Assembly (NCBI GenBank): GCA_965603595.1 | Contig: CBFDDP010000003.1 | Span: forward strand, 1,309 to 65,308 | Source: an uncultured bacterium | GTDB taxonomy: Bacteria > Spirochaetota > B62-G9 > DRHN01 | Direction of reading: 5' to 3' | Length of the DNA: 64,000 nt | Shown: positions 1 to 64,000 of the stretch, piece after piece | Position numbering within the stretch: position 1 is the first letter of the stretch | Layout: every line of letters begins with the position of its first letter | Notes under the pieces: generated by a model | Databases searched by the model: none | Seen by the model: the letters and a program-made list of their open reading frames with translations, nothing else | What the model was told of the DNA's origin: nothing | Program-made: the position numbers and the translations under genes

Positions 1-121
1 GTTCGCTTATCGGACATTTCAGGATTGTGTAGGAGAGGTTAAAGGGTAAGGTGTACGCTACTGGCATGTGACTGGGTTCCCGGCTGTACAGGGGACAGGT
101 GAGTTATGGAGCGAGGCGAAT

Positions 122-397
122 ATGAAACTCGGTAAAGTTATCGGCAACGTGGTCTGCACGCAGAAGGTCGATTCCTTCGAAGGGGTGAAGCTCCTCCTCG
201 TACAGCCCCTGGATGAGAAGCTGGAGAAGCAGGGTGATCCCCTAGTCGCCTGTGATACGGTGCAGGCAGGGCTCGGCGACACTGTTTTCTATGAAGGGGG
301 AAGGGAAGCTGCACTCGGCCTTGAAAACTGGTTCAACCCCTCCGACGCCACGATCATGGGAATTGTGGATGAAGTGGAGCTGGAGAAACTGACATGA
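122..397 (+). CDS. BMC vertex (pentamer) protein, EutN/PduN/CcmL family
   Basis: About 92 aa reading MKLGKVIGNVVCTQK...VQPLDE...ACDTVQAGLGDTV, typical of BMC-P. SD gGGAGcgagg lies upstream of the ATG at 122. The ORF-track start at 68 is rejected as an upstream extension. Confidence 0.8.
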   Translation: MKLGKVIGNVVCTQKVDSFEGVKLLLVQPLDEKLEKQGDPLVACDTVQAGLGDTVFYEGGREAALGLENWFNPSDATIMGIVDEVELEKLT

Positions 398-660
398 TTC
401 TGGGAAAGATTGTCGGCACTGTGGTGTCGACCATGAAGCTGAAGATATACGAGGGCTACAAGATACTCGTGGTGCAGCCCATACAGCCTGACGGTAGTTT
501 CAAGGGAAGCACTTTCCTTGCCATCGACACGGTGCAGGCTGGACCAGGCGATACGGTCATTGTCATTGATGAGGGAAACTCGGCACGGCAGATCATAGAC
601 AATAAAACCGCACCGGTGCGAAGCGTCATAGCCGGTGTTGTGGATGAGGTCAACATCTAG
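394..660 (+). CDS. Second BMC vertex protein, EutN/PduN/CcmL family
   Basis: 88 aa reading MILGKIVGTVVSTMK...VVQPIQPDG...AIDTVQAGPGDTV. Its ATGA start overlaps the stop of the previous gene, suggesting translational coupling. Confidence 0.8.
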   Translation: MILGKIVGTVVSTMKLKIYEGYKILVVQPIQPDGSFKGSTFLAIDTVQAGPGDTVIVIDEGNSARQIIDNKTAPVRSVIAGVVDEVNI

Positions 661-707
661 GATCACAGGGATGTGAGCTGTCAGAACATGGTTAGAGGAG
701 CAGGAGT

Positions 708-1262
708 ATGGCAGAGCAGGATTCGGGAAGTATCATACGAAACGTGGTGACCAGCATGCACACGGCAGACGTCACACCGCAACCCGAAGGTGAGGAGTTG
801 AACCTCAGGGACAATGTACGAAGGGTGGCGATCGGTGCAGATCATGGTGGCTATGAAGTAAAGGAAAAGATCAAAAGCTTTTTACAGACACTCGGATACC
901 ATGTAACCGATGTGGGAACTGACACTAAAGAGAGCGTCGACTATCCTGACTTTGCGGAGAAGGTTGCCAGGAAGGTTGCAAGCGGTGACTGCGACCGGGG
1001 TATTATGATAGATGGAGCGGGTATCGGCTCTTCCATGGCCTGCAACAAGGTGAAGGGCATACGGGCGGCCCTCTGCTACAATGTAAAAACCGTCATCAAC
1101 AGCAGGGAGCACAACAACGCCAATGTCCTCACCCTTGGAGGACCCCTTCACAGTGCTGAGGAGTTCTACGAAATGATAAAGATCTGGCTCAAGACCCGGT
1201 TTGCCGGTGGGAGGCACTGGCAAAGGGTAAACAAGATTATGGCGCTCGAGCGTGGGAGGTAG
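708..1262 (+). CDS. rpiB: Ribose-5-phosphate isomerase B (RpiB/LacAB family) with an N-terminal extension of about 40 aa
   Basis: The core reads VAIGADHGGYEVKEK...GIMIDGAGIGSSMACNKVKGIRAALCYN, as in RpiB. The leader MAEQDSGSIIRNVVTSMHT plus a linker precedes the usual MKIAIG-type start. Confidence 0.8.
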   Translation: MAEQDSGSIIRNVVTSMHTADVTPQPEGEELNLRDNVRRVAIGADHGGYEVKEKIKSFLQTLGYHVTDVGTDTKESVDYPDFAEKVARKVASGDCDRGIMIDGAGIGSSMACNKVKGIRAALCYNVKTVINSREHNNANVLTLGGPLHSAEEFYEMIKIWLKTRFAGGRHWQRVNKIMALERGR

Positions 1263-1265
1263 AAG

Positions 1266-2138
1266 ATGGATCAGCAGCAACTGATCGATAAAATCACCAG
1301 CGAGGTGATGAGTAAGCTCAATATCACGGAATGCACGCCTGTTTCTCCGGCAACTGAAGCAGTATGCCCGCCTGACTGTACGGGGTGTTACCTATGCGTG
1401 ACAAACAATCTCTCGGGTGTGAAAACCATACTGAACGGAGGTGCGAGCAGGGTATCGAGCACCATTGGTATTGTCAATGTTCCTGCCGACGTGGCTCAGT
1501 ACATCGACCACACCCTGCTGAAACCTGATGCAACGCAGGACCAGTTCGAACAGCTCTGCAACGAAGCAGTGGAGTACAGCTTTTATTCCGTGTGCGTCAA
1601 CTCCTACTGGGTACCCTTCTGTGCGAAGAGGCTCAGGGGTAAGAATGTGGCTGTGTGCTCCGTGATCGGTTTCCCACTGGGTGCCATGGACAGCAGGTCC
1701 AAAGGATTCGAAACGCGAAACGCCATAGAGAACGGCGCTTCTGAAATAGATATGGTGATCAATATTGGAGCACTGAAGTCGGGAAACCTCGATGCCGTTG
1801 AAAAGGACATACGCGCCGTTCGCAGGGCATGCAGGGCAACAACGTTACTCAAGGTTATCATCGAGACATGCCTTCTCACCGATGACGAGAAGGTGCTTGC
1901 CTGCGAAATATCCAAACAGGCAGGTGCGGATTATGTGAAGACCTCAACGGGATTTGCCGAGGGTGGTGCAACGGCGCACGATATTGCGCTCATGAAAAGG
2001 GTGGTTGGTTCTTCCCTGGGCGTTAAGGCGAGCGGCGGTGTACGCACCTTCGAGGATGCGAAGCTGATGATCGAGTCAGGCGCGACCCGTATCGGTGCCA
2101 GCGCAAGCGTGAAGATCGTATCGACCAGGGCTGCATAA
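1266..2138 (+). CDS. deoC: Deoxyribose-phosphate aldolase (DeoC/DERA) with an N-terminal extension of about 70 aa
   Basis: DeoC core from [12 protein letters not shown]...DYVKTSTGF...VKASGGVRT. The N-terminus [18 protein letters not shown] is amphipathic and is followed by a Cys-rich linker [23 protein letters not shown]. Confidence 0.8.
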
Positions 2139-2163
2139 ACCATTCTATGCAAAACATGCCTTT

Positions 2164-2205
2164 CACGGAGAACCCCTCATAAAGAGGTATCTCCGTGCTT
2201 TTTTC
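2164..2205 (+). terminator. Rho-independent terminator after deoC
   Basis: CACGGAGA, a loop, then TCTCCGTG followed by TTTTTT. Confidence 0.6.
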
Positions 2206-2262
2206 TTGACAAGATTTTTAAATTAAATAACTTGTAATAATAAGATTACAGGATAATATGAT
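2206..2262 (+). promoter_or_regulatory. Promoter/operator module, instance 1
   Basis: TTGACAA, then 20 nt, then aCTTGTAAT-aataag-ATTACAGG inverted repeat, then ATAATATGA. There is a TTGTAA-N16-TAATAT sigma70-like promoter. Lies upstream of the gene at 2323. Confidence 0.45.
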
Positions 2263-2322
2263 AATATATAAATGCTCGATGTGAAGTGAGAAGAGACGGC
2301 ACATCAAAGGAGACAGAACAGG

Positions 2323-3168
2323 ATGGCAAAAAAGATTGATCGATTGAGTGTTTGCATTGAAACGATTTTTCCCTACACGGTCCCATATGAAGAGCAGATC
2401 AGGACCTGTGCTGAGCTGGGGTTCAAGGCCTATGAGTTCTGGTATCACGATATGATGCGGGACGGGAAGGGCGGTTGGCTGGAGAAGGAAAAGGCAAAGG
2501 ATCTGGATGTTATACACCGGATGAATGGGGAACTGGACATGAAGCTCGTGACCTTTGCACTCAATTCACCGCACGCCGATCATGGCGGGAACCTGGTGAG
2601 TGACAGAGGTACGGATATGATGTTCAGGGAGCTCGACCGTCTCATCCCCATAGTACAGAAGCTTGGGGTTCTGCAGCTGATTACCTTCGTGGGAAAGGAG
2701 GTGCCGGGAGAGAAGCGCTCCACCCTGTTGAAGAGGATTGTCTCTTCTCTACGGAAGTTGGATAGTAAAGTCGAGGGAACGGGAATCATGCTGACAGTCG
2801 AGCCTCTGAGTCTGCCCAAGTACAAGGGATGTCTTCTGACCACGGTCAAAGAAACGGGCGATTTGCTTCGCGAAGTGGGGGGCAAAAATGTGAAGATGCT
2901 CTACGACGTGTTCCATGTACAGATTATGACGGGGAATATACTCGCCTCCCTGCAGGAGTACATCGAGTATATCGGACACATCCATATCTCGGGAATTCCG
3001 GGACAACACGAACTTGCCGAGGGCGAGCTCAACCTACCACTCATTCTCAAGAAGCTCGACGAAATGGGGTACAGGGGCTATTATGGGCTCGAGTACTATC
3101 CGCTGAAGGAGGTCGTTCCCTCTCTTCAGGAGACGATCGAATACCTGACAGATGTGGCGAGCTTCTAG
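2323..3168 (+). CDS. Sugar phosphate isomerase/epimerase (xylose-isomerase-like TIM barrel; Hyi/OtnI/EryC-like)
   Basis: 281 aa reading ...IHISGIPGQHELAEGELNLPLILKKLDEMGYRGYYGLEYYP, as in hydroxypyruvate-isomerase-like proteins. Confidence 0.7.
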   Translation: MAKKIDRLSVCIETIFPYTVPYEEQIRTCAELGFKAYEFWYHDMMRDGKGGWLEKEKAKDLDVIHRMNGELDMKLVTFALNSPHADHGGNLVSDRGTDMMFRELDRLIPIVQKLGVLQLITFVGKEVPGEKRSTLLKRIVSSLRKLDSKVEGTGIMLTVEPLSLPKYKGCLLTTVKETGDLLREVGGKNVKMLYDVFHVQIMTGNILASLQEYIEYIGHIHISGIPGQHELAEGELNLPLILKKLDEMGYRGYYGLEYYPLKEVVPSLQETIEYLTDVASF

Positions 3169-3231
3169 GTGCAGGTTAAAAGGGTATCAGGCTGAGTGCC
3201 GGATTATAGAGGTATGAGAGCGGAATCAACC

Positions 3232-4467
3232 TCAGCCATCCTTTCCAACGATATGCACGACATTGGTGGTCGCAGATCCCCCGATATTCAGTGTAGCAAT
3301 CCGTTTGGCTCCTGGAACCTGATAGTCTCCCGCCTTCCCGGTAATCTGCAGATAGGCATCGTAGAGCTGCCGTGTTCCGGTGGCACCAACTGGATGTCCT
3401 CCTCCTATGAGTCCTCCCGATGGATTTATGGGGCAGGAACCATCGAATCGGATGGTCCCCTCTTCGATAGCTTTCCAGCCCTCGCCCGGACTGGTGAGGC
3501 CAAAGTGCTCGATGGCTGCATATTCGGTAATGGTAAAGCAGTCATGGGTTTCAATACACGAAATATCCTGCACCCCGCGAATGTGTGCTCTCCTGAAAGC
3601 GTCGGTAAGAGCCTTTCTGGTATGGGGCAGCACGTATTCGTTGTGTCTAGCTTCTTCAGCTTTGTCGTCAAAACGGATGGGAGCTGTTCTGTGGCCCCAC
3701 CCCTGAATGAAAGGGATATGCGCGAGCTTTGAGCCCCGTTTCTTTGCATACTTCTGGGCATAGTCCTGGGAGGCAAGAATAATCGCAGCCCCGCCGTCAG
3801 TGACCTGTGAGCAATCCGATGCGCGGAGTCGTGTGCCAATTGTTCGGTTATAGTCCCCTACGCTGCACGCATGTTTTTTGTTCATGTACCAGCCTCTTGT
3901 TTGGGCTTTTGGATTTCTTTTGGCGTTTTCATAGTTGATGACTGCTATCTCTGCCAGATGCTCGTATTCCACACCGTAGAGTTCTTCGTACACATCGTAC
4001 AGCCGATCGAAAAGCTTGGGGAAGGGGAATTCTATACCCACACATTCCTTTTCATACCACGCTGCTGTGCCTAAATAATTACCACCGATTTTTGAATCTA
4101 CACCTTTCATGAGCTCAATACCCAGAACCACGATGAGATCGTAGATGCCGGCCTCGATTTCTGCCCGAGCCATGAGTGCAGCGATTGAACCGGATGCACA
4201 CGCAGCCTCATGGCGTGCGGTCGGGATACCCCGCAGGATTGAATCATAGTTCAGAGGAAATGAGCCAAGATGGGCCTGCATCATGTAAAGCTCTCCCGCG
4301 AAGTTTCCCACATGGATCGCTTGAATATCCTTTATATCAATTTCCGTGGTGTTTAAAGCCCCATCCATGATTTCATTGATCATTGCCTGAATGCCTTTTC
4401 CCTCTCTAGACCAGTTCCGGGCAAAATCCGTTTGATAGCCCCCAAGAATGTATACCTTTGACGGCAT
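3232..4467 (-). CDS. Thiolase-family protein (SCP-x / acetyl-CoA C-acyltransferase-like)
   Basis: 411 aa with an active-site Cys context AACASGS, plus HDCF and GGLIGGGHPVGATG near the C-terminus. Confidence 0.7.
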   Translation of the reverse strand: MPSKVYILGGYQTDFARNWSREGKGIQAMINEIMDGALNTTEIDIKDIQAIHVGNFAGELYMMQAHLGSFPLNYDSILRGIPTARHEAACASGSIAALMARAEIEAGIYDLIVVLGIELMKGVDSKIGGNYLGTAAWYEKECVGIEFPFPKLFDRLYDVYEELYGVEYEHLAEIAVINYENAKRNPKAQTRGWYMNKKHACSVGDYNRTIGTRLRASDCSQVTDGGAAIILASQDYAQKYAKKRGSKLAHIPFIQGWGHRTAPIRFDDKAEEARHNEYVLPHTRKALTDAFRRAHIRGVQDISCIETHDCFTITEYAAIEHFGLTSPGEGWKAIEEGTIRFDGSCPINPSGGLIGGGHPVGATGTRQLYDAYLQITGKAGDYQVPGAKRIATLNIGGSATTNVVHIVGKDG

Positions 4468-4501
4468 GTCAATTCTCCTTTTTACAGGTTTAAAATTTTT
4501 A

Positions 4502-5788
4502 TTAGTAAGCGATGAAAAACTTCGTCACCTCGGGTATCCGGCACTGCTTTCCTTCATCTGTACCCGCTAACTGATCGGGTATGGTAAATCCTGATTGCTC
4601 CAACAGTTTTATCGTTTCTTTTGGACCACCAAGAAAATCGACCCATGCGGATGGAGGAAGCCAGGAAAAGCCATAGGACATGACCCTGTCGATTCCATGA
4701 ATCCCGTCTTCTACCGGTGTTATTTCTCCGATACGTGTGTAGCTGTACGCGATATACCCCGCTATGAAATGCCTTATTATTGACATTGGTTCAGAAATAT
4801 CATTTTGAATCAGGGAAACAGCTTTTTTATATTCCCCGTCATGGATATGCAGTTTAATTCTCTCGATCGAATCGATCCTGCTGTTCTCCAGATGCTCATG
4901 TTCCAGGCTCGAGGGATTTATGACCAGCTTCTCCTTCCTTTCGTTGTATTGGTAAAATCCTCCCACTGGGCCACTTTTGAGGCCAAACATTTTTTTTTCG
5001 ATCATCCTCTGTACATAATCAGGTATACGGAATGTGTCGTGTCGTTCATCATTGATTTTCTCGTAAATGTTGTCAACAATGGCCTTATGCACATCGAGCC
5101 CAACCAGATCGATTGTTGTAAGGGGTGAAAGTGTCCTTCCAGTAAAAGGACCAAGAAGATAGTCTATTCTTTCAACACCGTACTTTTCTGCGTAAAGAGC
5201 TGCTTCATTCAGGAACTGAAAACCGATCCGGTTCCCCGCAAATCCCGGTTCATTGTAGGTTACAATATTTATCCTTCTCAAAACATTTTCACAGAATTCA
5301 TATACATCTTTCTTGAGTGTCGTAGTATTGCTCGGATGAAAGATGAGTTCATTGGCGAGTAATTTACCGGGGGGATTGAAAAAATGAACACCCATGAAAT
5401 GTGCCCTGAAATCATCACTACACTCCCGGGTCATGTCTTCAATTGACAGGCCCGAAGATATGGTGGATACAATGCTTCCCTTTTTACGGGAGGCGTCCAC
5501 TCTTTGATAGTAATCACGTTTCAGTTCAAGATTTTCAGCCACAGCCTCCATTATCCAGTCACAGTCAGGCAGTTCCTCTTCCAGGGACTCATAGGTTTTC
5601 GGAACGATATAGTCCCTGATCACGTCACTCCGCGCCTGTTTAACCGCATTTTCAATTCCTCGTTTAGCCTTTTCCATGGATCGTGCAAAGTATACACACC
5701 TGATACCTGCCTGAGCAAAAATACCGCCAGAAAGGGAACCCATGGTCCCGTTTGCTCCGAGAACGGACACTTTTTTAATTGCAATCAT
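4502..5788 (-). CDS. 3-hydroxyacyl-CoA dehydrogenase family protein
   Basis: 428 aa. The N-terminal Rossmann start is VSVLGANGTMGSLSGGIFAQAGI, followed by HADH-like C-terminal domains. Reads as an operon with the thiolase gene. Confidence 0.7.
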   Translation of the reverse strand: MIAIKKVSVLGANGTMGSLSGGIFAQAGIRCVYFARSMEKAKRGIENAVKQARSDVIRDYIVPKTYESLEEELPDCDWIMEAVAENLELKRDYYQRVDASRKKGSIVSTISSGLSIEDMTRECSDDFRAHFMGVHFFNPPGKLLANELIFHPSNTTTLKKDVYEFCENVLRRINIVTYNEPGFAGNRIGFQFLNEAALYAEKYGVERIDYLLGPFTGRTLSPLTTIDLVGLDVHKAIVDNIYEKINDERHDTFRIPDYVQRMIEKKMFGLKSGPVGGFYQYNERKEKLVINPSSLEHEHLENSRIDSIERIKLHIHDGEYKKAVSLIQNDISEPMSIIRHFIAGYIAYSYTRIGEITPVEDGIHGIDRVMSYGFSWLPPSAWVDFLGGPKETIKLLEQSGFTIPDQLAGTDEGKQCRIPEVTKFFIAY

Positions 5789-5818
5789 GTATATCCCCTT
5801 AATTGGGAATTGTTTTTC

Positions 5819-5899
5819 TTGACAATTTGTATTTGTATGATAAAATAAGACTTGTAATAATAGGATAATAGGATAATATGATTACATTGATTTTGTCAA
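5819..5899. promoter_or_regulatory. Divergent promoter/operator module, instance 2
   Basis: Plus-strand TTGACAA at 5819, then CTTGTAATAATAGGATAATAGGATAATATGATTAC, then a minus-strand TTGACAA (TTGTCAA on the plus strand) at 5893. Lies between the divergent genes 5788(-) and 5948(+). Confidence 0.45.
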
Positions 5900-5947
5900 T
5901 AGTTTTTCAGAACATAGCAGAGGGGATAATACTATCATAGAGGTTAT

Positions 5948-6709
5948 ATGTCCATGCAAAGACTGAGAGGAAAAACGGCAATTGTCACCGGGTCCAGCTA
6001 TGGCATCGGAAGGGGAATAGCGATTTTTTTTGCACAGGAAGGGGCGAATGTTGTTGTGAACTATTCGAAGTCAGAGGAAAAGGCACAACAGGTTGTTTCT
6101 GAGATTATAGAGGAAGGGTTAACAGCCATTGCCGTCAAGGCCGATGTTTCTCGATCAGATGAAGTAAAGAAGCTGATAGATACATGTGTTCGCAGCTACG
6201 GCAGGCTCGATATTCTGGTCAATAATGCGGGGATACTGCCATTCGGTTCCATTGAGGAGATAACCGATGATATTCTCGACAGGGTGTTCAAGGTGAATTT
6301 TTACGGTACATTCTACTGCTGCCGTGAAGCCGTTCCAATAATGAAGAAACAGAAGTATGGGAAGATCGTAAACATCTCATCTATTGCAGGTCAGCGGGGT
6401 GATCATACCACGGCAGCTTGTTACGGTTCTTCGAAAGGTGCCATGTCGGTGCTCACAAAATCGCTGGCACGGCAGCTCGGCCCATTCGGCATAAACGTCA
6501 ATGCAGTCGCGCCTCATGCAATCATTACCCCGATGATGGACTACTGGGGCGAGGATAAGAGAAATGAGATGATGGAAAAAATTCCAATTCGGCGACTTGG
6601 TACACCCCGTGATGTGGCTGTTGCAGTACTGTTTCTCGTGTCTGACGAGGCGGATTTCATCACCGGCCAGATCATCAATGTAAACGGCGGGTATCTCATG
6701 GATTCCTAG
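5948..6709 (+). CDS. SDR-family oxidoreductase (FabG-like)
   Basis: TGSSYGIGRGIAI glycine motif; YxxxK context; 253 aa. Confidence 0.8.
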   Translation: MSMQRLRGKTAIVTGSSYGIGRGIAIFFAQEGANVVVNYSKSEEKAQQVVSEIIEEGLTAIAVKADVSRSDEVKKLIDTCVRSYGRLDILVNNAGILPFGSIEEITDDILDRVFKVNFYGTFYCCREAVPIMKKQKYGKIVNISSIAGQRGDHTTAACYGSSKGAMSVLTKSLARQLGPFGINVNAVAPHAIITPMMDYWGEDKRNEMMEKIPIRRLGTPRDVAVAVLFLVSDEADFITGQIINVNGGYLMDS

Positions 6710-6737
6710 TGAAGCACAGGTGAGGAGATGGGCAGGT

Positions 6738-7289
6738 ATGAAGAATGAAAGACTGATAAAAGCTGCGTTCAACCGCGGGTTCGAGTACGAAAAAACCTAT
6801 CGCGGTTGCGCGCAGTCTACCGTAGCTGCTATTCAGGACACGCTTGGAATAAGGAACGATTTCGTATTTAAGGCAGCCAGCGGTTTTGCCGCAGGCTGCG
6901 GTATGCTCTGTGATGGAATCTGCGGTGGATATACAGGCGGCATCATGATGATGAGTTTATTCTTCGGACGACGACGTAATAAATTCGATAGTGATCGCGA
7001 AGAGAATTACCATTCTTTTCATATGGCAGGTGCGCTTCATGACAGGTTCATAATCGAGTATGGTACCGTGCTCTGTAAGGCAATACATGAAAAAATTTTC
7101 AGGCGATCATTCGATTTGTGGAATCAAGAGGAGAAAAACCAATTCGAAGAGGCGGGTGCACATATGGACAAGTGCACATCAGTGGTGGCACATGCCTCTG
7201 CGTGGTCCACTGAAATAATCCTGCAGGAGATCAATAAAGAGAAATTGGACGCACAGGATTTTTCATATCTTGTCCATCTGTCTGAATAG
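6738..7289 (+). CDS. C_GCAxxG_C_C family putative redox-active protein (paralog 1)
   Basis: Motifs GCAQSTVAA...GFAAGCG...CGGYTGG with conserved Cys. The ATG at 6738 follows SD GAGGAG with a 10-nt spacer. The GTG at 6720 is rejected. Confidence 0.65.
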   Translation: MKNERLIKAAFNRGFEYEKTYRGCAQSTVAAIQDTLGIRNDFVFKAASGFAAGCGMLCDGICGGYTGGIMMMSLFFGRRRNKFDSDREENYHSFHMAGALHDRFIIEYGTVLCKAIHEKIFRRSFDLWNQEEKNQFEEAGAHMDKCTSVVAHASAWSTEIILQEINKEKLDAQDFSYLVHLSE

Positions 7290-7360
7290 ACCGGCCGATT
7301 ATAAACAGGTGAGCATAACAGATGAGCTGAGGAACATGACCGATGATGTTCTATTTTTTC

Positions 7361-7425
7361 TTGATATAAACCATGCAACCTGTAATATTGTTCGTATAGT
7401 GCGATATGATAACATGTATACAGGG
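7361..7425 (+). promoter_or_regulatory. Candidate autoregulatory site upstream of the GntR gene
   Basis: TTGATA, then CCTGTAAT...GATATGATAACATGTATACAGG. The CCTGTA/TACAGG inverted repeat is related to the operator half-sites. Confidence 0.3.
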
Positions 7426-7453
7426 TGAGTATTGACAGGTATAGGGAGAGTCG

Positions 7454-8242
7454 ATGGAAAAGACGGTGCAATTACAGAATGATTTTTTCATTGATAAGGG
7501 TAGCGCTGTACCGTACTATCATCAGCTGAAAATGTATCTCTTGCGTGAGATCGATTCCGGTAACTGGTCACCGGCGCTGAAACTCCCATCTGAGGCCGAG
7601 TTCTGTGAACACTTCGATATCAGTAGAACTGTTGTACGACAGGCGATCAAGGAACTGCAGAATGCGGGATACCTTTCGACCGAAAAGGGGAAGGGAACTT
7701 TTATCGCCCGTCCAAAAATCATTGAAGGGTTTGTACAGAGCCTCACAGGATTTTATGAGGAGATGGTCAAACGGGGATATAGCGTAACCACGCATATCCT
7801 GAAGCAGGAGCTTGCACCCGCATCACGAAACGTTGCAGAAGCCCTTGAAGTCGATATAAATACACCAGTCATAACACTCAGTCGTCTTCGCAAGCTCAAT
7901 GAAGAGCCTTCTGTGTATGTGACGACATATATACCACAAGGATTATGTCCTGAACTGCTTATAGCCGACCTGGAAAACAAGTCCCTCTACGCCATTCTGG
8001 AAAAGTGCGGGTGTGGTTTGATGATGCACAAGGGGCGTCGGTACATCAGTGTCAGTTTGGCAAATGAATACGAGGCATCACTGTTGAATATCGAAGTGGG
8101 ATCACCCTTGATCGAGCTCGACAGTGTTACCTATCTCAAGGACGGGAGGCCTCTCGAGTACTTTCACGCATTACACCGGGGCGATAGGACACGATTCGAA
8201 GTTGAGCTGATAAAGTTCCAACAACCCGATCAGGGCCAGTAG
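7454..8242 (+). CDS. GntR-family regulator, HutC subfamily (HTH plus UTRA domain)
   Basis: YYHQLKMYLLREIDSGNWSPALKLPSEAEFCEHFDISRTVVRQAIKELQNAGYLSTEKGKGTFIA. Confidence 0.85.
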   Translation: MEKTVQLQNDFFIDKGSAVPYYHQLKMYLLREIDSGNWSPALKLPSEAEFCEHFDISRTVVRQAIKELQNAGYLSTEKGKGTFIARPKIIEGFVQSLTGFYEEMVKRGYSVTTHILKQELAPASRNVAEALEVDINTPVITLSRLRKLNEEPSVYVTTYIPQGLCPELLIADLENKSLYAILEKCGCGLMMHKGRRYISVSLANEYEASLLNIEVGSPLIELDSVTYLKDGRPLEYFHALHRGDRTRFEVELIKFQQPDQGQ

Positions 8243-8278
8243 CGCTTTATCTCAATTGGAAGAGGGATAATTTATATC

Positions 8279-8340
8279 TTGACAAAAGGAGCAATTTGTT
8301 TATAATTGCCTGTAATTACAAGATAATAAGATTATATGAT
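8279..8340 (+). promoter_or_regulatory. Promoter/operator module, instance 3
   Basis: TTGACAA, then cCTGTAATTACAAG (a perfect 14-bp palindrome), then ATAATAAGATTATATGATTAC. Lies upstream of the E1-beta gene. Confidence 0.45.
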
Positions 8341-8382
8341 TACGTTATGTCAACCTATACCTTGTAGGAAAGTTGGGGCATC

Positions 8383-9372
8383 ATGCGAGAGATAACATAT
8401 GTAGAGGCAATCAATGAGGCACTCATTGAAGAGATGGAGCAGGATCAAAGAGTTTTCATATTCGGGGAGGATATCACCGTCGGATATGGCGGTGGAGGTA
8501 TGTTTGGAGCGACGAGGGGGCTCGTTGATCGCTTTGGATTGGATAGGGTCATCGACACGCCCCTTTCCGAGGTCGCGATAACGGGAGCTGCGCTCGGTGC
8601 CGCCATGGTGGGACTCCGGCCAATAGCGGAAATCATGTTCGGTGATTTTATCGCCATCATTATGGATCAACTGGTGAACAATGTCGCAAAGATGAGATGG
8701 GTGTTGAACGATGAGGTGGACGTACCCATCGTGTACCGGACCTCCTATGGGGCAGGAATCGGCGCAGGATTTCACCATTCACAGAGTTTCGAGGCATGGC
8801 TCGCTCACGTGCCCGGATTAAAGGTGGTCATGCCATCGGATCCCGCAGATGCGAAGGGTCTGTTGAAATCGGCCATCCGGGACAATGATCCGGTCATGTT
8901 CATGGAACACAAGCTTTTGTACAAGAGGTTGAGTGGCCCGGTACCGGAGGATGAGTATCTCATTCCTCTGGGTAAGGGTGATATAAAGAAAGAGGGCGAC
9001 GATGTCACCATTATTGCAACCGGAGCGATGGTTCGACGGTCTCTGGAAGCGGCAGAAGCTCTCGAGCAGAGAGGGGTATCTGCTGAGGTAATCGATCCAC
9101 GGACCATACAACCTCTTGATGAAAACCTTATTCTGAAGTCGGTTGAGAAAACCGGGAGGGCTGTCGTGGTTCATGAGGCGCCTGTATTCGGAGGCTACGG
9201 CGGAGAAATTGCAGCCATCCTTGCAGATAAAGCGATCGATTATCTGGATGGTCCTGTAAAGAGGGTTGGGGCTCCGTTCACACCCATACCGAACTGGATC
9301 AAAATGGAGGAATACTACCTTCCCAATGTTGAGAAGATTCTTGATGCGGTGACGGAAGTCATACAGTTTTAG
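8383..9372 (+). CDS. 2-oxoacid dehydrogenase E1 beta subunit (transketolase-like; PdhB/AcoB type)
   Basis: 329 aa with SYGAGIGAGFHHSQS and pyrimidine- and C-terminal transketolase-like domains. Confidence 0.85.
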   Translation: MREITYVEAINEALIEEMEQDQRVFIFGEDITVGYGGGGMFGATRGLVDRFGLDRVIDTPLSEVAITGAALGAAMVGLRPIAEIMFGDFIAIIMDQLVNNVAKMRWVLNDEVDVPIVYRTSYGAGIGAGFHHSQSFEAWLAHVPGLKVVMPSDPADAKGLLKSAIRDNDPVMFMEHKLLYKRLSGPVPEDEYLIPLGKGDIKKEGDDVTIIATGAMVRRSLEAAEALEQRGVSAEVIDPRTIQPLDENLILKSVEKTGRAVVVHEAPVFGGYGGEIAAILADKAIDYLDGPVKRVGAPFTPIPNWIKMEEYYLPNVEKILDAVTEVIQF

Positions 9373-9381
9373 GAGCAATCG

Positions 9382-10614
9382 ATGGTACAGATCAAGATGC
9401 CTGAGGCAGGTTTCAGCATTACAGAGGGAACGGTAATCGAATGGTACAAAGAAGTTGGGGACAGCATCAAAGAGGGAGAAAACGTGGTCTGCGTGGAGAC
9501 TGATAAGCTCGCAGTTGATATCCCGGCTGAAAGGAGTGGTGTGCTCAACGAAGTGAAGTACAGGGCGGGAGAGGTGGTGACTGTTGGTGAAGTGATGGGA
9601 ATCATGCTGGAGGGCGAGGAAAAACCGCCGGAAGCGGGGGATGAGGCTTTACCGAAGGCCGAAGCAGAGATTACCGGGGAATCAGTCCAGGTGAAGGAAA
9701 AAGCTCGGATGGAGGAGGGCAGAAAGATATCGCCTGCTGCCAAGGCTGTTGCACGGTCAAAGGGGATCGACCTTTCTCAGATAGTGACCGGCAGTGGCCC
9801 GCATGGCCGTATAGTGAAGCAGGATGTGATTGATTTTATTACACGGTATGATGTGGAGCGAAAAGAGACATTAGCGGCTCCAGCGGCTACGTCGAAAACG
9901 TCTGTTATGTCGACAGCCGGCGTCAAGCCCGGACAGAGGGTCGAATTTAAGGGCTGGAGAAAGGTCATTGCGGACCGCATGCTGGCCAGCAAGACCGAGA
10001 TACCACACTACACCATGTCCGTTGAGGCGGATGTCACCGAACTTTCGCACTTCATACAGCGTATACGCGAGCTGGAGGGTCTCAGAATCACATACCTCCC
10101 GTTTATGATGAAGGCCCTTGAGCACGGGATTCAGGAAGTGCCTATCGTCAATGCACATTGCGACGGAAAGGGTTTTACCGTTCTTGAAGAAATAAACATG
10201 GGTATAGCTATAGATCTTGGCGAGAAACTTCTTGTACCTGTGATCAAGGATATACGGAGCAAGTCCGTCCTTGAGCTGGTTGATGAGCTCGGGGTCCTGA
10301 TCAAAAAGACTCGGGACGAAAGGCTCGAACCTTCAGATGTGGAGGGTGGCACCATGACTCTCACCAACGTCGGGATGTTTCAAATCCATTCGGCTACGTC
10401 GGTGATACTACAGCCGCAGGTCTCGATCATCTATATGGGCACTGCACGGGAGGCCCCGGGAGTGCGGGACGGAAGGATAGAGATTCGTAAGAAGATGATA
10501 TGTGGTTCAACATTCGACCACAGGGTGGTGAACGGGGCTTCTGGAGGGAGGTTCCTCATGAAGGTAATGGAGTATCTAGAGGATATGGGGAGATTCGTTA
10601 TGCATCTCCGTTAA
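9382..10614 (+). CDS. Dihydrolipoamide acyltransferase E2 with a lipoyl domain
   Basis: The N-terminal lipoyl motif is VETDKLAVDIPAERSG. It also has a subunit-binding domain and a catalytic DHRVVNGASGGRF motif. Confidence 0.85.
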   Translation: MVQIKMPEAGFSITEGTVIEWYKEVGDSIKEGENVVCVETDKLAVDIPAERSGVLNEVKYRAGEVVTVGEVMGIMLEGEEKPPEAGDEALPKAEAEITGESVQVKEKARMEEGRKISPAAKAVARSKGIDLSQIVTGSGPHGRIVKQDVIDFITRYDVERKETLAAPAATSKTSVMSTAGVKPGQRVEFKGWRKVIADRMLASKTEIPHYTMSVEADVTELSHFIQRIRELEGLRITYLPFMMKALEHGIQEVPIVNAHCDGKGFTVLEEINMGIAIDLGEKLLVPVIKDIRSKSVLELVDELGVLIKKTRDERLEPSDVEGGTMTLTNVGMFQIHSATSVILQPQVSIIYMGTAREAPGVRDGRIEIRKKMICGSTFDHRVVNGASGGRFLMKVMEYLEDMGRFVMHLR

Positions 10615-10701
10615 CAGGCAAAGTTCCAGGAATGCGATGAAATCCTCGCAACAGTAACATGTGGAATAAACTGAAATGAAGGCGAAGGGGAGGAAAGGTC
10701 A

Positions 10702-11679
10702 TTGAAGCTATCTGCAGAAGTACAAAAAAGAATGATGTACTGGATGGTTCTGGGCAGGAAGATCGAGGAGACAATTACGCTGCTCTTCAAGGAGGGAAGG
10801 GTGCGCGGGCATCACCATCCAGGTATAGGCGTAGAGGGAATACACGTTGGCTGCTGTTATGATCTTAATCCCGCGGAAGATTATATAGTCCCCTCCCACA
10901 GGGGGAAGCTGCCTGAGCTTATGATGGGGCTGGACCTAAAATTTTTAATGGCAGGATACTACAATAAAAAGGAAGGGCTCGGGGGAGGACGGGTTCCCAC
11001 TGGGTCGCATATGTACGGTGATATGAGCAAACACATCATTCCGGGAACCGGCATTATCGGTTCACTCATACCTGTTGCAATGGGGGCTGGCCTCGGGTTG
11101 AAGGTAAAAAAGTCGAAGGGCGTGGCCATGACCTTTTTTGGGGATGGTGCTGCAAACCGCGGCGATTTCCACGAGGCTTTGAACATGGCGGCTGCCTTGA
11201 AATTACCCGTGGTGTTCGTGCTCCAGAACAACCGGTATTCAATTTCGGTGTCCGTTAAAAAATCGACGGGTATGGACCATCTGTCCGTGCGCGCAAAAGC
11301 CTACAATATACCCGGTGTCACAGTTGAGGGACGTGACGTGCTCGCCGTGTACAGAGAGGCTCAAAAAGCGATAAAACGGGCACGCGAGGGTGAAGGACCG
11401 ACACTCCTTGAAGGGATGTGGCACCGCTGGACAGGACATTCCATCAGCGATGGAGACATATACAGAACCGACAAGGAGAGACGGGAGGGTGAGAAGCAGT
11501 GCCCCGTTGTGACGTTCAAAAAAAAGCTCAAGGATGAAGGTTTGCTGACAGAGAGGGAGTATCACGATATGGAAAATCGTGCTGCAGAGGAAATAGAGGC
11601 AGCGATTCAGTACAGTGAGAAGGAATGCACCGATCCAGATCCGGCCGATATTCTCCGGGGCGTGTATTCAAGTACCTGA
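10702..11679 (+). CDS. 2-oxoacid dehydrogenase E1 alpha subunit (thiamine diphosphate)
   Basis: GDGAANRGDFHEALNMAA...VVFVLQNNRYSIS, plus a TGHSISDGDIYR loop. TTG start with an upstream GGGGAGGAAAGG SD. Confidence 0.8.
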   Translation: MKLSAEVQKRMMYWMVLGRKIEETITLLFKEGRVRGHHHPGIGVEGIHVGCCYDLNPAEDYIVPSHRGKLPELMMGLDLKFLMAGYYNKKEGLGGGRVPTGSHMYGDMSKHIIPGTGIIGSLIPVAMGAGLGLKVKKSKGVAMTFFGDGAANRGDFHEALNMAAALKLPVVFVLQNNRYSISVSVKKSTGMDHLSVRAKAYNIPGVTVEGRDVLAVYREAQKAIKRAREGEGPTLLEGMWHRWTGHSISDGDIYRTDKERREGEKQCPVVTFKKKLKDEGLLTEREYHDMENRAAEEIEAAIQYSEKECTDPDPADILRGVYSST

Positions 11680-11710
11680 AGGCGAATTCCGGAAGGACGT
11701 TTAAAGAGGT

Positions 11711-12505
11711 ATGGAACGAGAAGTTGAATTCAACGAGTACTATGGTATCGATAAGGAGAGCCCCGTACCCTACTATCATCAGTTGAAGGAGTTTATACGC
11801 GGTCAGATTGAGTCGGGGAACTGGTCGCCTAACTGGAAGCTGCCATCTGAGACGGCGTTCTGTGAGCGATTTGATATAAGCAGGACCGTTGTGCGCCAGG
11901 CGATCAAGGAACTGCAGAATGAGGGTTACTTATCTACAGCGAAGGGGAAAGGGACCTTCATTGCAAGTATAAAGATCACTTCTGGTTTCGTCGAAAATCT
12001 AGCCGGTTTCCACGAGGTATTTCAAAAACAGGGCTATAGAGTAACGACCAGAATTCTCAAGCAGGAGATCGTGCCGGCCCCCCCTATCATAGCTAAAACA
12101 CTGCATCTGCAGATTAACGCACCCCTCATATTCCTCAGCCGTTTACGGGAGCTCAATAACGAGCCCTCTGTGTATTCAGACAACTACGTACCGGAGGACC
12201 TGTGTCCTCGTCTTATCAATGTAAATATGGAGAACAGGTCCCTCTATGCCTATCTGGAGGAAGCCTGCGGTTTCGAGATCTATAAGGGGCATCGCTACAT
12301 CGGAGTAACACCAGCAAACGAATATGAAGCTTCACTGCTTGGTATTGCCGTGGGGTCTCCACTTATTGAGGTAGAGAGTGTGACATACCAGAGGAATGGG
12401 AGACCCCTTGAGTGTTTCCATTCACTTCACCGGGGAGACAAGACGCGGTTCGAGGTGAATCTACTGAAATACGAAAGTAAAGGGCATCCTGCATCATCGC
12501 AATGA
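11711..12505 (+). CDS. GntR-family regulator, HutC subfamily (paralog of 7454-8242)
   Basis: YYHQLKEFIRGQIESGNWSPNWKLPSETAFCERFDISRTVVRQAIKELQNEGYLSTAKGKGTFIA. Nearly identical HTH to the first copy. Confidence 0.85.
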   Translation: MEREVEFNEYYGIDKESPVPYYHQLKEFIRGQIESGNWSPNWKLPSETAFCERFDISRTVVRQAIKELQNEGYLSTAKGKGTFIASIKITSGFVENLAGFHEVFQKQGYRVTTRILKQEIVPAPPIIAKTLHLQINAPLIFLSRLRELNNEPSVYSDNYVPEDLCPRLINVNMENRSLYAYLEEACGFEIYKGHRYIGVTPANEYEASLLGIAVGSPLIEVESVTYQRNGRPLECFHSLHRGDKTRFEVNLLKYESKGHPASSQ

Positions 12506-12523
12506 CATTTCATATAAAGGTGT

Positions 12524-13654
12524 ATGAGAAAAATGACAGTGGAAAAAGACACGGGCAGCAGTGGGGGTGAAGATCTTCTGGTTCTAAGGGGCGTTTTGAA
12601 GAACTATGGGAGTGTTGAGGCATTAAGGGGAATCGATCTTGCTGCAAAGAGGGGTGAATGTCTTGTGATTCTCGGCCCATCCGGTGCGGGGAAGACCACG
12701 ACATTAAAAGTCATCGCCGGCCTTGAATCGGTAAAACAGGGTAAAATTTATTTCAATAAACGCATGGTCAACAACCTTGAGCCGAAGGAACGGAACGTAG
12801 CAATGGTCTTTGAGACCTATGCGTTGTATCCCCATATCACTGTGTACGAGAACCTTGCAAGTTCTCTTCGTGCCCTGCATATGGAGGAGAAAGAGATCGA
12901 GGACAGGGTACGAAACATTGCTACTATGCTGGGTATCTATCCCTTTCTCGACCGCAGACCCGGGTTTCTCTCCGGAGGGCAGAGACAACGTGTAGCGTTG
13001 GGGAGAGCTCTCGTTAAACCGGTTGATCTCTATCTCATGGATGAACCCATTGCACATCTGGACGCGAAACTTCGGTATCAGATGATCGGTGAGTTCAAGC
13101 ATCTGCAGGAGACGCTCAAGATATCGATTATTTACGTAACCCATGACTGGCGTGAGGCGATGAGCCTGGGTAACCATATCATTGTTCTCAATAAGGGGAA
13201 GGTTGAGCAGTATGGAACCAAGAAGGAGATTTTTAGACGACCCAGCAACACCTTTGTTGCACAAATCATCGGTGATCCTCCCATGAATCTGCTGCCGGGT
13301 ACTATATCAGACGAAAAGGAACAATCCGTATTTCGGGCGGGTGATATTTCATTGCACCTTGGAAAACAGCTTCAGGAGGGAAATGCCATTCTAGGAATCA
13401 GACCTTCGAAGATCCATCTTGCCACAACAACGGGCAATAACAGGATCTCGGCAGAGGTATATTCGTCAGGGAGGCATGGTATGAACACCGTTGTCTCCAT
13501 GAAAGTCGGTGATGAAATATTCAAGACCGAATTCAGGGGCCATCAGCAGTTTGAGATCGGACAGAATATCACGGTTCAGGTCGATTTGAATGGTGCGTGC
13601 ATCTTCAATGAAAATAAAAAACTCATAAGAGTTCTCGGGGAGAAAGATGGATAA
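12524..13654 (+). CDS. Sugar ABC transporter ATP-binding protein (MalK/UgpC-like with a C-terminal TOBE domain)
   Basis: Walker A GPSGAGKTT, signature LSGGQRQRV, and a C-terminal regulatory domain. Confidence 0.85.
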   Translation: MRKMTVEKDTGSSGGEDLLVLRGVLKNYGSVEALRGIDLAAKRGECLVILGPSGAGKTTTLKVIAGLESVKQGKIYFNKRMVNNLEPKERNVAMVFETYALYPHITVYENLASSLRALHMEEKEIEDRVRNIATMLGIYPFLDRRPGFLSGGQRQRVALGRALVKPVDLYLMDEPIAHLDAKLRYQMIGEFKHLQETLKISIIYVTHDWREAMSLGNHIIVLNKGKVEQYGTKKEIFRRPSNTFVAQIIGDPPMNLLPGTISDEKEQSVFRAGDISLHLGKQLQEGNAILGIRPSKIHLATTTGNNRISAEVYSSGRHGMNTVVSMKVGDEIFKTEFRGHQQFEIGQNITVQVDLNGACIFNENKKLIRVLGEKDG

Positions 13655-14744
13655 GCTCGTACTGGAGAAGGTGTACAAAAACTACGGTGAGGTAGAAGCG
13701 GTCAAGGACCTGTGCTTTACCGTGAAGGACAGAGAGTTCCTCACCATCGTGGGTCCTTCGGGCTGTGGCAAATCTTCGACCCTCCGAATGATAGCGGGGC
13801 TTGAGGTCATTACTGCCGGAAATATCCTTCTCGACGGAGTAAAGATAAACGGTATCAGAGCCCGTGAGCGGGACATTGCGCTGGCCTTTGAAAGCTATGC
13901 ACTATACCCCCACCTCACAACATACAAGAACCTGGCCTTTCCTCTTCAGACGAAGAAGGTGAGCAAGGGTGAGATTCGAGAGAGGGTGAAGTCCATTCTA
14001 TCGCTGCTTCATCTGGGGGACTACCAAAACATGAAACCCGGTGAGCTGTCAGGTGGACAGCAGCAGCGAATATCCCTCGGTCGAGCCCTTATCAGGGGTG
14101 CCTCGGTGTATCTGCTCGACGAGCCGCTTTCGCATCTTGATGCGCAGGAAAGGGTGGATCTCAGGGTTCAGCTGCAGAGAATTCAGAAGCTCAATGAGTT
14201 GACTTTCATTCTCGTTACTCATGATCAGCTCGAGGCACTTGCCATGTCCGATCGGATACTCGTCATGAATGAGGGTCGGCTGCAGCAGATCGGTACACCG
14301 GAAGAGCTTTACGATGATCCAATAAATCTCTTTGTCGCGGATTTTATCGGTGAGCCACCCATGAACTTTGCCTACGGGACGCTCGGGAAAAACGGAACCA
14401 GTGGGATTGCCGTACAGTGTGAGGAACGAAAATTTTCTCTATCCGAGCGGCTCATGTCCGGAAAGGATCTGTCCGGCTATTTGAACGAAAAGGTGGTACT
14501 GGGCGTCAGGCCCGAGTACATCCATCTCTGCAGGAAGAAGGAAGAGGGAGCGATTGAGGGGAGAATATACTCCTATGAGGACCTCGGGGAGACCGGATTC
14601 CTCATGGTTGTCTGCGACGGTGAAAAGTTTCTCATTGAGGTTGAAAGTGGTGTGCCCTACAAGATGCATGAAGAGGTGTCCTTTCGCTTTGAGGAGGAGC
14701 GGGTCTGCATATTTGCTGAATCAAGCGGCGAGCGAGTGCTGTGA
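13647..14744 (+). CDS. Second MalK-like ABC ATP-binding protein
   Basis: GPSGCGKSS; LSGGQQQRISLGRAL. Overlaps the previous gene by 8 nt. Confidence 0.85.
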   Translation: MDKLVLEKVYKNYGEVEAVKDLCFTVKDREFLTIVGPSGCGKSSTLRMIAGLEVITAGNILLDGVKINGIRARERDIALAFESYALYPHLTTYKNLAFPLQTKKVSKGEIRERVKSILSLLHLGDYQNMKPGELSGGQQQRISLGRALIRGASVYLLDEPLSHLDAQERVDLRVQLQRIQKLNELTFILVTHDQLEALAMSDRILVMNEGRLQQIGTPEELYDDPINLFVADFIGEPPMNFAYGTLGKNGTSGIAVQCEERKFSLSERLMSGKDLSGYLNEKVVLGVRPEYIHLCRKKEEGAIEGRIYSYEDLGETGFLMVVCDGEKFLIEVESGVPYKMHEEVSFRFEEERVCIFAESSGERVL

Positions 14745-14877
14745 TGAAGACCTCCGTGAGCGCAGCCGGTATGTACGGAAAGGGGGGATGCAGTCAAAAA
14801 GAAGAAAACTGAAGGCGTAGAATGAGATGTGTTGGGCCCATGGGAATGAGAATAACCCAACATTGAAGGAGGAGGAA

Positions 14878-16380
14878 ATGAGAGTACATAGAATTGTGGT
14901 ATCAGTAGTCATTCTCTCAATTCTCATGACATTCGGCGCTCTGTGTTTTGCCGGAGGAAAAGGTGAAAAGGAGGATATGCCCGCAGAAGCGGGGGAGATG
15001 ACTGTAACCCCGGGCACAAAGATCAATGTCTTTGTTGACGGGGGCATCAACGTTTTTCCCTTTGAGCTGTTCAAGGAACAGATCAAGGAAGAGTCGGGCA
15101 TCGAGATAATTTTAAATCCCGTTGCGCAGGCCGATGTGTACACGAAGCTGAAGAATGAATTCGTGAGTGGCACGGGTGCCTTTGACCTGGTGGTCTTTTT
15201 CCCAATGCTGCTTCCTGAGTTCGTCAACATGGGAAATCTGCGGCCAATGGATGATCTTATCGGGGTGAGGGACCCGGACCTTGATGACATCATAACACCC
15301 TACCGTAAGCTCTACTGCACATACGAGGATAAGCTGTATGCCCTGCCCTATGACGGTGACCTTCATGTATACTACTACAGGAAGGACCTGTTTGAAGATA
15401 CCGATGAGCGGGCCAGCTTTAAGAAGAAGTATGGCTATGGGCTGACCGTGCCTGAAACGTGGAAGCAGGCCCGGGACGTTGCGGAGTTCTTCACCCGAAA
15501 GAAAGGTGAGAAGCTCGCGGGCGAGAGCCTTGCAAACGACTTCTATGGCAATGGCATGCTTCTCGGCAGGGGATGGTGCCATTTCGAATGGATGGATCAC
15601 TTCACTGCGTACGGTGGAATCTATTTCGATGAAAATTTGGAACCAATGATCAACAGTGATGCTGGATTGCGGGCACTCGCTGATCTGAGGGAAATGGCCA
15701 AGTTTGCACCTCCTGGTATCCTCTCTTGGGGGTACATGGAGAATAGGGGCAGTTTCCTTGGAGGGAACCTCGCTACATTCATCCTGTGGACCGATCTGTT
15801 TAAGTTCAGCTACAACCAGGAAGAGTCCGTTGTGGCTGGCAAGGTGGGGATATCTCACATTCCCGGCGCCATGGAAGGCGGGAAACTTCAGTACAAGGCT
15901 ACGATGCCCTTCGGGCGGGTACTGGCAATCACTTCTACCACAAAACATCCGGCCGAGGCCTTCTGGGTTGCATCTTTCATGAGCCAAGAGGCAAGCATCG
16001 ACTTCTGCTTTGATCCAAGAACGGGGGAGGATCCTTTTAGGTACTCTCATGTAAACGCACCTGAAAAGCTTTCACAGTATCTTGCTGACTTTTCCCAGGG
16101 TGAGGTGCCTGTGGATGACTGCAGGAATTACCTCGATGCGATACAGGCGAATCTGGAAAAAGGGTATCCCGATCTGAGCATCCCGGGTTCCAATGAATAT
16201 ATGGACATCCTTGACCTGTACATACATAAGGCCCTCTCAGGTGAAATCGGTCATAGGGAAGCACTTGATAAGGTCGCCGAAGAGTGGAACAAGATCAGTG
16301 ATTCCCTGGGATTCGACAGTCAGAAGGCAATATGGCTTTCACAACTCAAGGCGTGGAAGGACCTTGGATACATAGATTGA
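14878..16380 (+). CDS. Extracellular solute-binding protein (family-1 sugar SBP)
   Basis: Signal peptide MRVHRIVVSVVILSILMTFGALCFAGG, then a sugar-SBP-like body. SD AAGGAGGAGG lies before the ATG. Confidence 0.75.
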   Translation: MRVHRIVVSVVILSILMTFGALCFAGGKGEKEDMPAEAGEMTVTPGTKINVFVDGGINVFPFELFKEQIKEESGIEIILNPVAQADVYTKLKNEFVSGTGAFDLVVFFPMLLPEFVNMGNLRPMDDLIGVRDPDLDDIITPYRKLYCTYEDKLYALPYDGDLHVYYYRKDLFEDTDERASFKKKYGYGLTVPETWKQARDVAEFFTRKKGEKLAGESLANDFYGNGMLLGRGWCHFEWMDHFTAYGGIYFDENLEPMINSDAGLRALADLREMAKFAPPGILSWGYMENRGSFLGGNLATFILWTDLFKFSYNQEESVVAGKVGISHIPGAMEGGKLQYKATMPFGRVLAITSTTKHPAEAFWVASFMSQEASIDFCFDPRTGEDPFRYSHVNAPEKLSQYLADFSQGEVPVDDCRNYLDAIQANLEKGYPDLSIPGSNEYMDILDLYIHKALSGEIGHREALDKVAEEWNKISDSLGFDSQKAIWLSQLKAWKDLGYID

Positions 16381-16390
16381 CGTCCCGTCG

Positions 16391-17413
16391 ATGATCTGTG
16401 AATTGCTTTCAAGGGGTATCGGCCCATCAGGGCCGATACCCGCATGTAACACGCATCATGATGAAAAGATGCAAAAGAAAGGAACAAACATGAATGGTCA
16501 TCCGGCGAGTAGCACATACAAAACGATCTTCTGGGACAAGCAAACGCGTCTAGCATACGGCATGATAGCGCCTGCATTTATCATCCTCTTATTTCTAGCG
16601 ATAGGGCCGATGTTCTTCATGTTTGTGAATGCATTCAGAACCTGGAAGCTTGCGGTTCCCACCCCGCCACGATTCTGCGGATTCAAGAACTTCCTCAACC
16701 TCTTTCAGGATTCAAGGTTTGGAAATGCCTTTTCAAACACGGTCTTACTCATGGTATGTGGCATCATTATTCAGTCCGTAGTTGGACTTGGGATCGCACT
16801 CCTGTTAAAAAAACCCTTCAAGTTACGATCCGTCGCGATGGCGCTGTTACTGATTCCGGTATTGATCGCTCCTGTGGTAACCGGTCTCAACTGGAAGCTC
16901 ATTCTGAACGATGTGTTTGGTCCACTCAACTATGTCCTGGGTCAACTGGGGATGAAGGAACCCCTGTGGGTGAGCAGCAATCGTTTCTGGGGATTACTCT
17001 CAATACTTATCGTTGATACATGGCAGTGGACCCCCTTTGTGGCACTGGTGCTTCTTGCCGGCCTCGAGAGCATTCCGGAGCAGGTGTACGAGGCGGCGGA
17101 TGTGGACGGAGCCAAACCGATCATGGTATTCCTTCGTGTGACCCTTCCGCTGCTCAGGCCGATGTTCGTCCTCATCGTACTTTTAAGAACCATTTTCATC
17201 TTCAAGATATTCGACCCGGTCATGATACTGACCCAGGGGGGTCCCGGTTCTGCAACAGAAACATTGAGCCTGCTCACCTACTATACGGGTTTGAAGTATC
17301 TCGACATAGGGTATGCAATGGCAATGGGGGTTTTACAAATCATTTTTATGATTATTCTGGCGAACATTTTCCTGAGATTCACGACCAGTAGTAAGATCAG
17401 TGTACAGGGGTGA
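16391..17413 (+). CDS. ABC permease (MalF/UgpA-like)
   Basis: Multi-TM protein with an EAA-like loop. The true start may be the internal ATG at 16469. Confidence 0.8.
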   Translation: MICELLSRGIGPSGPIPACNTHHDEKMQKKGTNMNGHPASSTYKTIFWDKQTRLAYGMIAPAFIILLFLAIGPMFFMFVNAFRTWKLAVPTPPRFCGFKNFLNLFQDSRFGNAFSNTVLLMVCGIIIQSVVGLGIALLLKKPFKLRSVAMALLLIPVLIAPVVTGLNWKLILNDVFGPLNYVLGQLGMKEPLWVSSNRFWGLLSILIVDTWQWTPFVALVLLAGLESIPEQVYEAADVDGAKPIMVFLRVTLPLLRPMFVLIVLLRTIFIFKIFDPVMILTQGGPGSATETLSLLTYYTGLKYLDIGYAMAMGVLQIIFMIILANIFLRFTTSSKISVQG

Positions 17414-17419
17414 TAGGAA

Positions 17420-18274
17420 ATGAAAAGAGATCTTCTCAAAGCAGGGGAGAGAGCGGGTGCGAAAGCTGCTCTGGCAGTGATGCGGTGGATTCTCATCGTT
17501 ATCGTGCTTCTCGCATTCCTCTTTCCCGTGTACTGGATTATTAGTGGGTCCTTCAAGGAGCTTGGCGAATTCTACACCCGCCCACCATCGATGATTCCGA
17601 AACAGTTAATGTTTGAGAACTTCAAGAACGCCCTGTCGGTACGAGGAACAAAGGGACTGATTGACAGCGCTATCATCAGCATAACCGTTACCATCATCAC
17701 GATGATTATATCGGTACCGGCCAGTTATTCGATTGCGCGGTACAGGCCGGGAGGGCAGCATATTTCTTTCTTCATTCTTTCCATACTATTCCTCCCACCT
17801 GTGATCGGGGTTATCCCTCTTTTTTTTATTTTTAAAACATTAAAGCTGCTGGACACCTATTTTGTATTCTTTCTGAGCTACATGTTTTTTAATCTGCCCT
17901 TCTGTATATGGATCATGAAGGGTTTCTTCGAGGACATACCCTTCGAACTGGAACAGGCGGCGATGGTTGATGGGCACAGCAGATTCAAGGTATTCTTCAA
18001 GATCGCGATTCCCCTTGCACGGGCTGGTATTGCGGTTGCAAGCCTCTTTGCATTTATATTTGCATGGAACGAGCTCATGTTCGCCTCGATATTCGGCAGA
18101 AATAACGTGCAGACATTGCCTCTGGCCCTGCAGGATTACATCGGGAGTACGGGTGTTGCGTGGGGCGAATTGTCCGCACTCGCCACAATCGCCGCTATTC
18201 CCGGCATACTGCTTGCGGTGTTTATGCAGCGGTATATCGTGCGTGGACTCACCTTCGGTGCGGTGAAGGGATAA
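17420..18274 (+). CDS. ABC permease (MalG/UgpE-like)
   Basis: Has the EQAAMVDGHSRFKVFFKIAIPL EAA motif. Confidence 0.8.
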   Translation: MKRDLLKAGERAGAKAALAVMRWILIVIVLLAFLFPVYWIISGSFKELGEFYTRPPSMIPKQLMFENFKNALSVRGTKGLIDSAIISITVTIITMIISVPASYSIARYRPGGQHISFFILSILFLPPVIGVIPLFFIFKTLKLLDTYFVFFLSYMFFNLPFCIWIMKGFFEDIPFELEQAAMVDGHSRFKVFFKIAIPLARAGIAVASLFAFIFAWNELMFASIFGRNNVQTLPLALQDYIGSTGVAWGELSALATIAAIPGILLAVFMQRYIVRGLTFGAVKG

Positions 18275-18304
18275 ACGATATCATCGTATATTGAGAGGTG
18301 AAAG

Positions 18305-19474
18305 ATGGAGAATTTTGTCTATTACAATCCAACAAAGATAATCTTTGGAAGAGAAACTGAGATGAAGGTCGGCGATGAGACGAAGCTGTACGGTTCGAAG
18401 GTTCTGCTCCATCACTATGGGGATGAGTTTGTAAAGAAAACCGGTCTCCTTGACAGGATACTTTCGTCTCTCAAAGATGAGGGGCTTGAGGTATTTGAGC
18501 TGACCGGTGTCAAACCGAATCCCCGGGTGAGCCTCGTTCGGGAGGGTATCAGTCTGGCAAGAAAAAAGAACATCGATTTCATTCTGGCATTGGGTGGCGG
18601 GAGTGTAATCGATTCATCGAAAGCCATCGCCATCGGTGTGCCTTATAAAGGGGATGTGTGGGACTTTTTTTCAGGAGGTGCGGAAGTCAAGGAAACGCTT
18701 CCTGTGGGGGTCATTCTCACCATACCGGCTGCTGGGAGTGAATCGAGCGGCAGTGCGGTAATCACCAATGAGGACGGATGGTATAAACGTTCTATCGATG
18801 GTATCGACATCGTTCGGCCGAAATTTGCCATCATGAACCCTGAATTGACCTTTACGCTCCCCGCGTATCAAACTGCCTCCGGAGGTTGCGATATCATGTC
18901 GCATGTGATGGAGCGGTACTTCTCGGTCACACAGCATGTCGATCTGACGGATAAGCTCTGTGAAGGTATACTCAAAACGGTAATTAAAAACCTACCCATC
19001 GTATTGAAGGAACCCGAAAACTACGACGCAAAAGCAGAGATCATGTGGGCGGGATCGATTGCGCACAATGACATCGTCGGCACGGGACGAATACCGGCAT
19101 GGGCATGCCACAAGATTGAGCATGAGCTTGGTGGTATCTACGATGTTGCCCATGGAGCCGGATTAACCGCAATTACACACTCCTGGATGCGATACGTGTA
19201 CCGGGAGAGACTGGACATGTTTATCAAGTTTGCAATGAGGGTCTGGGATGTTGAATACAATTTCGATGATCCCGAAAGGACAGCCCTGGAGGGAATCAAC
19301 AGGCTCGAGGAATTTTTTCGAAAGGTGGAAATGCCTGTCACTCTTAATGAGCTGGGCGTCAAAGATGACCGCTTTGATGAGCTTGCCTCCAAATGCGTTG
19401 AGAATGGTCCGGTCGGCTGGTTTAGACCCCTCGATAAACAGGATGTGATCGAGGTGCTGCAGTTGGCGCGATAA
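18305..19474 (+). CDS. Iron-containing alcohol dehydrogenase
   Basis: GGGSVIDSSKAIA with Fe-ADH His motifs; 389 aa. Confidence 0.85.
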   Translation: MENFVYYNPTKIIFGRETEMKVGDETKLYGSKVLLHHYGDEFVKKTGLLDRILSSLKDEGLEVFELTGVKPNPRVSLVREGISLARKKNIDFILALGGGSVIDSSKAIAIGVPYKGDVWDFFSGGAEVKETLPVGVILTIPAAGSESSGSAVITNEDGWYKRSIDGIDIVRPKFAIMNPELTFTLPAYQTASGGCDIMSHVMERYFSVTQHVDLTDKLCEGILKTVIKNLPIVLKEPENYDAKAEIMWAGSIAHNDIVGTGRIPAWACHKIEHELGGIYDVAHGAGLTAITHSWMRYVYRERLDMFIKFAMRVWDVEYNFDDPERTALEGINRLEEFFRKVEMPVTLNELGVKDDRFDELASKCVENGPVGWFRPLDKQDVIEVLQLAR

Positions 19475-19510
19475 CCTATTACAGGAAACAGGTATGTGAG
19501 GTGAAAAACC

Positions 19511-20140
19511 ATGTATGTGGTACTGTGCTACGGTGATTCGAATACATACGGGAGGGACGCAGTCACGAAGGGACGGCTGGAGAGGAACAAACGATGGCCT
19601 GGTTTTCTCCAGAAGCTCCTCGGGGAAGAGTATTATGTCATTGAGGAGGGGTTGAACGGGAGGACCACGGTCTGGGACGATCCTGTACGGGGGCAGAGCA
19701 TGCGCAACGGCAGTATGTACCTGATTCCCTGCCTCGGATCACACAGCCCGATCGACCTCGTTATCCTCATGCTTGGAACCAACGACTGCAAAGCCCGATT
19801 TTGTGTCACACCCTACGATATCGGGCAGAGCCTCGGTTATCTGGTCGAGATCATTCAGAAGAGCAACTGCGGCCGTGACGGCTCACCGAAGATACTGATA
19901 ATGGCCCCGCCTCATCTGGGAAAACTGACCGAGTATGCGGAGACCTTCTCCGGAGGTGTGGAGAAGTCTCGGGAACTGGCAAGGCACTATAAAACCATCG
20001 CCGAGCAGTATGGATGCGCATTCTTCGATACCTCAACAGTGATACAATCGAGCAAGCTCGACGGCCTGCACATTGACCTTGAGGACCATGAAAAACTGGC
20101 AGTAGCGCTTTCAGAACAGGTGAGAATTATTGCCACGTAA
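19511..20140 (+). CDS. SGNH/GDSL hydrolase (esterase)
   Basis: N-terminal CYGDSNTYG block; GTNDC block. Confidence 0.7.
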   Translation: MYVVLCYGDSNTYGRDAVTKGRLERNKRWPGFLQKLLGEEYYVIEEGLNGRTTVWDDPVRGQSMRNGSMYLIPCLGSHSPIDLVILMLGTNDCKARFCVTPYDIGQSLGYLVEIIQKSNCGRDGSPKILIMAPPHLGKLTEYAETFSGGVEKSRELARHYKTIAEQYGCAFFDTSTVIQSSKLDGLHIDLEDHEKLAVALSEQVRIIAT

Positions 20141-20161
20141 TGGTTCTCGAAAGATAGAGAC

Positions 20162-21109
20162 ATGATACAGGTAACAAAACTTAATAAAAGATATGGTAAT
20201 CAAACGGTACTAAACGATATTTCTTTTACTGTGAAAAAGGGTGAAATCGTAGGTGTGTTGGGACCGAACGGGGCTGGCAAATCCACACTGATGAAGATTA
20301 TTGCCTGTTTCATTCCGGCAACTTCCGGATCGGTGAAGATAGATGGATTGGACGTAATTGCCGACTCGCTCGAAGTGCGAAAACGAATCGGCTATCTTCC
20401 GGAGAAGGTGCAGCTCTACAGGGACTTGACTGTGCAGAAGCTTCTCGAGTATATCGCGCTCATTAAACAGATGCCTCGTTCGAAGTACAAGGACCAGGTT
20501 ACTGATTTGATGAATATATGTGGCATTGCCCATGTTGCGCATAAGCATGTAAGAAAGCTATCGAAGGGGTACTGTCAAAGAGTCGGTATTGCACAGGCAC
20601 TTCTTGGCAAACCAGAGTTGTTGATCCTTGACGAGCCGACCGTTGGGCTTGATCCGCGGCAAATCGTTGATATACGCCGGATTATCAAGCAGCAATCAGG
20701 AAAAAAGACAGTAATCATCAGCACGCACATGCTCCATGAGGCAAGTATGCTCTGTGATTCAGTGATAATAATTGTAAATGGGCGTATAGTTGCCAAGGAA
20801 ATACAGCACGGTTTGAAAGATTCACTCTTCAGTAATACCTGTTTGCGCTTGCGTGTTCAGGGACCACTTCATCAGGTGAGATCAGAGATACGAGCGTTGG
20901 GACATGAATTAATACTGCAGCAAACCATTTCGAACGTGGATCAGGTTTATGACTTCATCGTTTCAGGTGTTGATGACAGCAGATCACAGGGGGATATCGC
21001 CCGTTTCATTGCAGGCAAATGGACACTTCTTGAATTAACTCACGTAAAAAAATCCCTTGAAGACTTTTTTCTTAATGTCACAGGATATAGTGAAGAGGAT
21101 GTTTCTTGA
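20162..21109 (+). CDS. ABC-2 type transporter ATP-binding protein (GldA-like)
   Basis: GPNGAGKSTLMK; LSKGYCQRVGIAQAL. Confidence 0.8.
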   Translation: MIQVTKLNKRYGNQTVLNDISFTVKKGEIVGVLGPNGAGKSTLMKIIACFIPATSGSVKIDGLDVIADSLEVRKRIGYLPEKVQLYRDLTVQKLLEYIALIKQMPRSKYKDQVTDLMNICGIAHVAHKHVRKLSKGYCQRVGIAQALLGKPELLILDEPTVGLDPRQIVDIRRIIKQQSGKKTVIISTHMLHEASMLCDSVIIIVNGRIVAKEIQHGLKDSLFSNTCLRLRVQGPLHQVRSEIRALGHELILQQTISNVDQVYDFIVSGVDDSRSQGDIARFIAGKWTLLELTHVKKSLEDFFLNVTGYSEEDVS

Positions 21110-21882
21110 GGAACCTCAAGTACATTGCGAGAATGGAACTGCGTATATATTTCACAACGCCGATTATATATATTCTGGCCACGGTGTTTTTCGGGATCTG
21201 TGGGTATATCTTCTATGATCTATTCGTGAATTTCAGTGAATACAGCTTCAGGGCGATCAATCTTGACAGAATGGTCCTGAATGAAAATATCAGCGCCAAT
21301 ACGCTTGTTTTCATGCCCCTTTTCTCATACATGGGATTCTTTCTATTACTCATCGTACCGCTCATGACCATGAGGCTTTTTGCAGAAGAAAAGAAAATAG
21401 GAACGATTGAGCTGCTTGTTACGTATCCAACCACGAAGGCTGAGATTCTCGGTGGTAAGTTTGTGGCGAGTAGTTGCGTTCTGGTGCTCATGCTGGGAGC
21501 GACTTTTATTTATCCAGTGCTGACAGGAATGTTTGGAACGGTGTATTTCGGCCCTCTCCTATCGGGTTATTTGGGGTTGCTGTTGCAGGGACTGACAATT
21601 ATGTCGATAGGTATATTTTCTTCTTCACTCACTGAAAATCAGATTGTTTCTGCCATCATCACCTATGGCATTGTGGTTATTCTGTCATCCTTACAGTGGA
21701 CTGCTGATTCCATTCCGCAGGCTGCGCGTCAGGTTTTACAATACATTTCAATGAGTGCACATTTATCCTCCCTAACCAGTGGGGTAATCGATACACGCGA
21801 TATTGTATATTTCGTTCTCATCTCAGCTTTCTTTTTTTGGCTTACCTTGAGATCGCTTGAATCTGAACGGTGGAGAAAGTAA
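21106..21882 (+). CDS. ABC-2 permease (GldF-like)
   Basis: Six hydrophobic TM segments. Coupled to the ATPase gene. Confidence 0.65.
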   Translation: MRNLKYIARMELRIYFTTPIIYILATVFFGICGYIFYDLFVNFSEYSFRAINLDRMVLNENISANTLVFMPLFSYMGFFLLLIVPLMTMRLFAEEKKIGTIELLVTYPTTKAEILGGKFVASSCVLVLMLGATFIYPVLTGMFGTVYFGPLLSGYLGLLLQGLTIMSIGIFSSSLTENQIVSAIITYGIVVILSSLQWTADSIPQAARQVLQYISMSAHLSSLTSGVIDTRDIVYFVLISAFFFWLTLRSLESERWRK

Positions 21883-23258
21883 ACTTGTCCCGAGAGGGTA
21901 AGAAACAATTTTTCCTAACGCCTTTGCAGGTAAGCGTGCTCGCCACTCTTCTCCTTCTCGCGATTCTCACCGTTGTCGCAATGACCTCGTTGAAACTCTA
22001 CGGTAGATACGATACAACAGTGACGAGAAGATATAGCCTCTCTGAACAGACACTGAGCGTACTTGAAAACATACACAGAGAAGTACGAGCACTTGGTTTT
22101 TTTACGCCTGCTCATCCCCATGAAGAGAAAACAGTAGAACTGTTGAAGCAAATCTCCGATGCTACAAAGTATTTCACCTTTGAGATTATCAATCCGGAGA
22201 AAAATCCGGGACGAACCCGGAAATATGGAAAAATCGTATCGGGGACTCTTGTATTAGAATCAGGTGAAAGATGGGAAAAGGTTTTAAAACCAAACGAGAA
22301 TACTATTTTGAGTGCAGTTATAAGAATAACAGGGGACGAGGAAAGGGGTATATACTTCACCGTCGGACATGGCGAGCAGAGTCTTGATGATACTGCTGAA
22401 TCGGGATTAGCAAAAGCAATGAATGCACTTGGTTCACTTGCTTTTGACGCATCTCCTGTTAACCTGCTCAAATTGGAGAACGTACCGGAAGACGCTGATG
22501 TGGTCGTTATTTCTGGACCGACAAAGGATTTCTTTGTCGATGAACTGGATAACCTGTACGCTTATATTGAAAAAGGAGGCTCTCTCCTGATAATGATGGA
22601 TCCGGACCACTTGCCGGAACTTGAGCAGTTTTGTCAGAGGTTCGGTATCCATCTAGGAAGGGGTGTAATCATAGATAAATCAAAGAAAATCACAGGTTCT
22701 GATTTTCTCATGACTCTGGTCGATCAGTATAGCAACCATGATATTACCGGAGAAATCGATTCAGTTTCGATCTTCCCTCTTTCCCGCTCAGTTCAGGTAT
22801 CAGGAGTGAGAAGGGAAGGCATTACTCTTTTCCCTCTCGTAAGAACGAGTGATGAAAGCTGGATTGAAACTGATGTATTCAATCTTTTTAACAATGGCAT
22901 ATGTAGATTCGATGAACTAGAGGATGAAAGGGGGCCGCATACTATTGCAGTTGCCTGTGAGGTGGAAGGTGTTTCTGAAGATATGCAGAATAAAGTTGGG
23001 AGGATTATAGTATTTGGGGATTCGGACTTCGTTCAGAATACCTATTTTGATCAGGGTGCAAATGGTGATTTATTTATGAACAGTGTACTGTGGTTGAGCA
23101 GGGAGAAGGACATAATTGCGTCTCCTCCTGTTGTTCACGAGTTCTATCCTATAATTCTCACAAAGCCTCAACTACAGCTTCTCTTCTGGCTGGCGGTTAT
23201 CCTCTTACCACTTCTATCATTGTTTATTGGGATATTTGTCATCAGGAAGATTCGATGA
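21870..23258 (+). CDS. GldG-like ABC transporter auxiliary protein
   Basis: N- and C-terminal TM helices flank a large extracytoplasmic domain. GTG start overlaps the upstream stop. Confidence 0.55.
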   Translation: MEKVNLSREGKKQFFLTPLQVSVLATLLLLAILTVVAMTSLKLYGRYDTTVTRRYSLSEQTLSVLENIHREVRALGFFTPAHPHEEKTVELLKQISDATKYFTFEIINPEKNPGRTRKYGKIVSGTLVLESGERWEKVLKPNENTILSAVIRITGDEERGIYFTVGHGEQSLDDTAESGLAKAMNALGSLAFDASPVNLLKLENVPEDADVVVISGPTKDFFVDELDNLYAYIEKGGSLLIMMDPDHLPELEQFCQRFGIHLGRGVIIDKSKKITGSDFLMTLVDQYSNHDITGEIDSVSIFPLSRSVQVSGVRREGITLFPLVRTSDESWIETDVFNLFNNGICRFDELEDERGPHTIAVACEVEGVSEDMQNKVGRIIVFGDSDFVQNTYFDQGANGDLFMNSVLWLSREKDIIASPPVVHEFYPIILTKPQLQLLFWLAVILLPLLSLFIGIFVIRKIR

Positions 23259-25045
23259 CAAAGCTAAAGCAGGGCTATAAAACCCTTCTTGTACTTTTCT
23301 TTGCCCTCCTTGCCACACTTTCGTTCTATTTTTTATATGTTGTTCCACAAAGGGAAAAACAATTGCAAGCCTCTCGGGGAGAAACGCAACAAATTACTAT
23401 CTCCCCCAATGAGGTACAGAGACTTGAATTAAAAAACAAACACGGTAGTTTTTCCTTTATGAAAACGGACAACTCCTGGCATATGATACGCCCTTTGGAA
23501 AAAGAAGGTGATAATTTCGCTCTTAATACTATCGTTGATTACTTCAAAGTCCTGAAGCTCAGAACCGTGGTACCCGAGAGAGCTACTGATTCGGTATTAC
23601 ATCGATTCGGTCTTTTGAAACCTGGGATTGAATTAACACTCTGGAGAGAGGATGGTAATAAACTATTCACCTTATATCTCGGTGACCTCACGCCTGATCG
23701 AATGAGTGTGTATGGGTATTTCGATGATGAAGACGGAATTGCCATCCTGCCAATGTATCTGATTATACTTCTTGACAAGAACCTCTATGATCTACGGGAC
23801 AAATCGGTTTTCACATTTGATGCTGAGAACGTATCAAGGGTGGTCATGGATTTTGCTGGTTCGGGAATAGATATTGAAAAAATAGAAGAACGAAATTGGG
23901 TATTTAAAAGTCCAGTTTGTGGTGCTGCTGATGCCAGGTCAGTGGAGCATCTTTTAAACCAGTTGAGGTGGATTGCTGTAGCTGAGTTTTTTAACAATCG
24001 GCAACCAGAACCGCAGTCAGTCGGACTCGACCGTCCATGGGCGAGGATCTCGGTGACAGAGACTGCAACGAACTCATCTCAGAGCATTTCTTTCGGTTTC
24101 ATCGATGAGCAGAAAGGTATCTATGCACAATCCGATGATACTGGCGAAATGTTCTTATTACCAATTGAGACAACAAGATTCTTCATGGAGGATGTCCACT
24201 ACCTGAGAGATCAATCGGTTTTCAAATTCGAAGACAACGATATTCGAGGGTTTGAATTGGACTATCCCGGTGATAAGGATGATTTCCTAGTGGAGAGAGA
24301 TCCAAGAGGTGATTGGATCATTGTTATACCAGAACGCAAAAAAGCCGATGCCGATGCAGTTGAGAAGTATTTCAAAGAGCTTCGAGCACTTGAAAGTAAA
24401 GAATTCTTACCCTTGCATTTGTTTAATAAAACGGAAGCAGCACTTTTACGTCCAGATTTCAGATTGATACTCGAGAGGAGTGATGGAAAAGCAGTTACTC
24501 TCTCCTTTGGCCTACATCCTGAAGAAAATCCTGAATTTATCTATGCCCGGCTGAATCATCATGACGAAGTGATGCTCCTCGACGCTCACATAGCGAATAA
24601 TCTTCAAAAGGAGCAGAGGTACTTTGAGTTTCGATACCTCTATCTATTTAATATCAGGGACGTATACAAGGTCGATTTGCTCTTTAAGGGCACTGAGACG
24701 AGTGTCCAGCGGATAAAAGACGACAAGTGGAAAATGTCATCTCCTCATAAGCGAATAGTAAACAGGTTTCAAGTTTTGATGGTGTTACGAGATCTGTGGA
24801 GGCTGAAGTCAGACCAAGACCTCTCGCCAGTTGAAATGGCGAGAGTTATTGAAGAGAGACCAAATATTGAGATCCATTTGTGGATTGAATCGGTAAGCAT
24901 ACCGGTACGTTATTCGTTTTGGGAGCCATATGGTAACAACCATTTCTTCATTGTGAAGGTAGATGAAGAACTGCATATGGTTGGAGACGAAAAGGTACAG
25001 ACACTGAAAAACCGTCTTGATCAGATTTATGCGCAAACGATGTAA
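23255..25045 (+). CDS. DUF4340-like protein (usual partner of GldG)
   Basis: N-terminal TM helix, then a repetitive beta-rich body of about 600 aa. Its ATGA start overlaps the GldG stop. The ORF-track start at 23090 is rejected. Confidence 0.45.
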   Translation: MTKLKQGYKTLLVLFFALLATLSFYFLYVVPQREKQLQASRGETQQITISPNEVQRLELKNKHGSFSFMKTDNSWHMIRPLEKEGDNFALNTIVDYFKVLKLRTVVPERATDSVLHRFGLLKPGIELTLWREDGNKLFTLYLGDLTPDRMSVYGYFDDEDGIAILPMYLIILLDKNLYDLRDKSVFTFDAENVSRVVMDFAGSGIDIEKIEERNWVFKSPVCGAADARSVEHLLNQLRWIAVAEFFNNRQPEPQSVGLDRPWARISVTETATNSSQSISFGFIDEQKGIYAQSDDTGEMFLLPIETTRFFMEDVHYLRDQSVFKFEDNDIRGFELDYPGDKDDFLVERDPRGDWIIVIPERKKADADAVEKYFKELRALESKEFLPLHLFNKTEAALLRPDFRLILERSDGKAVTLSFGLHPEENPEFIYARLNHHDEVMLLDAHIANNLQKEQRYFEFRYLYLFNIRDVYKVDLLFKGTETSVQRIKDDKWKMSSPHKRIVNRFQVLMVLRDLWRLKSDQDLSPVEMARVIEERPNIEIHLWIESVSIPVRYSFWEPYGNNHFFIVKVDEELHMVGDEKVQTLKNRLDQIYAQTM

Positions 25046-25046
25046 A

Positions 25047-25090
25047 CAAAAGTGCCCATTGGTTGAATGACCAATGGGCACTTTTAAAAT
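25047..25090. terminator. Bidirectional hairpin terminator
   Basis: AAAAGTGCCCATTGGT, tgaatg, then ACCAATGGGCACTTTT. Perfect 15-bp stem between convergent genes. Confidence 0.65.
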
Positions 25091-25142
25091 ATGGTAATAA
25101 AGGAGGTTTGTTACCTGTTCAGATTAATAGGGGTCGGCCCAC

Positions 25143-25775
25143 CTATTTCGGTTTCTTCTCAAATCCCCAGCCGGCACCCTTTCTTCCCGTTAGTTTCACC
25201 AAGTCAAGATCTTTTGGAACCTCATCACCAGGACCCGGGATCATCGACATATCCAGGCCTTTTGGTATTTCATCCCAGAGTATATCCACCGTCCATGCCG
25301 ATACCTTTGCGCACACAACGGTGCATCCTATACTGTGCGCCCCCATTTCCTCAAATGTATCAAAATCTTTCTTATTACTGAAATCAAAGTTTCTGCCGTA
25401 CAGTTTCTGATGTATTTCAGGACAGATTGCCGACCCCCATTCCTGAACAAATTTGTCATAGAGCTTCTGTCCAAGGAACGATGACTTCAAATACTTTTCA
25501 GACCTGAGCCATTGGTCATATGTTCTACCGAAAAAGTAGCTGAATGCCAGCATTGCACCCGACCATGCTCCGCAAGCAACCTTTGCCGTGCAGGCACCAC
25601 CTCCCTCAAGCGCTGAGCTCAACTTAAAGATGAGATCGTTTTTTATACCCAGGACTTCCGATACGGCATTCCACGTAGCTTGCGAACAAGCCTGCCGGAG
25701 CCCTTCCCCTTCGAACGCTATTTTATAGGCTTTTTCCATCGCTTGTTCTCTCGTTAAGCCATTGATTGTGTCCAT
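25143..25775 (-). CDS. C_GCAxxG_C_C family protein (paralog 2)
   Basis: MDTINGLTREQAMEKAYKIAF...CSQATWNAV...GGGACTAKVACGAWSG. ATG start with an AAGGGGG SD. Confidence 0.65.
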   Translation of the reverse strand: MDTINGLTREQAMEKAYKIAFEGEGLRQACSQATWNAVSEVLGIKNDLIFKLSSALEGGGACTAKVACGAWSGAMLAFSYFFGRTYDQWLRSEKYLKSSFLGQKLYDKFVQEWGSAICPEIHQKLYGRNFDFSNKKDFDTFEEMGAHSIGCTVVCAKVSAWTVDILWDEIPKGLDMSMIPGPGDEVPKDLDLVKLTGRKGAGWGFEKKPK

Positions 25776-25793
25776 ATAAGCCCCCTTAATCAA

Positions 25794-26127
25794 TTATAGT
25801 AATTTATTTTACTATACATAGTAATCTTTGCAAGGATTTTTTTAATATAATACCTGAAAATTAAATATTAATTCATTAAATTGTATATACTTAATTATTG
25901 ATTACATAATTATTTATAATATAATAAATAATATGATAAACAGACAAAAATAATTTATGTTGCTCATGGTGATCAAAATATAAAAGATAGCTATAAATTT
26001 AAATAAATAAAGAATTTATATTGACAAAGATTACTATAAAATATATGATTTATGAAACGTTAGGTGTAAACACGGATAAAATACTTAGCACAAGTATTTT
26101 ATATAAAATTTCAAAGGAGGGAGTGCT
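25794..26127. other. Extremely AT-rich 334-bp intergenic region
   Basis: About 20% GC in a roughly 50% GC background. Contains TTGACAAAG...TATAAAAT and ATAATATGATAAACAG / TTGATTACAT elements. Confidence 0.5.
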
Positions 26128-27372
26128 ATGAAGAGGAACCGAATCGTATTTCTTTTGTGTTTGCTCTGCTTTCTTTTGCCTGCGCTGCTATTCGCCGGAG
26201 GTGAAAGAGAATCTACAGAGAAACCGGAACCGGTAGCAAAATCTGAGTATGAGAACAAAATTCTCCACCCCTACACTACATTGGAGAATGAATACTTCAA
26301 GATGTGGGCACAGGGGCAGACTGAGGCTGCTGAGGCTCTGGGGTATGAGAGCCTGCCGGTCATCAACGAAGGTGACACAGATAAACAGGTGTCACAGATT
26401 GAGACAATGGTATCGGCAGGCGTCCAGATCGTGCAAAACGTATCTCCTGACAGCAGTAATATTGCTACCATCGCAAAGCTCTGCCAGCAGAATAAGGTGT
26501 GGCTCGTAAACAGCCACGAGACGCCCGAATGGCTGACGCCTCCGGATATCGGAGACTACTATACTGTGGCGAATTTTGCGGATAACTACGGGTACGGTTA
26601 TCAGATGGCGAAACTGCTTTTCGACAAGATCGGCGGAAAAGGAAAACTTCTGCACATCAGCGGCTGGCCGGGGAATCTTCCCAACAAGTTCAGGACCATG
26701 GGCCTTGAAAAGGCTCTGGAGGAGTATCCTGATATCGAATTACTCGCAAGTCAGCCTGGAAAATGGAACCGGGTGGACTCGCGTAAGGTTATGGAGGATT
26801 TCATCATTGCATACCCCGAATTTGACGCCGTGTTCGGACAGAACGATGATGTCGGCATAGGTGCAATGATCGCCTGTGAAGAGGCTGGAATCAGTGTACC
26901 GATCATCGGAATCGATGGAAACAAGGAAACCATGGAGTACATCGATCAGGGGCGGTACTATGCGGTCATGTCGCAGCATCCCGGTTGGCATTCCGGGTGG
27001 AGCACGGTCATCGCGTACGATGCAGCACATGGTTGGAAGCCGTCAATTGCGGAGAGAATGGTGCAGTTCGACGGTACCGTGATTACCAAGGAAAATGTTG
27101 ACTGGTATTACAATCTCATGTGGGGTGAGGATAATCTGCCCTTCGACTGGAAGAAGATGTCAAAGGTTCTTCATCCTGATGATTGGGATCTGCAGAACGG
27201 GGTGCGGCCACTCGATCCCAGAGATCTCTGGGCCGGTATGGATAAACCGGCAGGCTACTCGCTACCTGAAGAGTACGACTATGAGAAGGGGTACAGGGAC
27301 GACTATGAGCGGGTCAAGAAGATGTATGAGGATCATTACAAGTCGAAGACTCTACACCCCCATCTCAAGTAA
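26128..27372 (+). CDS. Periplasmic sugar-binding protein (RbsB-like PBP type I) with a C-terminal extension
   Basis: Signal peptide MKRNRIVFLLCLLCFLLPALLFAGG, then a type-I PBP body. SD AAAGGAGGG lies upstream. Confidence 0.75.
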   Translation: MKRNRIVFLLCLLCFLLPALLFAGGERESTEKPEPVAKSEYENKILHPYTTLENEYFKMWAQGQTEAAEALGYESLPVINEGDTDKQVSQIETMVSAGVQIVQNVSPDSSNIATIAKLCQQNKVWLVNSHETPEWLTPPDIGDYYTVANFADNYGYGYQMAKLLFDKIGGKGKLLHISGWPGNLPNKFRTMGLEKALEEYPDIELLASQPGKWNRVDSRKVMEDFIIAYPEFDAVFGQNDDVGIGAMIACEEAGISVPIIGIDGNKETMEYIDQGRYYAVMSQHPGWHSGWSTVIAYDAAHGWKPSIAERMVQFDGTVITKENVDWYYNLMWGEDNLPFDWKKMSKVLHPDDWDLQNGVRPLDPRDLWAGMDKPAGYSLPEEYDYEKGYRDDYERVKKMYEDHYKSKTLHPHLK

Positions 27373-27501
27373 TGAGGGAGATTCATTTCACTGTTCTTGA
27401 AATGGTATGCGGAAAAGTAATCTCTTTTCCGCATACCTTTTTTTCTGAAATCGTAATATCATGAACGATGCTCGTAAAGGGTTAAACAAGACAATGGGGA
27501 A

Positions 27502-28488
27502 ATGCATTTCATGAACAGTATAATAAAATTGTGGAACAGCTTCGTCCTGTTTGTTCGCAGGAAAAAACTTGTAGACCTTTTACCCTACGTCATGCTTTTA
27601 GTGCTTGTTATTACATTTTACCTCATTACGCCCATCTTTCTCTCCCGTGAAAACATTCTGGTGCTTCTTGCCCAGGGTATGGTGCTGCTCCTTGTAGGAA
27701 CAGCATCCACGTTTCCCATTTTAATGGGCTCGATTGATCTTTCGGTAGCGGCAAATACGACACTGACGGGAATTGTGGCCGCGCTCTTTATACCAAACAT
27801 TGGAGTATGGGCCGCAGTACCCGCTATACTGGTTGGTCTCGGGTTTGGGTTTATAAATGGCATGGTAAGCGTAAAGTTCAAACTACCTTCATTCATAATT
27901 ACACTTGGAACCATGTCGATCATGAATGGTACGGGTCTGTTGCTCAGTGGTGGGAGCCCGATCTGGTTTCAAAATGATGCCTTCAACTGGATTTCGAAAG
28001 GAACGATATTTGGGGGCCTTCAAAATATCGTTGTTTGGTCAGTCCTCATCTATATTTTATTTTCTTTCCTGGGGTCCTATACACGGTTCGGCAGATATCT
28101 CGTTGCCATTGGTGGAGGCGAGAAAATTGCAAAGCTTTCTGGTATCAATGTTGAGAAATACAGAGTAATGGCGTTCACCTTCGCCGGGCTGTTATGCGGC
28201 ATAGCGGGAGTTTTACAGATATCGCGGGTTGAGTCCGCATCTCCGCACTTCGGAGCAAAGCTCCTTATGGATGCAATTGCTTCCGTCGTCATTGGTGGAA
28301 CACCCGTATCGGGAGGGGTAGGTGGTATACACAGAACCTTTATCGGGGTGCTGGTTATTACGGTTCTGAGCAACGGACTCGATGTATCACTTGTACACCC
28401 CTACTATCAGTCGATCATTAAGGGTATTGTTGTTTTGTCGGCTGTTGTCTTAACACTTGATCGGTCGAAGCTTGCACTGGTTAAGTGA
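27502..28488 (+). CDS. Sugar ABC permease (RbsC/BPD-2 family)
   Basis: Hydrophobic 10-TM-like protein with an IDLSV motif. Confidence 0.8.
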   Translation: MHFMNSIIKLWNSFVLFVRRKKLVDLLPYVMLLVLVITFYLITPIFLSRENILVLLAQGMVLLLVGTASTFPILMGSIDLSVAANTTLTGIVAALFIPNIGVWAAVPAILVGLGFGFINGMVSVKFKLPSFIITLGTMSIMNGTGLLLSGGSPIWFQNDAFNWISKGTIFGGLQNIVVWSVLIYILFSFLGSYTRFGRYLVAIGGGEKIAKLSGINVEKYRVMAFTFAGLLCGIAGVLQISRVESASPHFGAKLLMDAIASVVIGGTPVSGGVGGIHRTFIGVLVITVLSNGLDVSLVHPYYQSIIKGIVVLSAVVLTLDRSKLALVK

Positions 28489-28515
28489 TATTGATAGAGC
28501 AGAGGATGCATTTGC

Positions 28516-29466
28516 ATGCCGGATAAATTGGTGAGGCGCAAGTCGTTAGGTACCATACTGCCTCTTGGATTCATTTTCGTATTGGTGTTGTTTTTTGGGT
28601 CCATAAACCCGCGATTTCTTTCGATTGCCAATCTATATAACCTGATACGGCAAACATCGGTTCTCATGATTGTAGCAATTGGTGCGACCTTCGTGATTCT
28701 CATGGGAAGCATCGATCTGTCGGTTGGTTCGATAGTTACACTCTCTGGAATCGTTTCTGCACTGTTTGTTCCGAGAATCGGGATTGGTTCAATCTTCATA
28801 GGTGTCGTCATTGGAGGATTGGCCGGCACAATTAATGGGCTTGTCTTCGTCTACGGACGTGTGCCCTCATTCTTAGTCACGCTGGCAATGGGACCGATAT
28901 TGGAGGGGATTGCACTTATCATCTGCAAAGGTTCACCGGTCGTTATCAAGGATATGAATTTCCTGAAAATAGCCTCAGGTAGACTAATAGGAAATTTTCC
29001 GAATATTGGGATCTGGGCCATTCTCATCTACTGTTTTTTTACCTTTATAGCTTTCAGGACCCGGTATGGACGATACGTATTTACCATCGGAGCAGGTGAG
29101 AAGGCTTCTCAATTCTCCGGTGTTTCTGTGAAGCGTATTAAAATAATGACCTATTTTGTATCGGGTTTTCTCAGTGGACTTGCCGGTGTCCTCTTCAGTG
29201 CCAGATGCCAATCCGGTACTGCGCGAATGGGAGAGCCTTTTATTCTTGATTCTATTGCGGCTACTGTGGTTGGAGGAACGGCACTGACCGGGGGTTCAGG
29301 CGGACCGCATAGGACAATTCTCGGTGTAATCATCATGGGCATTTTAAGCAACGGCATGAATCTACTGAACGTTCATCCACATGTGCAAATAATTATCAAG
29401 GGAGTCGTTACAATTCTGGCTGTTGCGGCGACATTGGATAGGTCGCGTCTGGAATTTGTGAAATGA
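28516..29466 (+). CDS. Second RbsC-like ABC permease
   Basis: GSIDLSVGS; paralogous to the previous gene. Confidence 0.8.
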   Translation: MPDKLVRRKSLGTILPLGFIFVLVLFFGSINPRFLSIANLYNLIRQTSVLMIVAIGATFVILMGSIDLSVGSIVTLSGIVSALFVPRIGIGSIFIGVVIGGLAGTINGLVFVYGRVPSFLVTLAMGPILEGIALIICKGSPVVIKDMNFLKIASGRLIGNFPNIGIWAILIYCFFTFIAFRTRYGRYVFTIGAGEKASQFSGVSVKRIKIMTYFVSGFLSGLAGVLFSARCQSGTARMGEPFILDSIAATVVGGTALTGGSGGPHRTILGVIIMGILSNGMNLLNVHPHVQIIIKGVVTILAVAATLDRSRLEFVK

Positions 29467-29489
29467 ATATGGGGGAGGTGCTTTAAGTC

Positions 29490-31037
29490 ATGCCAGAGAG
29501 GATGGAAATGGAGAACAGTGCAAATATATTAAATGCTGAAAACATAACGAAATCCTTCCCCGGCGTGCTTGCACTGGACAATGTATCGATCGAGGTGAAA
29601 CAGGGAGAAATCATAGGTATTGCCGGTGAAAACGGAGCTGGAAAATCCACCCTTTTGAATATCATTGCAGGTATCTATCAACCGGATAGTGGTCAGCTTT
29701 TCCTGAGATCTAAATTGTACTCACCATTAAATTATCAACAGGCGAACAGGAATGGTGTTTTCATGGTTTTTCAAGAACAGGGACTTGTACCGAGTCTGTA
29801 TGTCTATGAGAACCTATTCCTGGCCAATGAGGGCAGTTTTATCACAAAGGGCATCCTTAACAAGAAAAGAATGATCAAAGAGGCTGCCGATGCAATGGAG
29901 AGCCTCAACCTGAAAATCGATCCGACGAAACTGACGTGGAATTACTCCTTTCATGAGAGGCAGATGATCGAGATATCAAAGGCGTTTACACTGGCAAAGA
30001 TATTAGAAATTGAAATGCCGCTCATACTGCTGGACGAACCCACATCCGGTTTAAGTGATGCGGAGATTGCAACTCTTTTTGGCAAGGTGAAGGAGTACAG
30101 TGAGAGAGCCTCTTTTCTTTTCATTTCTCACCGACTGTCAGAGTTAATCGAACTGTGCGACAGACTCTATATATTTAAGGATGGGAAGAACATTGAATCA
30201 CTTTCTACCGAGCATACTTCGGAGGCTGATATTCATGAATATATGGTAGGACGAAAGAGGGAAAGCGAATTCTACCGGGAGGACCTTCAAATAAGCAGTA
30301 CTGGAAAAGAAATCTTTGCTGTTAACGGACTGATGAAGGAAGACGCCTTTTCAGATGTCACCTTTGGATTAAATCGAAAGGAGATTCTGGGTATTGGTGG
30401 CATTGTTGGATGTGGAAAGACCGAACTGGGTATCTGTTTAGCGGGGATTGAGAAACTCGATCGTGGCAGTATCACAATCGAAGGGTATGATATACACAAG
30501 GTTACGCTGCAGAATATGATGAAACGGGGCGTTGGATATGTGCCCGGGGATAGAAAGAATGAAGGAATTATTGGCTACCTGCCCGTCAACTGGAATGTCA
30601 CGCTTCCCAGTATACCGGATATCGTATTGAACGGCCTCCCTCTTTTAAATATCAAGAGGGAAAATGAAATAACACGTACCTTTGTCTCGAAGTTCAAGAT
30701 TAAAACGCCGCGTATCACCACAATGTGCTACAGTCTCAGTGGCGGTAATCAACAGAAAGTATTGATGGCAAAATGGGTGGCAAAAAATCTGAAAGTCATA
30801 ATTCTCGACAACCCAACGCGCGGCATTGATGTGGGTGCAAAGGAAGAAATCTACAAAATTTTGAGAGACCTTGTAGAGCAGGGTCTCTCAATCATACTCA
30901 TAACGGACGACCTTCTTGAGCTCATCGGTCTCAGTAATCGGATTGTGATTATGAAAGACGGCATCATCACAAATGAATTCGAATCACCGCCGGAGAACAA
31001 AACAACTGAGAATGAACTGGTTAAATATATGGTCTAG
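29490..31037 (+). CDS. Sugar ABC ATP-binding protein with duplicated ABC domains (RbsA-like)
   Basis: GENGAGKSTLL; LSGGNQQKV; two nucleotide-binding domains. Confidence 0.85.
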   Translation: MPERMEMENSANILNAENITKSFPGVLALDNVSIEVKQGEIIGIAGENGAGKSTLLNIIAGIYQPDSGQLFLRSKLYSPLNYQQANRNGVFMVFQEQGLVPSLYVYENLFLANEGSFITKGILNKKRMIKEAADAMESLNLKIDPTKLTWNYSFHERQMIEISKAFTLAKILEIEMPLILLDEPTSGLSDAEIATLFGKVKEYSERASFLFISHRLSELIELCDRLYIFKDGKNIESLSTEHTSEADIHEYMVGRKRESEFYREDLQISSTGKEIFAVNGLMKEDAFSDVTFGLNRKEILGIGGIVGCGKTELGICLAGIEKLDRGSITIEGYDIHKVTLQNMMKRGVGYVPGDRKNEGIIGYLPVNWNVTLPSIPDIVLNGLPLLNIKRENEITRTFVSKFKIKTPRITTMCYSLSGGNQQKVLMAKWVAKNLKVIILDNPTRGIDVGAKEEIYKILRDLVEQGLSIILITDDLLELIGLSNRIVIMKDGIITNEFESPPENKTTENELVKYMV

Positions 31038-31112
31038 TCATGTATGGTATGCAACACATATCATAAGTATTTTCATAATGGCAAGTCACTTTAAAACGAG
31101 GATTGATTAATC

Positions 31113-31853
31113 ATGTCAAACTCAGGAAAAGAACCATTATATAAAAAAGTAGTACATGAGCTGCGTGACGAAATCACAGGGGGTAAATACGAGGTGGGTG
31201 ATCTGTTACCCACCGAGGATGAACTTATTAAGAGATTTAGCCTCAGCAGGACAACTATCAGGAGTGCAATCGGTGTACTCGAGAAGGAGGGTATTGTCTC
31301 GAGAAAACAGGGTAAGGGCACTATTGTCATGGATCAAAAAATTTCACAGAACTATAATTTCCTGAGTTCGTTTACAGAGACACTTGCAGAGAAAGGACTT
31401 AAAGTTGAGACGAATAATATCTCCGTAGGTCTCCAGCAACCACCTGAGAGTGTCCAACTGGCACTCCGAATACCCGATGACGAAGAGGTTTATCTGGTGC
31501 AACGCACCAAGTTGCTGGAGGGTAAACCGATTTGTTTCATGCGTAATTATTTATTAGCAAGATACGTTCCCCGTCTCGAGGAATACGTTGATGATTTGAA
31601 GCATGCTGGATTGTATGAATTGATTGAGCGTGTTTATTTATTAAATATTGATAGGGCCGTTGATATAATTACTACCTATATGAGCGGTCCGCTTGAATCT
31701 GAAATTCTACATTTTGATGAACCTATCGCATTATTCCGTAACATGAGAACAACATTTCTTGATAATGGCGATGCATTCGAGTATGTCATCTCCATAATAA
31801 GGGGGGATGTATACGAGTATAAAGTGTATTTACAGGGAAGGCCACCGAGATAA
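31113..31853 (+). CDS. GntR/HutC-family regulator (third, divergent copy)
   Basis: LPTEDELIKRFSLSRTTIRSAIGVLEKEGIVSRKQGKGTIV plus a UTRA-like C-terminus. Confidence 0.8.
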   Translation: MSNSGKEPLYKKVVHELRDEITGGKYEVGDLLPTEDELIKRFSLSRTTIRSAIGVLEKEGIVSRKQGKGTIVMDQKISQNYNFLSSFTETLAEKGLKVETNNISVGLQQPPESVQLALRIPDDEEVYLVQRTKLLEGKPICFMRNYLLARYVPRLEEYVDDLKHAGLYELIERVYLLNIDRAVDIITTYMSGPLESEILHFDEPIALFRNMRTTFLDNGDAFEYVISIIRGDVYEYKVYLQGRPPR

Positions 31854-31977
31854 CAGTCCTGGGCTTTGTAGCGGGTAACATGACATTGTCCAAATTTTTT
31901 GATATCTGCGCTGACTATAAAAGTGATGAATCTTTAAAACTAAACTGATCATTTGATGTATTCAGAGGAGATACAGG

Positions 31978-32688
31978 GTGGAATTAAAAGCAATAGATAT
32001 CGCACGATTAATTGATATAAGTGCAGTTCGAACACCACATGGCGAAGCTGAAATCGAGGAACTTGTGATGTGTGCAAAGGAATATCATTTTATAGCCGTT
32101 CATGTTCTTCCATCCTGGGTTTCGTTTCTGAGGGAAAGGATATCTGAGAAGGATGAAATACTAATTGGATCACCTGCGGGCTTTCCTTCCGGAGGACATC
32201 GGACGGATACGAAGGTCCATGAAGTAAAGCAGCTGATCGCTGATGGAGTTCAGGAAATTGATATGATGATGAATGTGGGGATGCTCCGGTCAAAAAACTA
32301 CAGGTATGTCGAGGATGATATTCATGCGGTCATTGAAGCTTCTGGTAAGATACCTGTGAAAGTTATTCTTGAGACCTGTTATTTATCAGGAGATGAGATT
32401 AAAAAAGCGTGTGAGCTGTGCATCAAGGCTGGTGCAGCATATGTGAAAACGTCCTCAGGGTGGACACAGGTGGGAGCCACACTGGAAAATATCCGTCTGA
32501 TTACTACGTTCGTGGGAGACAGAATAAAGGTCAAGGCAGCAGGAGGAGTAAGGGATCTCAAGACAATGATCGAGATGTACAAAATGGGGGTTTCACGGTT
32601 TGGTATAAATGTGCAAGCTTCGATAAAAATTATTGAAGCGTGCAAGAGTCTTCCCGGGGGTGTGGTGAGAGTAGGTACAATGATTTAA
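31978..32688 (+). CDS. deoC: Deoxyribose-phosphate aldolase (DeoC), short form without an N-terminal extension
   Basis: 236 aa reading GGHRTDTKVHEVKQ...AYVKTSSGW...VKAAGGVRD. GTG start 8 nt after GAGGAG. Confidence 0.8.
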   Translation: MELKAIDIARLIDISAVRTPHGEAEIEELVMCAKEYHFIAVHVLPSWVSFLRERISEKDEILIGSPAGFPSGGHRTDTKVHEVKQLIADGVQEIDMMMNVGMLRSKNYRYVEDDIHAVIEASGKIPVKVILETCYLSGDEIKKACELCIKAGAAYVKTSSGWTQVGATLENIRLITTFVGDRIKVKAAGGVRDLKTMIEMYKMGVSRFGINVQASIKIIEACKSLPGGVVRVGTMI

Positions 32689-32725
32689 ACACTTTCCGGG
32701 TATGATATCGAGGGAGTGATACGTT

Positions 32726-33919
32726 ATGGAGAACTTTGAATTTTATAATCCGGTGAGGATCATTTTCGGTTCTGGAGAGGTCTCTAAAACGGGGGTTGAA
32801 GCGTCCAAGATCGGATTAAAAGCGCTGCTGGTGTCATACAAAGAGCACGATTTTCTTAAGGAACTCCTGTCAAAACTCGAGTCTATACTTCAAGATGCGG
32901 GCGTAAAAGTCGTACCGTTCTTTGAGGTCACGGCAAATCCCAGAATGTGCCAGATACACGATGGGGTAGGTCTTTGTAAAGACGAGAGTATCGACCTTAT
33001 CATTGGCGTTGGTGGGGGAAGTGCCATGGATGCTGCAAAAGCCATTGCAGCCGGTGTTTTTTATAAGGGTGACCTCTGGAATATGGTGGTGAGCCGGCAT
33101 GACAACATAACCGCGGTGCCTCCTGAGAAGGCCCTTCCACTTCTCATGATACCAACCCTGCCTGCCACTGGTAGTGAAATGAATTGCTGTGCCGTTGTAA
33201 CCAACGAGAAGACCACGGAAAAATCCTACATCTATGCCCCGTGTCTATTTCCAAAACTATCCATCGCCGATCCATCTTTAACATGTAGTTTACCTCCCTA
33301 CCAGACAGCATGTGGGGCAGCGGATACTATATCCCACGTTTTAGAGTTCTATCTTAACGGTCAGTATGATGCGCCTCTCCAGAATCGTATAGAGGAGGGT
33401 GTGATCCTAACTGTCATGGAGAATGTAAATAAGGCATTGGAAAATCCGAATGATGTTGCTGTCCGAGGACATTTGCAACTGGCCTCAATTGTTGCTTTAA
33501 ACGGGTGGTCGCAGCCTGGCGATGCATGGACCCCCATGCATCAGCTCGGCCATGTACTATCTGCCCGTTATGATCTTGCTCATGGCGTTACGCTCTCGAT
33601 TGTAATGCCTGCATGGATGAAGTGCCTCTACGAGAGAAGGGTTGAAAGCTATGTTCAATTTGCTAACCGTATATTCAGCATTGAAATCGATGGAAAATCG
33701 CAGGGAGAAGTGGCTTTAAAAGGGATTGAACGTTTTGAGAAGTTCCTGAAATCAATCAATGTACCGACACGTCTTTCTGATGTACATATCAAGGCTGATG
33801 TAATCGATGATTTAACAGCTGACGTTGTACGAATCAGCTTTGGAGCGGATGGATTTCTGAGCAGTCGTCCTCCTGTTGATAGAAACAGTGTGCGAAAGGT
33901 GTTCGAAGCAGCATTGTAG
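32726..33919 (+). CDS. Iron-containing alcohol dehydrogenase
   Basis: GVGGGSAMDAAKAIA with Fe-ADH His motifs. Confidence 0.85.
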   Translation: MENFEFYNPVRIIFGSGEVSKTGVEASKIGLKALLVSYKEHDFLKELLSKLESILQDAGVKVVPFFEVTANPRMCQIHDGVGLCKDESIDLIIGVGGGSAMDAAKAIAAGVFYKGDLWNMVVSRHDNITAVPPEKALPLLMIPTLPATGSEMNCCAVVTNEKTTEKSYIYAPCLFPKLSIADPSLTCSLPPYQTACGAADTISHVLEFYLNGQYDAPLQNRIEEGVILTVMENVNKALENPNDVAVRGHLQLASIVALNGWSQPGDAWTPMHQLGHVLSARYDLAHGVTLSIVMPAWMKCLYERRVESYVQFANRIFSIEIDGKSQGEVALKGIERFEKFLKSINVPTRLSDVHIKADVIDDLTADVVRISFGADGFLSSRPPVDRNSVRKVFEAAL

Positions 33920-33960
33920 GGGATCAGTAGACTCTACTCAGTAATGAGAAAGCAGTACAA

Positions 33961-35076
33961 ATAGGCAATTACATTATCGCATATGATCTCGGTACGGGCG
34001 GCAATAAGGCTTCACTGTATAACAGAGAGGGGGAGTGTATCAAGACTACCTTTGTTCCCTATGAGACGCTGTATCCCGTTGCGGGCTGGCATGAACAGAG
34101 ACCGACCGATTGGTGGGATGCCGTTGTCGAATCCACGCATACTCTTCTCTCATCACCGGACGTATCGCATGATGATGTTGAATGCCTTGCTCTCTCTGGG
34201 CAGAGTCTTGGGGTAGTTCCCATTGACAAACATGGGAATCTGCTTCGTGAGACGGTTCCTATCTGGTCTGATACGCGCACTGCAAAGCAGACGGATGAGT
34301 TCTTTTCTGAGATCGACCCCACTGAATGGTACATGACGACGGGCAATGATTCGAGGCTGATGGAGGCGAGTGGTCTCCCACCAACGTTGTTCCCAGATAT
34401 TGTACCCTCCACGTATATAATCGGTGAAATAGCAAAGGACGTATCAGAAGTCATAGGATTATCAAATAGAGTAAAGGTGGTTTGTGGTGGTGTTGACAAT
34501 TCCTGTATGGCTTTGGGTGCGGGGAACATAACAGAGGGCAGGCTCTACCTCTCCCTGGGCTCTTCAGCGTGGATCGCAGTCTCATCCCACGGACCAATTG
34601 TAGATGTTAAAATTAAACCCTTTGTCTTTACCCATGTTATTCCAGAGATGTTTACCTCTGCTACCGCAATTTTTTCTGCAGGTAATTCCTTGAAGTGGGT
34701 GAGGGATACACTCTGTAAGGATATAAAAGAGGTGGCTGAAAGAGAGAACAGGGATCCATATGAAATGATGCCTATAACTGCAGAGGAATCGCCGATTGGA
34801 GCACACAAGCTCATTTTTAATCCCAGCCTTGCAGGAGGATCGGCGGCTCACTTGAGTCCTCAGATTCAGGGGGCATTTCTCGGCATTGATCTTTCGCACA
34901 CTCAGGCCGATGTGATAAGCTGTTGCAGAAGTGGGACGGAGGCGATACGGCGGATGTTAAAGATGCAGATAAGCTTGCAGTACTTGCAGACAAGGGGATA
35001 TTTGGTCCGATTAAGAAGCTCCGAACGGAGGATATACTCTGCAATAATGCCGAGGCTCTGCGATTTGGCGCCGTAG
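33961..35076 (+). pseudogene. Decayed FGGY carbohydrate kinase
   Basis: In-frame FGGY N-terminus IGNYIIAYDLGTGG, but no ATG, GTG or TTG anywhere in the 5' ~125 codons; the initiator position reads ATA. An internal deletion of about 55 aa is apparent against the intact paralog at 62328. The C-terminus is lost after HTQADVI. Confidence 0.6.
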
Positions 35077-35214
35077 TGAAGAAACGGATGATATCCTATT
35101 TCCGCAGCCTTCTCAATGAAACGAGAGACCCTGATGCCAGGCGGGTACTGGAGGATATCATCAAACAGGAAGAGCGGCATCTCGATAGATTGAATCTTCT
35201 CCTGGCATACTAGC

Positions 35215-36204
35215 CTATGCCTCCTTCCGGTGCTGTACCCTGTCGATGACCACTGTTACGATGATCAGTGCACCGATAAAAACCCTCTGCCAGTAGGGAG
35301 TGACACCGATCAGATTCAGTCCGTTGCGCAGTATGCCGAGTATCAGCGTTCCAGTGAGCGTCTTCCCAACCCCTCCGCGCCCGCCAAACAGACTCGTGCC
35401 GCCGATGATAACAGACGCAATGGCATCGAGGTTGTGGGTTTCACCGGCAATGGGCTGCCCGCTGTTTACCCGTCCGGCTAAAATGGTTCCGGATAGAGCT
35501 GCCATTGCAGAACACACCCCGAATATGATGATCTTGTACAGGTCCACCGGTATTCCCGACAACCTGGACGCCTCCTTGTTCCCGCCTATCGAGTAGATGC
35601 CCCTTCCGAACTTCGTCTGAGAGAGAATGAACCAGCAGATCACCACAATGATGAGGAACAGCACTGCAGGAAAGGGAAAGATGCCGATCTTGCCCTGGCC
35701 GAGGTATTTGAAGCTGTCGGTAAGTCCGGAGATCGGATGCCCCTCCGATATGATCAACGCGAAACCGCGTGCGATGGTGAGCATCCCGAGGGTCACCACA
35801 AATGAGTGCACACCCAGCTTGGCTACAACGATCCCCATGACAATGCCGATCCCGAAGCATACGACGATCGTTAAGGCGATTGCAGGCATGGTCGTCCAAC
35901 CGTGCATTACCTGAAACTTCGCCGCCAGCACACCGGCAAAGGCAGCCACTGACCCTACCGATAAATCGATTTCCGCCATCAGTATCACGAAGGTCATGCC
36001 GCATGCGGTGATGCCGATCATGGAGCTCTGGAGGAAGATATTCAGCAGATTTCTCCTGGTGAGGAAAACGGGCGATGATATACCCATTCCAATAATGATG
36101 AACCCGAAAACGATGAGTATTGTCTGTTCCTTGAATATGGTCAGGAAAAAGTTTCCGATTGACTGGGATATGTTCTTCTTTTCCAGGTTGTTCATCATCT
36201 GCAT
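35215..36204 (-). CDS. Sugar ABC permease (RbsC-like)
   Basis: AEIDLSVGS; multi-TM. Confidence 0.8.
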   Translation of the reverse strand: MQMMNNLEKKNISQSIGNFFLTIFKEQTILIVFGFIIIGMGISSPVFLTRRNLLNIFLQSSMIGITACGMTFVILMAEIDLSVGSVAAFAGVLAAKFQVMHGWTTMPAIALTIVVCFGIGIVMGIVVAKLGVHSFVVTLGMLTIARGFALIISEGHPISGLTDSFKYLGQGKIGIFPFPAVLFLIIVVICWFILSQTKFGRGIYSIGGNKEASRLSGIPVDLYKIIIFGVCSAMAALSGTILAGRVNSGQPIAGETHNLDAIASVIIGGTSLFGGRGGVGKTLTGTLILGILRNGLNLIGVTPYWQRVFIGALIIVTVVIDRVQHRKEA

Positions 36205-36242
36205 GTTTATTTCCTCTTCATTGTGAAATTGAACCGCACGTG

Positions 36243-37760
36243 TTACACGGCCTCCCTCTTCGTCCGTCCAAAGGCCGCGTTCAGTATCATATCCGAAGTC
36301 AGGCCTTCAGTAGTAAACTCCCCGGATATACTCCCTTCATGCATGACGTATATGCGATCGCATATCTTCATGAGCTCCGGAATTTCAGAAGACACTACAA
36401 GAATCGCCGCCCCCTGCTGTGCCAGGTTCTTCATGAGGTTGTGCACTTCCTGTTTCGCCCCCACATCAATTCCTCTCGTGGGCTCATCGAATAGGAGCAC
36501 TTCGCACTCGGCACACAGCCACCGGGCGATGATAACTTTCTGCTGATTTCCGCCGCTCAAAAACATGACCAGCTGCTTGCGACCGGGAGTTTTTATATCC
36601 AGTTTTTGAATAAAATTGAGAACCCGTTTCAGTATCTTTCCTTTTTCCAGAATCCCCGCTGTGGACACCGAATCAAGGGACGAGAGGATGATGTTCTCGT
36701 CCACGGGTCGGCACATCACAAGACCGTCGGCCTTACGGTCTTCAGGGAGAAGTGCGATTTTCCGATCGAGGGCGTGTTTCGGTTCTCTTATCCTGATATT
36801 TTCTCCCTTGAGGAATACCGACCCTTCTTTTACCCGATCCGCTCCAAAGATCGTTCGAAGCACCTCCGTTCTGCCGGAGCCCACCAGGCCGGCAAGCCCG
36901 ACAATCTCTCCCTCACGTACGTTGAGGCTCACATTTCTGAACTTCTCACCTGTCAATTCTTCGATCCTTAAAACCTCCGGACCTATTTTCCGTCCGGTGT
37001 CCAGTCGTGTTTCCTCTATCTTTCTCCCCACCATCATTTCAACTAGATCAGCGGTACTCACCTCGTCGGCGTTTTTTGTGTCCACGTACTGACCGTTTCT
37101 CAATACAGTGATCCGGGTACCGATCGTAAAAACCTCCTCAAGCCGGTGAGAAATGTATATGATTCCTACACCGTCAGATTTGAGTCTCTTGATAAGTACA
37201 AAGAGTTCCTGTATTTCGTTCGGGGTGAGTGCAGCCGTTGGCTCATCGAAGATGCAGATCTTCGACTGTACGGAGAAAGTCTTGGCAATCTCAACCATCT
37301 GCTTCTGAGCGATTCCAAGCTTGTGTATGATAATTTTAGGGTCTATATCAATCTCGAGGGAATTCAGCAGTTCCTTGGCCTCCCTGTTCATCTTCGGTTT
37401 GTCGATTGTACGTAGGAGGCCTCTTTTTAGGGGCTGTCGTCCAAGAAAGATGTTCTCGGCTACACTCAAGTAGGGTATGAGGTTGAACTCCTGATAGACC
37501 GTTGCGATTCCCAGTTCCTGCGCATGACGGGGGTTGTGTATCTCCAACTCATTTCCATCCATGATTATGGTGCCTGAATCCTTTTTATATGCTCCAGAAA
37601 TTATTTTGATGAGGGTTGACTTCCCCGCTCCGTTTTCACCAATCAGGACATGTGCCTCTCCTTGTCTGAGATTGAAATCGACTCTATCGAGGGCGAGAAC
37701 ACCGGGAAAGGTTTTCGTAATTCCCTTGAGTTCCATGATTACGTCGTTGGTATTCGCCAC
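36243..37760 (-). CDS. Sugar ABC ATP-binding protein with duplicated ABC domains
   Basis: GENGAGKSTLIK; LSGGNQQKV; 505 aa. Confidence 0.85.
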   Translation of the reverse strand: MANTNDVIMELKGITKTFPGVLALDRVDFNLRQGEAHVLIGENGAGKSTLIKIISGAYKKDSGTIIMDGNELEIHNPRHAQELGIATVYQEFNLIPYLSVAENIFLGRQPLKRGLLRTIDKPKMNREAKELLNSLEIDIDPKIIIHKLGIAQKQMVEIAKTFSVQSKICIFDEPTAALTPNEIQELFVLIKRLKSDGVGIIYISHRLEEVFTIGTRITVLRNGQYVDTKNADEVSTADLVEMMVGRKIEETRLDTGRKIGPEVLRIEELTGEKFRNVSLNVREGEIVGLAGLVGSGRTEVLRTIFGADRVKEGSVFLKGENIRIREPKHALDRKIALLPEDRKADGLVMCRPVDENIILSSLDSVSTAGILEKGKILKRVLNFIQKLDIKTPGRKQLVMFLSGGNQQKVIIARWLCAECEVLLFDEPTRGIDVGAKQEVHNLMKNLAQQGAAILVVSSEIPELMKICDRIYVMHEGSISGEFTTEGLTSDMILNAAFGRTKREAV

Positions 37761-37833
37761 CTACCCCTCCTTCATCTAACCATAGCATACACGATTTCTT
37801 GTAAAATTATGAGATAAAAATGAAAAAAAGTTC

Positions 37834-37941
37834 TTGACAATACGTGACGATCTGGTAAAATAACTTGTTATTACAAGATTATATAATAACAGGATAATAT
37901 GAGCACAATACTTTGTAGCAAATATAACATAGTTTGTCAAT
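37834..37941. promoter_or_regulatory. Divergent promoter/operator module, instance 4
   Basis: Plus-strand TTGACAA at 37834, then CTTGTTATTACAAG...ATAACAGGATAATATGA, then a minus-strand TTGACAA at 37935-37941. Lies between 37760(-) and 38089(+). Confidence 0.45.
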
Positions 37942-38088
37942 ACTTTTCGGATAATTTCACCCTTCACGTACTCGAAGGGTATGAAGTGCGGTTACACGAT
38001 TAAACATGAAAGGAGGCAATCAGGAAGCGTTCCACAATCAATTATAGCATAATCTTTTCATCAATTTACTAAAGAGAGGTAAAAAGAG

Positions 38089-39060
38089 ATGAAGAAAATG
38101 AGATTTCTTGTAACAATTCTCTGTATCATGGCACTGCTCGCTGCCAGTGTTGGTCTCTTATTTGCACGTGGCAAGGAAGAGGAGGGAGAGGGGCTCGTTA
38201 TCGGGTTCGATGCATTCAACGTAAGCATGACGTGGATGAAGTTTGCACATGACGCCATGGTTGAAGAGGCAGAGAATTTGGGTGTCAAGCTGATTGTTCT
38301 TGATTCAGAGAATGAGGCGAGCAAGCAAGCTTCCAACATGGAAGACTTGGTGGCACTGGGAGTTGACGGGGTCGTTGCAAACCCGATTGATGTTGACTCT
38401 CTTACTCCCGCGATCAACAATGCAGCAGCGGCGGGTGTTGCGGTCGCGACCTTTGACAGGGCTGCTAAAAATGCCGAGTATGTATTCTATGTAGGCTGCG
38501 ATGATGTGGAGGGCGGTAGATTGGTCGCTGAATTTGTGGCAGATAAGCTGGGTGGCAAGGGAAAGATTGTACTCCTTACCGGTACTCCCGGGTCATCTCC
38601 TGCCAGAGACCGTACGACGGGTTTCTTTGAGAAGCTTGAAGAGTATCCCGGGCTCGAGGTTGTTTTCAATCAGACCGGTGAATTCTGGCGAGAGAAGGGT
38701 ATGCAGGTCATGGAGGATGCAATTACAGCAACAGGTGGTGATTTCGACGCTGTGGTGTGCCAGAACGACGATATGATGATGGGCGCGATTCAGGCAATCC
38801 AGTCTGCCGGTATCGATGTGGATGACGTCGTGATTACAGGCTATGACGGGGTACCCGATGGGCTTCGCGCTGTACGGGATGGACTTGCCGACTGCACGGT
38901 GCAGTATCCAATTGGACAGGCACCTGAAGTTCTCAAACGGCTGGTGAAATATCTCGAGGGTCAAGCGCCGGCTGAGAAGGATTATGAAATGCCGCCGTGG
39001 GTAATCACAAAAGAGAATCTGGACACGGGAGATTTCTATTCACTCATAGCAGACGAATAA
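38089..39060 (+). CDS. Periplasmic sugar-binding protein (RbsB-like)
   Basis: Signal peptide MKKMRFLVTILCIMALLAASVGLLFA, then a PBP-I body. Confidence 0.8.
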   Translation: MKKMRFLVTILCIMALLAASVGLLFARGKEEEGEGLVIGFDAFNVSMTWMKFAHDAMVEEAENLGVKLIVLDSENEASKQASNMEDLVALGVDGVVANPIDVDSLTPAINNAAAAGVAVATFDRAAKNAEYVFYVGCDDVEGGRLVAEFVADKLGGKGKIVLLTGTPGSSPARDRTTGFFEKLEEYPGLEVVFNQTGEFWREKGMQVMEDAITATGGDFDAVVCQNDDMMMGAIQAIQSAGIDVDDVVITGYDGVPDGLRAVRDGLADCTVQYPIGQAPEVLKRLVKYLEGQAPAEKDYEMPPWVITKENLDTGDFYSLIADE

Positions 39061-39205
39061 TATCTTGATCGAACCATACCCATGGGCCAGTTTCAGAGAG
39101 TAGGGGACTCAGGCGAGTCCCTTACTCATTGTTTTACATAGAGTGAAAACTGCAGAAAGATTTCAGCAATTTATTCATATACCGTACTACCAGGAGGAAT
39201 TTTTA

Positions 39206-39829
39206 ATGAAAGAAACAATCAACGGGTATACCAAAGAGGAAGCGATGGAGAAGGCTTTCAAGATTGGATTCGAGAGCGAGAAAAACCGGCTCTCCTGCTC
39301 CCAGTCAAGTTTTCATGCAATCACCACGGTACTTGGGTATCGAAATCCACAGCTCTTCAAGAGCATCGTCGCCCTACAGGGAGGGGGCGCCGACTCGGGT
39401 CTGAATTCCTGCGGTGCTTTCTGCGGCCCCCTTGTGGTTTTCGGCTACTTCTTTGGAAGGGACTACAAGCTGTGGGAACAGGGTGAGATGGACCTTACGG
39501 CATCGATGCTCGGCCAGAAGCTCTTGAAAAAGTTTCAGGAAACCTATGGGTCGGCAGTGTGTAAGGATATTCAGACCCAGTGTCTGGGTTTCCCCACACA
39601 ATTCCTGGAAGGAGATATATTCAACGAGGAAGCCTTTGATAAATTCGAAGCTCATGGGGGTCATGAATTGGTTGCACCTACGGTTGTGGGAAGAGCAGCT
39701 GCCTGGGCAATTGAAATACTCTGGGATAAGCTTCCAAAGGATCAGGATATAGACTTATCATCAATTCCTTCATTTGAAGAAGCCGAAAAGAGGCTTAAGG
39801 AAAAGATAGCGAATTTGAAAAAAGAATGA
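39206..39829 (+). CDS. C_GCAxxG_C_C family protein (paralog 3)
   Basis: MKETINGYTKEEAMEKAFKIGF...CSQSSFHAI...GGGADSGLNSCGAFCG. SD AGGAGG lies 8 nt upstream. Confidence 0.65.
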   Translation: MKETINGYTKEEAMEKAFKIGFESEKNRLSCSQSSFHAITTVLGYRNPQLFKSIVALQGGGADSGLNSCGAFCGPLVVFGYFFGRDYKLWEQGEMDLTASMLGQKLLKKFQETYGSAVCKDIQTQCLGFPTQFLEGDIFNEEAFDKFEAHGGHELVAPTVVGRAAAWAIEILWDKLPKDQDIDLSSIPSFEEAEKRLKEKIANLKKE

Positions 39830-39884
39830 GCCCCCTTCGAAAGAGACGTGAAACCTCCTTCATAACGCCCACTAGGGGGACAAA

Positions 39885-39927
39885 GGGGGGGATTGTTTCC
39901 TGATCTTGGGAAGCAATCCCCCTTATT
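39885..39927. terminator. Bidirectional hairpin terminator
   Basis: GGGGGGGATTGTTTCC, a loop, then GGAAGCAATCCCCC, then TTATT. Lies between convergent genes. Confidence 0.55.
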
Positions 39928-39944
39928 AATTACCACCAAAGCAA

Positions 39945-40919
39945 TTAAAACGTGTTGAGCTCTTCGTCACGCTCCTTTAAAAGCTTGTCGATTTCACTGA
40001 TATCATCGTTGCTGAGTATCCAGTTTCCTGCTATAACGGTCTCCTCGACCTGTGAGGGTCGTCGAGCGCCAACGATGGCCGCAGTCACTTCAGGCCTTCT
40101 GAGTACCCAGGCAATGGCCAGCTGTGCAAGAGATTTACCATTCCTTTCGGCAATCGGTTTTAATCGGTCGACCAACTTCAGGTTAACACTAAACTCTGGT
40201 TCCTGAAAATAGGGCTCCCCAAGTCGGTGGTCCTTCCTATCCAGTTTCTGAATGCTTTCCTTCGTGTATTTGCCTGTGAGCAGTCCACGCTGCATGGGGC
40301 TGTAGGGTATGACACCTATGTTCTTTTTGCCGCAGTATGGAAGAATGTCTTTCTCGATATCGCGAATGATCATGCTGTAGGGCGGCTGCAGTGATGCGAC
40401 AGGAAGGATGGATTGCAGTCTTTCCATCTGCTCGACGCTGCAGTTGCTGACACCAATGTATCTGACTTTTCCTTCCTCGACGAGTGCGGCCATTTCCGTC
40501 CACGCCTCTTCCAGATCTTCATCCGGATTGGGCCAGTGTATCTGATAGAGATCAATGACATCTGTGCCTAGCCGATGTAGACTGGCGTCGACCTCTTTTC
40601 GTACACTGTCTCGTTTCAATGTACCGCTGATGTTGCGGTTTTCGTCCCAAACCAGCCCAAGCTTTGTTGCGATAATGGGTTTTTCTTTCACATCTTTCAG
40701 TGCTTCTCGCACAATCTCTTCTGCTTTACCGAGACCATAAACCGGTGCCGTATCAATCCAGTTGATCCCCACGTCCAGCGCCTTTTGAATGGCGGTTATC
40801 GAGTCATGGTCATCCTGAGGACCCCAACCTGCGTCCCAGTCGGGACCGCCGATAGCAAATGTTCCAAGTCCGACGGTTGTCAGTTCCAGGTCCGTATTAC
40901 CAAGTCTTTTCGTTCTCAT
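39945..40919 (-). CDS. Aldo/keto reductase
   Basis: MRTKRLGNTDLELTTVGLGTFAIGG...IDTAPVYG. The ORF-track start at 40976 is rejected as an upstream extension. Confidence 0.8.
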   Translation of the reverse strand: MRTKRLGNTDLELTTVGLGTFAIGGPDWDAGWGPQDDHDSITAIQKALDVGINWIDTAPVYGLGKAEEIVREALKDVKEKPIIATKLGLVWDENRNISGTLKRDSVRKEVDASLHRLGTDVIDLYQIHWPNPDEDLEEAWTEMAALVEEGKVRYIGVSNCSVEQMERLQSILPVASLQPPYSMIIRDIEKDILPYCGKKNIGVIPYSPMQRGLLTGKYTKESIQKLDRKDHRLGEPYFQEPEFSVNLKLVDRLKPIAERNGKSLAQLAIAWVLRRPEVTAAIVGARRPSQVEETVIAGNWILSNDDISEIDKLLKERDEELNTF

Positions 40920-41043
40920 TGAGTACCATCCCCGTATATTTGTTGAGATTAATATAATAAACAATTGATGTTTCATGCAAATGAGATCTTACATCGGTGT
41001 AAAATAAACGTATCTCTGGCAAAGTATTAAGCTGGTAGCACCC

Positions 41044-41919
41044 TTAAAAGAGTGAATTTTTTATAAGTGCTTCGGAAGATTTTTCGATCATTTTTACTGA
41101 TGTGGCAAAATCCGACACTGCGAGTGTAGCGTATATGATATCGACGATGAGTATCTGTGCGACCCTTGAGGGCATTGATTCCTGAAAAAATGCAAGGTCT
41201 TCAGTGGAGCTGAACAGTTTGATATCAGCGCATGCCGTGATAGGAGATTTATCATAATTTGTGATACAGATTGTATTTGCCCCGCATTCCTTTGCGGTTT
41301 TCAATGCCATCACCGTTGATTTCGTACGTCCTGAATTGCTTATCCCCAGTGCGACATCTCTGTCTGTGAGGAGCGATGCGGAGACAATCTGCTGATTTCC
41401 ATCACTTGTAGCACAACACTGCTTACCAATTCGGTAAAATCTCAAACGTGCATTATCAGCGGCTATGAAGGAGCCACCGGCACCATAAATATCTATTTTT
41501 CTTGCATTCTTTATAGCTTCAACAGCCCTATCAATTTCTCCACTGTCAATTCTTTTAATTGTGTCCTGAAGGCTTTTTATATTCCTGTGAACGATTTTAG
41601 TGATTATGCTGTCGGTTGAGTCATTTTTCGATATATCATCATAGACGTACTCCTCCTCACTCAACTCTCCAAGGTCCTGCTGGGTTAAAATTTCCGTAAT
41701 TATAATCTTGAGCTGATTGAAACTATCGAGTCCTATAGTCTGCACGAATCGCATGACAGTCGATTCTGAAACATTACAGGCCTGCGCCAGGTCTTTGATC
41801 CGTATATATTTAATTCTTGAAGGGTCAAGCAGAATATAGTCTGCAATCCTTCGAAGGGCAGGATTGAGAGATGGTGCAAGTCCCCGTATTCTTAATAACA
41901 AAGTTTCACTGGTATCCAT
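41044..41919 (-). CDS. MurR/RpiR-family regulator (HTH plus SIS domain)
   Basis: N-terminal HTH_6 region IKDLAQACNVSESTVMRF, and a C-terminal SIS domain IDIYGAGGS. Confidence 0.8.
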   Translation of the reverse strand: MDTSETLLLRIRGLAPSLNPALRRIADYILLDPSRIKYIRIKDLAQACNVSESTVMRFVQTIGLDSFNQLKIIITEILTQQDLGELSEEEYVYDDISKNDSTDSIITKIVHRNIKSLQDTIKRIDSGEIDRAVEAIKNARKIDIYGAGGSFIAADNARLRFYRIGKQCCATSDGNQQIVSASLLTDRDVALGISNSGRTKSTVMALKTAKECGANTICITNYDKSPITACADIKLFSSTEDLAFFQESMPSRVAQILIVDIIYATLAVSDFATSVKMIEKSSEALIKNSLF

Positions 41920-42180
41920 GGGATTTCCTTTTTTCAGAGAATTTATTAAAAATATGTTGACAAGACACGTTACATCATGTAATAGTAATAAATATTTTTA
42001 TTAAAAATTAAATAAAAAATTTTTTTTCTATTTAGTATACTTTACATTCCCTTTCGTGTCTTTGCAAGAACTTTTTCAATATCCTGTTGTTTACGAGTTG
42101 TGAAGAGAAGTAAGAAAAAATAAACTGGGTACTCGTCTGCATAATAGGTCCGCTATAAAACATCTCAACGGAGCCCAACG

Positions 42181-43194
42181 ATGGATGTACTGAGATTTTG
42201 TCTCATCGGCGCAGGAAGAGCAGGAATGGTACATGCACGTAACATTGTGCATACCGTTTCAAATGCAGAGCTGGTTGCTATCGTTGATTTGAATGAGAGG
42301 CAGCTCAAAGAGAAAGGAGAAGAACTTGGTGTTCATTCCCTGTACACGGATATCGATGATGCACTTGTACATGATGTATTCGACGCCGTAATCATAGGTG
42401 CTCCAACCTTTACACATCATTTCTACACGGTCAAATGTGCTGATGCAAAGAAGCACGTATTCTGTGAGAAGCCCATGGCGGTTACGGTGAGCGAAGCACG
42501 GGAAATGATTGATGTCGCTGAGAAGAATAACATGAAACTGCAGATTGCATTTATGAGAAGATTTGACTCGCTCTTTCAAAATGCAAAATTTGTTATAGAC
42601 AGCGGTGAGTTGGGTGATCCCATCATCATCAAATCACTCGCTAGAGGGCCCGGTCTTCCGGCCCCGTGGTATTACGATATATCAAAGAGCAATGGACTGC
42701 TTGCAGAGATATGCAGCCATGACTTTGATTCATCCAGGTGGTTCAGTGGGAGTGAATACAGGAGAGTATATGCTGAGGCTGTTAATAGAAAAACACCGGA
42801 AATCAGGAAAGAGTATCCTGATTTTTATGACAACGTCGTCTGCTCATTCCGTATGAAGAATGATGTGATAGGAACGATCGATTCAACATGCCCTTCAGAC
42901 TACGGATTTGATGTCAGGGGTGAAATCGTCCTCACCAAAGGATTAATTGTCATCGGTGAGGTGCAGGGTGAAGCTGTACTTACCTGCGATACGAAGGGAG
43001 TGATAGGGACACGTGCTTTCACGAGCTGGAGAACACGATTCAAAGAGTCCTATATAAAGGAGATACAGAGTTTTATCGATGTGGTACTGAAAGATGAGAC
43101 GCCGTTTGTGACCGGATATGACGGTCTTGCATCAGTCGAAGCAGTTGTTGCTGCAAACCAGTCGATAAAAGCCGGGGCGCCCGTTGAATTATAG
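42181..43194 (+). CDS. Gfo/Idh/MocA-family oxidoreductase
   Basis: FCLIGAGRAGMVHARN Rossmann start; EKP motif FCEKPMA. Confidence 0.8.
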   Translation: MDVLRFCLIGAGRAGMVHARNIVHTVSNAELVAIVDLNERQLKEKGEELGVHSLYTDIDDALVHDVFDAVIIGAPTFTHHFYTVKCADAKKHVFCEKPMAVTVSEAREMIDVAEKNNMKLQIAFMRRFDSLFQNAKFVIDSGELGDPIIIKSLARGPGLPAPWYYDISKSNGLLAEICSHDFDSSRWFSGSEYRRVYAEAVNRKTPEIRKEYPDFYDNVVCSFRMKNDVIGTIDSTCPSDYGFDVRGEIVLTKGLIVIGEVQGEAVLTCDTKGVIGTRAFTSWRTRFKESYIKEIQSFIDVVLKDETPFVTGYDGLASVEAVVAANQSIKAGAPVEL

Positions 43195-43227
43195 ACATTT
43201 CACGTCTACAAAGAGGGTAGAGAAGGT

Positions 43228-43998
43228 TTGGGCGATTATATACTTCAGACTAAAACGTTGTGTAAGGATTTCATCGGCCTCCGTGCGCTCGATAATCTCG
43301 ATATGTCTGTAAAAAAGGGAAACATACATGGGCTCATCGGCCCGAACGGATCGGGTAAGTCCACCTTTTTCAATGTTGTGTCAGGAGTGCTGAGTGCCAC
43401 TTCAGGAAACATAGTATTCGACTCGGTAGATATAACGAATCTGAAACCTCATACCATTGCACGCATGGGCATGTGCCGGACCTTTCAGGCCGGTAAGCTT
43501 GCTCCGAATCTTACCGTTCTCGAGAATGTCATGACTGGCGCGCATTCACGTACGAAAAATGATCTTTTAAATACTTTCTTTCGTCCTCCCTTTTGGACCT
43601 CACGGCAGGAAAAGCGGATACGGCACATGGCCATTGAAAGCCTCGATCGTGTCGGTTTAATGGAGCGTGTGGACAATCTTGCCGGTGATCTTGTGTGGGT
43701 AGAGCGGCAGCTTGTCCAGATTGCTCGTGCCATGGTAGCGAAACCATTGATCTTGCTCATGGATGAACCTACCGGGGGTATGGGCGCTGAAGAGTCGGAA
43801 AAGGTCGACTCCATCATAAAGAAGATCAGAGATGAGCTTGATACAACCATTGTGGTTGTTGCACATGATATGAGACTGGTCATCGGAATCTCGGATGTCA
43901 TTACATGCATCACCTTTGGTAAAAAGATATGCGAAGGAACGCCAGAGGAGGTGCGGAACGATCCTGAAGTGTTAGAGGCATACCTTGGGAAAGAGTAA
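43228..43998 (+). CDS. ABC ATP-binding protein (LivG-like)
   Basis: GPNGSGKSTFFN, and LivG-type insert before the signature. Confidence 0.8.
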   Translation: MGDYILQTKTLCKDFIGLRALDNLDMSVKKGNIHGLIGPNGSGKSTFFNVVSGVLSATSGNIVFDSVDITNLKPHTIARMGMCRTFQAGKLAPNLTVLENVMTGAHSRTKNDLLNTFFRPPFWTSRQEKRIRHMAIESLDRVGLMERVDNLAGDLVWVERQLVQIARAMVAKPLILLMDEPTGGMGAEESEKVDSIIKKIRDELDTTIVVVAHDMRLVIGISDVITCITFGKKICEGTPEEVRNDPEVLEAYLGKE

Positions 43999-44704
43999 CA
44001 TTTTAAGGGTTGAGGACCTTCATGTGTCCTATGGACCCATTAAGGCCTTACGCGGTGTTAGCATCGAGGTGAATGAAGGTGAAATTGTTGTAATGATCGG
44101 AGCAAATGGCGCCGGGAAGACAACACTTGTTGAAACCATTCTCGGGATTACCCCGGTGGAGAAGGGTCGTATCATGTTCATGGGTGAGGAGGTCACCCAG
44201 AAAAAAACAGAATATGTTGTGGCGTCGGGCCTGTGCCTCATTCCGGAAGGTCGTGGTATTTTACCTTTGATGACTGTCATGGAGAACCTCCAGCTTGGCG
44301 CCCATCATTTCAAGGGAGATACGAGTAAAAATCTGGAACTGATCTATAGATGTTTTCCTGTGCTCAAAGAGAGGAGTAAGCAGATGGCAGGTACGCTGAG
44401 TGGAGGAGAGCAACAGATGCTTTCAGTCGCTCGTGGATTGATGTCGGCTCCGAATCTCATGATGCTGGATGAACCATCACTCGGACTGGCCCCTACAGTG
44501 ATGAAGGATCTGTTTCGGACTATTGGAGAACTCAATTCTACAGGATATACAATACTTCTCTCCGAACAGAATGCACGTCAGGCCTTACGGTATGCACATC
44601 GTGGTTATGTCTTTGAAACCGGGGAGATCGTATTGAGCGGTACTGCTGAAGAGTTGATGCATAACCAAAGGGTTCAGCAGGCGTATCTTGGAGGGGTCGT
44701 GTAG
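43985..44704 (+). CDS. ABC ATP-binding protein (LivF-like)
   Basis: GANGAGKTTL; LSGGEQQML. Confidence 0.8.
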   Translation: MGKSNILRVEDLHVSYGPIKALRGVSIEVNEGEIVVMIGANGAGKTTLVETILGITPVEKGRIMFMGEEVTQKKTEYVVASGLCLIPEGRGILPLMTVMENLQLGAHHFKGDTSKNLELIYRCFPVLKERSKQMAGTLSGGEQQMLSVARGLMSAPNLMMLDEPSLGLAPTVMKDLFRTIGELNSTGYTILLSEQNARQALRYAHRGYVFETGEIVLSGTAEELMHNQRVQQAYLGGVV

Positions 44705-44728
44705 GTATCAGTATAACAGGGAAAGTCA

Positions 44729-45604
44729 ATGGAAATCTTTTTAGCGCAGCTGATTAATGCCATTGCTCTGGGAAGCGTGTACGCTCTTCTCGTAACGGGT
44801 TTCAATCTTTTGGTCGTGGTCGGGGGGATCTTTCCCTTTGCGTACTCGCACATCGTTGTGCTCTCCATGTATATGTGCTGGTTTGCAATGAAAATGACCG
44901 GAGATAATGCAGCGGTTGGAATCCTTGCCGGAGTTCTTTCAGGAACGGCATTCAGTTTCATTACAGAACCAGTGTTCAGGCCTCTGGCCAAGCGTGGTGC
45001 GGTACTCGGCTCCTTTATCGTGGCAATGGCATTGAGTTTAATCATAACAGAGATCATGGCGCAAAAACTGAACATGGGAATTGTGATAAGCTTTCCTCAG
45101 ACTTTTCAGGGAAAGGAAGCGCTTATACAATTCGGAACTGCCACGGTTACGGCGGGACAGATTGCCACTATTGTGGGAAGTATCGGTGCCGGGCTTGGGT
45201 TCTTTTATCTCCTCTATCGCACGAAACAGGGGAGAGCTTTTCGCGCGATGGGACAGAGCCCCTTTTCAGCAAGGCTTCTGGGTATTCCAATTGTTAAAAC
45301 AAGGATATATGCCTATCTCATTGCAGGTTTACTGGGAGGTATTTCGGCTGTCTTCCTGGCGATGGCCATTGGTACTGCTTCATCTTCCCTGGGGGACAAC
45401 CTGGCGCTCAAGGTAATGGCAGTTTCGATGCTTGCAGGCGTAGGAAATCTTGGAGGTGGCCTGGTCGCTGCACTCATTCTCGGTTTATCCGAGGGGATGG
45501 TGCTTGCCTATCTTCCGGGTGATTGGTCACAGGCCATTGCTTTTGGTATGATCATGGTTGTCGTTATGATCAGGCCGAAGGGACTCTTTGGTACCATGGC
45601 ATAG
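44729..45604 (+). CDS. Branched-chain-type ABC permease (LivH-like)
   Basis: Hydrophobic; 291 aa. Confidence 0.75.
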   Translation: MEIFLAQLINAIALGSVYALLVTGFNLLVVVGGIFPFAYSHIVVLSMYMCWFAMKMTGDNAAVGILAGVLSGTAFSFITEPVFRPLAKRGAVLGSFIVAMALSLIITEIMAQKLNMGIVISFPQTFQGKEALIQFGTATVTAGQIATIVGSIGAGLGFFYLLYRTKQGRAFRAMGQSPFSARLLGIPIVKTRIYAYLIAGLLGGISAVFLAMAIGTASSSLGDNLALKVMAVSMLAGVGNLGGGLVAALILGLSEGMVLAYLPGDWSQAIAFGMIMVVVMIRPKGLFGTMA

Positions 45605-45632
45605 GTATGTAAACAAAAGGAGAGCTGCCTGT

Positions 45633-46526
45633 ATGTCATTAAGTCTCTATTACTACTTTCAGCTCACTGCCATCTTTATTATGCTCGGCTGGACACTCTA
45701 CTGGATATATCGCATCGGGCAGCTGAATAATGCACCTATTGCAATTATGGCAATAGGTGCGTATCTCAGTTCCTACGCTGTACTGACGTGGGGGTGGCCC
45801 TTTGCAGCAGCCTTTGCATTCGCCGTGATATGCGGTGCGGTCTTTGCAGTTATTCCTGCTCTTGGCCTTGGACGCGCGCCCGCCTTTGCCATGGTAATAG
45901 CCACCATAGCGCTCATCTTCATAATGCAGACAGTATTCAGAAATCTTCCCTGGTTCGGGGGGGCATTAGGTTTGTTTGGCATCCCGAAGATCAAGAACCT
46001 GTTATGGATCACATACGGTTTTTTGATATTCTTCGGCATACTCATATACAGATTCGATCATTCGAGGTTGGGCAGGGCAGCAGACATCGTTTTTGAGGAT
46101 CGAGACGTGGCCAGCACATTGGGAATCAATATCTACCTGTTCAGCGTGTGTCTGCAGGTGATGACGGGCGTTATGGGTGCTGTTGCCGGTGTGCTCTATG
46201 CATTCACCATCAGGACCGTCATCCCCGTCTATTTTGGGTTTCCCTTCCTGCTTGCCATAACCACGTTCATATTTGTCGGTGGTTATACGACCATGTGGGG
46301 CGTCATAGTATTTACACCGATTCTCTGGGGAATACCGTTGATTCTCCCCGAATCCTTCGCCGCTTATCGAAATTTTATCTATGGGGTGCTTCTCATGGGA
46401 ACGCTCCTCCTGAGGTCCGAGGGAGCGATCGATAGAAGATTTCTTCGCTGGCTTCGTATACACGCAGAGCATGCGCTTGATAAGCTCACTCATAGGTGGA
46501 AAAAACTAAATCATGTAAGGGGGTGA
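45633..46526 (+). CDS. Branched-chain-type ABC permease (LivM-like)
   Basis: Hydrophobic. Starts at the ATG at 45633, inside the ORF-track frame. Confidence 0.7.
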   Translation: MSLSLYYYFQLTAIFIMLGWTLYWIYRIGQLNNAPIAIMAIGAYLSSYAVLTWGWPFAAAFAFAVICGAVFAVIPALGLGRAPAFAMVIATIALIFIMQTVFRNLPWFGGALGLFGIPKIKNLLWITYGFLIFFGILIYRFDHSRLGRAADIVFEDRDVASTLGINIYLFSVCLQVMTGVMGAVAGVLYAFTIRTVIPVYFGFPFLLAITTFIFVGGYTTMWGVIVFTPILWGIPLILPESFAAYRNFIYGVLLMGTLLLRSEGAIDRRFLRWLRIHAEHALDKLTHRWKKLNHVRG

Positions 46527-46600
46527 TAGCGAATTATGCAACACGTGCACCTTGGTATATGCTCAATCATGAGAGAATCTCAAAATGAGGAGGAGAAAAA

Positions 46601-47842
46601 ATGAAGGTTTTCAGGCTAACCTGTATTGCTCTTACAATAGTGCTTGCCGGTGCTTTTCTCTGTTTTGCCGGAAAGGGTGAAGAGGAACCAGCACCAGCGG
46701 TTGAAGAAGAGGAGGTTGAAGTCAAGGCAGCGGATGATGTATGGGTTGATGAGTGGGTATTCCCCTCGAGTAATATAATCACCGGTGTGAGTGCCTATCA
46801 CGGCATGCTGAATGAGTTTGGCGCTGATATGGCCATCGAGGAGATCAACAAGGCTGGTGGAATCAGGGGAAAGCCTGTGAGGGTCAGGTGGTACGATGAG
46901 GGAACACAGGATTCTGCGAGGGCTGTTGCTTCAATGAGTGCAATGATTGATACGGATCCACTCCTGGTTATGGGGCCCTGCAGTGACGTGAGTGTTCGTG
47001 CAGCCGTCCCACTTGCTGTTGAAGAGGGTGTGTACAGCATGTGTACATTGGCCGGATACCCCATGGCACGGGAGTTTGCGCCATACACTCTCTGCTTTTT
47101 GGCAAACGACAGGGACCAGTCAAGAGCGGCAGTGTACAAGTGGGTTGAGATCGTGCCCGGTATGAAGAAGGTCGTTCACTTTACTGCGCCGCAGAGTGGG
47201 ACCTGGATGAGCATTGCCGAGGCAGAGAACAGTGCGCTTCACGATCACGACATAGAAACGGTTGACATTGCTGTTCCCTACGATACCGTTAACTACGGTC
47301 CAATTGCCGTACGTGCTCTCGGCGAGAACCCGGATGGAATGATTTTTACGAGTCATCCTGAAGGTATTGCAAAGATAATCGTTGAGCTTCACAAACGCGG
47401 GTGGACCGACAAGTCAAAGTTTCTGCTCTCGCAGGCGGCTCCGGTCCCGGAGCTCTGGCAGATTGGGGAGGGGTACCTGGATGATTGTTACGTCTGGATG
47501 TGGTATGATCCCAATTCAACAAACCCGAGATGGCAGAATCTGTCAAAGCGTCACGAGGAGTCTTTTGGCTCCCCCGCATCATTCATGATGGTGTGGAAGG
47601 GGTATGATGAGCTCTACATCATCAAGAAGTGTTTCGAAGATCTCAAGATCACCGGGAATCCCGCAAAGCTGAAAGAGGAGAGGATTTCCATCAAAAATTA
47701 TATGAACAACTGCAGTTTTGAGAGCATCTTCGGTCATATGAAGATTGTTGATGGCGTACGGCTGAATCCGACGCTTCTCTTCACAATCGAGAACAACAGA
47801 CTGGGTGAAGTGCTCGTAGTGCCGCTTGATATCGCGATGTAA
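46601..47842 (+). CDS. Liv-type periplasmic substrate-binding protein (PBP type I)
   Basis: Signal peptide plus an LCFAGKGEEEP linker, then the family block EINKAGGIRGKPVRV. Confidence 0.7.
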   Translation: MKVFRLTCIALTIVLAGAFLCFAGKGEEEPAPAVEEEEVEVKAADDVWVDEWVFPSSNIITGVSAYHGMLNEFGADMAIEEINKAGGIRGKPVRVRWYDEGTQDSARAVASMSAMIDTDPLLVMGPCSDVSVRAAVPLAVEEGVYSMCTLAGYPMAREFAPYTLCFLANDRDQSRAAVYKWVEIVPGMKKVVHFTAPQSGTWMSIAEAENSALHDHDIETVDIAVPYDTVNYGPIAVRALGENPDGMIFTSHPEGIAKIIVELHKRGWTDKSKFLLSQAAPVPELWQIGEGYLDDCYVWMWYDPNSTNPRWQNLSKRHEESFGSPASFMMVWKGYDELYIIKKCFEDLKITGNPAKLKEERISIKNYMNNCSFESIFGHMKIVDGVRLNPTLLFTIENNRLGEVLVVPLDIAM

Positions 47843-47857
47843 TCTTTTGGTCTCAAT

Positions 47858-47923
47858 GTTTGGGGATTGCAATTGAACTTACATGCAGTGATAATGGATA
47901 TGTAATCCCCAAATTTATTTTTT
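47858..47923 (+). terminator. Putative terminator
   Basis: GTTTGGGGATT, a long loop, then AATCCCCAAA, then TTTATTTTTT. Confidence 0.45.
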
Positions 47924-48025
47924 GGAATTTGAGAAGCCCACAAAACAAATCATTGATGTCTAATCTTGACTGAATACTATAAGTTTTGAATAAAGAGAGT
48001 AAGTGGATTGAGGAGAGAGTGAAAA

Positions 48026-49105
48026 TTGAGACCCCGTGATTTGGAAGGAAAAGTACTCACCGTACTCGGTCCAGTTGATACAGATTCACTTGGCATCGTA
48101 TTGCCCCATGAACATGTTCTCGCCGACATGACCGCTTATTTCGTAGAACCAACGAAAACCACTGAAAAGCGAATGGCGAACCAGCCGGTATCAATTGAGA
48201 ACCTCTACTGGGTCCATACTCATCTGATGGGAAACAGGGATGATCTTCTCATGAAGGATGAAGAGCTTGCACGAGACGAATTAATGAGATTTAAAAATGC
48301 GGACGGTGCCGTGGTTGTTGATATGAGTTGCATAGGTCTCGGCAGGGACCCGCACGGGTTGAAGAGGATAGCGCGGGCTACTGGTTTGCATATTGTGATG
48401 GGAGCTGGCTATTATGTGAGTTGCTCGCATCCCGCTGATTTAAAAGAGAAAAACGAGAGTGAAATAGCGGATGAAATCGTGAGGGACATTGTAGAGGGGG
48501 TCGATCAATCAGGGATACGGGCAGGTATAATTGGCGAGGTTGGATGTTCGATACCTCTTGATGAGGGTGAAAAGAAGGTGCTCCGTGCAAGCGCCATTGC
48601 ACAGAGAAAAACCGGTGCTGCAGTTAACATTCATCCAAGCAGAAGTGATGAGCTTCTCATGGAGACAAAAGCTATACTGGAAGAATCGGGAGCGGACCTT
48701 TCCAGGGTAGTCATAAGCCATTCAGGTCACTTCGGTTTTAAAAAAGAGACGATTAGAGAACTTGCGATTGCGGGCTGCTATATAGAATTTGATACCTTCG
48801 GACATCCCGCCCTTCCCATTGAGTGCTTTACGCATGAGGAGAGGCTCCTTGAAATGCCGAGTGAAGTACAGCGGATATACTACATTCGAGAACTCATCGC
48901 AGAGGGTTTTTTGGATAGAATCCTTATTTCTCAGGATTGTTGTTTCAAACACAAGTATGTACGATACGGCGGTTACGGCTATGCCCACATTATTGAACAC
49001 ATCATCCCCTGGATGAAGCAGAGGGGCATCACGGATGCACAGATACACTCCATCGTTGTTGAGAACCCAAAACGTATGCTGACACTTGCAAAGATTGAAG
49101 AGTAA
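48026..49105 (+). CDS. Phosphotriesterase-family protein (PTE-like lactonase/amidohydrolase)
   Basis: GKVLTVLGPVDTDSLGIVLPHEHVL N-terminal metal-binding block. TTG start. Confidence 0.75.
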   Translation: MRPRDLEGKVLTVLGPVDTDSLGIVLPHEHVLADMTAYFVEPTKTTEKRMANQPVSIENLYWVHTHLMGNRDDLLMKDEELARDELMRFKNADGAVVVDMSCIGLGRDPHGLKRIARATGLHIVMGAGYYVSCSHPADLKEKNESEIADEIVRDIVEGVDQSGIRAGIIGEVGCSIPLDEGEKKVLRASAIAQRKTGAAVNIHPSRSDELLMETKAILEESGADLSRVVISHSGHFGFKKETIRELAIAGCYIEFDTFGHPALPIECFTHEERLLEMPSEVQRIYYIRELIAEGFLDRILISQDCCFKHKYVRYGGYGYAHIIEHIIPWMKQRGITDAQIHSIVVENPKRMLTLAKIEE

Positions 49106-49124
49106 ACCGAGTGGGGGAGTCATC

Positions 49125-50042
49125 ATGAAAAGAGAATATCACGACAAAGATGGCAGAGATATGACCAGGGAGGAGGTACAGCAGCTTCCACCAGAGGAGT
49201 TGGAGAAACGTTCCGGTATCTCCCTGCATATTCTGCCTGACTATGAAAGGCTCTACGATGCTTTTGCGGAGATGATGGTGCAATTCATACAGGAAAGGGC
49301 GGGAGAAAAGGTGGTAATGATTTTGCCCGTGGGCCCAACGCAGCAGTATCCTGTGTTTGCGAAGAAGGTCAATGAGCGCGGGGTAAATTTGAAGAACCTT
49401 TGGACGTTCAACATGGACGAATTCCTGGATAGAAATGGAAGAACGATCCCAGAATCACACCCCATGTCCTTCAAGGGTGATATGATGCGAAACTTCTATG
49501 AGCTCATTCGTCCGGAGCTCAGAATGCCGATTGATCATATGCATTTTCCGAGGCACGATAGTTACGATGAAATTGACAGGGCCTTTGATACACACGCTCC
49601 GGATGGTGTGGATCTCTGTTTGGCTGCGGTAGGACCTGAAGGGCATATCGCATTCAACGAAGATCCAAACTTCAACCATGTGGAAGTTACAGAGGAGGAA
49701 TATCTCGAAGATAGAACAAGGCTGGTGCTCGTGAAAACATCGACTGTGGACATGGATGCTCTTGTCGCAGGCTGCGGTGATAGAACTGCAATACCGCCTT
49801 TCGCAGTGACCATAGGACCCCACGATATAATGAAAGCCAGGAGAACTGAGGTTGTGTTTTTCGCAGGTCAGTGGCATCGAACATCCTTGAGGGAAACATT
49901 GTTCAGAAAACCGACGATGCATTTTCCTGGCTCCCTTTTGAAAATAAGAAAAAAAAGAGATGGCTCGCTGGAAAAACAGAATATGACGGTATGGACCACT
50001 CCTGTTGAATCGGGAACAATATTTTCAAAAACGATGTCCTGA
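49125..50042 (+). CDS. NagB/6-phosphogluconolactonase-like deaminase or isomerase
   Basis: ILPVGPTQQYPVFAKKV...NMDEFLD resembles the GlcN6P_deaminase fold. Confidence 0.55.
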   Translation: MKREYHDKDGRDMTREEVQQLPPEELEKRSGISLHILPDYERLYDAFAEMMVQFIQERAGEKVVMILPVGPTQQYPVFAKKVNERGVNLKNLWTFNMDEFLDRNGRTIPESHPMSFKGDMMRNFYELIRPELRMPIDHMHFPRHDSYDEIDRAFDTHAPDGVDLCLAAVGPEGHIAFNEDPNFNHVEVTEEEYLEDRTRLVLVKTSTVDMDALVAGCGDRTAIPPFAVTIGPHDIMKARRTEVVFFAGQWHRTSLRETLFRKPTMHFPGSLLKIRKKRDGSLEKQNMTVWTTPVESGTIFSKTMS

Positions 50043-50116
50043 AGGCATTTCGATTTCTCAATGGAAGAGCACTGATGTACATAGCTCCCTGATTTTAAAA
50101 CATAAGGAGGTCAGCA

Positions 50117-50884
50117 ATGAAAAAGCTGGAGGGGAAAACAGCAATTGTAACAGGTTCAAGCTATGGTATTGGGCGAGGGATTGCAATCCGACTCGGAAGA
50201 GATGGTGCCAATGTTGTGGTTAACTTCTCAAAATCTGAACAAAAAGCTCTGGACGTTGTCGCTGAAATCGAAAAGGAAGGGTCACAGGCCATTGCTGTAA
50301 GAGCAGATGTCTCCAGGTCAGACGAGGTGAGAACCTTGATTGAAACATGTGTGAAGTCGTATGGCGGCATAGATGTTCTTGTGAACAATGCGGGTACGAA
50401 TGGAAAGATTGCCCCAATCACGGAAATTACAGAGGCGGATTGGGATCATGTTTTTGATATCAATATGAAAGGGCATTTTTTATGCGTCATGCACGCGCTT
50501 CCTCATATGTTAAAAAATAAGAGTAGTAGAATTATCAATATGGGGTCAATAGATTCCTTTGTCGGTGATCCCAATTTCTCTCCATATGTATCTACTAAAC
50601 ATGGAATTGCAGGCCTCACGCGATCGCTTGCCCTTGAGCTGGGACCAAAGGGTATCACCGTAAATGCCATATGTCCGGGATTTGTCGATACACCAAGTGC
50701 CGATATCATTGAAAAACTCTACCCAGGCGTCAAAGAAGAGGTAGCCAACAAGGTCCCCACTGGGCGGCTTCTGAGACCTGAAGACGTTGCCGCCGTTGCC
50801 TCCTTCCTGGCTTCAGACGAGGCGGAGATGGTGAACGGCTCGTGCATAGTTGTTGATGGGGGGATGATGATCAATGTGAATTAA
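50117..50884 (+). CDS. SDR-family oxidoreductase (paralog of 5948-6709)
   Basis: TGSSYGIGRGIAI, identical glycine motif. Confidence 0.85.
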   Translation: MKKLEGKTAIVTGSSYGIGRGIAIRLGRDGANVVVNFSKSEQKALDVVAEIEKEGSQAIAVRADVSRSDEVRTLIETCVKSYGGIDVLVNNAGTNGKIAPITEITEADWDHVFDINMKGHFLCVMHALPHMLKNKSSRIINMGSIDSFVGDPNFSPYVSTKHGIAGLTRSLALELGPKGITVNAICPGFVDTPSADIIEKLYPGVKEEVANKVPTGRLLRPEDVAAVASFLASDEAEMVNGSCIVVDGGMMINVN

Positions 50885-50917
50885 TGTGTCTTGATGAGAA
50901 AAATGAGGGGGTAAATT

Positions 50918-52108
50918 ATGCAGGACAAAATGAGTTCAATGGAAAAATTCAATGAAACGGGAGATACGCTTGAAATATGGTGGGATTCATCTCCTCTGGT
51001 ATTTGATTCATGGAAGAAGGCTCGCATAAAGGCAAGGCCATTAAACGAAAGGGAGGCAGAGGAGGAGGTACTTGACAGGTATTATATATCTGATCGCCCA
51101 ATGGAGCAGCTTTTTCGGGGAGTTACCACGAATCCACCGTTATCAGGGGCTGTGATAAAGGATGACCCGGGGTTTTGGCGGGAGTGGGTTAGCGAGCAGA
51201 GGAGGAGAAATTCGAAAGCGAGTGTCAAAACGCTCTGGTGGATGATGTATAAGGAGATTGTGAAGCGAGGGGCAGAGAAATATCTTGGAGTATTCAGGCA
51301 ATCAGGATTCAAGTATGGATATTTGTCAGGTCAGGTAGATCCAAGGGAATATGAAAATGAAGAGACGATGAAGAGACAGGCTCTAGAACTTGCTGGCATG
51401 AACTCGAATATAATGATAAAGATACCAGGAACCGAACAGGGTGTGAGGGTATTGAGATATCTGACATCGAAGGGTATAGCAACAAACTGTACCCTTGCAT
51501 TTGTGTTACCGCAGTTTGTGGCAGTGGCCAAGGCCGTTAAAGAGGGGCTCGAAAAGGCAAAGAGCCATGGAGTGGACCTCAACCGCTGGAGAAGTGTGAT
51601 TACATCAATGACGGGGAGATATGAAGAGCTCGGTGATTTTGACAGGGAGGCTGAAAAGCTGGGGATGGAAATTACCGAGGCGGACAAGAGATGGGCAGGC
51701 ATCGCAATATTTAAAAAGGCGGTTAAGTATTTATCTGAAGGTGATTACCCGAGCAAAATGTTGATCTGTTCAATGAGACCCGGACCCGTGGTGGACGGAA
51801 AGAAGGAGCTCTGGCACTTTGAGAAGCTCGCGGGCGTGCATGCAGTGTTCACCTGCCCACCGAAATATATCAACCTCGTAGATGACGAGTACAGGGAGCT
51901 GGAGTATGATCCGGATGCATGGAAAGAGCCGGTTCCGGATGAGATTCTGGACAGGCTGAACAAGTTTCAGTACTTCAGGGAAGCGTATGATGCGGAGGGC
52001 ATGGAGCCCCCACAGTTCAACTCCCATCCTGCAACCATTGCAACGGCAAAATCATTCAGCAAGGCAACCGATGAGATGGAGAACTTTGTGAGGGAAGCTG
52101 TGCTGTGA
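50918..52108 (+). CDS. Transaldolase-family protein
   Basis: GVTTNPPL (TNP motif) and IMIKIPGTEQGVRVLRYLTSKGIATNCTLAF (K-containing block). Confidence 0.65.
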   Translation: MQDKMSSMEKFNETGDTLEIWWDSSPLVFDSWKKARIKARPLNEREAEEEVLDRYYISDRPMEQLFRGVTTNPPLSGAVIKDDPGFWREWVSEQRRRNSKASVKTLWWMMYKEIVKRGAEKYLGVFRQSGFKYGYLSGQVDPREYENEETMKRQALELAGMNSNIMIKIPGTEQGVRVLRYLTSKGIATNCTLAFVLPQFVAVAKAVKEGLEKAKSHGVDLNRWRSVITSMTGRYEELGDFDREAEKLGMEITEADKRWAGIAIFKKAVKYLSEGDYPSKMLICSMRPGPVVDGKKELWHFEKLAGVHAVFTCPPKYINLVDDEYRELEYDPDAWKEPVPDEILDRLNKFQYFREAYDAEGMEPPQFNSHPATIATAKSFSKATDEMENFVREAVL

Positions 52109-52146
52109 AGAAAGAGATAGGATATACAGGGTATCCATGGGTAAAC

Positions 52147-52911
52147 TCAATCCATGTAGTAACCGCCGTTTATATTGATCGTCTCACCATTGATGAACGA
52201 CGACTCGTCAGAGGCCAGGAACATCAGGAGGTATGACATGTCCTGCACGGTTCCAAGCCTTCGAACCGGTATCTTCTCCGCAACGCTTCGCTTTTTCTCA
52301 TCGTCCCAGTAGTGCATGAGGCTGGTCATCACTGCGTGGGGTGCGATGGCATTGGCGGTTATACCAAAGGGACCAAGAGCACGTGCAGTAGATCGTGTGA
52401 GAGAGATCACGGCACCCTTTGATGCTCCGTAGGCGAAGGTTGTTTTATTATCTCCCGCCTTACCGGTGATGGATGACACGTTCACGATTCTACCATACTT
52501 CTGTTTCTTCATAATCGGCGTCACGGCTCTGATGGCGTAGAGCACCCCCTTCACATTGATATTCAGGGTTCTGTCGATGAGTTCATCCGTCGTACCCTCA
52601 ATAGTACCAGGGGTGAGCAGTCCCGCATTATTGATGAGGATGTCAATCCTGCCAAAGGCGTCGACGGTTTTCTGCACCATATCATCGATCTGTTTTCTGT
52701 CCGTAACGTCACAGATGAGAGCCAGACACTCTCCACCGAGTTCTTCGATCTCCTTCCGTGTCTCTTCAAGGAGATCGGAAAGTATGTCACATATAACAAC
52801 CCGCGCTTCTTCGGAGGTCAAATCAAGCGCCACCTGCTTGCCCATGCCCTGCGCCGCACCCGTTACAATAGCGACTTTACCGACAAACCTTTCCGTAAAT
52901 CGCGCTGTCAT
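52147..52911 (-). CDS. SDR-family oxidoreductase
   Basis: VTGAAQGMGKQVA; 254 aa. Confidence 0.85.
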   Translation of the reverse strand: MTARFTERFVGKVAIVTGAAQGMGKQVALDLTSEEARVVICDILSDLLEETRKEIEELGGECLALICDVTDRKQIDDMVQKTVDAFGRIDILINNAGLLTPGTIEGTTDELIDRTLNINVKGVLYAIRAVTPIMKKQKYGRIVNVSSITGKAGDNKTTFAYGASKGAVISLTRSTARALGPFGITANAIAPHAVMTSLMHYWDDEKKRSVAEKIPVRRLGTVQDMSYLLMFLASDESSFINGETININGGYYMD

Positions 52912-53071
52912 TTTATAAGAGGCCCCCTTTCAGTATATGTACATCATGCACAGAATATAGAAAAGTCTCAGTGCAAGGTATAGTGCAAATGGGAATGAAT
53001 TCCCTTGACTAAAAATGAACAATTTTGCATAATATGAAAAAATGTAATTCGAACCCATGAGTGGAGGGGCC

Positions 53072-54238
53072 ATGAGAAATTTTGAATTTCACAATCCAAC
53101 CAGGATCATTTTCGGTGAAAACAGGGTCAAGGAAATCGGTAAAGAGGCAAAGCAGTACGGCAAGAAATGCCTGATGGTCTACGGCAAGTCGAGCATCAAG
53201 AAGAACGACGTGTACGATACCGTCGTGAAATCGCTCAATGATGCGGGCATTACCTTTGTCGAGTATTCGGGTGTGAAGTCCAACCCGATACTGTCCCATG
53301 TACAGGGTGGCGTCGATCTTGCGAAAAAGGAAAAGGTCGATTTCATACTCGCTGTCGGTGGCGGGAGTGTGGTCGACGAGTCGAAGGCGATCGCTGCCGG
53401 GGCCATGATGGAGGGGAGTATCTGGGGCTTCCTGCTCGGCGACACCGAGGTAGGAGAGGCGCTTCCGTTACTGGATATTCTCACCATTCCAGCCACGGGC
53501 ACGGAAATGAATCCCACCTTTGTGGTAACCAATGATCAGACCACTGAAAAGGTCGGCCGCGGAAGCGATCCGCTCTTTCCAAAAGTGTCTGTACTCGATC
53601 CCACAGTGACTGTTACCATCCCGGCCGATTACACAGCATACTCCGCAGTTGATGCCATATCCCACCTCATCGAGGGCTACTTCACCGGTGAAGACAGCTG
53701 GACCCCCATTCAGGACGGTTATGTGGAAAACCTGGTCAAGACTATCATTGAGTGTACAGAGCGTATTCTTAAAGACCCCAGGGATTATCAGGGCCGTGCA
53801 ACCTTTATGTGGGCAGCGACCCTTGCATGGAACGGCCTGGGCCCTTCGGGCATCGGCGGCTGGGGCGTGCCCATGCACCTGATCGAGCACCCGCTGAGCG
53901 GTATTTACGATATTGCCCACGGTGCCGGCCTCTCCATCACCATACCGGCATGGCTGACATGGAAGGCTGAAAAGGACAGCTCGAAGATTGCCCAGTTCGG
54001 CCGCAACGTGTTTGGCATAGAGGAAAAGGATCAGGGCGCTGCGGCCAAAAAGGGCATAGAGGCTCTGAAAAGCTGGTTCGACAAGATCGGAAGCCCCGTC
54101 TCCTTCGCAAAGGCCGGCATCCCTGAATCTGACATTGACAGGATAACTGACATAGCGTGCAAACTTGCCGAGACCTGGGGGATGCAAAAGGAATACACGC
54201 GGGATGTCATCATTGAGCTCTACAGACTGTGTGTGTGA
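53072..54238 (+). CDS. Iron-containing alcohol dehydrogenase
   Basis: MRNFEFHNPTRIIFG...VGGGSVVDESKAIA. SD GAGTGGAGGGG lies before the ATG at 53072. Confidence 0.85.
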   Translation: MRNFEFHNPTRIIFGENRVKEIGKEAKQYGKKCLMVYGKSSIKKNDVYDTVVKSLNDAGITFVEYSGVKSNPILSHVQGGVDLAKKEKVDFILAVGGGSVVDESKAIAAGAMMEGSIWGFLLGDTEVGEALPLLDILTIPATGTEMNPTFVVTNDQTTEKVGRGSDPLFPKVSVLDPTVTVTIPADYTAYSAVDAISHLIEGYFTGEDSWTPIQDGYVENLVKTIIECTERILKDPRDYQGRATFMWAATLAWNGLGPSGIGGWGVPMHLIEHPLSGIYDIAHGAGLSITIPAWLTWKAEKDSSKIAQFGRNVFGIEEKDQGAAAKKGIEALKSWFDKIGSPVSFAKAGIPESDIDRITDIACKLAETWGMQKEYTRDVIIELYRLCV

Positions 54239-54345
54239 AGCCCCGGATACCTGCTCGAAGGATGGTTGACATTTTTAATGAATTCCTTAGGGTACGCCCG
54301 AGAAGTACATTGATGCACACGCTGTTCTGAAAGGAGTTGCATGTA

Positions 54346-57207
54346 ATGAGTGCACATAATCTGAAAATACTCCGTGTAAACATGCAGTCCCTCACAGCGG
54401 AGTATGAACCGCTTCCCGAGGAGTGGCTGCTCATCGGTGGCAGGGGCCTTGTGGCCCGTATCATGAACCGTGAAGTCCCCCCCGATGCAGACCCCTTTGG
54501 TGCACAGAACAGACTTATCTTTGCCTGTGGTCCCCTGGCGGGTACCAATGCCCCTCAGCTCGGAAGAATATCGGTGGGAGCAAAGAGCCCGCTGACACTG
54601 GGCATCAAGGAGGCGAATGCAGGAGGTCCGGCAGCACAGAAGCTCGACCGTCTCGGTATTCGGGCAATCATCGTTGAAGACATCCCTGAAAATGGAAAGC
54701 TCTACTGCCTGAAGGTCTCAAAGGGGGAGGCAGAACTCATAGCCGCTGATGAGTACAGGGAGATGAAGGTCTATGATCTGGTCCAACGGGTCTACGAGAA
54801 TGTGGACGGCAATCCCGCAATCATGGGTATCGGTGTGGCCGGGGAGAGGAAGTACAGGGGTGCATCCGTTTTTCTCACCGACATGTACGGCGACCCCTCC
54901 CGCAATGCAGGGCGGGGCGGACTCGGTGCTGTTATGGGCTCAAAGGGCCTCAAGGCTGTTCTCATCGACGATACAGGTTGCGCATTCCCGCCCCTGGCAG
55001 ATAAGGAGCTGTACAGGAACACGGTCCGCGACTGGGTCACTATGATCAAGAAGGATGTGGTGTGCGGGCTCTTTGCCACAGAAGGCACACCCTTCACCAT
55101 CGCCTCAAACAGCTATCAGGGTACCATGCCGGGAGACAATTACCGGACCGGGAGACCCCGGGACTTCGAAAAGGTTACAGGTGAGGTCACGCGGCGGAAG
55201 GTGTGGGAGCGGCATGGCAAGATGCATGCCTGTATGCCCGGCTGCGTTGTACAGTGCTCCATCATCTACTTTGATGAGCAGGGCCACAAGACCTCTGCCT
55301 ACGAGTATGAGGCGGTGAGTATGATCGGCACCAACCTGGGTATCGCCGACACCGACCGGGTGGCGCAGTTCAAACACATATGTGATGATCTGGGGGTCGA
55401 TTTTATAGAGATCGGTTCAGCCATCGGCGTTTCGGGTGAAGCGGGAAAGATGAAACCGGGAGACCCTGACACGGTCTTCGCACTGCTCGAGGAGATGGAG
55501 CGGGGGACAGAACTTGGACGCACTATAGGAAATGGAGTGGTGTCGGCCGCCAAAGCCTTCGGGGTGTCGCGGATCCCGGCTTTCAAGGGCCAGGCCCTGC
55601 CCGCACATGATCCCCGTGCAGTTAAGGCCATGGGTGTCACCTATGCAACCAGCCCCCAGGGTGCGGACCACACGGCCGGGCTAACCTACAGGCAGCCCCT
55701 TGAAAAGAAAGGGCAGGTGGTAAACTCTCTGCGATTTCAGCTCCGGGCTGCTGCCTGCGATACCTTCGGCTATTGCCTAAACTCGGTACCCGGAGGGCAG
55801 GCGTCGATTTACAGATTCGTGTCCGACCTCCTGAGAGCACGGTTCGGTGCGGACACTACGCCCGATGACATACTCGAGGTGGCAAAGCAGAACCTGCGCG
55901 ACGAGCTTAACTTCAACGAAAAGGCCGAGTTCAGCAGTGCTCACGATTCCTTTCCTGAATTTCTTAAAAACGAGCCTCTGCCGCCGACCGGGCATGTATT
56001 CGATGTCGAACAGTCGGAGATCGAAAAGATATGGGACCTCATGGAGGTGTACAGGGAGCCCGAGAAGATATGGGAGGTGCGTTTTCCCAAGGAGCCGCAA
56101 TTTCTCTTCGGTGTCGGGGTGTACAAAAAGATCGGCGCGCAGGCTGCGCGACGTGGCATGACAAAGGCGCAGATCATTGCAGATCCCGTTATGGAGAAAT
56201 TGGGAAAAACTGCTGAGATACGGGACATGCTCGAGGAAAGCGGTGTTGCCTCCGTCCTGTACACCCGGGTTGAGCCGGATCCGCCCGTGGATTCAATCGA
56301 GCGGGCAGCCAAATTCTACCAGGATAATGGATGCGACGGGCTCATCGCCATCGGCGGGGGAAGCTCCATTGACACGACAAAGGCCACTGCCGTCAGGGTG
56401 TCGCAAAGGGGACTTCTCAGGGAATTCGAGAATATGGTGGGCGGCAAGGCAAAGATCAAGCCGCCGCTTCCGCCGATCATAGCTGTTCCCACCACGTCGG
56501 GCACGGGTTCCGAGACAAACCAGTATGCAATCATCACCGACCCGGACCGGAACGTGAAGTTCACCATTATGAGTGATTACATGGTGCCGCGGCTTGCAGT
56601 GATCGACCCACTCATGTGCCGTACCATGCCTCCCTCAATCACCGCTGAGACTGGTATCGATGCACTCTCGCACTGTGTCGAGGGTTATGTGGGTATGAAC
56701 GAGGAGTACCACCCCTACTATGAGGCCCTCGCCCTCTACAGCGTGAAGCTCATAGGCAAAAGCCTGCGGCGGGCTTACAACGACGGTGACGACATTGAGG
56801 CTAGAAGGGACATGTGCATGGCCGCCGCGTTCGGCGGTATCGCCTTTACCAAGGGCCTTGCACTGGGACACGCTATTTCCCATGTCCTTGGCGCATTTTA
56901 CCATATCTCCCATGGAACCGGATGCGCCCTTGGCCTGCTCTGCCACGTGCGCTCGAACAGGGAGGTCTGCAGAGAGCAGTTCGAGGACCTTGCATGGGCT
57001 CTGGACCGCTCGAAGGATCTGGAGGATGCACTGCTCAGGCTCTACAGTGATCTGAAGATACCGGTTCGGATGAGGGAGGCTGGCATCAGGGAGAAAGATC
57101 TGGAACGGATCGGCTTCGAAGTATCCACGAACACGGTGAACCTGGCTGCAAATCCAAAAGCTCTCACAGAGCACAGGATACTGGAGCTTTTACGGGAATT
57201 TTATTAG
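54346..57207 (+). CDS. Fusion protein: aldehyde:ferredoxin oxidoreductase (tungsten AOR family) N-terminal part plus iron-containing alcohol dehydrogenase C-terminal part
   Basis: Residues 1 to ~580 match AOR: KILRVNM, ACGPLAGTNAP, GGLGAVMGSKGLKAV and a Cys cluster ACMPGCVVQC. Residues ~590-953 match Fe-ADH: GGGSSIDTTKATAV and HAISHVLG...HGTGCA. It is a single uninterrupted ORF. Confidence 0.75.
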   Translation: MSAHNLKILRVNMQSLTAEYEPLPEEWLLIGGRGLVARIMNREVPPDADPFGAQNRLIFACGPLAGTNAPQLGRISVGAKSPLTLGIKEANAGGPAAQKLDRLGIRAIIVEDIPENGKLYCLKVSKGEAELIAADEYREMKVYDLVQRVYENVDGNPAIMGIGVAGERKYRGASVFLTDMYGDPSRNAGRGGLGAVMGSKGLKAVLIDDTGCAFPPLADKELYRNTVRDWVTMIKKDVVCGLFATEGTPFTIASNSYQGTMPGDNYRTGRPRDFEKVTGEVTRRKVWERHGKMHACMPGCVVQCSIIYFDEQGHKTSAYEYEAVSMIGTNLGIADTDRVAQFKHICDDLGVDFIEIGSAIGVSGEAGKMKPGDPDTVFALLEEMERGTELGRTIGNGVVSAAKAFGVSRIPAFKGQALPAHDPRAVKAMGVTYATSPQGADHTAGLTYRQPLEKKGQVVNSLRFQLRAAACDTFGYCLNSVPGGQASIYRFVSDLLRARFGADTTPDDILEVAKQNLRDELNFNEKAEFSSAHDSFPEFLKNEPLPPTGHVFDVEQSEIEKIWDLMEVYREPEKIWEVRFPKEPQFLFGVGVYKKIGAQAARRGMTKAQIIADPVMEKLGKTAEIRDMLEESGVASVLYTRVEPDPPVDSIERAAKFYQDNGCDGLIAIGGGSSIDTTKATAVRVSQRGLLREFENMVGGKAKIKPPLPPIIAVPTTSGTGSETNQYAIITDPDRNVKFTIMSDYMVPRLAVIDPLMCRTMPPSITAETGIDALSHCVEGYVGMNEEYHPYYEALALYSVKLIGKSLRRAYNDGDDIEARRDMCMAAAFGGIAFTKGLALGHAISHVLGAFYHISHGTGCALGLLCHVRSNREVCREQFEDLAWALDRSKDLEDALLRLYSDLKIPVRMREAGIREKDLERIGFEVSTNTVNLAANPKALTEHRILELLREFY

Positions 57208-57262
57208 TAGAGCTGGACAATAGGTAGAATCCAATGTTTATGATTAGGAAAGGAAGGAAGAT

Positions 57263-59548
57263 ATGAAAGAGATCGATGTCATGCCCTGTCATGATGAGCG
57301 GGCGACTTTGAAACTGCCGGAGATCGCACTGTATCGATACAATCCCGATCTGAAGGACGAGCTGGACAAGGGCATTATCACCAAAGACGAAGCCCTGAGG
57401 CTGTACAAGGCCATGATCATTCAGCGTGCCTTCGAGTACACCATCAGGGATCTTGACAGCAAGCGTTTCGTACCCTATGAGGGTTTCGAGTTTCGGGGTT
57501 CCACACACCTCAGTGTGGGGCAGGAGGCATCGCAGAGCGGTGCCGTCAGTGCGCTAACCAAGGACGACTACATCGCCGTGCATCACAGGGCACACGGGCA
57601 CTGTCTCGCCAAGGGGCTCTTCGCCTATTACGCGATGAGTGAAAAAGAGTTGAAGCAGGTGCTCAGCACGGCTGAGGAGAACGAGTTCGACGCTGGCGGA
57701 TACAAGGACCTCCTCGAAGCGGTTGTCGATTATCACCTCTACCGCATGATTGCAGAAGCACTGGGCATGCAGGCAGGCTACTGCCACGGCCGCGGCGGTG
57801 CAATGCATATAGCCGATTTTTCGGTGGGTCACCTGGGCGCCAATGCAATTGTCGGCGGTGGTTCGCCTATCGGCACCGGTGCAGCACTGGCCGCCTCTCT
57901 GCTCGAGGAGCAGAGGGTAGTGATCAACGCCTTCGGCGATGGCGCCATGAACAACGGAGTGGTCCACGAGTCCATGAACTTTGCCACCATGGCGCAGTTT
58001 GAGAAGGGTTTACCCGTAATCTTTTACGTTGAAAACAACCAGTACGGCATGACCGGACAGCAGAAGGGTGAGGTGACGAATATCGAGTATTTGTCCCAGC
58101 GCGGTGCTGCCTACAACGACGTGGCCATGCATGCTGAGACCATCTGCGGTATGAATATACTCACCGTTCGTGACGCTGTCAGGCGCGCCAAGGAGCTCTG
58201 CCTCAATGGAGAGGGACCGGTGCTCATCGAAGCGAACACCTACCGGTACTGGGGCCACAATTTCAAGGACAAGGGAACATCCTATCGGACGAACAAGGAA
58301 ACCGAGGCCTGGCAGACCCACGACCCGGTGGATTGGTACAAGAGAGAGCTCGAGGCAAATGACATCATCACCGTGGCTGAAGCTGACCAGATGTTCAACG
58401 AGATGCGCGAGAAGCTCAAGGAACTCACCATGATGGCTACGAAGAGCAGGTTTCCCGAGATCAAGGACATGGGGTGGGGCCTGTATGCCGATACAACTTC
58501 AGACAATGTCGGAGACGAGTACAGGACAAAAACCATACTCAAACCCTTCCGGAGAATCAAGAGGGACAGCGAGGGGATGCTGCTCGGCAGACATGCGGTA
58601 CTCGAGGCGCTCAACGAGGAGATGATGCGGGACTACAGAGTGGTAGTCTGGGGCGAGGATGTTGCCGCCTACGGCGGGGCCTATAACGCAACATTGGGAC
58701 TGTACGACACCTTCGGTCCAAAGCGCATCTTCAATGCCCCCATATCCGAAGCGGCTATCATTGGAACAGGGGTTGGCGCGGCCATGGCGGGGTTGCGGCC
58801 GGTTGTGGAGCTCATGTACATCGACTTCATCCTCATGGCCATGGATCAGGTGGGAAATCAGGCGGCCAAGACCAGGTACATGTTCGGTGGGCAGTCGGAT
58901 ATACCTTTCACCATCCGTACCACCATCGGTGGCGGCAAGGGATACGCGGGGCAGCATGCACAGAGCCTCGAGTCCATTGTCACGCAATTCCCCGGACTCA
59001 AGGTTGCCATTCCCTCCAATCCCTATGACCTGAAGGGTCTTCTGAAAACAGCGATCAGAGACGACAATCCGGTGTGCGTCATCGAGCATCAATGGGTGTA
59101 CCTGGAGAAAAATGTTGTTCCCGAAGAGGAATACACCATTCCCTTCGGACAGGCGAATGTGGTCAGGGAAGGCAAGGATATCACGGTGGTTGCCTACTCG
59201 CAGATGGTGAACATCACCAAGGAAGCTGCAGAGCTGCTCACACAGGAGGGTATCGATGTGGAGATTGTTGACCCGAGGACACTCGTACCGCTCGATGTGG
59301 AAACCATCACGAAGTCGGTGAAGAAGACTGGCCGGGGGGTGATCGTTACACAGGCGCCCTACACGGGAGGGTTCGCGAGCCATATCTCCCATGAGATTAC
59401 CAGGAACTGCTTCAGCGATATGAAATGCCCGGTGAGAATCGTGTCAGGGTACGATGTACCGCCGCCCATGTCCCATCCGCTCGAGGTGGAGAACATGCCC
59501 AACGCCGAGCGCATTGCTCGGGGTATCAAAGAGGCACTTGCGGAATAA
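57263..59548 (+). CDS. Fused E1 alpha-beta thiamine-diphosphate 2-oxoacid/acetoin-dehydrogenase-like component
   Basis: 761 aa. The alpha part reads GRGGAMH...FGDGAMNNG...FYVENNQYGM. The beta part reads RDYRVVVWGEDV...GGGKGYAGQHAQS. There is no stop between them. Confidence 0.8.
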   Translation: MKEIDVMPCHDERATLKLPEIALYRYNPDLKDELDKGIITKDEALRLYKAMIIQRAFEYTIRDLDSKRFVPYEGFEFRGSTHLSVGQEASQSGAVSALTKDDYIAVHHRAHGHCLAKGLFAYYAMSEKELKQVLSTAEENEFDAGGYKDLLEAVVDYHLYRMIAEALGMQAGYCHGRGGAMHIADFSVGHLGANAIVGGGSPIGTGAALAASLLEEQRVVINAFGDGAMNNGVVHESMNFATMAQFEKGLPVIFYVENNQYGMTGQQKGEVTNIEYLSQRGAAYNDVAMHAETICGMNILTVRDAVRRAKELCLNGEGPVLIEANTYRYWGHNFKDKGTSYRTNKETEAWQTHDPVDWYKRELEANDIITVAEADQMFNEMREKLKELTMMATKSRFPEIKDMGWGLYADTTSDNVGDEYRTKTILKPFRRIKRDSEGMLLGRHAVLEALNEEMMRDYRVVVWGEDVAAYGGAYNATLGLYDTFGPKRIFNAPISEAAIIGTGVGAAMAGLRPVVELMYIDFILMAMDQVGNQAAKTRYMFGGQSDIPFTIRTTIGGGKGYAGQHAQSLESIVTQFPGLKVAIPSNPYDLKGLLKTAIRDDNPVCVIEHQWVYLEKNVVPEEEYTIPFGQANVVREGKDITVVAYSQMVNITKEAAELLTQEGIDVEIVDPRTLVPLDVETITKSVKKTGRGVIVTQAPYTGGFASHISHEITRNCFSDMKCPVRIVSGYDVPPPMSHPLEVENMPNAERIARGIKEALAE

Positions 59549-59647
59549 CCCAATGCAGAAGCTGTGCATACCGGGAAAAGTGTCCACAGCTTCAAGTGTA
59601 CTTCTGTCTCTATTTCCTGATCTTTGGAAGAGGAGGAGCAGACTGCA

Positions 59648-60496
59648 ATGTCACTCAGCACCTTTCAAAAAATGCTTGCTGATGCAAAGGAGAGAAAATA
59701 CGCAATAGGCTCTTTCAATGCATGGGATGTGTATTCAGCGAAGAACATCACCCTCACCGCAGAGAAGATGCGTTCACCGGTTATCATTTCTCTCTGGCAG
59801 CCAGAGCTTGATTTTGCAGGCGAGAGGCAGCTCTACGAGCTCTGTGTTTCCTTTGCCGCTGCTGTCTCAGTGCCTGTGGCGATTTTCATAGATCATGCGA
59901 AGGATGTACAGGCTGTTGAAAGGGCTATCAGACTGGGAGCGACAAGTGTCATGATCGATGGTTCACATCTCCCGCTTGAGGAAAACATTGCACTCACGGC
60001 CCGGGCTGCAGAGTTAGCCCATAGTGCCGGTGTTTCAATTGAGGGTGAGATTGGTGTTCTGGGGGAAGAGGACGGCTCTGAGCCGGATGAAGCATTCTAC
60101 ACTGATGAGCATGAAGCGGAAGTTTTTGTGAGAGATACGGGGATAGATGCCTTGGCGGTAGCTATCGGAAATGCGCATGGTTACTATAAAAGAGCCCCCA
60201 GATTGGACCTTGATCGTCTGGCAGCAATAGGCTCGAGAGTTGATGTGCCCCTGGTGCTGCATGGCGGCTCCGGCATACCGCCGAATGATCTGCAGGCGGC
60301 TATTGACCGGGGGATCACCAAAGTCAATATCGGTGCTGAACCCCGCACTGCCTTCATGGACGGTTTACGGGAATCACTGGCGGAGGCAGACGAGAGTGAG
60401 AAGTTTCCTCACAGGATTTTTCCCCGTGCCCTTGAGCGCCATGCCCAGCTGATAGAGGAAAAAATGGTTTTGCTGGGTTCGGAAGGCAGGGGATGA
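59648..60496 (+). CDS. Class II ketose-bisphosphate aldolase (FbaA/GatY/KbaY family)
   Basis: MSLSTFQKMLADAKERKYAIGSFNAWD...FIDHAKD...GEIGVLGEEDG...VLHGGSG. Confidence 0.8.
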   Translation: MSLSTFQKMLADAKERKYAIGSFNAWDVYSAKNITLTAEKMRSPVIISLWQPELDFAGERQLYELCVSFAAAVSVPVAIFIDHAKDVQAVERAIRLGATSVMIDGSHLPLEENIALTARAAELAHSAGVSIEGEIGVLGEEDGSEPDEAFYTDEHEAEVFVRDTGIDALAVAIGNAHGYYKRAPRLDLDRLAAIGSRVDVPLVLHGGSGIPPNDLQAAIDRGITKVNIGAEPRTAFMDGLRESLAEADESEKFPHRIFPRALERHAQLIEEKMVLLGSEGRG

Positions 60497-60585
60497 TGAT
60501 CTAATGAAATCGAGAAGTGCTTCAATGGGTGCATCGAGGTGCTTTTCGTTTACTGAATTGATGGTCTCAATGAAAGGATTGATGG

Positions 60586-61290
60586 ATGCAACAGAGCAGG
60601 GGATCTATAGATTTTGAACCTCCCTATGAGGAATTCACAGCTCCAGCCATACGAAAAGTCATCGCACAGAGGCTGCTCGAGAGCAAACTGACTATCCCGC
60701 ACTTCTATCTCTTCGATGAAATTGATATGGAGGAAGCGGCGCTGCTGCGCGGTGAGCTGAACAGCATGAAGATCAGCTTCAACGATATGATCGTGAAAGC
60801 CGTGACAGTGGCACTGGAAATGCACCCCGAGTGCAACGTCTCCTATGCTGACGGTAAGATCCGCCGGTATCTGGAGATCAACATCAACATCGCTGTGGCC
60901 ATAGAGGGTGGCCTGCTCGTACCGGTTCTGAGAAACTGCAGGGGAAAGAGCCTCTCTGACATCAGCCGGGAAACAAAGGAGATTGTTCAGAAGGCACGAA
61001 ACAGGAAGCTCCGCCCCCATGAGGGACTGGGGGGAACCTTCACCATCTCGAATCTCGGTGTATTCGGTCTGGACGGGTCCTTCTCCATCATCAATCCTCC
61101 CCAGGCTATGATATGTACGACAGGAGCTATCAAGGAAATGCCCGTGGTGAGAGAGGGCAGCCTCGCTGTGGGGACAAGAATGAAGGTGACGCTTTCATGT
61201 GACCACCGGGCGGTTGACGGTGCTGTGGGCGCCCTGTTCCTTGCGGATCTCAGGAAGATACTCGAAAATCCACGGGAATACCTCGTTTAG
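60586..61290 (+). CDS. Stand-alone 2-oxoacid dehydrogenase acyltransferase (E2) catalytic domain with no lipoyl domain
   Basis: 234 aa ending ...SCDHRAVDGAVGALFL. Only 90 bp of non-coding sequence lie upstream, with no lipoyl or subunit-binding domain. Confidence 0.75.
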   Translation: MQQSRGSIDFEPPYEEFTAPAIRKVIAQRLLESKLTIPHFYLFDEIDMEEAALLRGELNSMKISFNDMIVKAVTVALEMHPECNVSYADGKIRRYLEININIAVAIEGGLLVPVLRNCRGKSLSDISRETKEIVQKARNRKLRPHEGLGGTFTISNLGVFGLDGSFSIINPPQAMICTTGAIKEMPVVREGSLAVGTRMKVTLSCDHRAVDGAVGALFLADLRKILENPREYLV

Positions 61291-61317
61291 ACGTGAATCG
61301 GAATCGAGGCTGAACAG

Positions 61318-62280
61318 ATGAATGAACTTGAAATGGAAAAACTGCTCCCCAAGATTGCACATCTCTACTATCTGGAGGACATGAATCAGGACAAGATCGC
61401 GGAAAAGTTCAACATCAACAGGGTCAGGGTCTCCAGGTACCTGAAAAAGGCACGCGAGATGAATATCGTTGAGATCAAGGTGAACTACTCCAAGGAGAGC
61501 TATCAGGAGCTCGAGCGGTGCATCGAGAAACGCTACGGCCTGAAGGAGTGCATCGTTATTCCCACCCACGACAACGTCCAGGGGATATTTCAGGAACTTG
61601 CGACGAGCCTTACGGGCGTGCTGAATCGTATTCTCAGGGACGGCGACAGCATCGGCGTGAACTGGGGTCTTACGCTCAAGGAGGTTATAGCCCTCATGGA
61701 CTCTCCGAAGCAGATCGATGTCAAGGTTGTACCCATGTGCGGGGGCCTGGGCAGGATCGAGCGGGGAATTCACACAAACTCAATAGCCAAATCCCTGGCC
61801 GATGTTTTCGGCGGCATCAGTTATGTGATCAATGCTCCTGCAATCCTCGACAGTAAAAAAACCAAGGAGGTGCTGCTGGAGGACAGTAACACGAAAGAGA
61901 TCTTTGAGCTGCTGAAGGGTCTGAGATGTGCCGTCTTCAGTTTCAGTGATCTGGGACCCGAGTCATCCTATGTCAAGTACGGGCTTTTCAGCAATGAAGA
62001 GATCGAGTATCTCAGGAGCAGGGGGATTGTAGGTGACGTGAACCTCGACTTTCTCGACAGAGAGGGCGCACATGTGCCCAACAAAATATACGACAGGGTC
62101 ATCGCCCTGCCGATTTCCGAGATAGTCAAGATACACAATGTGGTAGGCATCGCCTATGGCCTGAGAAAGGTGGAAATAGCAAGGGCCGTACTGCGTGGAA
62201 ATATTTTCGATATACTCGTTATAGACCTGGAGCTCGCGGAAGCAATGATTTCAGGTGTTGGTTCTGAGGGGGACAGCTGA
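61318..62280 (+). CDS. SorC-family sugar-binding transcriptional regulator
   Basis: N-terminal HTH region LYYLEDMNQDKIAEKFNINRVRVSRYLKKARE, and a C-terminal sugar-binding (CggR/DeoR-Bsu-like) domain. Confidence 0.8.
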   Translation: MNELEMEKLLPKIAHLYYLEDMNQDKIAEKFNINRVRVSRYLKKAREMNIVEIKVNYSKESYQELERCIEKRYGLKECIVIPTHDNVQGIFQELATSLTGVLNRILRDGDSIGVNWGLTLKEVIALMDSPKQIDVKVVPMCGGLGRIERGIHTNSIAKSLADVFGGISYVINAPAILDSKKTKEVLLEDSNTKEIFELLKGLRCAVFSFSDLGPESSYVKYGLFSNEEIEYLRSRGIVGDVNLDFLDREGAHVPNKIYDRVIALPISEIVKIHNVVGIAYGLRKVEIARAVLRGNIFDILVIDLELAEAMISGVGSEGDS

Positions 62281-62327
62281 GCAATATGCCATCCTTCAGC
62301 GTGATGAAAGGGAGGAAGAAATTGCAC

Positions 62328-63875
62328 ATGTCCGATTATCTCGTTGGTATCGATGTGGGAACTACCGGTGCAAAGGCGCTCGTTGTGGATCTCAAGGGGA
62401 ACCTTCTCGGCAGCGGTTACCGGGAATACCCCTGTTTATACCCGAAGCCGAACTGGGTGGAGCAGGATGCAGAGCTCGTCATACAGAAGACCTTCGAGGC
62501 CTGCCGCGAAGCCCTTGCCAACTCAGGTATCGATCCTAAGAAGGTCATCTCAGTCGGTTTCTCCACACAGAGAGCCACATTCTGTCTTCTAGATGGCGAC
62601 ATGTCGGTTATAGGCGGAAACTTTTACGGCTGGCAGGACAACCGGGCCCTCTCGGAGATGGAGTACATTGAGTCAAAGATACCTGCCCGCGAGCTGTATC
62701 AGATCCTCGGCATGCCCATTACACCAACATTCTCATTTTCCAAGGTAATCTGGATCATGCGTAACGACCCGCAGCGGTATGAGAAGGCGCGGTATATCTC
62801 ACTCATGCCAGATTATGTGCTGTACCGTTTCGGTGCAGATGAGTTCTGCTGCGAGGTCACCAATGCATGCTGTTCGAGCCTCATCGATGTGCATGAGCTC
62901 CGCTGGTCTGAAAAAATCATCGAGACCTATGGCATCGACCGGGAAAAGTTGCCGCCTCTCGTGAAACCCGGAACCCTGGTGGGCAAGATCACCGAAGAGG
63001 TTTCGGAGCGTACGGGACTCGCAGAGGGTACGCCCATCAGTACGGGAACGGGCGATCAGCAGTGCGCAGCGATCGGTGCGGGTGTCGTCAAACCAGGGTT
63101 TGCCGAACTCACACTCGGCACCTCGGGAGTACTCGTTGTGGCCACAGAGAAGCCGGTGCTTCCCGAAAGCGGCATCATGATGGTGCCGGCTTCAGGTGCG
63201 TGGGGTCTGTACGATGTGGAGGGGATACAGCTGGGTGCGGCAAGCAGCTATCGATGGCTCAGAGACGAGCTCGGAGGTCTTGAGCGGGCCTGGGGAGATG
63301 ACATCGGGGAGAATCCCTACGCCCTTATGGAGCAGCATGTGCGAAAGAGCCCTGTCGGCGCCAATGGCATCGTCTTTCTCCCCTTTCTGAACGGCTCTGG
63401 ATGTCCCTACTGGGATGTGCATGCAAAGGGGGTCTTCGCCGGGCTTACCTTTGCCCACACGAAGAGTGATCTTGTCCGGGCGGTTATGGAGGGCATTACC
63501 CTGGAGGCCAAGGATATTTACCGGGCCATGCAGGATATCGGCGTCGAAATCAAAAGGCTGGCAACAACAGGAGGAGCTGCAAACTCACCTGCATGGCAGC
63601 AGGTCATGGCAGATATGTTCGATGTTGAGATCTACAAGCTGAAGGTGTCGGAGGCCACAACCCTCGGTGCTGCGATACTTGGTGGTGTGGGTGCCGGTGT
63701 GTTCAGGGATGCAGCAGAGGGTGTTTCGCATATCGTGCACTACGAGGAGGCTATCCTACCCATCAGAGAGCATGTCGAGAAATATGATGGACTCTACGAC
63801 GTGTATCGAAATATCCACGGAGCTCTCACGGAGCACGGGAGCTACAAAATGCTTTCGAATATGCAGGGAGCGTGA
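62328..63875 (+). CDS. FGGY-family carbohydrate kinase (xylulokinase-like), intact
   Basis: MSDYLVGIDVGTTGAK...GTGDQQCAAIGAG...TTGGAANSPAWQQVMADMF. SD AAAGGGAGG lies upstream. Confidence 0.85.
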   Translation: MSDYLVGIDVGTTGAKALVVDLKGNLLGSGYREYPCLYPKPNWVEQDAELVIQKTFEACREALANSGIDPKKVISVGFSTQRATFCLLDGDMSVIGGNFYGWQDNRALSEMEYIESKIPARELYQILGMPITPTFSFSKVIWIMRNDPQRYEKARYISLMPDYVLYRFGADEFCCEVTNACCSSLIDVHELRWSEKIIETYGIDREKLPPLVKPGTLVGKITEEVSERTGLAEGTPISTGTGDQQCAAIGAGVVKPGFAELTLGTSGVLVVATEKPVLPESGIMMVPASGAWGLYDVEGIQLGAASSYRWLRDELGGLERAWGDDIGENPYALMEQHVRKSPVGANGIVFLPFLNGSGCPYWDVHAKGVFAGLTFAHTKSDLVRAVMEGITLEAKDIYRAMQDIGVEIKRLATTGGAANSPAWQQVMADMFDVEIYKLKVSEATTLGAAILGGVGAGVFRDAAEGVSHIVHYEEAILPIREHVEKYDGLYDVYRNIHGALTEHGSYKMLSNMQGA

Positions 63876-64000
63876 GTGGTCGGAGAGAAAGGAGCGGTGG
63901 AGTTTGACGAGGAGTGATAATCGGGGGTCTGTCCCGGAGCTTCATTCGGTGACAGATCTCGTGGACATTGCAGGGGCCATGAAGGCGTCCACCGTGGTAA

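Follow-up and report, generated by a model that had tools for sequence, protein, structure and literature searches.

Bacterial microcompartments (BMCs) of the sugar-phosphate-utilising (SPU) type combine shell genes with a pfam01791 DERA, an adjoining pfam02502 RPI and a pfam00171 AldDh. The supplement of Sutter et al. 2021 (PMC8217296) describes the subtype SPU2 with one or two BMC-H, a BMC-P triplet plus an extra copy, a CcmP-like BMC-Tdp and a BMC-Ts. PduS is found in about a quarter of the SPU2 loci and TPI in few of them, and the hosts are Spirochaetes, Bacteroidetes and Atribacteria. Dwyer, Sutter & Kerfeld 2024 (PMC11585597) described extensions on both DERA and RPI and found truncated SPU DERA to be active. 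The SPU6 DERA cleaves deoxyribose-5-phosphate in vitro and is solubilised by deletion of its extension; the work there stops short of targeting. The SPU papers also report that full-length SPU DERA was insoluble after aerobic expression in E. coli. All SPU RPIs carry Asp instead of the catalytic Cys and show negligible R5P isomerase activity, and no obvious place in the deoxyribose-phosphate pathway was found for RPI (PMC11585597). RPI without the catalytic Cys forms a complex with DERA (PMC11585597). A sequence-only reading of the DNA studied here had called the SPU type experimentally uncharacterised, which is outdated in view of the 2024 work on the extensions, DERA activity, inactive RPI and DERA-RPI complex.

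The window analysed here is a stretch of 64,000 nucleotides from an uncultured Spirochaetota bacterium. By gene content and order, its positions 1–2138 are very probably the 3' end of an SPU2-type BMC operon that works as proposed below. Like the described SPU2 loci (PMC8217296; PMC11585597), it combines AldDh with a pfam01791 DERA and a pfam02502 RPI, and a BMC-P pair adjoins RPI and DERA. It likewise has four BMC-P (triplet plus extra copy), a BMC-Tdp of the CcmP/CsoS1D type, a PduT-like BMC-Ts, an AldDh with an N-terminal encapsulation peptide (EP), a limited enzyme set without PTAC and a spirochaete host. It differs from most SPU2 loci in also carrying PduS/MNdh, as about a quarter of them do, and TPI, as a few do.

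Gene content and order of the locus

The following features were located in and directly behind the first 2138 positions of the window.

1–32, + strand: 3' end of the AldDh gene, last nine codons (SLIGHFRIV) and stop; the translation of 3–32 is the C-terminus of a 473-aa PF00171 protein on the contigs L008 and L013
122–397, + strand: BMC-P (pentamer/vertex), third of four in the locus, 91 aa; full-length match to PF03319, E = 2.3e-27
394–660, + strand: BMC-P, fourth of four, 88 aa; PF03319, E = 3.5e-24; its start overlaps the preceding stop (ATGA)
708–1262, + strand: SPU-type RPI (RpiB fold), 184 aa, with an N-terminal extension of ~38 aa; PF02502 over residues 40–177, E = 2e-54
729–761, + strand: predicted EP core of RPI, residues 8–18 (SIIRNVVTSMH), by amphipathicity and conservation
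1011–1013, + strand: codon of RPI D102, where canonical RpiB has its catalytic Cys, by alignment with 3HE8
1266–2138, + strand: SPU-type DERA (DeoC), 290 aa, with an N-terminal extension of ~70 aa; PF01791 from residue 76
1272–1319, + strand: predicted EP helix of DERA, residues 3–18, by AF2 helix, hydrophobic moment and conservation
1365–1469, + strand: four-Cys module, DERA residues 34–68, C34-x3-C38-x2-C41-x2-C44 and a downstream segment; all-or-none in homologues
2164–2205, + strand: intrinsic terminator closing the BMC operon, hairpin at 2164–2197 followed by CUUUUUUC

Both tandem genes proposed to encode vertex proteins are thus BMC-P. The third BMC-P is 34–45% identical to the other three, and all four, laid out as two adjacent pairs, share 34–48% mutual identity. 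For the first BMC-P gene in the window, GTG 68 was considered as start codon; ATG 122 was preferred, since the protein then matches Pfam in full from its first residue, a ribosome-binding site is present, and gene calls on 23 contigs agree. RpiB and DeoC are separated by 3 nt between stop and start codon, and their starts are preceded by the Shine-Dalgarno-like sequences GGAGCAGGAG and GGGAGG. The terminator folds with an MFE of −17.7 kcal/mol (z = −3.8), which none of 200 shuffled sequences equalled. It was revealed by folding; a simple consensus terminator scan gave no call for it because its stem is interrupted.

The upstream genes lie outside the window and were deduced from overlapping contigs of other samples, one of which (L013) is 100% identical to window positions 1–1126. 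The reconstructed order is a divergent DeoR, then BMC-Tdp, BMC-H, BMC-P, BMC-P, PduS/MNdh, a PduT-like BMC-T, TPI, AldDh, BMC-P, BMC-P, RPI, DERA and the terminator. Shell genes (BMC-H, BMC-Tdp and BMC-Ts) and AldDh had been expected directly upstream, and this was borne out by the AldDh C-terminus at 1–32 and by L013, which carries BMC-Tdp, BMC-H, two BMC-P, PduS, BMC-Ts, TPI and AldDh. The earlier view that the RpiB-DeoC pair marks the tail of an SPU-type BMC locus agrees with this gene content. TPI has no clear EP. The PduS on L013 contains Complex1_51K and two Fer4 Cys motifs, CCQCTYCTELCP and CSGCGLC, and the BMC-Ts contains the CPGK pore motif (ICPGKF); these upstream genes have the features given in PMC11275729 for the electron relay of MNdh (PduS) and BMC-T(SE). 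The order on L007 and L013 agrees with the SPU2 description of Sutter 2021, and five further SPU2 loci share it. A Spirochaetes MAG with ~80% nucleotide identity comes nearest among the genomes, and the genome set searched held no species-level representative. The locus is one more SPU2 example, from an uncultured spirochaete, of a BMC type that is already known. Its value is that of a clean example with a complete operon end, a terminator and a fully recoverable gene order.

N-terminal extensions of RPI and DERA

Solved RpiB structures in the PDB align only from RPI residues 35–39 and DERA structures from DeoC residues 73–77; therefore, the extensions comprise about 38 and about 70 aa, close to the 40 and 70 aa claimed before. 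Both open with an amphipathic helix, as had been proposed, and the quoted peptides are present: SIIRNVVTSM corresponds to RpiB residues 8–17 and the second peptide to DeoC residues 4–18. The hydrophobic moment is 0.57 for the RPI core (equalled in 189 of 5000 shuffles) and 0.58 for the DERA helix (126 of 5000), which places both in the top 2.5–4% of shuffles. AF2, run with an 84-sequence alignment, predicted the DERA helix at residues 3–18 with a pLDDT of 60–71. Conservation reaches 90% or more at L6, I10, T11, E13 and V14 of this helix, and its sequence is close to the N-termini of EutC and EutE.

Conservation in orthologues had been named beforehand as a test of the extensions, and they passed it. 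The RPI extension is kept in 23 homologues, the most distant at 65% identity, with I9 nearly invariant and N12 invariant, and across phyla BMC-linked orthologues retain both extensions until identity falls to about 50–65%. DERAs that are not BMC-linked have no extension. Fourteen genome loci, among them Streptococcus and Lysinibacillus, have neither the Cys-bearing extension nor nearby shell genes, and a second DeoC in the window (31978–32688), singled out earlier for comparison, also lacks the extension and is 39% identical to the DeoC of the BMC locus. A reading of both extensions as signal peptides was rejected, in line with the earlier expectation: their net charge is negative, and hydrophobic stretches of five or more residues are absent.

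A terminal amphipathic helix of ~10–20 aa that stands apart from the catalytic domain and is confined to BMC-associated homologues supports both extensions as predicted EPs with a putative targeting function. They resemble the classical N-terminal EPs of PduP, PduD, EutC and EutE (Fan et al. 2010; Aussignargues et al. 2015, PMC4594438) in their short N-terminal amphipathic helix, paired hydrophobic residues and spacer. In contrast to these, the DERA helix leads into a conserved four-Cys module and not merely into a poorly conserved linker, and binding to shell or core is putative here.

Enzyme cores and proposed pathway

DERAs of the PDB align with DeoC residues 75–286 (E = 2e-80). D162, K225 and K254 do not vary among 84 sequences and match the catalytic triad by their spacing when compared with Fig. 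2 of PMC11585597. In RPI, IMIDGAG aligns with IVICGTG of the C. thermocellum RpiB (3HE8), so that D102 replaces the catalytic Cys; D102 is invariant among the RPI homologues. The ~70-aa DERA extension with its amphipathic helix and the RPI with EP and Cys-to-Asp change are the features by which PMC11585597 characterises SPU enzymes.

The closest characterised pair, the SPU6 DERA and RPI of the Chloroflexi bacterium GWB2_54_36 (Dwyer 2024), has the same ~70-aa DERA extension with amphipathic helix, the conserved triad, an N-terminal EP and Asp for the catalytic Cys in RPI, and adjacent RPI and DERA genes. The window DERA is about 51–55% identical to Anaerolineae (SPU6-type) DERAs. Differences exist in the Cys spacing, C-x3-C-x4-C-x3-C in the SPU6 type versus C-x3-C-x2-C-x2-C in the window DERA, and in the RPI linker, reported as ~75 aa for SPU6 versus ~20 aa here. 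SPU6 lacks PduS and has a C-terminal AldDh EP, whereas the window locus has PduS upstream and an N-terminal AldDh EP.

By analogy to the characterised homologues, which supply the DERA activity, the RPI inactivity, the DERA-RPI complex and the electron relay of MNdh and BMC-T, the following pathway is proposed. The amphipathic helices of DERA and RPI would target both enzymes into the organelle core or shell, as would the EP of AldDh. AldDh would turn trapped acetaldehyde into acetyl-CoA and NADH. PduS/MNdh would re-oxidise the NADH, and the electrons may leave via the Fe-S pore of the BMC-T, following the MNdh model of PMC11275729. TPI could interconvert GAP and DHAP. RPI, with Asp for the catalytic Cys, is probably a DERA-binding packaging partner and not an R5P isomerase.

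The native substrate and the direction of flux may differ from this scheme, in that the organelle might mainly process another sugar phosphate supplied through neighbouring kinase and isomerase genes, or DERA might run in the condensing direction. This is rather unlikely in our view. Another substrate would fit the lack of R5P activity in SPU RPI, an enzyme for which the deoxyribose route has no use (PMC11585597). An FGGY sugar kinase and the DeoR regulator lie beside the locus on L013, L007, L095 and L096, a sugar-isomerase-like AP_endonuc_2 gene (TIM barrel) follows the locus, and no deoA, deoB or deoD was found among the ~40 window ORFs scanned, up to position 45604. However, the catalytic residues of DERA are invariant, its core matches bona fide DERAs at the E-value given above, the SPU6 enzyme cleaves deoxyribose-5-phosphate, and genes for nucleoside salvage may be present in other parts of the genome. 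Together with an acetoin-type dehydrogenase, the conserved kinase, regulator and TIM-barrel neighbours hint that a different sugar may be the true substrate. The proposed pathway with deoxyribose-5-phosphate is preferred.

A four-Cys module between EP and aldolase barrel

DeoC contains Cys at positions 23, 34, 38, 41 and 44. The number of five given in the sequence-only reading was correct, but the string that holds them (residues 23–45) is 23 and not 22 residues long. Its assignment to an EP linker did not stand up. C23 is not conserved, and the other four Cys form the motif C-x3-7-C-x2-C-x2-C, followed by GGASRV. Judged from the homologues, the Cys-rich stretch is no poorly conserved linker but a module, conserved and optional, that is attached to the DERA barrel. 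The SPU literature searched mentions no such motif for SPU pfam01791 proteins, and the module is the only feature of the locus not already described there.

A profile of the module found only 41 matches among 1.84 billion representatives. The matches inspected by Pfam scan or sequence, two very long multi-stretch ones left out, were DERA N-termini, N-terminal fragments or DERA fusions, except P0256 with ankyrin repeats. A mobile domain that also occurs on other proteins was rejected, as all inspected matches save P0256 were DERA-linked.

The simplest explanation, that the segment is just a flexible, Cys-rich connection between EP and DERA with neither cofactor nor own fold, is improbable. It would agree with the low AF2 confidence (pLDDT below 50 over residues 42–74 with the 84-sequence alignment) and with the 38 of 119 close homologues in which the whole segment is replaced by a low-complexity linker in otherwise identical SPU2 loci. 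The four Cys are, however, all-or-none: 78 of these homologues have all four, 38 have none, and not one has two or three. The CxxCxxC spacing is fixed and followed by an invariant pattern of V, I, G and A, four Cys are kept in distant phyla although their spacing is altered, and true EP linkers are poorly conserved (PMC11585597). Moreover, the module always stands immediately N-terminal to the DERA barrel, even where it is internal in Flavoprotein-DERA and RPI-DERA fusions. Our best guess is a knuckle of the DERA N-terminal domain that is optional and stabilised by metal (Fe-S or Zn).

Among the possible metals, a [4Fe-4S] cluster was considered that would place DERA in the redox chain of the organelle or make it an O2/redox sensor controlling cargo assembly; this is a tentative reading. 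The module shares with the 4Fe-4S ferredoxin-type motif (Fer4 clan) a CxxCxxC core followed by V-x-x-(N/C)-P, so that C-x(n)-CxxCxxC-VTxNP resembles the ferredoxin CxxCxxCxxxCP. In contrast to the latter, the last Cys is Asn in the module, the Pro is Leu in the window protein, and a fourth Cys lies 3–7 residues upstream. The top matches of the module profile against PDB sequences were mostly 4Fe-4S proteins (6cfw_N with E = 0.003, PscB, PsaC), at the level of the motif and with E of at least 0.003. Two DERA homologues gave weak matches to Fer4_21 and Fer4 (E = 0.004 and 0.014), with 17.8 and 15.6 bits below the gathering cut-offs of 35 and 21.1. A flavoprotein domain is fused upstream of the module in some homologues, and the four Cys are mostly kept in SPU6, where neither of the two known NAD+ recycling systems is present (PMC11275729). 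On the other hand, these similarities are all sub-threshold, the window DERA has no Pfam Fer4 match, and hhalign of the module against the Fer4 region of the locus PduS gave a probability of 9.9%; membership in the Fer4 family was rejected on these results. Presence of the module does not correlate with the PduS/PduT Fe-S state in six SPU2 loci, some SPU6 DERAs have Val in place of the two middle Cys, and an aldolase does not need redox chemistry. At least three Cys and no PduS within 10 kb were found in 35 of the 43 BMC-linked loci among 80 genome loci, by a tblastn screen that may miss diverged PduS. Taken for itself, the idea that C34, C38, C41 and C44 form a mini-domain that binds Fe-S and occurs widely in SPU aldolases, having arisen from a ferredoxin half-motif or by convergence with one, is likewise possible but doubtful. 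The metal-stabilised knuckle, with Fe-S or Zn, is kept as the preferred reading.

Small four-Cys extensions specific to the BMC version of a protein are described in the Sutter 2021 supplement for the C-termini of the GRM6 BMC-H and the MIC6 FAD oxidoreductase and for a ~40-aa domain of AldDh, and metal binding was suggested for them by the authors. The likeness to the DERA module is one of description, and these extensions differ from it in being C-terminal and on other proteins.

Significance of the module

The four-Cys module is conserved in the sampled SPU DERAs of several phyla, and a possible metal site in it is a modest lead. If it binds metal or Fe-S, this could explain the insolubility of full-length DERA and would speak for purifying the protein anaerobically or with reconstitution. 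Models of SPU organelle assembly would then gain a redox component; without such binding, the finding is an ordinary one. If the module is indeed an Fe-S mini-domain, the packaging of DERA or a role in electron transfer would respond to redox state or oxygen. It could also bear on NAD+ recycling in SPU6, which has neither PduS nor alcohol dehydrogenase, and a BMC type that is among the commonest would have a metalloprotein as its signature enzyme.

Gene organisation of the BMC locus

Window 1-2138 contains four co-directional genes, all on the plus strand, behind the 3' end of another. The start ATG of the second BMC-P gene overlaps the preceding TGA stop as ATGA, and good Shine-Dalgarno sequences lie ahead of both the RpiB and the DeoC start.

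Features of the locus (window coordinates)
1-32, +, gene 3' end; in-frame reading SLIGHFRIV and stop
122-397, +, BMC-P gene, 91 aa; PF03319, E = 2e-27
394-660, +, second BMC-P gene, 88 aa; PF03319, E = 4e-24
708-1262, +, RpiB-family gene (RPI), 184 aa; PF02502 match confined to residues 40-177
1266-2138, +, DeoC-family gene (DERA), 290 aa; PF01791 match from residue 76
2164-2197, operon terminator downstream of DeoC; hairpin and U-run, -17.7 kcal/mol, z = -3.8

Proteins identical to the window's DeoC and BMC-P were found on many metagenomic contigs. L001-L006 share 99.7-99.9% identity with the window across up to 12 kb; L013 matches window 1-1126 with 100% identity and reaches 9.9 kb farther upstream. 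On L013 and the related contig L007, the following genes precede those of the window.

Upstream genes on L013/L007, in order
DeoR regulator, divergent
BMC-Tdp, 210 aa; CsoS1D_N match
BMC-H, 106 aa
Two BMC-P, 99 and 95 aa
PduS/RnfC-like protein, 442 aa; Complex1_51K, SLBB, Fer4_17
Tandem-BMC protein, 176-183 aa; PduT pore motif ICPGKF
Triosephosphate isomerase (TPI), 264 aa
Aldehyde dehydrogenase (AldDh), 473 aa; C-terminus ...SLIGHFRIV

The sequence-only reading had placed shell hexamers and the aldehyde dehydrogenase immediately ahead of the window, correctly so, since this gene order holds both BMC-H and AldDh. The AldDh N-terminus, MELTEQNIRAIVEQIVREV, has a hydrophobic moment of 0.73 and is a predicted canonical N-terminal encapsulation peptide (EP). 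PduS carries the Cys motifs CCQCTYCTELCP and CSGCGLC. Together with the tandem-BMC protein it forms a predicted MNdh/BMC-T(SE) pair, which has been proposed for electrochemical NAD+ recycling (PMC11275729).

Assignment to SPU2 and neighbouring genes

The defining genes of SPU loci are pfam01791, pfam02502, an AldDh and no fewer than three BMC-P (PMC4207490, PMC8217296, PMC11585597). Sutter et al. 2021 describe SPU2 in their supplement as 53 loci, mostly from Bacteroidetes and Spirochaetes but also from Atribacteria and other candidate phyla. PduS occurs in about a quarter of them, and few have TPI or PTAC. [quoted passage not shown] The studied locus agrees with this description feature by feature. 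SPU1, SPU4 and SPU7, subtypes without BMC-Tdp and with PTAC, were ruled out, as were SPU5, which has no RPI, and SPU6, which has no PduS. The locus is therefore SPU2 from an uncultured Spirochaetota bacterium, a kind already known and recently characterised. The nearest species-representative genome is a Spirochaetes MAG with a 97% identical DERA and only ~80% identity in DNA. The same gene order was found in five further loci fetched via DERA homologues.

On L097 (2767-6377; CP070841, a Spirochaetota MAG), an IS21-type element (rve transposase and IstB) occupies the place expected for the 5' half of the SPU2 locus. What remains is TPI in truncated form, AldDh, two BMC-P, a short RPI and a DERA free of Cys, so that this organelle locus appears to be decaying.

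Immediately past the BMC operon come a convergent thiolase-like gene and a 3-hydroxyacyl-CoA dehydrogenase gene (window 3232-5788, minus strand), both kept on L007. Three paralogous C_GCAxxG_C_C 'putative redox-active protein' genes (6720-7289; 25143-25793, minus strand; 39143-39829) are dispersed among sugar-catabolism operons, and one also lies near the SPU2 locus on L100. An FGGY kinase at 33983-35076 is apparently broken, with a 247-aa ORF covering the FGGY_N end and FGGY_C only and a separate 77-aa ORF upstream, and is possibly a pseudogene. The ABC ATPase, ABC-2 permease, ABC_transp_aux and DUF4340 genes at 20162-25045 are of the GldG-like accessory-transporter type and unrelated to the BMC.

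N-terminal extensions of RPI and DERA

Solved structures align only from residue 35-39 of RpiB and 73-77 of the DERAs, so that the extension is about 38 residues long in RPI and about 70 in DERA, as had been noticed from the sequence alone. The DERA helix MDQxELIExITxEVMxKL is kept in 84 homologues with L6, I10, T11, E13 and V14 at least 90% conserved, and AF2 predicts a helix at residues 3-18. Comparable helices precede DERAs in Anaerolineae, Acidobacteriota, Myxococcota and others; DERAs not adjoining shell genes (e.g. Streptococcus, Lysinibacillus) had no extension. Across 23 homologues, the most distant at 65% identity, the RPI extension keeps its length and sequence, with N12 invariant and I9 nearly so. 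Hydrophobic moments were 0.58 for DERA 4-14 and 0.57 for RPI 8-18; 2.5% and 3.8% of shuffles, respectively, scored at least as high. Both N-termini are net acidic and without a hydrophobic run, which rules out signal peptides. Conserved in orthologues, amphipathic and not signal-like, the extensions support the earlier interpretation as putative EPs, in agreement with PMC11585597.

In that study (Dwyer, Sutter & Kerfeld 2024), every SPU DERA carried an extension of ~70 residues that includes an amphipathic helix, and SPU RPIs carried a typical EP. DERA was insoluble in E. coli owing to the extension, while a truncated SPU DERA cleaved deoxyribose-5-phosphate. In SPU RPI, Asp replaces the catalytic Cys and R5P isomerase activity was negligible; DERA and RPI formed a roughly 1:1 complex. 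The description of the SPU type as experimentally uncharacterised is thus out of date. The Cys-to-Asp change is shared here: RPI D102, invariant in the homologue alignment A2, falls opposite the ICGTG Cys when aligned with C. thermocellum RpiB. DERA D162, K225 and K254 are invariant as well.

The second DeoC-family aldolase of the window (31978-32688; 236 aa, 39% identical), whose comparison had been suggested, has no extension. It belongs to a ribose-type ABC-transporter and GntR operon (26128-33919) and adjoins an Fe-alcohol dehydrogenase; together they resemble a cytosolic pair of aldolase and ADH.

Proposed pathway and substrate

The model with the best support is the one already published for SPU, with the anatomy seen here, the chemistry taken from homologues and encapsulation presumed. 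EP-tagged DERA, RPI and AldDh would be packaged, DERA would free acetaldehyde within the shell and AldDh would capture it as acetyl-CoA. Electrons would be exported by PduS/MNdh and the CPGK BMC-T, and GAP, or DHAP from TPI, would exit the shell. Acetyl-CoA probably leaves via BMC-Tdp, PTAC being absent (PMC11585597).

A serious alternative exists for the substrate. RPI has no part in a deoxyribose route, and the conserved FGGY kinase, DeoR, AP_endonuc_2 and acetoin-type dehydrogenase neighbours suggest that the organelle may be fed by a different sugar. A xylose-isomerase-like TIM-barrel gene (AP_endonuc_2, window 2323-3168) follows the BMC terminator, and an FGGY sugar kinase and divergent DeoR precede the locus on related contigs (L013 1337-3697; L095 1-2682). 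These neighbours hint at a sugar substrate instead of or besides deoxyribose. Window 7454-12505 encodes, between two GntR/UTRA regulators, E1-beta, E2 and E1-alpha of a dehydrogenase complex for a 2-oxoacid, possibly of the acetoin type. As the complex recurs beside the SPU2 loci of L095, L097 and L099, its function may be tied to the organelle through acetaldehyde and acetyl-CoA chemistry.

Directly after its SPU2 DERA, L095 encodes two unusual fusions, a 959-aa aldehyde:ferredoxin oxidoreductase/Fe-ADH (10986-13865) and a 704-aa PTA-acetate kinase (18074-20188), which would handle aldehyde and acetyl-CoA outside the shell.

A four-Cys module in the DERA N-terminal domain

The Cys-rich string first taken for a linker spans positions 23-45 of DeoC, its Cys being residues 23, 34, 38, 41 and 44. 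In a census of 119 close DERA homologues, C-x3-7-C-x2-C-x2-C was present in 78, eight of which had an extra upstream Cys (seven at the C23 position of the window, x10 spacing). The extension was wholly Cys-free in 38 and had one single, unrelated Cys in three; none of the 119 had two or three. A conserved segment starting V-[TS] follows the four Cys. Sequences from other phyla retain four Cys with altered spacing, namely C-x3-C-x4-C-x3-C in Anaerolineae (a few with Val for both middle Cys), C-x2-C-x3-C-x3-C and C-x-C-x4-C-x3-C. Most Cys-bearing sequences have (A/G)GAxR(V/L/I) after the motif.

A profile of the module (residues 34-68) matched just 41 proteins among 1.84 billion representatives. 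Those inspected by Pfam scan or sequence were DERA N-termini, N-terminal fragments or fusions, except P0256 (ankyrin repeats). Since the module stood directly before the barrel in these DERA matches, also in Flavoprotein-module-DERA and RPI-helix-module-DERA fusions, it belongs to the N-terminal domain of DERA and is not a free linker. The fusions P0244, P0269, P0266 and P0279 are of two types: EP helix, PF02441 flavoprotein, four-Cys module and DERA, or RPI, helix, four-Cys module and DERA. The former resembles Flav+DERA of Hodarchaeales microcompartments (PMC12747264). Of the features described here, only the four-Cys stretch of SPU DERA went uncovered in the searchable texts; "cysteine" in PMC11585597 refers to RPI only, and the four-Cys extensions named in the Sutter supplement belong to BMC proteins other than SPU pfam01791.

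The CxxCxxC-V-T-x-N-P stretch of the module resembles ferredoxin CxxCxxCxxxCP with the last Cys replaced by Asn. Its best PDB profile matches were mostly 4Fe-4S proteins (E at least 0.003), and Fer4 matched below threshold in two DERA homologues. Pfam found no Fer4 in the window DERA, hhalign against the Fer4 region of the PduS from this locus gave a probability of 9.9%, and AF2 leaves the four-Cys region unfolded. Across the SPU2 loci compared, presence of the module did not track the Fe-S state of PduS/PduT.

Module and Fe-S state in SPU2 loci
L013, L007, L096: module present; PduS and PduT intact
L095: module present; pore Cys is Asn
L099, L100: module absent; PduS and PduT intact
L098: module absent; PduS and PduT both degenerate

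The BMC-T of L095 (6017-6571) has VNPGK at the pore and its PduS retains both Cys motifs; on L098 (4457-6318), the first PduS Cys motif is degenerate too. Parts of the putative electron relay seem to erode independently of one another in some SPU2 loci. In our reading, the module is a putative optional four-ligand site, dispensable for the core pathway. We lean towards a metal-stabilised module, whatever the metal; Fe-S binding by it appears rather unlikely. The main system, SPU2, is already known; as a lead, the four-Cys module would be cheap to test.

Follow-up and report, generated by a model that had tools for sequence, protein, structure and literature searches.

Predicted operator arrays of HutC-subfamily GntR repressors at four promoters of a sugar or polyol breakdown gene cluster in an uncultured spirochaete

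The published operator consensus of the HutC family of GntR regulators is GT-N4-AC or TGTA-N2-TACA. Bacillus subtilis NagR (YvoA) and Streptomyces DasR, which combine a winged helix-turn-helix (wHTH) with a UTRA domain, are repressors whose dre operators overlap the promoters of genes for the catabolism and transport of sugars. The dre operators are single near-palindromes of 16–19 bp with GG at positions −5/−4, and in the NagR–DNA structure the bases are read at −4 (Arg48) and −7 (wing Gly69). Pseudomonas HutC, which responds to urocanate in histidine use, regulates divergent promoters. Its footprints span 51–68 bp and its dimers, tetramers and hexamers assemble on promoter DNA, an occupancy that reaches well past the palindrome; this has not been reported to depend on a strict 8-bp half-site repeat. 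Direct-repeat exceptions in the HutC subfamily are FarR/MngR (TGTATTAWTT) and NagQ (TGGTATT). Escherichia coli NanR, a GntR-family repressor of the FadR subfamily (FCD effector domain, not HutC/UTRA), acts on (GGTATA)3, an operator of three direct repeats 8–9 bp apart with no palindromic arm, where three dimers assemble cooperatively and cover the promoter. Extra half-site boxes beside GntR palindromes are common, weaker, and located 7–12 nt from the dyad (Suvorova et al. 2015).

The DNA analysed here is a 64-kb stretch (hereafter the window) from an uncultured spirochaete, harboring a sugar or polyol breakdown gene cluster in which four promoters carry the same 36–44 bp element. The four sites, S1 to S4, lie on the forward strand where a first-pass annotation had placed them, each directly 3′ of a strong sigma-70-type promoter. 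Each element is an array in strict 8-bp register: an inverted arm CyTGTwAT, then direct half-site units wAyAnGAT, of which S4 has four and the other sites three, and a final TAyA. Units 1 and 2 together form the classic HutC palindrome TGTA-N2-TACA, and the core TGTAATTACA matches this consensus exactly, as in the Pseudomonas HutC/Phut system; the GT...AC core recognized earlier as typical of GntR/HutC operators fits the published consensus. Unlike dre, the palindrome has T at −5 and is extended by two to four phased direct half-sites. The first extra unit is about 11 nt from the dyad, within the range of Suvorova et al. (2015), but here two to four extra boxes occur on one side only, in exact 8-bp phase, and are conserved as much as the palindrome or more.

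This architecture replaces the earlier description, in which a separate box came after a palindrome of 14 bp. No perfect CTTGTAATTACAAG occurs in the window, contrary to that description: S3 and S4 have one mismatch each, S1 two and S2 three, and the best palindrome of the window (cTGTAATTACAag) is at S3. The proposed conserved box GGATAATATGA is exact at S1, S2 and S4, whereas S3 has AGATTATATGA. The TTGACAA motif is present at the sites, separated from the palindrome by 18–25 nt (not 20–26 nt), but it is a generic −35 element whose seventh base varies among orthologues. All four rightward promoters consist of cTTGACA, a 16-nt spacer and a −10 hexamer. The array starts 2–4 nt after this hexamer, or overlaps it at S1, and covers the +1 position of that promoter; at the divergent sites S2 and S4 it also overlaps the −10 or the early transcribed region of the facing promoter.

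The S1 promoter (2206–2233, + strand) has −35 TTGACA at 2206–2211 and a weak −10, TAACTT, at 2228–2233, overlapped by the S1 array (2231–2266, +; CTTGTAAT AATAAGAT TACAGGAT AATATGAT AATA, 4.5 units). In the orthologous site L001a (48.9 bits in the matrix described below) the −10 is a proper TAAAAT. An intrinsic terminator after the deoC-like gene (2164–2204, +), with an 8-bp perfect stem (2164–2171/2190–2197, 100% complementary) followed by the T-run cttttttc, shields the S1 promoter from upstream transcription. A Hyi-like isomerase gene (2323–3168) lies 3′ of the array.

The S2 array (5851–5886, +; CTTGTAAT AATAGGAT AATAGGAT AATATGAT TACA) is common to two facing promoters. The rightward one (5819–5846, +; TTGACA, 16 nt, TAAAAT with upstream TG, 11/12 consensus match) is predicted to drive an operon of SDR (5948), C_GCAxxG (6720) and GntR1 (7454) genes. 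The leftward one (5870–5899, −; TTGACA 5899–5894, 18 nt, TATCCT, 10/12 match) would drive the HADH (5788–4502, −) and thiolase-like (4467–3232, −) genes; its −10 is inside the array, since TATCCT occupies 5875–5870, and its −35, read as TGTCAA on the forward strand, is kept in orthologues. The S3 promoter (8279–8306, +; TTGACA, 16 nt, TATAAT) matches the consensus at 12/12 positions and, with S2 second, is the best sigma-70-like match in window positions 1–20,000. It is followed by the S3 array (8309–8344, +; CCTGTAAT TACAAGAT AATAAGAT TATATGAT TACG) and would drive an operon on the + strand encoding E1beta, E2, E1alpha, GntR2, two MalK-type ATPases, a binding protein, two permeases and an Fe-ADH; the GDSL gene is possibly also driven by this promoter.

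At S4 the rightward promoter (37834–37861, +; TTGACA, 16 nt, TAAAAT with upstream TG) precedes a five-unit variant (37864–37907, +; CTTGTTAT TACAAGAT TATATAAT AACAGGAT AATATGAG CACA), in which the additional third unit, TATATAAT, is degenerate. The rightward promoter would drive the genes for an Rbs-type binding protein (38089, +) and a second C_GCAxxG protein (39143, +); to the left lie RbsA (37760–36243, −) and RbsC (36204–35215, −). A candidate leftward promoter for these two genes (37912–37940, −; TTGACA 37940–37935, 17 nt, TACAAA 37917–37912) is assigned tentatively because its −10 is weak; the array would lie at about +8 to +50 of its transcript. The second, opposite-strand TTGACAA noted earlier is present at both S2 (5899–5893) and S4 (37940–37934), and the face-to-face layout holds given the predicted hexamers, resembling the divergent promoters regulated by HutC. 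The earlier gene identities were also borne out by Pfam. An RpiR-family regulator is encoded at 41044–41919.

GntR1 (7454–8242, +; PF00392 and PF07702), whose gene closes the S2 rightward operon, is a HutC-subfamily protein with a GntR wHTH and a UTRA domain, the same architecture as in NagR and DasR. Its paralogue GntR2 (11711–12505, +), inside the S3 operon, is 63% identical; the two had been called near-identical, which applies only to the helix-turn-helix with its recognition helix and the wing. The closest solved structures to GntR1 are NagR/YvoA (E = 2e-35) and DasR (7e-31), although its identity to NagR in sequence is low and it stays below every NCBIfam equivalog cut-off (103 bits vs 220 for HutC). 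R58 and G79 align to NagR Arg48 and Gly69; both are kept in GntR1 and GntR2 and are invariant across 22 homologues. The operator positions that these residues contact in NagR are conserved at ±4 (G4/C11) and invariant at ±7 (C1/G14). The equivalent of NagR Arg38 is Ala or Thr, matching T rather than G at operator position −5.

The array occurs at syntenic positions in more than 13 related contigs of uncultured Spirochaetota, where the regulators are 66–79% identical and the −35/−10 spacers and flanks have diverged. The conserved gene order is thiolase-HADH <> SDR-(GCAxxG)-GntR-E1b-E2-E1a-ABC. The co-occurrence with GntR in this set is partly by construction, because the loci were mostly chosen via the GntR gene. 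In total, a gap-free alignment of 36 nt holds for 21 sites at 13 loci, with invariant C1, T3, T5, A7, A10, G14-A15, A18, A20, G22-A23-T24, A26, A28-T29-G30, T32 and A34. Conservation is higher in the direct units than in the left palindrome arm, where G4 is lost in 6 of the 21 sites. The S2 array is kept in L001b, L002a, L003a, L005b, L006, L008, L009, L010, L019 and L081b, internal sites equivalent to S3 are found in L003b, L004b, L002b and L112, and the five-unit layout of S4 is kept in L194 and L196 (binding proteins 90% and 83% identical, respectively). Beyond the spirochaetes, loci of Deinococcota, Actinomycetota and Bacillota with regulator orthologues 38–50% identical carry (AT)CyTGTnATkACArG(AT) palindromes, either 40–100 bp upstream of the regulator's own gene (L014, L017, L018) or beside Rbs-type RbsA or FGGY-kinase genes (L013, L029, L015, L020). 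The chance expectation for such matches is about 0.0015 per 100-bp target.

A 36-nt weight matrix was built solely from 18 sites in other genomes, and this spirochaete's genome was scanned over the 64 kb of the window. The matrix ranks S2 (58.3 bits), S1 (52.6 bits), S3 (51.2 bits) and S4 (35.7 bits whole, 49.1 bits without unit 3) as the top four positions. The next independent position scores -1.1 bits, leaving a gap of 37 bits. The maximum was -0.2 bits in forty Markov shuffles and 12.4 bits in forty 64-kb AT-rich nulls of intergenic composition, and loci of unrelated bacteria, 983 kb in all, gave no match of 18 bits or more. The agreement of the four sites with the matrix thus greatly exceeds what chance would give.

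Synteny, the distant orthologues, the HutC consensus, the NagR contact positions and the face-to-face promoters at S2 and S4 all support the earlier proposal of a shared promoter-operator module and a local regulon under GntR/HutC regulators encoded within it. On this sequence evidence, the four elements are most likely operator arrays for cluster-encoded HutC-subfamily GntR repressors, namely GntR1 and probably also GntR2, as the DNA-reading residues of the two are almost the same. As to binding, stoichiometry, repression and inducer, we infer the following scheme. Without inducer, a repressor dimer would sit on the palindrome and further dimers would be added along the phased half-sites, covering about 36–44 bp across the transcription start. 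The bound array would block RNA polymerase at the rightward promoter and, at the divergent sites, at the facing promoter too, through the −10 inside the array at S2 and through the early transcribed region at S4. The inducer would be an intermediate of the pathway, probably a sugar or a sugar phosphate (urocanate in the case of HutC); by binding the UTRA domain it would move the DNA-binding domains apart and release all six transcription units. Both regulator genes are within regulated operons, so the circuit is proposed to be negatively autoregulated. NanR offers the best precedent for the way in which a phased direct-repeat array could be filled, and the HutC complexes and the extra half-site boxes are further precedents for multi-dimer binding. 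The module is read as an ordinary local on/off switch, though with an unusually regular 8-bp repeat layout.

No HutC-subfamily protein is known to bind an 8-bp half-site array of this kind. With units 8 bp apart, neighboring half-sites face different sides of the helix, an awkward arrangement for a symmetric dimer, and the stronger conservation of the direct units relative to the left arm is not predicted by a simple palindrome-nucleated model. That same conservation favors a composite site, in which a GntR dimer occupies only the palindrome (units 1–2) and another factor reads the downstream GATAATAnGATAATATGATTAyA. An additional degenerate 8-bp unit parts the two halves at S4 and in its orthologues, which gives them the look of separable sub-sites. 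Candidates for the second factor are the second GntR paralogue, if it binds in another mode, the RpiR-family regulator at 41044–41919, or a small ribbon-helix-helix protein reading 8-bp tandem boxes. MetJ operators are the classic case of 8-bp boxes in tandem. The E. coli RelB (ribbon-helix-helix) operator likewise has TTGTAATTACAA as its core. Locus L081 has two full sites, one adjoining an RpiR gene 78% identical to that of the window, with no GntR gene on its 12-kb contig, so another regulator for part of the array is conceivable. However, in distant GntR orthologues of other phyla the palindrome is already followed by one or two phased units (CTTGTCAT GACAAGAT TACATGAT in L013 and L029; CTTGTAAT GACAGGAT AACATAAT in L014), which ties the units to the GntR protein. 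Moreover, L003 has full arrays with a single GntR in 14.6 kb, no RpiR gene was found in L001–L010, the region upstream of the window's RpiR gene has no matrix match, and no ribbon-helix-helix domain was found among the annotated genes (ORFs of at least 80 aa). The composite site is considered unlikely.

The position of the block just downstream of the predicted transcription start raises the question of a 5′ leader element acting as RNA, either protein-binding or an attenuator. With its start near +1, the array would be part of the transcript from each of the four rightward promoters, and its orientation to the rightward promoter is fixed in all sites. Such a role is nevertheless very improbable: no Rfam family matches anywhere in the window, and the predicted folding of three leaders does not surpass that of shuffles (z = +0.55 to +0.94), while the fourth, S1 (z = -2.3), owes its score to a hairpin outside the conserved block. 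The arms show no compensatory changes, as A4 sites keep C11 and T11 sites keep G4. Overlap of the array with the −10 in L008 and L010 leaves part of it untranscribed, and the overlap with the facing promoter's −10 at divergent sites fits a DNA site. There is equally little to commend an origin without dedicated function, as a copied promoter cassette, an AT-rich 8-bp slippage microsatellite or stacked −10-like hexamers (GATAAT). In its favor, metagenomes are rich in (TATATGAT)n and (AATATGAT)n microsatellites, which swamped the scan of the collection, the difference between S4 and the other sites is exactly one 8-bp unit, and the reverse −10 at S2 lies inside the array. Against it, the microsatellite matches lack unit 1 and reach at most 43 bits (48–61 bits for true four-unit sites), the units are position-specific and not homogenized (wACArGAT in unit 2, AATArGAT in unit 3, AATATGAT in unit 4), their pattern is kept in at least 13 genomes with proteins only 60–90% identical and unrelated adjacent spacers, the array is equally conserved at the non-divergent S1 and S3, and the four copies have neither terminal repeats nor common flanks.

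A possible weak internal promoter with a degenerate site is located 5′ of GntR1 (7361–7414, +; TTGATA, 16 nt, TAATAT, 9/12 match), with CCTGTAAT at 7379 and GATATGAT 24 nt further in the same register. Its matrix score of -3.0 is at background level and gives it no statistical support; at the equivalent place, L009 has a site of 18.6 bits.

All four promoter regions named in the first-pass annotation were found by sequence inspection at the places given. Each site opens with cTTGACA, followed after 16 nt by a −10 hexamer, which is TAAAAT at S2 and S4 and TATAAT at S3; that of S1, TAACTT, is weak. When window positions 1–20000 were scanned with a simple consensus, the top two sigma-70-type promoters were those of S3 (12/12) and S2 (11/12). 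A predicted operator array starts 2–4 nt past the predicted −10, overlapping it at S1 and in the related loci L008 and L010. When the four copies are aligned in 8-nt steps, the palindrome and the GGATAATATGA box become parts of one regular array, the first unit being the inverted palindrome arm and the later units direct half-sites. The arrays read CTTGTAAT AATAAGAT TACAGGAT AATATGAT AATA at S1 (start 2231), CTTGTAAT AATAGGAT AATAGGAT AATATGAT TACA at S2 (start 5851), CCTGTAAT TACAAGAT AATAAGAT TATATGAT TACG at S3 (start 8309) and CTTGTTAT TACAAGAT TATATAAT AACAGGAT AATATGAG CACA at S4 (start 37864). Several details of the annotation needed correction: the box, reported as conserved, differs at S3 (AGATTATATGA); the perfect palindrome CTTGTAATTACAAG has no exact copy in the window, the sites carrying 1, 1, 2 and 3 mismatches; and the gap between TTGACAA and the palindrome, given as 20–26 nt, measures 18–25 nt.

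The inverted GT and AC, 4 nt apart in A/T-rich surroundings, are seen at S3 (TGTAATTACA) and S4 (TGTTATTACA), and T replaces C in the right palindrome arm of S1 and S2. The best symmetry axis of the profile of 21 aligned sites lies at position 7.5. In a symmetry scan for a second palindrome inside the array, the secondary axes (23.5 and 27.5) were weak and are explained by AT-richness; hence, the downstream part is best described as direct repeats. These are three to four wAyAnGAT units with an exact 8-bp spacing, kept in the 21 ungapped sites and in 3 five-unit sites, of which S4 is one.

Two minor features accompany the promoters. A T-run (tttttTCTTGACA) directly 5′ of the −35 at 2195–2205, 5808–5818 and 37825–37833, and at orthologous sites, recurs at most sites of the window and its relatives and may be an UP-element-like promoter feature. 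Just past the S3 array, an opposite-strand TTGACA (8349–8354, − strand) is found, as at the divergent sites. No leftward gene is available to it, and a −10 at the proper distance is lacking, the perfect TATAAT nearby being only 11 nt off. It may be left over from an ancestor of the divergent type, or act as an antisense promoter towards the regulator gene GntR1.

Related loci were collected first, to avoid the circularity of a matrix trained on the four window sites themselves. Homologues of GntR1 (7454–8242) were found in uncultured Spirochaetota assemblies, the best regulator match among the GTDB representative genomes searched showing 79% identity. Loci L001–L010 and L019, whose regulators are 66–79% identical, share the gene order thiolase-HADH divergent to SDR-(GCAxxG)-GntR-E1b-E2-E1a-ABC and have an identical array layout in the corresponding intergenic regions. 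The array is present in every Spirochaetota locus whose upstream region is covered. The 21 sites, from 13 loci, align without gaps over 36 nt, with about 24 positions invariant or nearly so, and give the consensus CtTGTaAT wACArGAT AATArGAT AATATGAT TAyA; the −35/−10 spacers and the flanks are unrelated among them. S4 was checked via homologues of the binding protein, and L194 (90% identical) and L196 (83%) show the array in the same position with the same five-unit layout. In favour of a functional link, the Rbs divergon of L194 lies directly against the end of the large operon. An internal promoter before E1beta occurs in the window, L003 and L004, and one before the second GntR and ABC genes in L002; the internal promoter is absent from L001, L005 and L006. 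A palindrome-only site of L004 (2039–2074, CTTGTAATTACGGGAT, 22.6 bits), located between divergent SDR-like genes without a window counterpart, hints at extra regulon members in some relatives.

The 36-nt matrix, trained on 18 sites outside the window, scored S2 at 58.3, S1 at 52.6, S3 at 51.2 and S4 at 35.7 bits, the last value rising to 49.1 bits once the degenerate third unit was deleted. The next independent window position reached −1.1 bits; Markov-shuffled windows did not exceed −0.2 bits and 64-kb AT-rich nulls of intergenic composition did not exceed 12.4 bits. Loci from unrelated bacteria (983 kb) contained zero matches of 18 bits or more. At the scale examined, these nulls and unrelated loci speak against a generic AT-rich promoter feature, the explanation that the annotation had named as fatal to its proposal. 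A putative fifth site before GntR1 (7379) has a promoter-like TTGATA/TAATAT pair, with two units (1 and 4) in register, yet scores −3.0 bits, which is background, and is considered a possible site only. Intragenic CTTGTTATTACATT at 27604 and CTTGAAATTACCCG at 11196 have 3 mismatches each and occur in the number expected by chance.

Metagenome contigs were scanned with the pattern WAYANGATWAYANGATWATATGA, the N positions of which also match 8-bp tandem repeats, namely (TATATGAT)n and (AATATGAT)n. Such microsatellites are widespread in contigs L071–L150, often at contig ends, and are unrelated to the operator in spite of resembling its units. The true sites among the matches listed are only those of L081 (two sites), L112 and L149, and the scan therefore says little on the regulon size. 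In a literature search for the exact motifs, TGTAATTACA came up only for the relBE operator of E. coli and for unrelated eukaryotic sequences, and GATAATATGATTA had no match.

Both regulators encoded in the regulated operons, GntR1 and GntR2 (11711–12505), contain an N-terminal GntR-type wHTH domain (PF00392, E = 2e-15 and 8e-16, respectively) and a C-terminal UTRA domain of the chorismate-lyase fold (PF07702, E = 2e-37 and 1e-38), and are assigned to the HutC subfamily on these grounds. Both score below every NCBIfam equivalog cut-off. Among solved structures NagR/YvoA comes closest, with an alignment over the full length (residues 13–248). The two proteins had been called near-identical; in fact, they share 63% identity and are almost alike only in the helix-turn-helix and wing segments.

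The base-specific contacts of the NagR–DNA complex are those of Arg48 with the G at −4, of Arg38 with the G at −5 and of Gly69, in the wing, with position −7. Residues R58 and G79 of GntR1 align to Arg48 of the recognition helix and to Gly69, and are invariant in 22 homologues. Counted from the dyad, positions ±7 of the array are C1/G14, invariant at 21/21 sites, and ±4 are G4/C11. The equivalent of Arg38 is Ala or Thr, consistent with the T, not G, at operator position −5. In the downstream units the "wing" G is retained (G22 and G30 are invariant), but T usually stands where the Arg-contacted C/G pair would be expected.

More distant orthologues of the regulator (38–50% identity) from Trueperaceae, Syntrophomonadaceae and several Actinomycetota are accompanied by palindromes of the form (AT)CyTGTnATkACArG(AT), for which the chance expectation is about 0.0015 per 100-bp target. 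The palindrome lies within about 100 bp 5′ of the regulator gene in L014, L017 and L018 and adjoins RbsA or FGGY-kinase genes in L013, L029, L015 and L020, these orthologue loci being from Deinococcota, Actinomycetota and Bacillota. Some of these palindromes are followed by one or two phased units, e.g., CTTGTCAT GACAAGAT TACATGAT. The published HutC-subfamily consensus has GT and AC 4 nt apart (NyGT-N4-ACNy), and that of HutC itself is TGTA-N2-TACA. The distant-orthologue palindromes, the fit to this consensus and the match to the NagR contacts point to the HutC-type regulators of the cluster as the array readers. With the corrections made here, the comparative evidence thus supports the proposal of a shared module of a local GntR regulon. 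Judged from sequence comparison, the circuit is a standard HutC-type repressor–operator regulon of an uncharacterised orthologous group and not a new kind of system; its one unusual feature is the strictly phased, one-sided half-site array.

Paralogous regulator pairs are found in more than one genome, though their histories differ: the copies of L002 (8879–9664 and 13164–13949) are 78% identical, and GntR2 of the window is merely 54–64% identical to every other regulator copy. This suggests either repeated duplication or fast evolution of GntR2.

The downstream units could be read by a second factor, candidates being RpiR, the GntR paralogue or a small protein of the ribbon-helix-helix type. 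In favour of this are the separable layout at S4 and the locus L081, which has an RpiR gene and no GntR gene on its 12 kb; however, phased units adjoin GntR orthologues in other phyla, and the motif is missing upstream of the RpiR gene. The RpiR of the window (41044–41919) was rejected as the array-binding protein, its own upstream region being without a match and the gene being absent in L001–L010, and no ribbon-helix-helix domain was found among about 37 annotated ORFs of at least 80 aa. An RNA leader element or riboswitch is unlikely: the window gave no Rfam match, the S2, S3 and S4 leaders fold no better than shuffles, and the palindrome arms show no compensatory changes, the one arm staying intact where the other is degenerate. 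A copied cassette or slippage microsatellite, such as those that do occur in metagenomes, does not fit unit sequences that are position-specific and kept across genomes while the spacers diverge.

The placement of the arrays suggests how direct binding by the HutC-type regulators could act. At the rightward promoters the array would begin at about +1. The predicted leftward promoter of S2 consists of TTGACA (5899–5894) and TATCCT (5875–5870) on the − strand, separated by 18 nt, with the −10 inside the array, and at the candidate leftward promoter of S4 (− strand) the array occupies about +8 to +50. The face-to-face promoters postulated by the first-pass annotation for the divergent sites are therefore borne out by the predicted hexamers at S2 and S4, and one occupied array should shut both directions. 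By the expected logic of the HutC family, the repressor would sit on the array without inducer and would leave it once a pathway intermediate had bound to the UTRA domain. Negative autoregulation of the GntR1/GntR2 circuit would be expected, since both regulator genes lie in regulated operons.

Direct half-site occupancy has a precedent in NanR, three dimers of which bind (GGTATA)3. The array shares with NanR-type operators a row of at least three direct repeats across the promoter (8–9 bp apart in that type, exactly 8 bp here). NanR, however, belongs to the FadR subfamily (FCD), whereas the effector domain of GntR1 and GntR2 is UTRA, so the array may work in a NanR-like manner without group membership. 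About 17–21 residues, of which an IDKxS motif alone is conserved, stand before the wHTH of the regulators; the N-terminal extension of NanR, which mediates dimer–dimer cooperativity, is longer at 32 residues. A further precedent is HutC, which gives footprints of 51–68 bp and forms tetramer or hexamer complexes. As a third one, many GntR-family sites carry extra half-site boxes 7–12 nt from the dyad, the function of which was left open by a published comparative survey, and the array is a clean, strongly conserved example of such phased half-sites beside a GntR palindrome.

A bolder reading, to which we attach rather low credence, is a new HutC recognition mode, where the palindrome arm and the one-sided 3–4 direct half-sites in strict 8-bp phase would be read by a spiralling chain of domains or dimers over about 40 bp, with the wing G14/G22/G30 as a repeated anchor and the unit number (four or five) tuning each operon. 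In a variant of this chain reading, both paralogues might share the array, each with its own effector, which would result in two-input control. If the chain reading is true, the array would be the extreme form, within reach of experiment, of the additional and still unexplained half-site boxes that accompany many GntR-family palindromes.

The gene calls of the annotation were confirmed by Pfam. S1 follows a deoC-like aldolase gene (end at 2138) with a terminator hairpin at 2164–2204 and precedes a Hyi-like TIM-barrel isomerase. S2 lies between the leftward HADH and thiolase-like pair and the rightward SDR, C_GCAxxG and GntR1 operon. The S3 operon comprises E1beta, E2, E1alpha, GntR2, two MalK-type ATPases, a solute-binding protein, two permeases and an Fe-ADH, and S4 faces RbsA and RbsC leftwards and an Rbs-type binding protein and the second C_GCAxxG gene rightwards. 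In L005a and L081a the array also precedes an operon of a Zn-dependent polyol-type dehydrogenase and a Hyi-like gene, and nearby genes in relatives encode FGGY kinases, class II and DeoC aldolases and a RhaA-like isomerase. The predicted target genes, these neighbours and the promoter placements together indicate a putative sugar, deoxy-sugar or polyol catabolic island. The result is a model of the operator and a predicted regulon of six transcription units for an uncharacterised group of HutC-type regulators of uncultured Spirochaetota, linking the Hyi-like isomerase, the HADH and thiolase-like pair, the SDR, two C_GCAxxG proteins, an E1-E2-E1 thiamine-dependent complex and two ABC importers. 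These genes are thereby marked as one sugar or polyol catabolic unit, which may aid pathway discovery.

The thiamine-dependent dehydrogenase genes (8383–11679) have the unusual order E1beta, E2, E1alpha, conserved in L002, L003, L004 and L006; none of the annotated cluster genes was recognised as E3 (dihydrolipoamide dehydrogenase). In the window, the GDSL gene and RbsC stand about 15 kb apart (20162–35076); in the close relative L194 they are adjacent (GDSL 6311–6940, RbsC 7119–8099). This segment, with a G+C content of 0.43 versus about 0.50, contains an ABC-2 exporter, two large ORFs, a second Rbs-type transporter, a second DeoC-like aldolase and a second Fe-ADH, and looks like an insertion into the regulon. 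The FGGY-kinase ORF at 34333–35076 is just 247 aa long, matches the last 57 positions of FGGY_N and part of FGGY_C, and lies only about 410 nt from the preceding Fe-ADH gene; hence, it is probably a truncated gene remnant. Two putative redox-active C_GCAxxG_C_C proteins (6720–7289 and 39143–39829) are each encoded in a regulated operon. Since homologues hold this position in L002, L007–L009, L194 and L196, the family appears to be a regular component of the pathway.

Follow-up and report, generated by a model that had tools for sequence, protein, structure and literature searches.

A single-polypeptide fusion of a predicted tungsten-type aldehyde:ferredoxin oxidoreductase with an iron alcohol dehydrogenase from an uncultured bacterium

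The window analyzed here, a 64,000-nucleotide stretch of DNA from an uncultured bacterium, contains a gene in which an aldehyde:ferredoxin oxidoreductase (AOR) and an iron alcohol dehydrogenase (Fe-ADH) are joined in one polypeptide. A single open reading frame (extended frame from 54337) specifies 953 amino acids and a stop codon, with an ATG at 54346 and the ribosome binding site AAGGAG 9 nucleotides upstream of it. Four Pfam domains, all full length, follow one another in the order AFOR_N, AFOR_C, Fe-ADH, and ADH_Fe_C (Table 1), which bears out the fusion proposed in the first-pass annotation. The N-terminal 575 residues are predicted to constitute a complete metallopterin/[4Fe-4S] AOR module and the C-terminal 378 residues a complete NAD-type Fe-ADH module; as anticipated, both can be aligned over their full length with AORs and Fe-ADHs of solved structure. 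The AF2 model of the 953-residue protein has a pLDDT of 89.3 and a pTM of 0.84. The motifs on which the fusion was originally recognized are all present, namely KILRVN (residues 7-12), GGLGAVMGSKGLKAV (191-205), and HACMPGCVVQC (294-304) in the AOR part, and GGGS (670-673), DALSH (772-776), and HAISHVLGAFYHISH (842-856) in the ADH part. The protein is probably a ferredoxin/NAD-dependent analog of AdhE in which one aldehyde, common to both sites, connects alcohol with acid; part of this aldehyde would be supplied by enzymes of the same operon.

Table 1. Features of the fusion gene and of the neighboring genes (positions in the window).
Feature	Positions	Strand	Evidence
Stand-alone Fe-ADH (YqhD/butanol-DH-like), first gene of putative operon	53057..54238	+	Profile matches
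Whole fusion gene, AOR module then Fe-ADH module	54346..57207	+	ORF, RBS, four Pfam domains, AF2 model
AFOR_N domain, residues 7-209, including R74, N91, R186, and the GGLGAVMGSKGLKAV block	54364..54972	+	Pfam E 1.1e-56
AFOR_C domains 2 and 3, residues 227-552	55024..56001	+	Pfam E 8.5e-53; 1AOR alignment; MSA
[4Fe-4S] ligand motif H294-A-C296-M-P-G-C300-V-V-Q-C304, Cx3Cx3C	55225..55257	+	Alignment
Pterin/Mg-binding motif D347-D-L-G350-V-D352 (PfAOR D338xxGxD343)	55384..55401	+	Alignment, MSA
D472-T-F-G-Y-C477, second pterin Asp and fourth [4Fe-4S] Cys	55759..55776	+	Alignment, MSA
Structured junction, residues 551-590, VFDVEQSEIEKIWDLMEVYREPEKIWEVRFPKEPQFLFGV	55996..56115	+	Conservation, AF2 model, ends of unfused relatives
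Fe-ADH N-terminal (NAD-binding) domain, residues 585-755	56098..56610	+	Pfam E 1.2e-47; Mdh and FucO PDB alignments
Fe-ADH C-terminal (metal-binding) domain, residues 766-952	56641..57201	+	Pfam E 1.5e-40
Fused TPP-dependent E1 alpha-beta, 761 aa	57263..59548	+	Pfam E1_dh + Transket_pyr + Transketolase_C
Class II ketose-bisphosphate aldolase	59624..60496	+	TIGR00167 above cut-off
E2 acyltransferase, catalytic domain only	60586..61290	+	DHRAVDG motif intact
SorC/DeoR-type sugar-binding regulator	61318..62280	+	Conserved in L001, L007, L090
FGGY sugar kinase, xylulokinase-like, below equivalog cut-off	62286..63875	+	Profile matches

The pterin and Fe-S residues that were sought in the AOR region by alignment are all present and invariant in the family. 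The pterin-contacting residues R74, N91, and R186 correspond to R76, N93, and R182 of the Pyrococcus furiosus enzyme (PfAOR), T248, E322, and H442 to T243, E313, and H448, and D472...C477 to D489...C494; the DxxGxD and DxxGxC pterin-binding motifs are both intact. The four cysteines for one [4Fe-4S] cluster are kept (C296, C300, C304, and C477, equivalent to PfAOR C288, C291, C295, and C494), with a one-residue insertion among the first three that is shared by unfused short AORs. A pairwise HMMER alignment paired PfAOR Cys288 with Met293, but the family-wide alignment shows the insertion with three cysteines kept, and loss of this ligand was rejected. His294 was likewise discarded as a cluster ligand, as unfused members of the clade do not conserve it; among 84 aligned fusion proteins H294, C296, M297, C300, and C304 show no variation. 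The hallmarks of aldehyde-oxidizing WOR enzymes are Thr243, Glu313, Tyr427, and His448 (PMC13328260). His421 stands at the Tyr427 position and is invariant across the fusion family; in other AORs of the alignment the position is occupied by His, Tyr, or Trp. In a set of 20 fusion proteins R74, N91, R186, T248, C296, C300, C304, E322, D347, G350, D352, H442, D472, and C477 are invariant, and most of the AOR and ADH site residues that are invariant in the 20 are also invariant in the 84. Thus, selection maintains both sites.

The presence of both AFOR_N (IPR013983) and AFOR_C (IPR001203) places the N-terminal half in the AOR/WOR family (WorL). Its fold is that of P. furiosus AOR (1AOR) and Clostridium autoethanogenum AFOR (9G7J), with TM scores of 0.84-0.86 (0.86 against 1aor_A in Foldseek). 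Like Class I WOR enzymes (Putumbaka et al. 2026) it is a single WorL without adjacent WorS, WorN, or WorABC genes, and it has the same four cysteines, pterin-binding Asp/Arg/Asn, and catalytic Thr/Glu/His, although the Class I definition does not anticipate a fused ADH. Identity to Class I AORs is about 29%, and the fusion differs from them in its Cx3Cx3C rather than CxxCxxxC spacing and in a C-terminus that is shorter by ~40 residues. These features group the AOR half with a "short AOR" clade of about 565 aa. Compared with PfAOR, Tyr427 is replaced by His, the dimer-iron ligands are absent, and an Fe-ADH is covalently attached. Scores against the NCBIfam AOR equivalog PRK09849 (88 bits, cut-off 868) and the GAPOR model (15.5 bits, cut-off 1300) fall below the cut-offs.

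The C-terminal half has the Fe-ADH and ADH_Fe_C domains, the GGGS dinucleotide motif, and the Asp/His/His/His metal site of group III Fe-ADHs. It shares the fold of FucO lactaldehyde reductase, DhaT, Bacillus methanolicus Mdh, and Zymomonas mobilis ADH2 (TM 0.90-0.92 in Foldseek) at 30-33% identity, as well as the NAD-type Asp after beta-2. The GGGS motif is invariant in the 20 fusion proteins, and the metal-site residues D772, H776, H842, and H856, plus H846, are invariant in the family, whereas D613, the NAD-type Asp, is replaced by Gly in four of the 20. The fused ADH is not free-standing because its N-terminal strand runs on from the AOR C-terminus. When compared with the NCBIfam equivalogs FucO, GbsB, ErcA, 4-hydroxybutyrate DH, EutG, and DhaT-like, the module scored below every cut-off, GbsB being best (263 bits versus 550; FucO, 235 versus 537). 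The ADH-like regulator ErcA also was among the top matches, below its cut-off.

The junction, placed near 56080 in the first-pass annotation, indeed lies within residues ~551-590. F552, D553, W563, W576, and R579 in this segment are invariant among the 84 aligned fusion members, the family alignment has no gap there, and GC content is continuous over it. The AF2 model gives pLDDT values of 78-95 across the junction with no disordered linker, and the modules are accordingly modeled as one rigid body joined without a flexible linker. Unfused short AORs stop within the junction, at query residues ~561-567, and the ADH N-terminal strand starts at its end. A search of the databases for further AOR-ADH fusions recovered the same architecture in JGI, ENA, NCBI, and Logan assemblies, where it makes up at least 120 clusters at 90% identity, with lengths of 942-979 aa and identities of 58-100%; the few named sources are Spirochaetota and Chloroflexota. 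AOR and Fe-ADH are separate, adjacent genes in other lineages, which could hint at an artifact, with a frameshift, the loss of a stop codon, or a chimeric assembly making one gene out of two neighbors. However, the separate-gene loci examined (L008, L049, L045, and L013) run ADH then AOR, the reverse of the fusion. Four data sources contribute at least 120 independent clusters with the fused architecture, which, together with the invariant, ungapped junction and continuous GC content, excludes a frameshift, stop, or misassembly; the chance of an artifact is practically nil.

Fusions of AOR with Fe-ADH have arisen about five times and in both domain orders, as judged from a neighbor-joining tree without bootstrap values (representatives P0143, P0145/P0164, P0208/P0240, and P0255). 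In a family-alignment search of genome contigs, the pattern PTT[SA]GTGSE drew in mostly generic Fe-ADHs. The matches listed include no close relatives of the fusion, but in Desulfuromusa, Bacillota, Clostridiales, and Oligoflexia they show ADH and AOR encoded side by side as separate genes. The repeated fusion in both orders and the adjacent gene pairs support a functional coupling of both activities. A natural AOR-ADH fusion is described nowhere in the literature searched, which lacks most subscription-journal papers, and neither the 2026 WOR classification paper nor its supplements list an Fe-ADH domain identifier or mention a fused architecture. The fusion apparently has never been studied although it recurs in many uncultured anaerobes.

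The fusion gene lies in a putative operon that opens with a stand-alone Fe-ADH, also present at loci L001, L088, and L089. A promoter-like site is located at 53005-53033 ahead of this gene. The stand-alone enzyme and the fused ADH module share only 25% identity, and a recent duplication was therefore rejected as the origin of the former. Directly downstream of the fusion, in all six loci whose fusions are 70-100% identical, is the fused TPP-dependent E1 alpha-beta protein, the beta half of which is 43% identical to aco-like E1 beta; it is a candidate aldehyde-releasing enzyme that would supply the fusion. The E2 acyltransferase lacks lipoyl and E3-binding domains, and a gene for the E2 catalytic domain occurs also at L090. 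The E2 catalytic domain, SorC, and PTA(-ACK) often are nearby in the loci with 70-100% identity. More distant fusion members, at 59-66% identity, have no conserved neighbors and thus the link with E1 alpha-beta is clade-specific. Two elements of the setting envisaged at first do not hold. DeoC, proposed as the local aldehyde source, is encoded at 31978-32688, 22 kb upstream in a different operon, although in the 70% identical relative L090 it is directly upstream of the fusion. Nor did Pfam detect a shell protein (PF00936/PF03319) of a bacterial microcompartment among the 57 ORFs picked in the window as likely genes. No WorS (polyferredoxin), WorN (FAD), WorABC, or Fer4 gene adjoins the fusion, neither a ferredoxin gene nor a tungstate transporter was found in the window, and there was no Moco/Wco riboswitch or other Rfam match anywhere in it.

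In the proposed mechanism the two sites would have one small aldehyde in common. The ADH site would use NAD(H) to convert alcohol to this aldehyde and back, and the AOR site, for which we infer tungsten as the metal and ferredoxin as the partner, would do the same between aldehyde and carboxylic acid. By this means the fusion would hold the free aldehyde low and tie the very unfavorable reaction between acid and aldehyde (E0' about -520 to -560 mV) to the favorable one between aldehyde and alcohol, in either direction. The most plausible aldehyde is acetaldehyde or a similar C2-C3 compound, and it probably comes from outside the enzyme as well. It is likely to stem from the adjoining E1 alpha-beta protein, which resembles acetoin dehydrogenase and would release aldehyde on C-C cleavage, and the nearby aldolases are another possibility. 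The redox state of the cell would then set the fate of the aldehyde, either alcohol as a sink for NADH or acid with production of reduced ferredoxin. Pelobacter offers a precedent, as acetaldehyde produced there by acetoin dehydrogenase is handled by ADH and AOR (PMC3543383).

AdhE, the spirosome-forming bifunctional acetaldehyde-CoA/alcohol dehydrogenase, is the best functional analogy. It too carries a C-terminal Fe-ADH on the same chain, and it takes a substrate at the acid level through a sequestered aldehyde to alcohol; in the fusion the aldehyde may similarly be shared. Its N-terminal module, in contrast, is an NAD/CoA-dependent ALDH, in place of which the fusion would employ tungstopterin chemistry, with free acid and ferredoxin rather than a CoA thioester. 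No Aldedh domain was found in the fusion by Pfam, the AdhE model PRK13805 matches the ADH part alone (194 bits, cut-off 951), and the Foldseek match with AdhE is limited to the ADH module. The chemistry proposed is that of the established AOR-ADH route with separate enzymes (PMC10816221). In acetogens, Thermoanaerobacter, and Pyrococcus, acid is converted to aldehyde at the expense of reduced ferredoxin and the aldehyde then to alcohol with NAD(P)H, but AOR and ADH there are separate proteins coupled only via a free aldehyde pool. Aromatoleum aromaticum AorABC and the Eubacterium limosum bifurcating WOR likewise tie a tungsten AOR core to NAD chemistry. These enzymes reach NAD via Fe-S and FAD electron-transfer subunits, whereas NAD in the fusion would be used at a second catalytic site acting on the aldehyde and not as the acceptor for the AOR.

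The first-pass annotation had read the fusion as an aldehyde dismutase or detoxification hub that suits a locus with aldehyde-generating DeoC and microcompartment reactions. What stands of this proposal is that both modules are full length and, judged by their residues, apparently functional, and that they should share a common aldehyde; the compartment setting and the self-contained dismutase are not supported. Such a dismutase would turn two aldehydes into an acid plus an alcohol, the AOR site passing its electrons to the ADH site. Two aldehyde-consuming sites on one chain, candidate aldehyde-generating enzymes in the operon, and the disproportionation of 2,3-butanediol or acetoin by Pelobacter, which yields ethanol and acetate (PMC3543383), would suit this scheme. 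However, an AOR gives single electrons via one [4Fe-4S] cluster and an Fe-ADH requires hydride from NAD(P)H, and along the 953-residue chain Pfam found no flavin, additional Fe-S, or other domain that could serve as a converter between the two sites. Dismutation therefore is possible only via the cellular ferredoxin and NAD pools, and the net reaction would require external ferredoxin:NAD oxidoreductases, at which point the scheme merges with that of a redox valve. A self-contained dismutase is thus very unlikely, and a serial alcohol-aldehyde-acid enzyme or redox valve analogous to AdhE fits better.

On thermodynamic grounds, linking an ADH to an AOR that reduces acids makes sense (PMC10816221, PMC12727526), and this would favor a dedicated one-way carboxylic acid reductase that converts acid to alcohol as a fermentative electron sink without external aldehyde. 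The fusion also occurs in lineages without aldehyde-producing neighbors, and PTA-ACK in relatives implies that acetate is made nearby. Nevertheless, both enzyme families are reversible, most characterized AORs are thought to oxidize aldehydes in vivo (PMC12727526), and the conserved pairing with a TPP enzyme of aldehyde-releasing type and the position of DeoC beside the L090 fusion suggest a direct aldehyde supply, which makes a strictly one-way enzyme rather unlikely. The top-ranking, if sub-threshold, ErcA match raises the further prospect that one module is a non-catalytic regulatory or scaffolding remnant, such as an ErcA-like ADH. Alternatively, the AOR module may use a substrate other than an aldehyde, as in some WOR clades; this could draw on His421 and on a Class V WOR that showed no aldehyde oxidation activity (PMC13328260). 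Both variants are improbable: over 58-100% identity the residues that serve metal, NAD, pterin, and Fe-S binding and catalysis do not vary, apart from D613, the equivalents of T243, E313, and H448 are retained, and canonical AOR-type sequences in the alignment also have His at the Tyr427 position.

The AdhE-like reading can be extended to a closed aldehyde tunnel, possibly with an AdhE-like assembly, combined with a role of the Spirochaetota-like clade in a lipoate-independent TPP pathway, a joint proposal that is doubtful at present. If it were true, cells could turn free carboxylic acids into alcohols, or alcohols into acids, in a single four-electron step that needs no ATP and runs at physiological ferredoxin potential. 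The fusion of the Spirochaetota-like clade then would be the aldehyde arm of an undescribed TPP pathway that cleaves an alpha-hydroxyketone or ketose and comprises the fused E1 alpha-beta, the lipoyl-less E2, and PTA-ACK.

No catalysts other than AOR-type tungsten enzymes are known to reduce non-activated carboxylic acids. Whether these enzymes do so in vivo has long been debated as the step is very unfavorable; acid reduction by AOR reportedly goes forward when ADH removes the aldehyde. A covalent AOR-ADH fusion that evolved repeatedly would be direct evolutionary evidence for the physiological importance of this coupling. The newest WOR classification rests on subunit composition and omits the fusion, and thus another category would be needed. 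The fusion would also have biotechnological appeal, as one natural gene would provide a catalyst, ready to use, for turning acids into alcohols or alcohols into acids. Moreover, it points to an uncharacterized "short AOR" clade and to an unusual partner system of E1 alpha-beta and lipoyl-less E2 in uncultured anaerobes.

The open reading frame called at the fusion locus (54337..57207, forward strand) opens with a TTG codon and specifies 956 aa. An AAGGAG Shine-Dalgarno sequence lies 9 nt upstream of the ATG codon at position 54346, and this start agrees with the N-termini of close homologues, giving a 953-aa protein with four Pfam domains in order (Table). GC content is continuous across the junction between the aldehyde:ferredoxin oxidoreductase (AOR) and iron-type alcohol dehydrogenase (Fe-ADH) modules (0.54-0.59). 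The fusion ORF proposed in the first-pass annotation is real, and the motifs quoted there were all found in place.

A search of 5.8 billion proteins recovered at least 120 clusters (90% identity) with the same four domains from assemblies in JGI, ENA, NCBI and Logan, and the family is larger than this number. Fusion clusters among the matches listed were 942-979 aa in length and 58-100% identical to the query. The junction was gap-free in alignments of 20 and 84 fusion members, in which residues F552, D553, W563, W576 and R579 were invariant. This recurrence in independently sourced clusters, with a conserved junction, rules out an assembly artefact. Source names cover only one half of the protein: JGI entries are called 'aldehyde:ferredoxin oxidoreductase' and NCBI entries 'iron-containing alcohol dehydrogenase'. 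The few taxon labels refer to Spirochaetes/Spirochaetota and Chloroflexota MAGs and to subsurface metagenomes; a single cluster with 73% identity suggests a Spirochaetota-like anaerobe as the probable source of the window.

Residues 9-548 of the AOR half were aligned by phmmer with residues 9-563 of the P. furiosus enzyme, PfAOR (E 2e-58). Individual positions were matched in a MAFFT alignment of the query family with 18 further library sequences (fused, short unfused and reverse-order), two AORs from the loci, and PfAOR. Residues C296, C300 and C304 correspond to PfAOR C288, C291 and C295, and C477 to C494. The short-AOR clade, whose unfused members are 557-580 aa, bears a Cx3Cx3C motif equivalent to CxxCxxxC with one inserted residue; an apparent replacement of PfAOR Cys288 by Met in a pairwise alignment was overturned by this clade-wide pattern. 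Residues R74, N91, R186, T248, E322, D347, G350, D352, H442 and D472 match PfAOR R76, N93, R182, T243, E313, D338, G341, D343, H448 and D489, respectively. This set is invariant in 20 fusion proteins and most of it in 84. A 2026 classification of the tungsten AOR family (WOR; PMC13328260) gives Thr243, Glu313, Tyr427 and His448 as the hallmark set, from which the fusion departs only at Tyr427: His421, itself invariant, stands there, and other aligned AORs have His, Tyr or Trp at this position. The AFOR_C profile was covered only from 3 to 354 of 385 positions. The closest unfused relatives (40-51% identity), identified with an exhaustive HMMER search of 1.84 billion representatives, stop at query residues ~561-567. 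Therefore, by the standard of its clade the AOR module is full length, and the incomplete AFOR_C match is due to the short C-terminus of the clade and not to truncation.

The Fe-ADH half also proved to be complete, as had been claimed. Its alignments with NAD-dependent methanol dehydrogenase, DhaT and FucO run from end to end (E 1e-63 to 1e-50), and the GGGS motif (residues 670-673), the metal ligands D772, H776, H842 and H856, and H846 are invariant in a 20-member alignment. Asp613 occupies the position at which FucO-type enzymes select for NAD rather than NADP; 4 of these 20 members carry Gly there. Neither half reached a curated NCBIfam equivalog cut-off and therefore the substrate is not readable from family membership. 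Besides the fused module, the window contains three free-standing iron-type ADHs, making four such modules in all; identity between the fused module and the free-standing enzyme next to the fusion is only 25%.

AlphaFold2 modelling of all 953 residues on the 84-sequence alignment produced a mean pLDDT of 89.3 and a pTM of 0.84, which for a two-module chain indicates that the inter-module orientation is confidently fixed in the model. The predicted junction (pLDDT 78-95) comprises helices at residues 556-560 and 562-568 and a first ADH strand at 586-588. Foldseek found no PDB chain spanning both modules (best query-normalised TM-score 0.55), and the modules separately matched 1AOR (PfAOR; TM 0.86) and Mdh, DhaT and ZmADH2 (TM 0.92). 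AdhE matched the fusion through its ADH domain only.

Further AOR and Fe-ADH fusions, with 25-37% identity to the query in the AOR core, were found in both domain orders. Library proteins P0143 (977 aa) and P0145 (949 aa) share the order of the window fusion, and P0208, P0240 and P0255 (1004-1029 aa) possess an N-terminal Fe-ADH and a C-terminal canonical full-length AOR. Fusions occupy five separate places in a neighbour-joining tree of AOR cores, which has no bootstrap values and gives an approximate number of fusion events. The sister of the window family is a 568-aa AOR that is not fused, and P0143 lies elsewhere within the short clade. P0145 and P0164 cluster with an unfused AOR from Desulfuromusa, and fusions of reverse order fall among canonical AORs. 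Separate adjacent genes, ADH then AOR, occur in Desulfuromusa, two Bacillota/Clostridiales MAGs and an Oligoflexia MAG. Such recurrent fusion and operonic pairing constitute classic Rosetta-stone evidence for a common pathway. Other WOR types also were observed: in locus L005 (1135-8538), a 586-aa AOR followed by heterodisulfide-reductase-like FlpD/CCG/Fer4 lies near the fusion, and in L089 (1-2260), from a genome with the fusion, a polyferredoxin gene precedes a 674-aa AOR.

No description of a natural AOR-ADH fusion was found in the full-text literature searched, which was mostly outside subscription journals. The June 2026 classification arranges 4,064 sequences of the catalytic subunit WorL in 92 clades, with classes defined by subunit composition; the fusion is unmentioned and the supplements contain no Fe-ADH identifiers (PMC13328260). 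By its rules the fusion would be 'Class I' with an unrecognised extra catalytic module. As the sequences are public and automatically domain-annotated, the architecture is not unseen; the fusion is uncharacterised and, in the literature searched, undiscussed.

Greedy ORF calling gave 57 likely genes in the window, all of which were scanned with Pfam. The region is densely packed with operons for the transport and catabolism of sugars and polyols and has many GntR, RpiR and SorC regulators. No Rfam family (tRNA, riboswitch, sRNA) reached the gathering score in the 64 kb. The fusion is part of a co-directional cluster. A scan whose counts were not above chance placed a promoter-like site at 53005-53033 and detected no terminator-like sites between genes on the + strand. 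A DeoC and BMC setting had been suggested for the fusion: DeoC is present in the window but in a separate operon 22 kb upstream, and no BMC shell gene was detected by Pfam among the 57 genes. Downstream of the DeoC/Fe-ADH pair, the matches of a 247-aa product (34333-35076) are confined to the end of FGGY_N and a portion of FGGY_C; it resembles a truncated sugar kinase, possibly the remnant of a pseudogene. The 396-aa product of 50918-52108 matches transaldolase/FSA only weakly and in part (97 bits, profile 16-237 of 285), has long termini without a match, and could be a divergent aldolase of this sugar island. The C_GCAxxG_C_C 'putative redox-active protein' family has three paralogues in the window (6720-7289, 25143-25793 on the - strand, and 39143-39829), scattered amid sugar/polyol operons.

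Table. Features of the fusion protein and of the window
Feature	Position	Strand	Remark
DeoC/LacD-family gene	1266-2138
Thiolase	3232-4467	-
3-hydroxyacyl-CoA dehydrogenase	4502-5788	-
aco-like E1 beta	8383-9372
Lipoyl-E2	9382-10614
aco-like E1 alpha	10702-11679
Fe-ADH	18305-19474		free-standing
DeoC	31978-32688		TIGR00126 above cut-off; GntR/DeoC/Fe-ADH operon
Fe-ADH	32726-33919		free-standing
Fe-ADH	53057-54238	+	free-standing; fusion cluster
AOR/Fe-ADH fusion	54346-57207	+	953 aa
AFOR_N	residues 7-209		Pfam, E ≤1e-40
AFOR_C	residues 227-552		Pfam, E ≤1e-40
Fe-ADH	residues 585-755		Pfam, E ≤1e-40
ADH_Fe_C	residues 766-952		Pfam, E ≤1e-40
Fused ADH module	56098-57201	+
Fused E1 alpha-beta	57263-59548	+	761 aa; fusion cluster
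Class II ketose-bisphosphate aldolase	59624	+	fusion cluster
E2 catalytic domain	60586-61290	+	no lipoyl or E3-binding domains; fusion cluster
SorC regulator	61318	+	fusion cluster
FGGY kinase	62286	+	fusion cluster

The fusion gene is followed by E1 alpha-beta in all six loci at 70-100% identity (the window, L001, L088, L007, L089 and L090), often with the lipoyl-less E2, SorC, and PTA or a PTA-ACK fusion thereafter. In L090, DeoC is directly upstream of the pair. Fusion members at 59-66% identity have unrelated neighbours. Compared with the aco-like E1 of the window, E1 alpha-beta is 43% identical in the beta half and only 27% in the alpha half, which contains a ~50-aa insertion. The lipoyl-less E2 retains the DHRxxDG motif, and the window has no E3 gene. 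The canonical aco-like set is flanked by thiolase, 3-hydroxyacyl-CoA dehydrogenase and SDR genes (3232-11679), and the Pelobacter carbinolicus aco cluster similarly carries acyl-CoA genes; best matches of the window SDRs include butanediol/acetoin reductases, below cut-offs. Another unusual fusion, a single-polypeptide phosphotransacetylase-acetate kinase (690-718 aa) followed by a small ACT-domain protein, is encoded a few genes downstream of the AOR-ADH fusion in L001 (18807-20879) and L007 (16631-18787). In L001, a 90% relative, the AOR-ADH fusion is also followed at a distance of ~8.5 kb by a PFL-like glycyl radical enzyme, at a position beyond the window end.

AORs interconvert aldehydes and acids at a bis-pterin tungsten site and pass single electrons through one [4Fe-4S] cluster to ferredoxin, and Fe-ADHs interconvert aldehydes and alcohols by hydride transfer with NAD(P)H. 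The union of the two complete modules was the ground on which the first-pass annotation proposed an aldehyde dismutase. A self-contained dismutase is unlikely because the chain has no converter from one-electron Fe-S to hydride chemistry, Pfam having detected no flavin domain to link them; dismutation via the cellular ferredoxin and NAD pools is possible. In acetogens and Thermoanaerobacter, AOR and ADH act as separate enzymes in an 'AOR-ADH pathway' that reduces acids to alcohols; the acid/aldehyde couple has an E0' of -520 to -560 mV (PMC10816221). In the work of Lemaire et al., the C. autoethanogenum AFOR gave measurable acetate reduction only when ADH removed acetaldehyde and CODH kept ferredoxin reduced (PMC12727526). 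A rigid covalent fusion would hard-wire this coupling: the Fe site would interconvert alcohol and aldehyde, the pterin site would interconvert aldehyde and acid, and free aldehyde would stay at a low concentration. On the basis of ADH-dependent acetate reduction and the rigid covalent linkage, the fusion is read as a ferredoxin/NAD-dependent analogue of AdhE, for which we infer the metal and the redox partner as well as the substrate, the reaction direction and any channelling.

Acetoin-dehydrogenase-type E1 enzymes release an aldehyde on cleaving their substrate. In Pelobacter carbinolicus, acetaldehyde formed in this manner is divided between ADH and acetaldehyde:ferredoxin oxidoreductase (PMC3543383). 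Taken with this precedent and the aco-like set of the window, the synteny leads us to infer that in the 70-100% clade the fusion disposes of aldehyde made by E1 alpha-beta; redox balance would decide whether this aldehyde becomes alcohol or acid.
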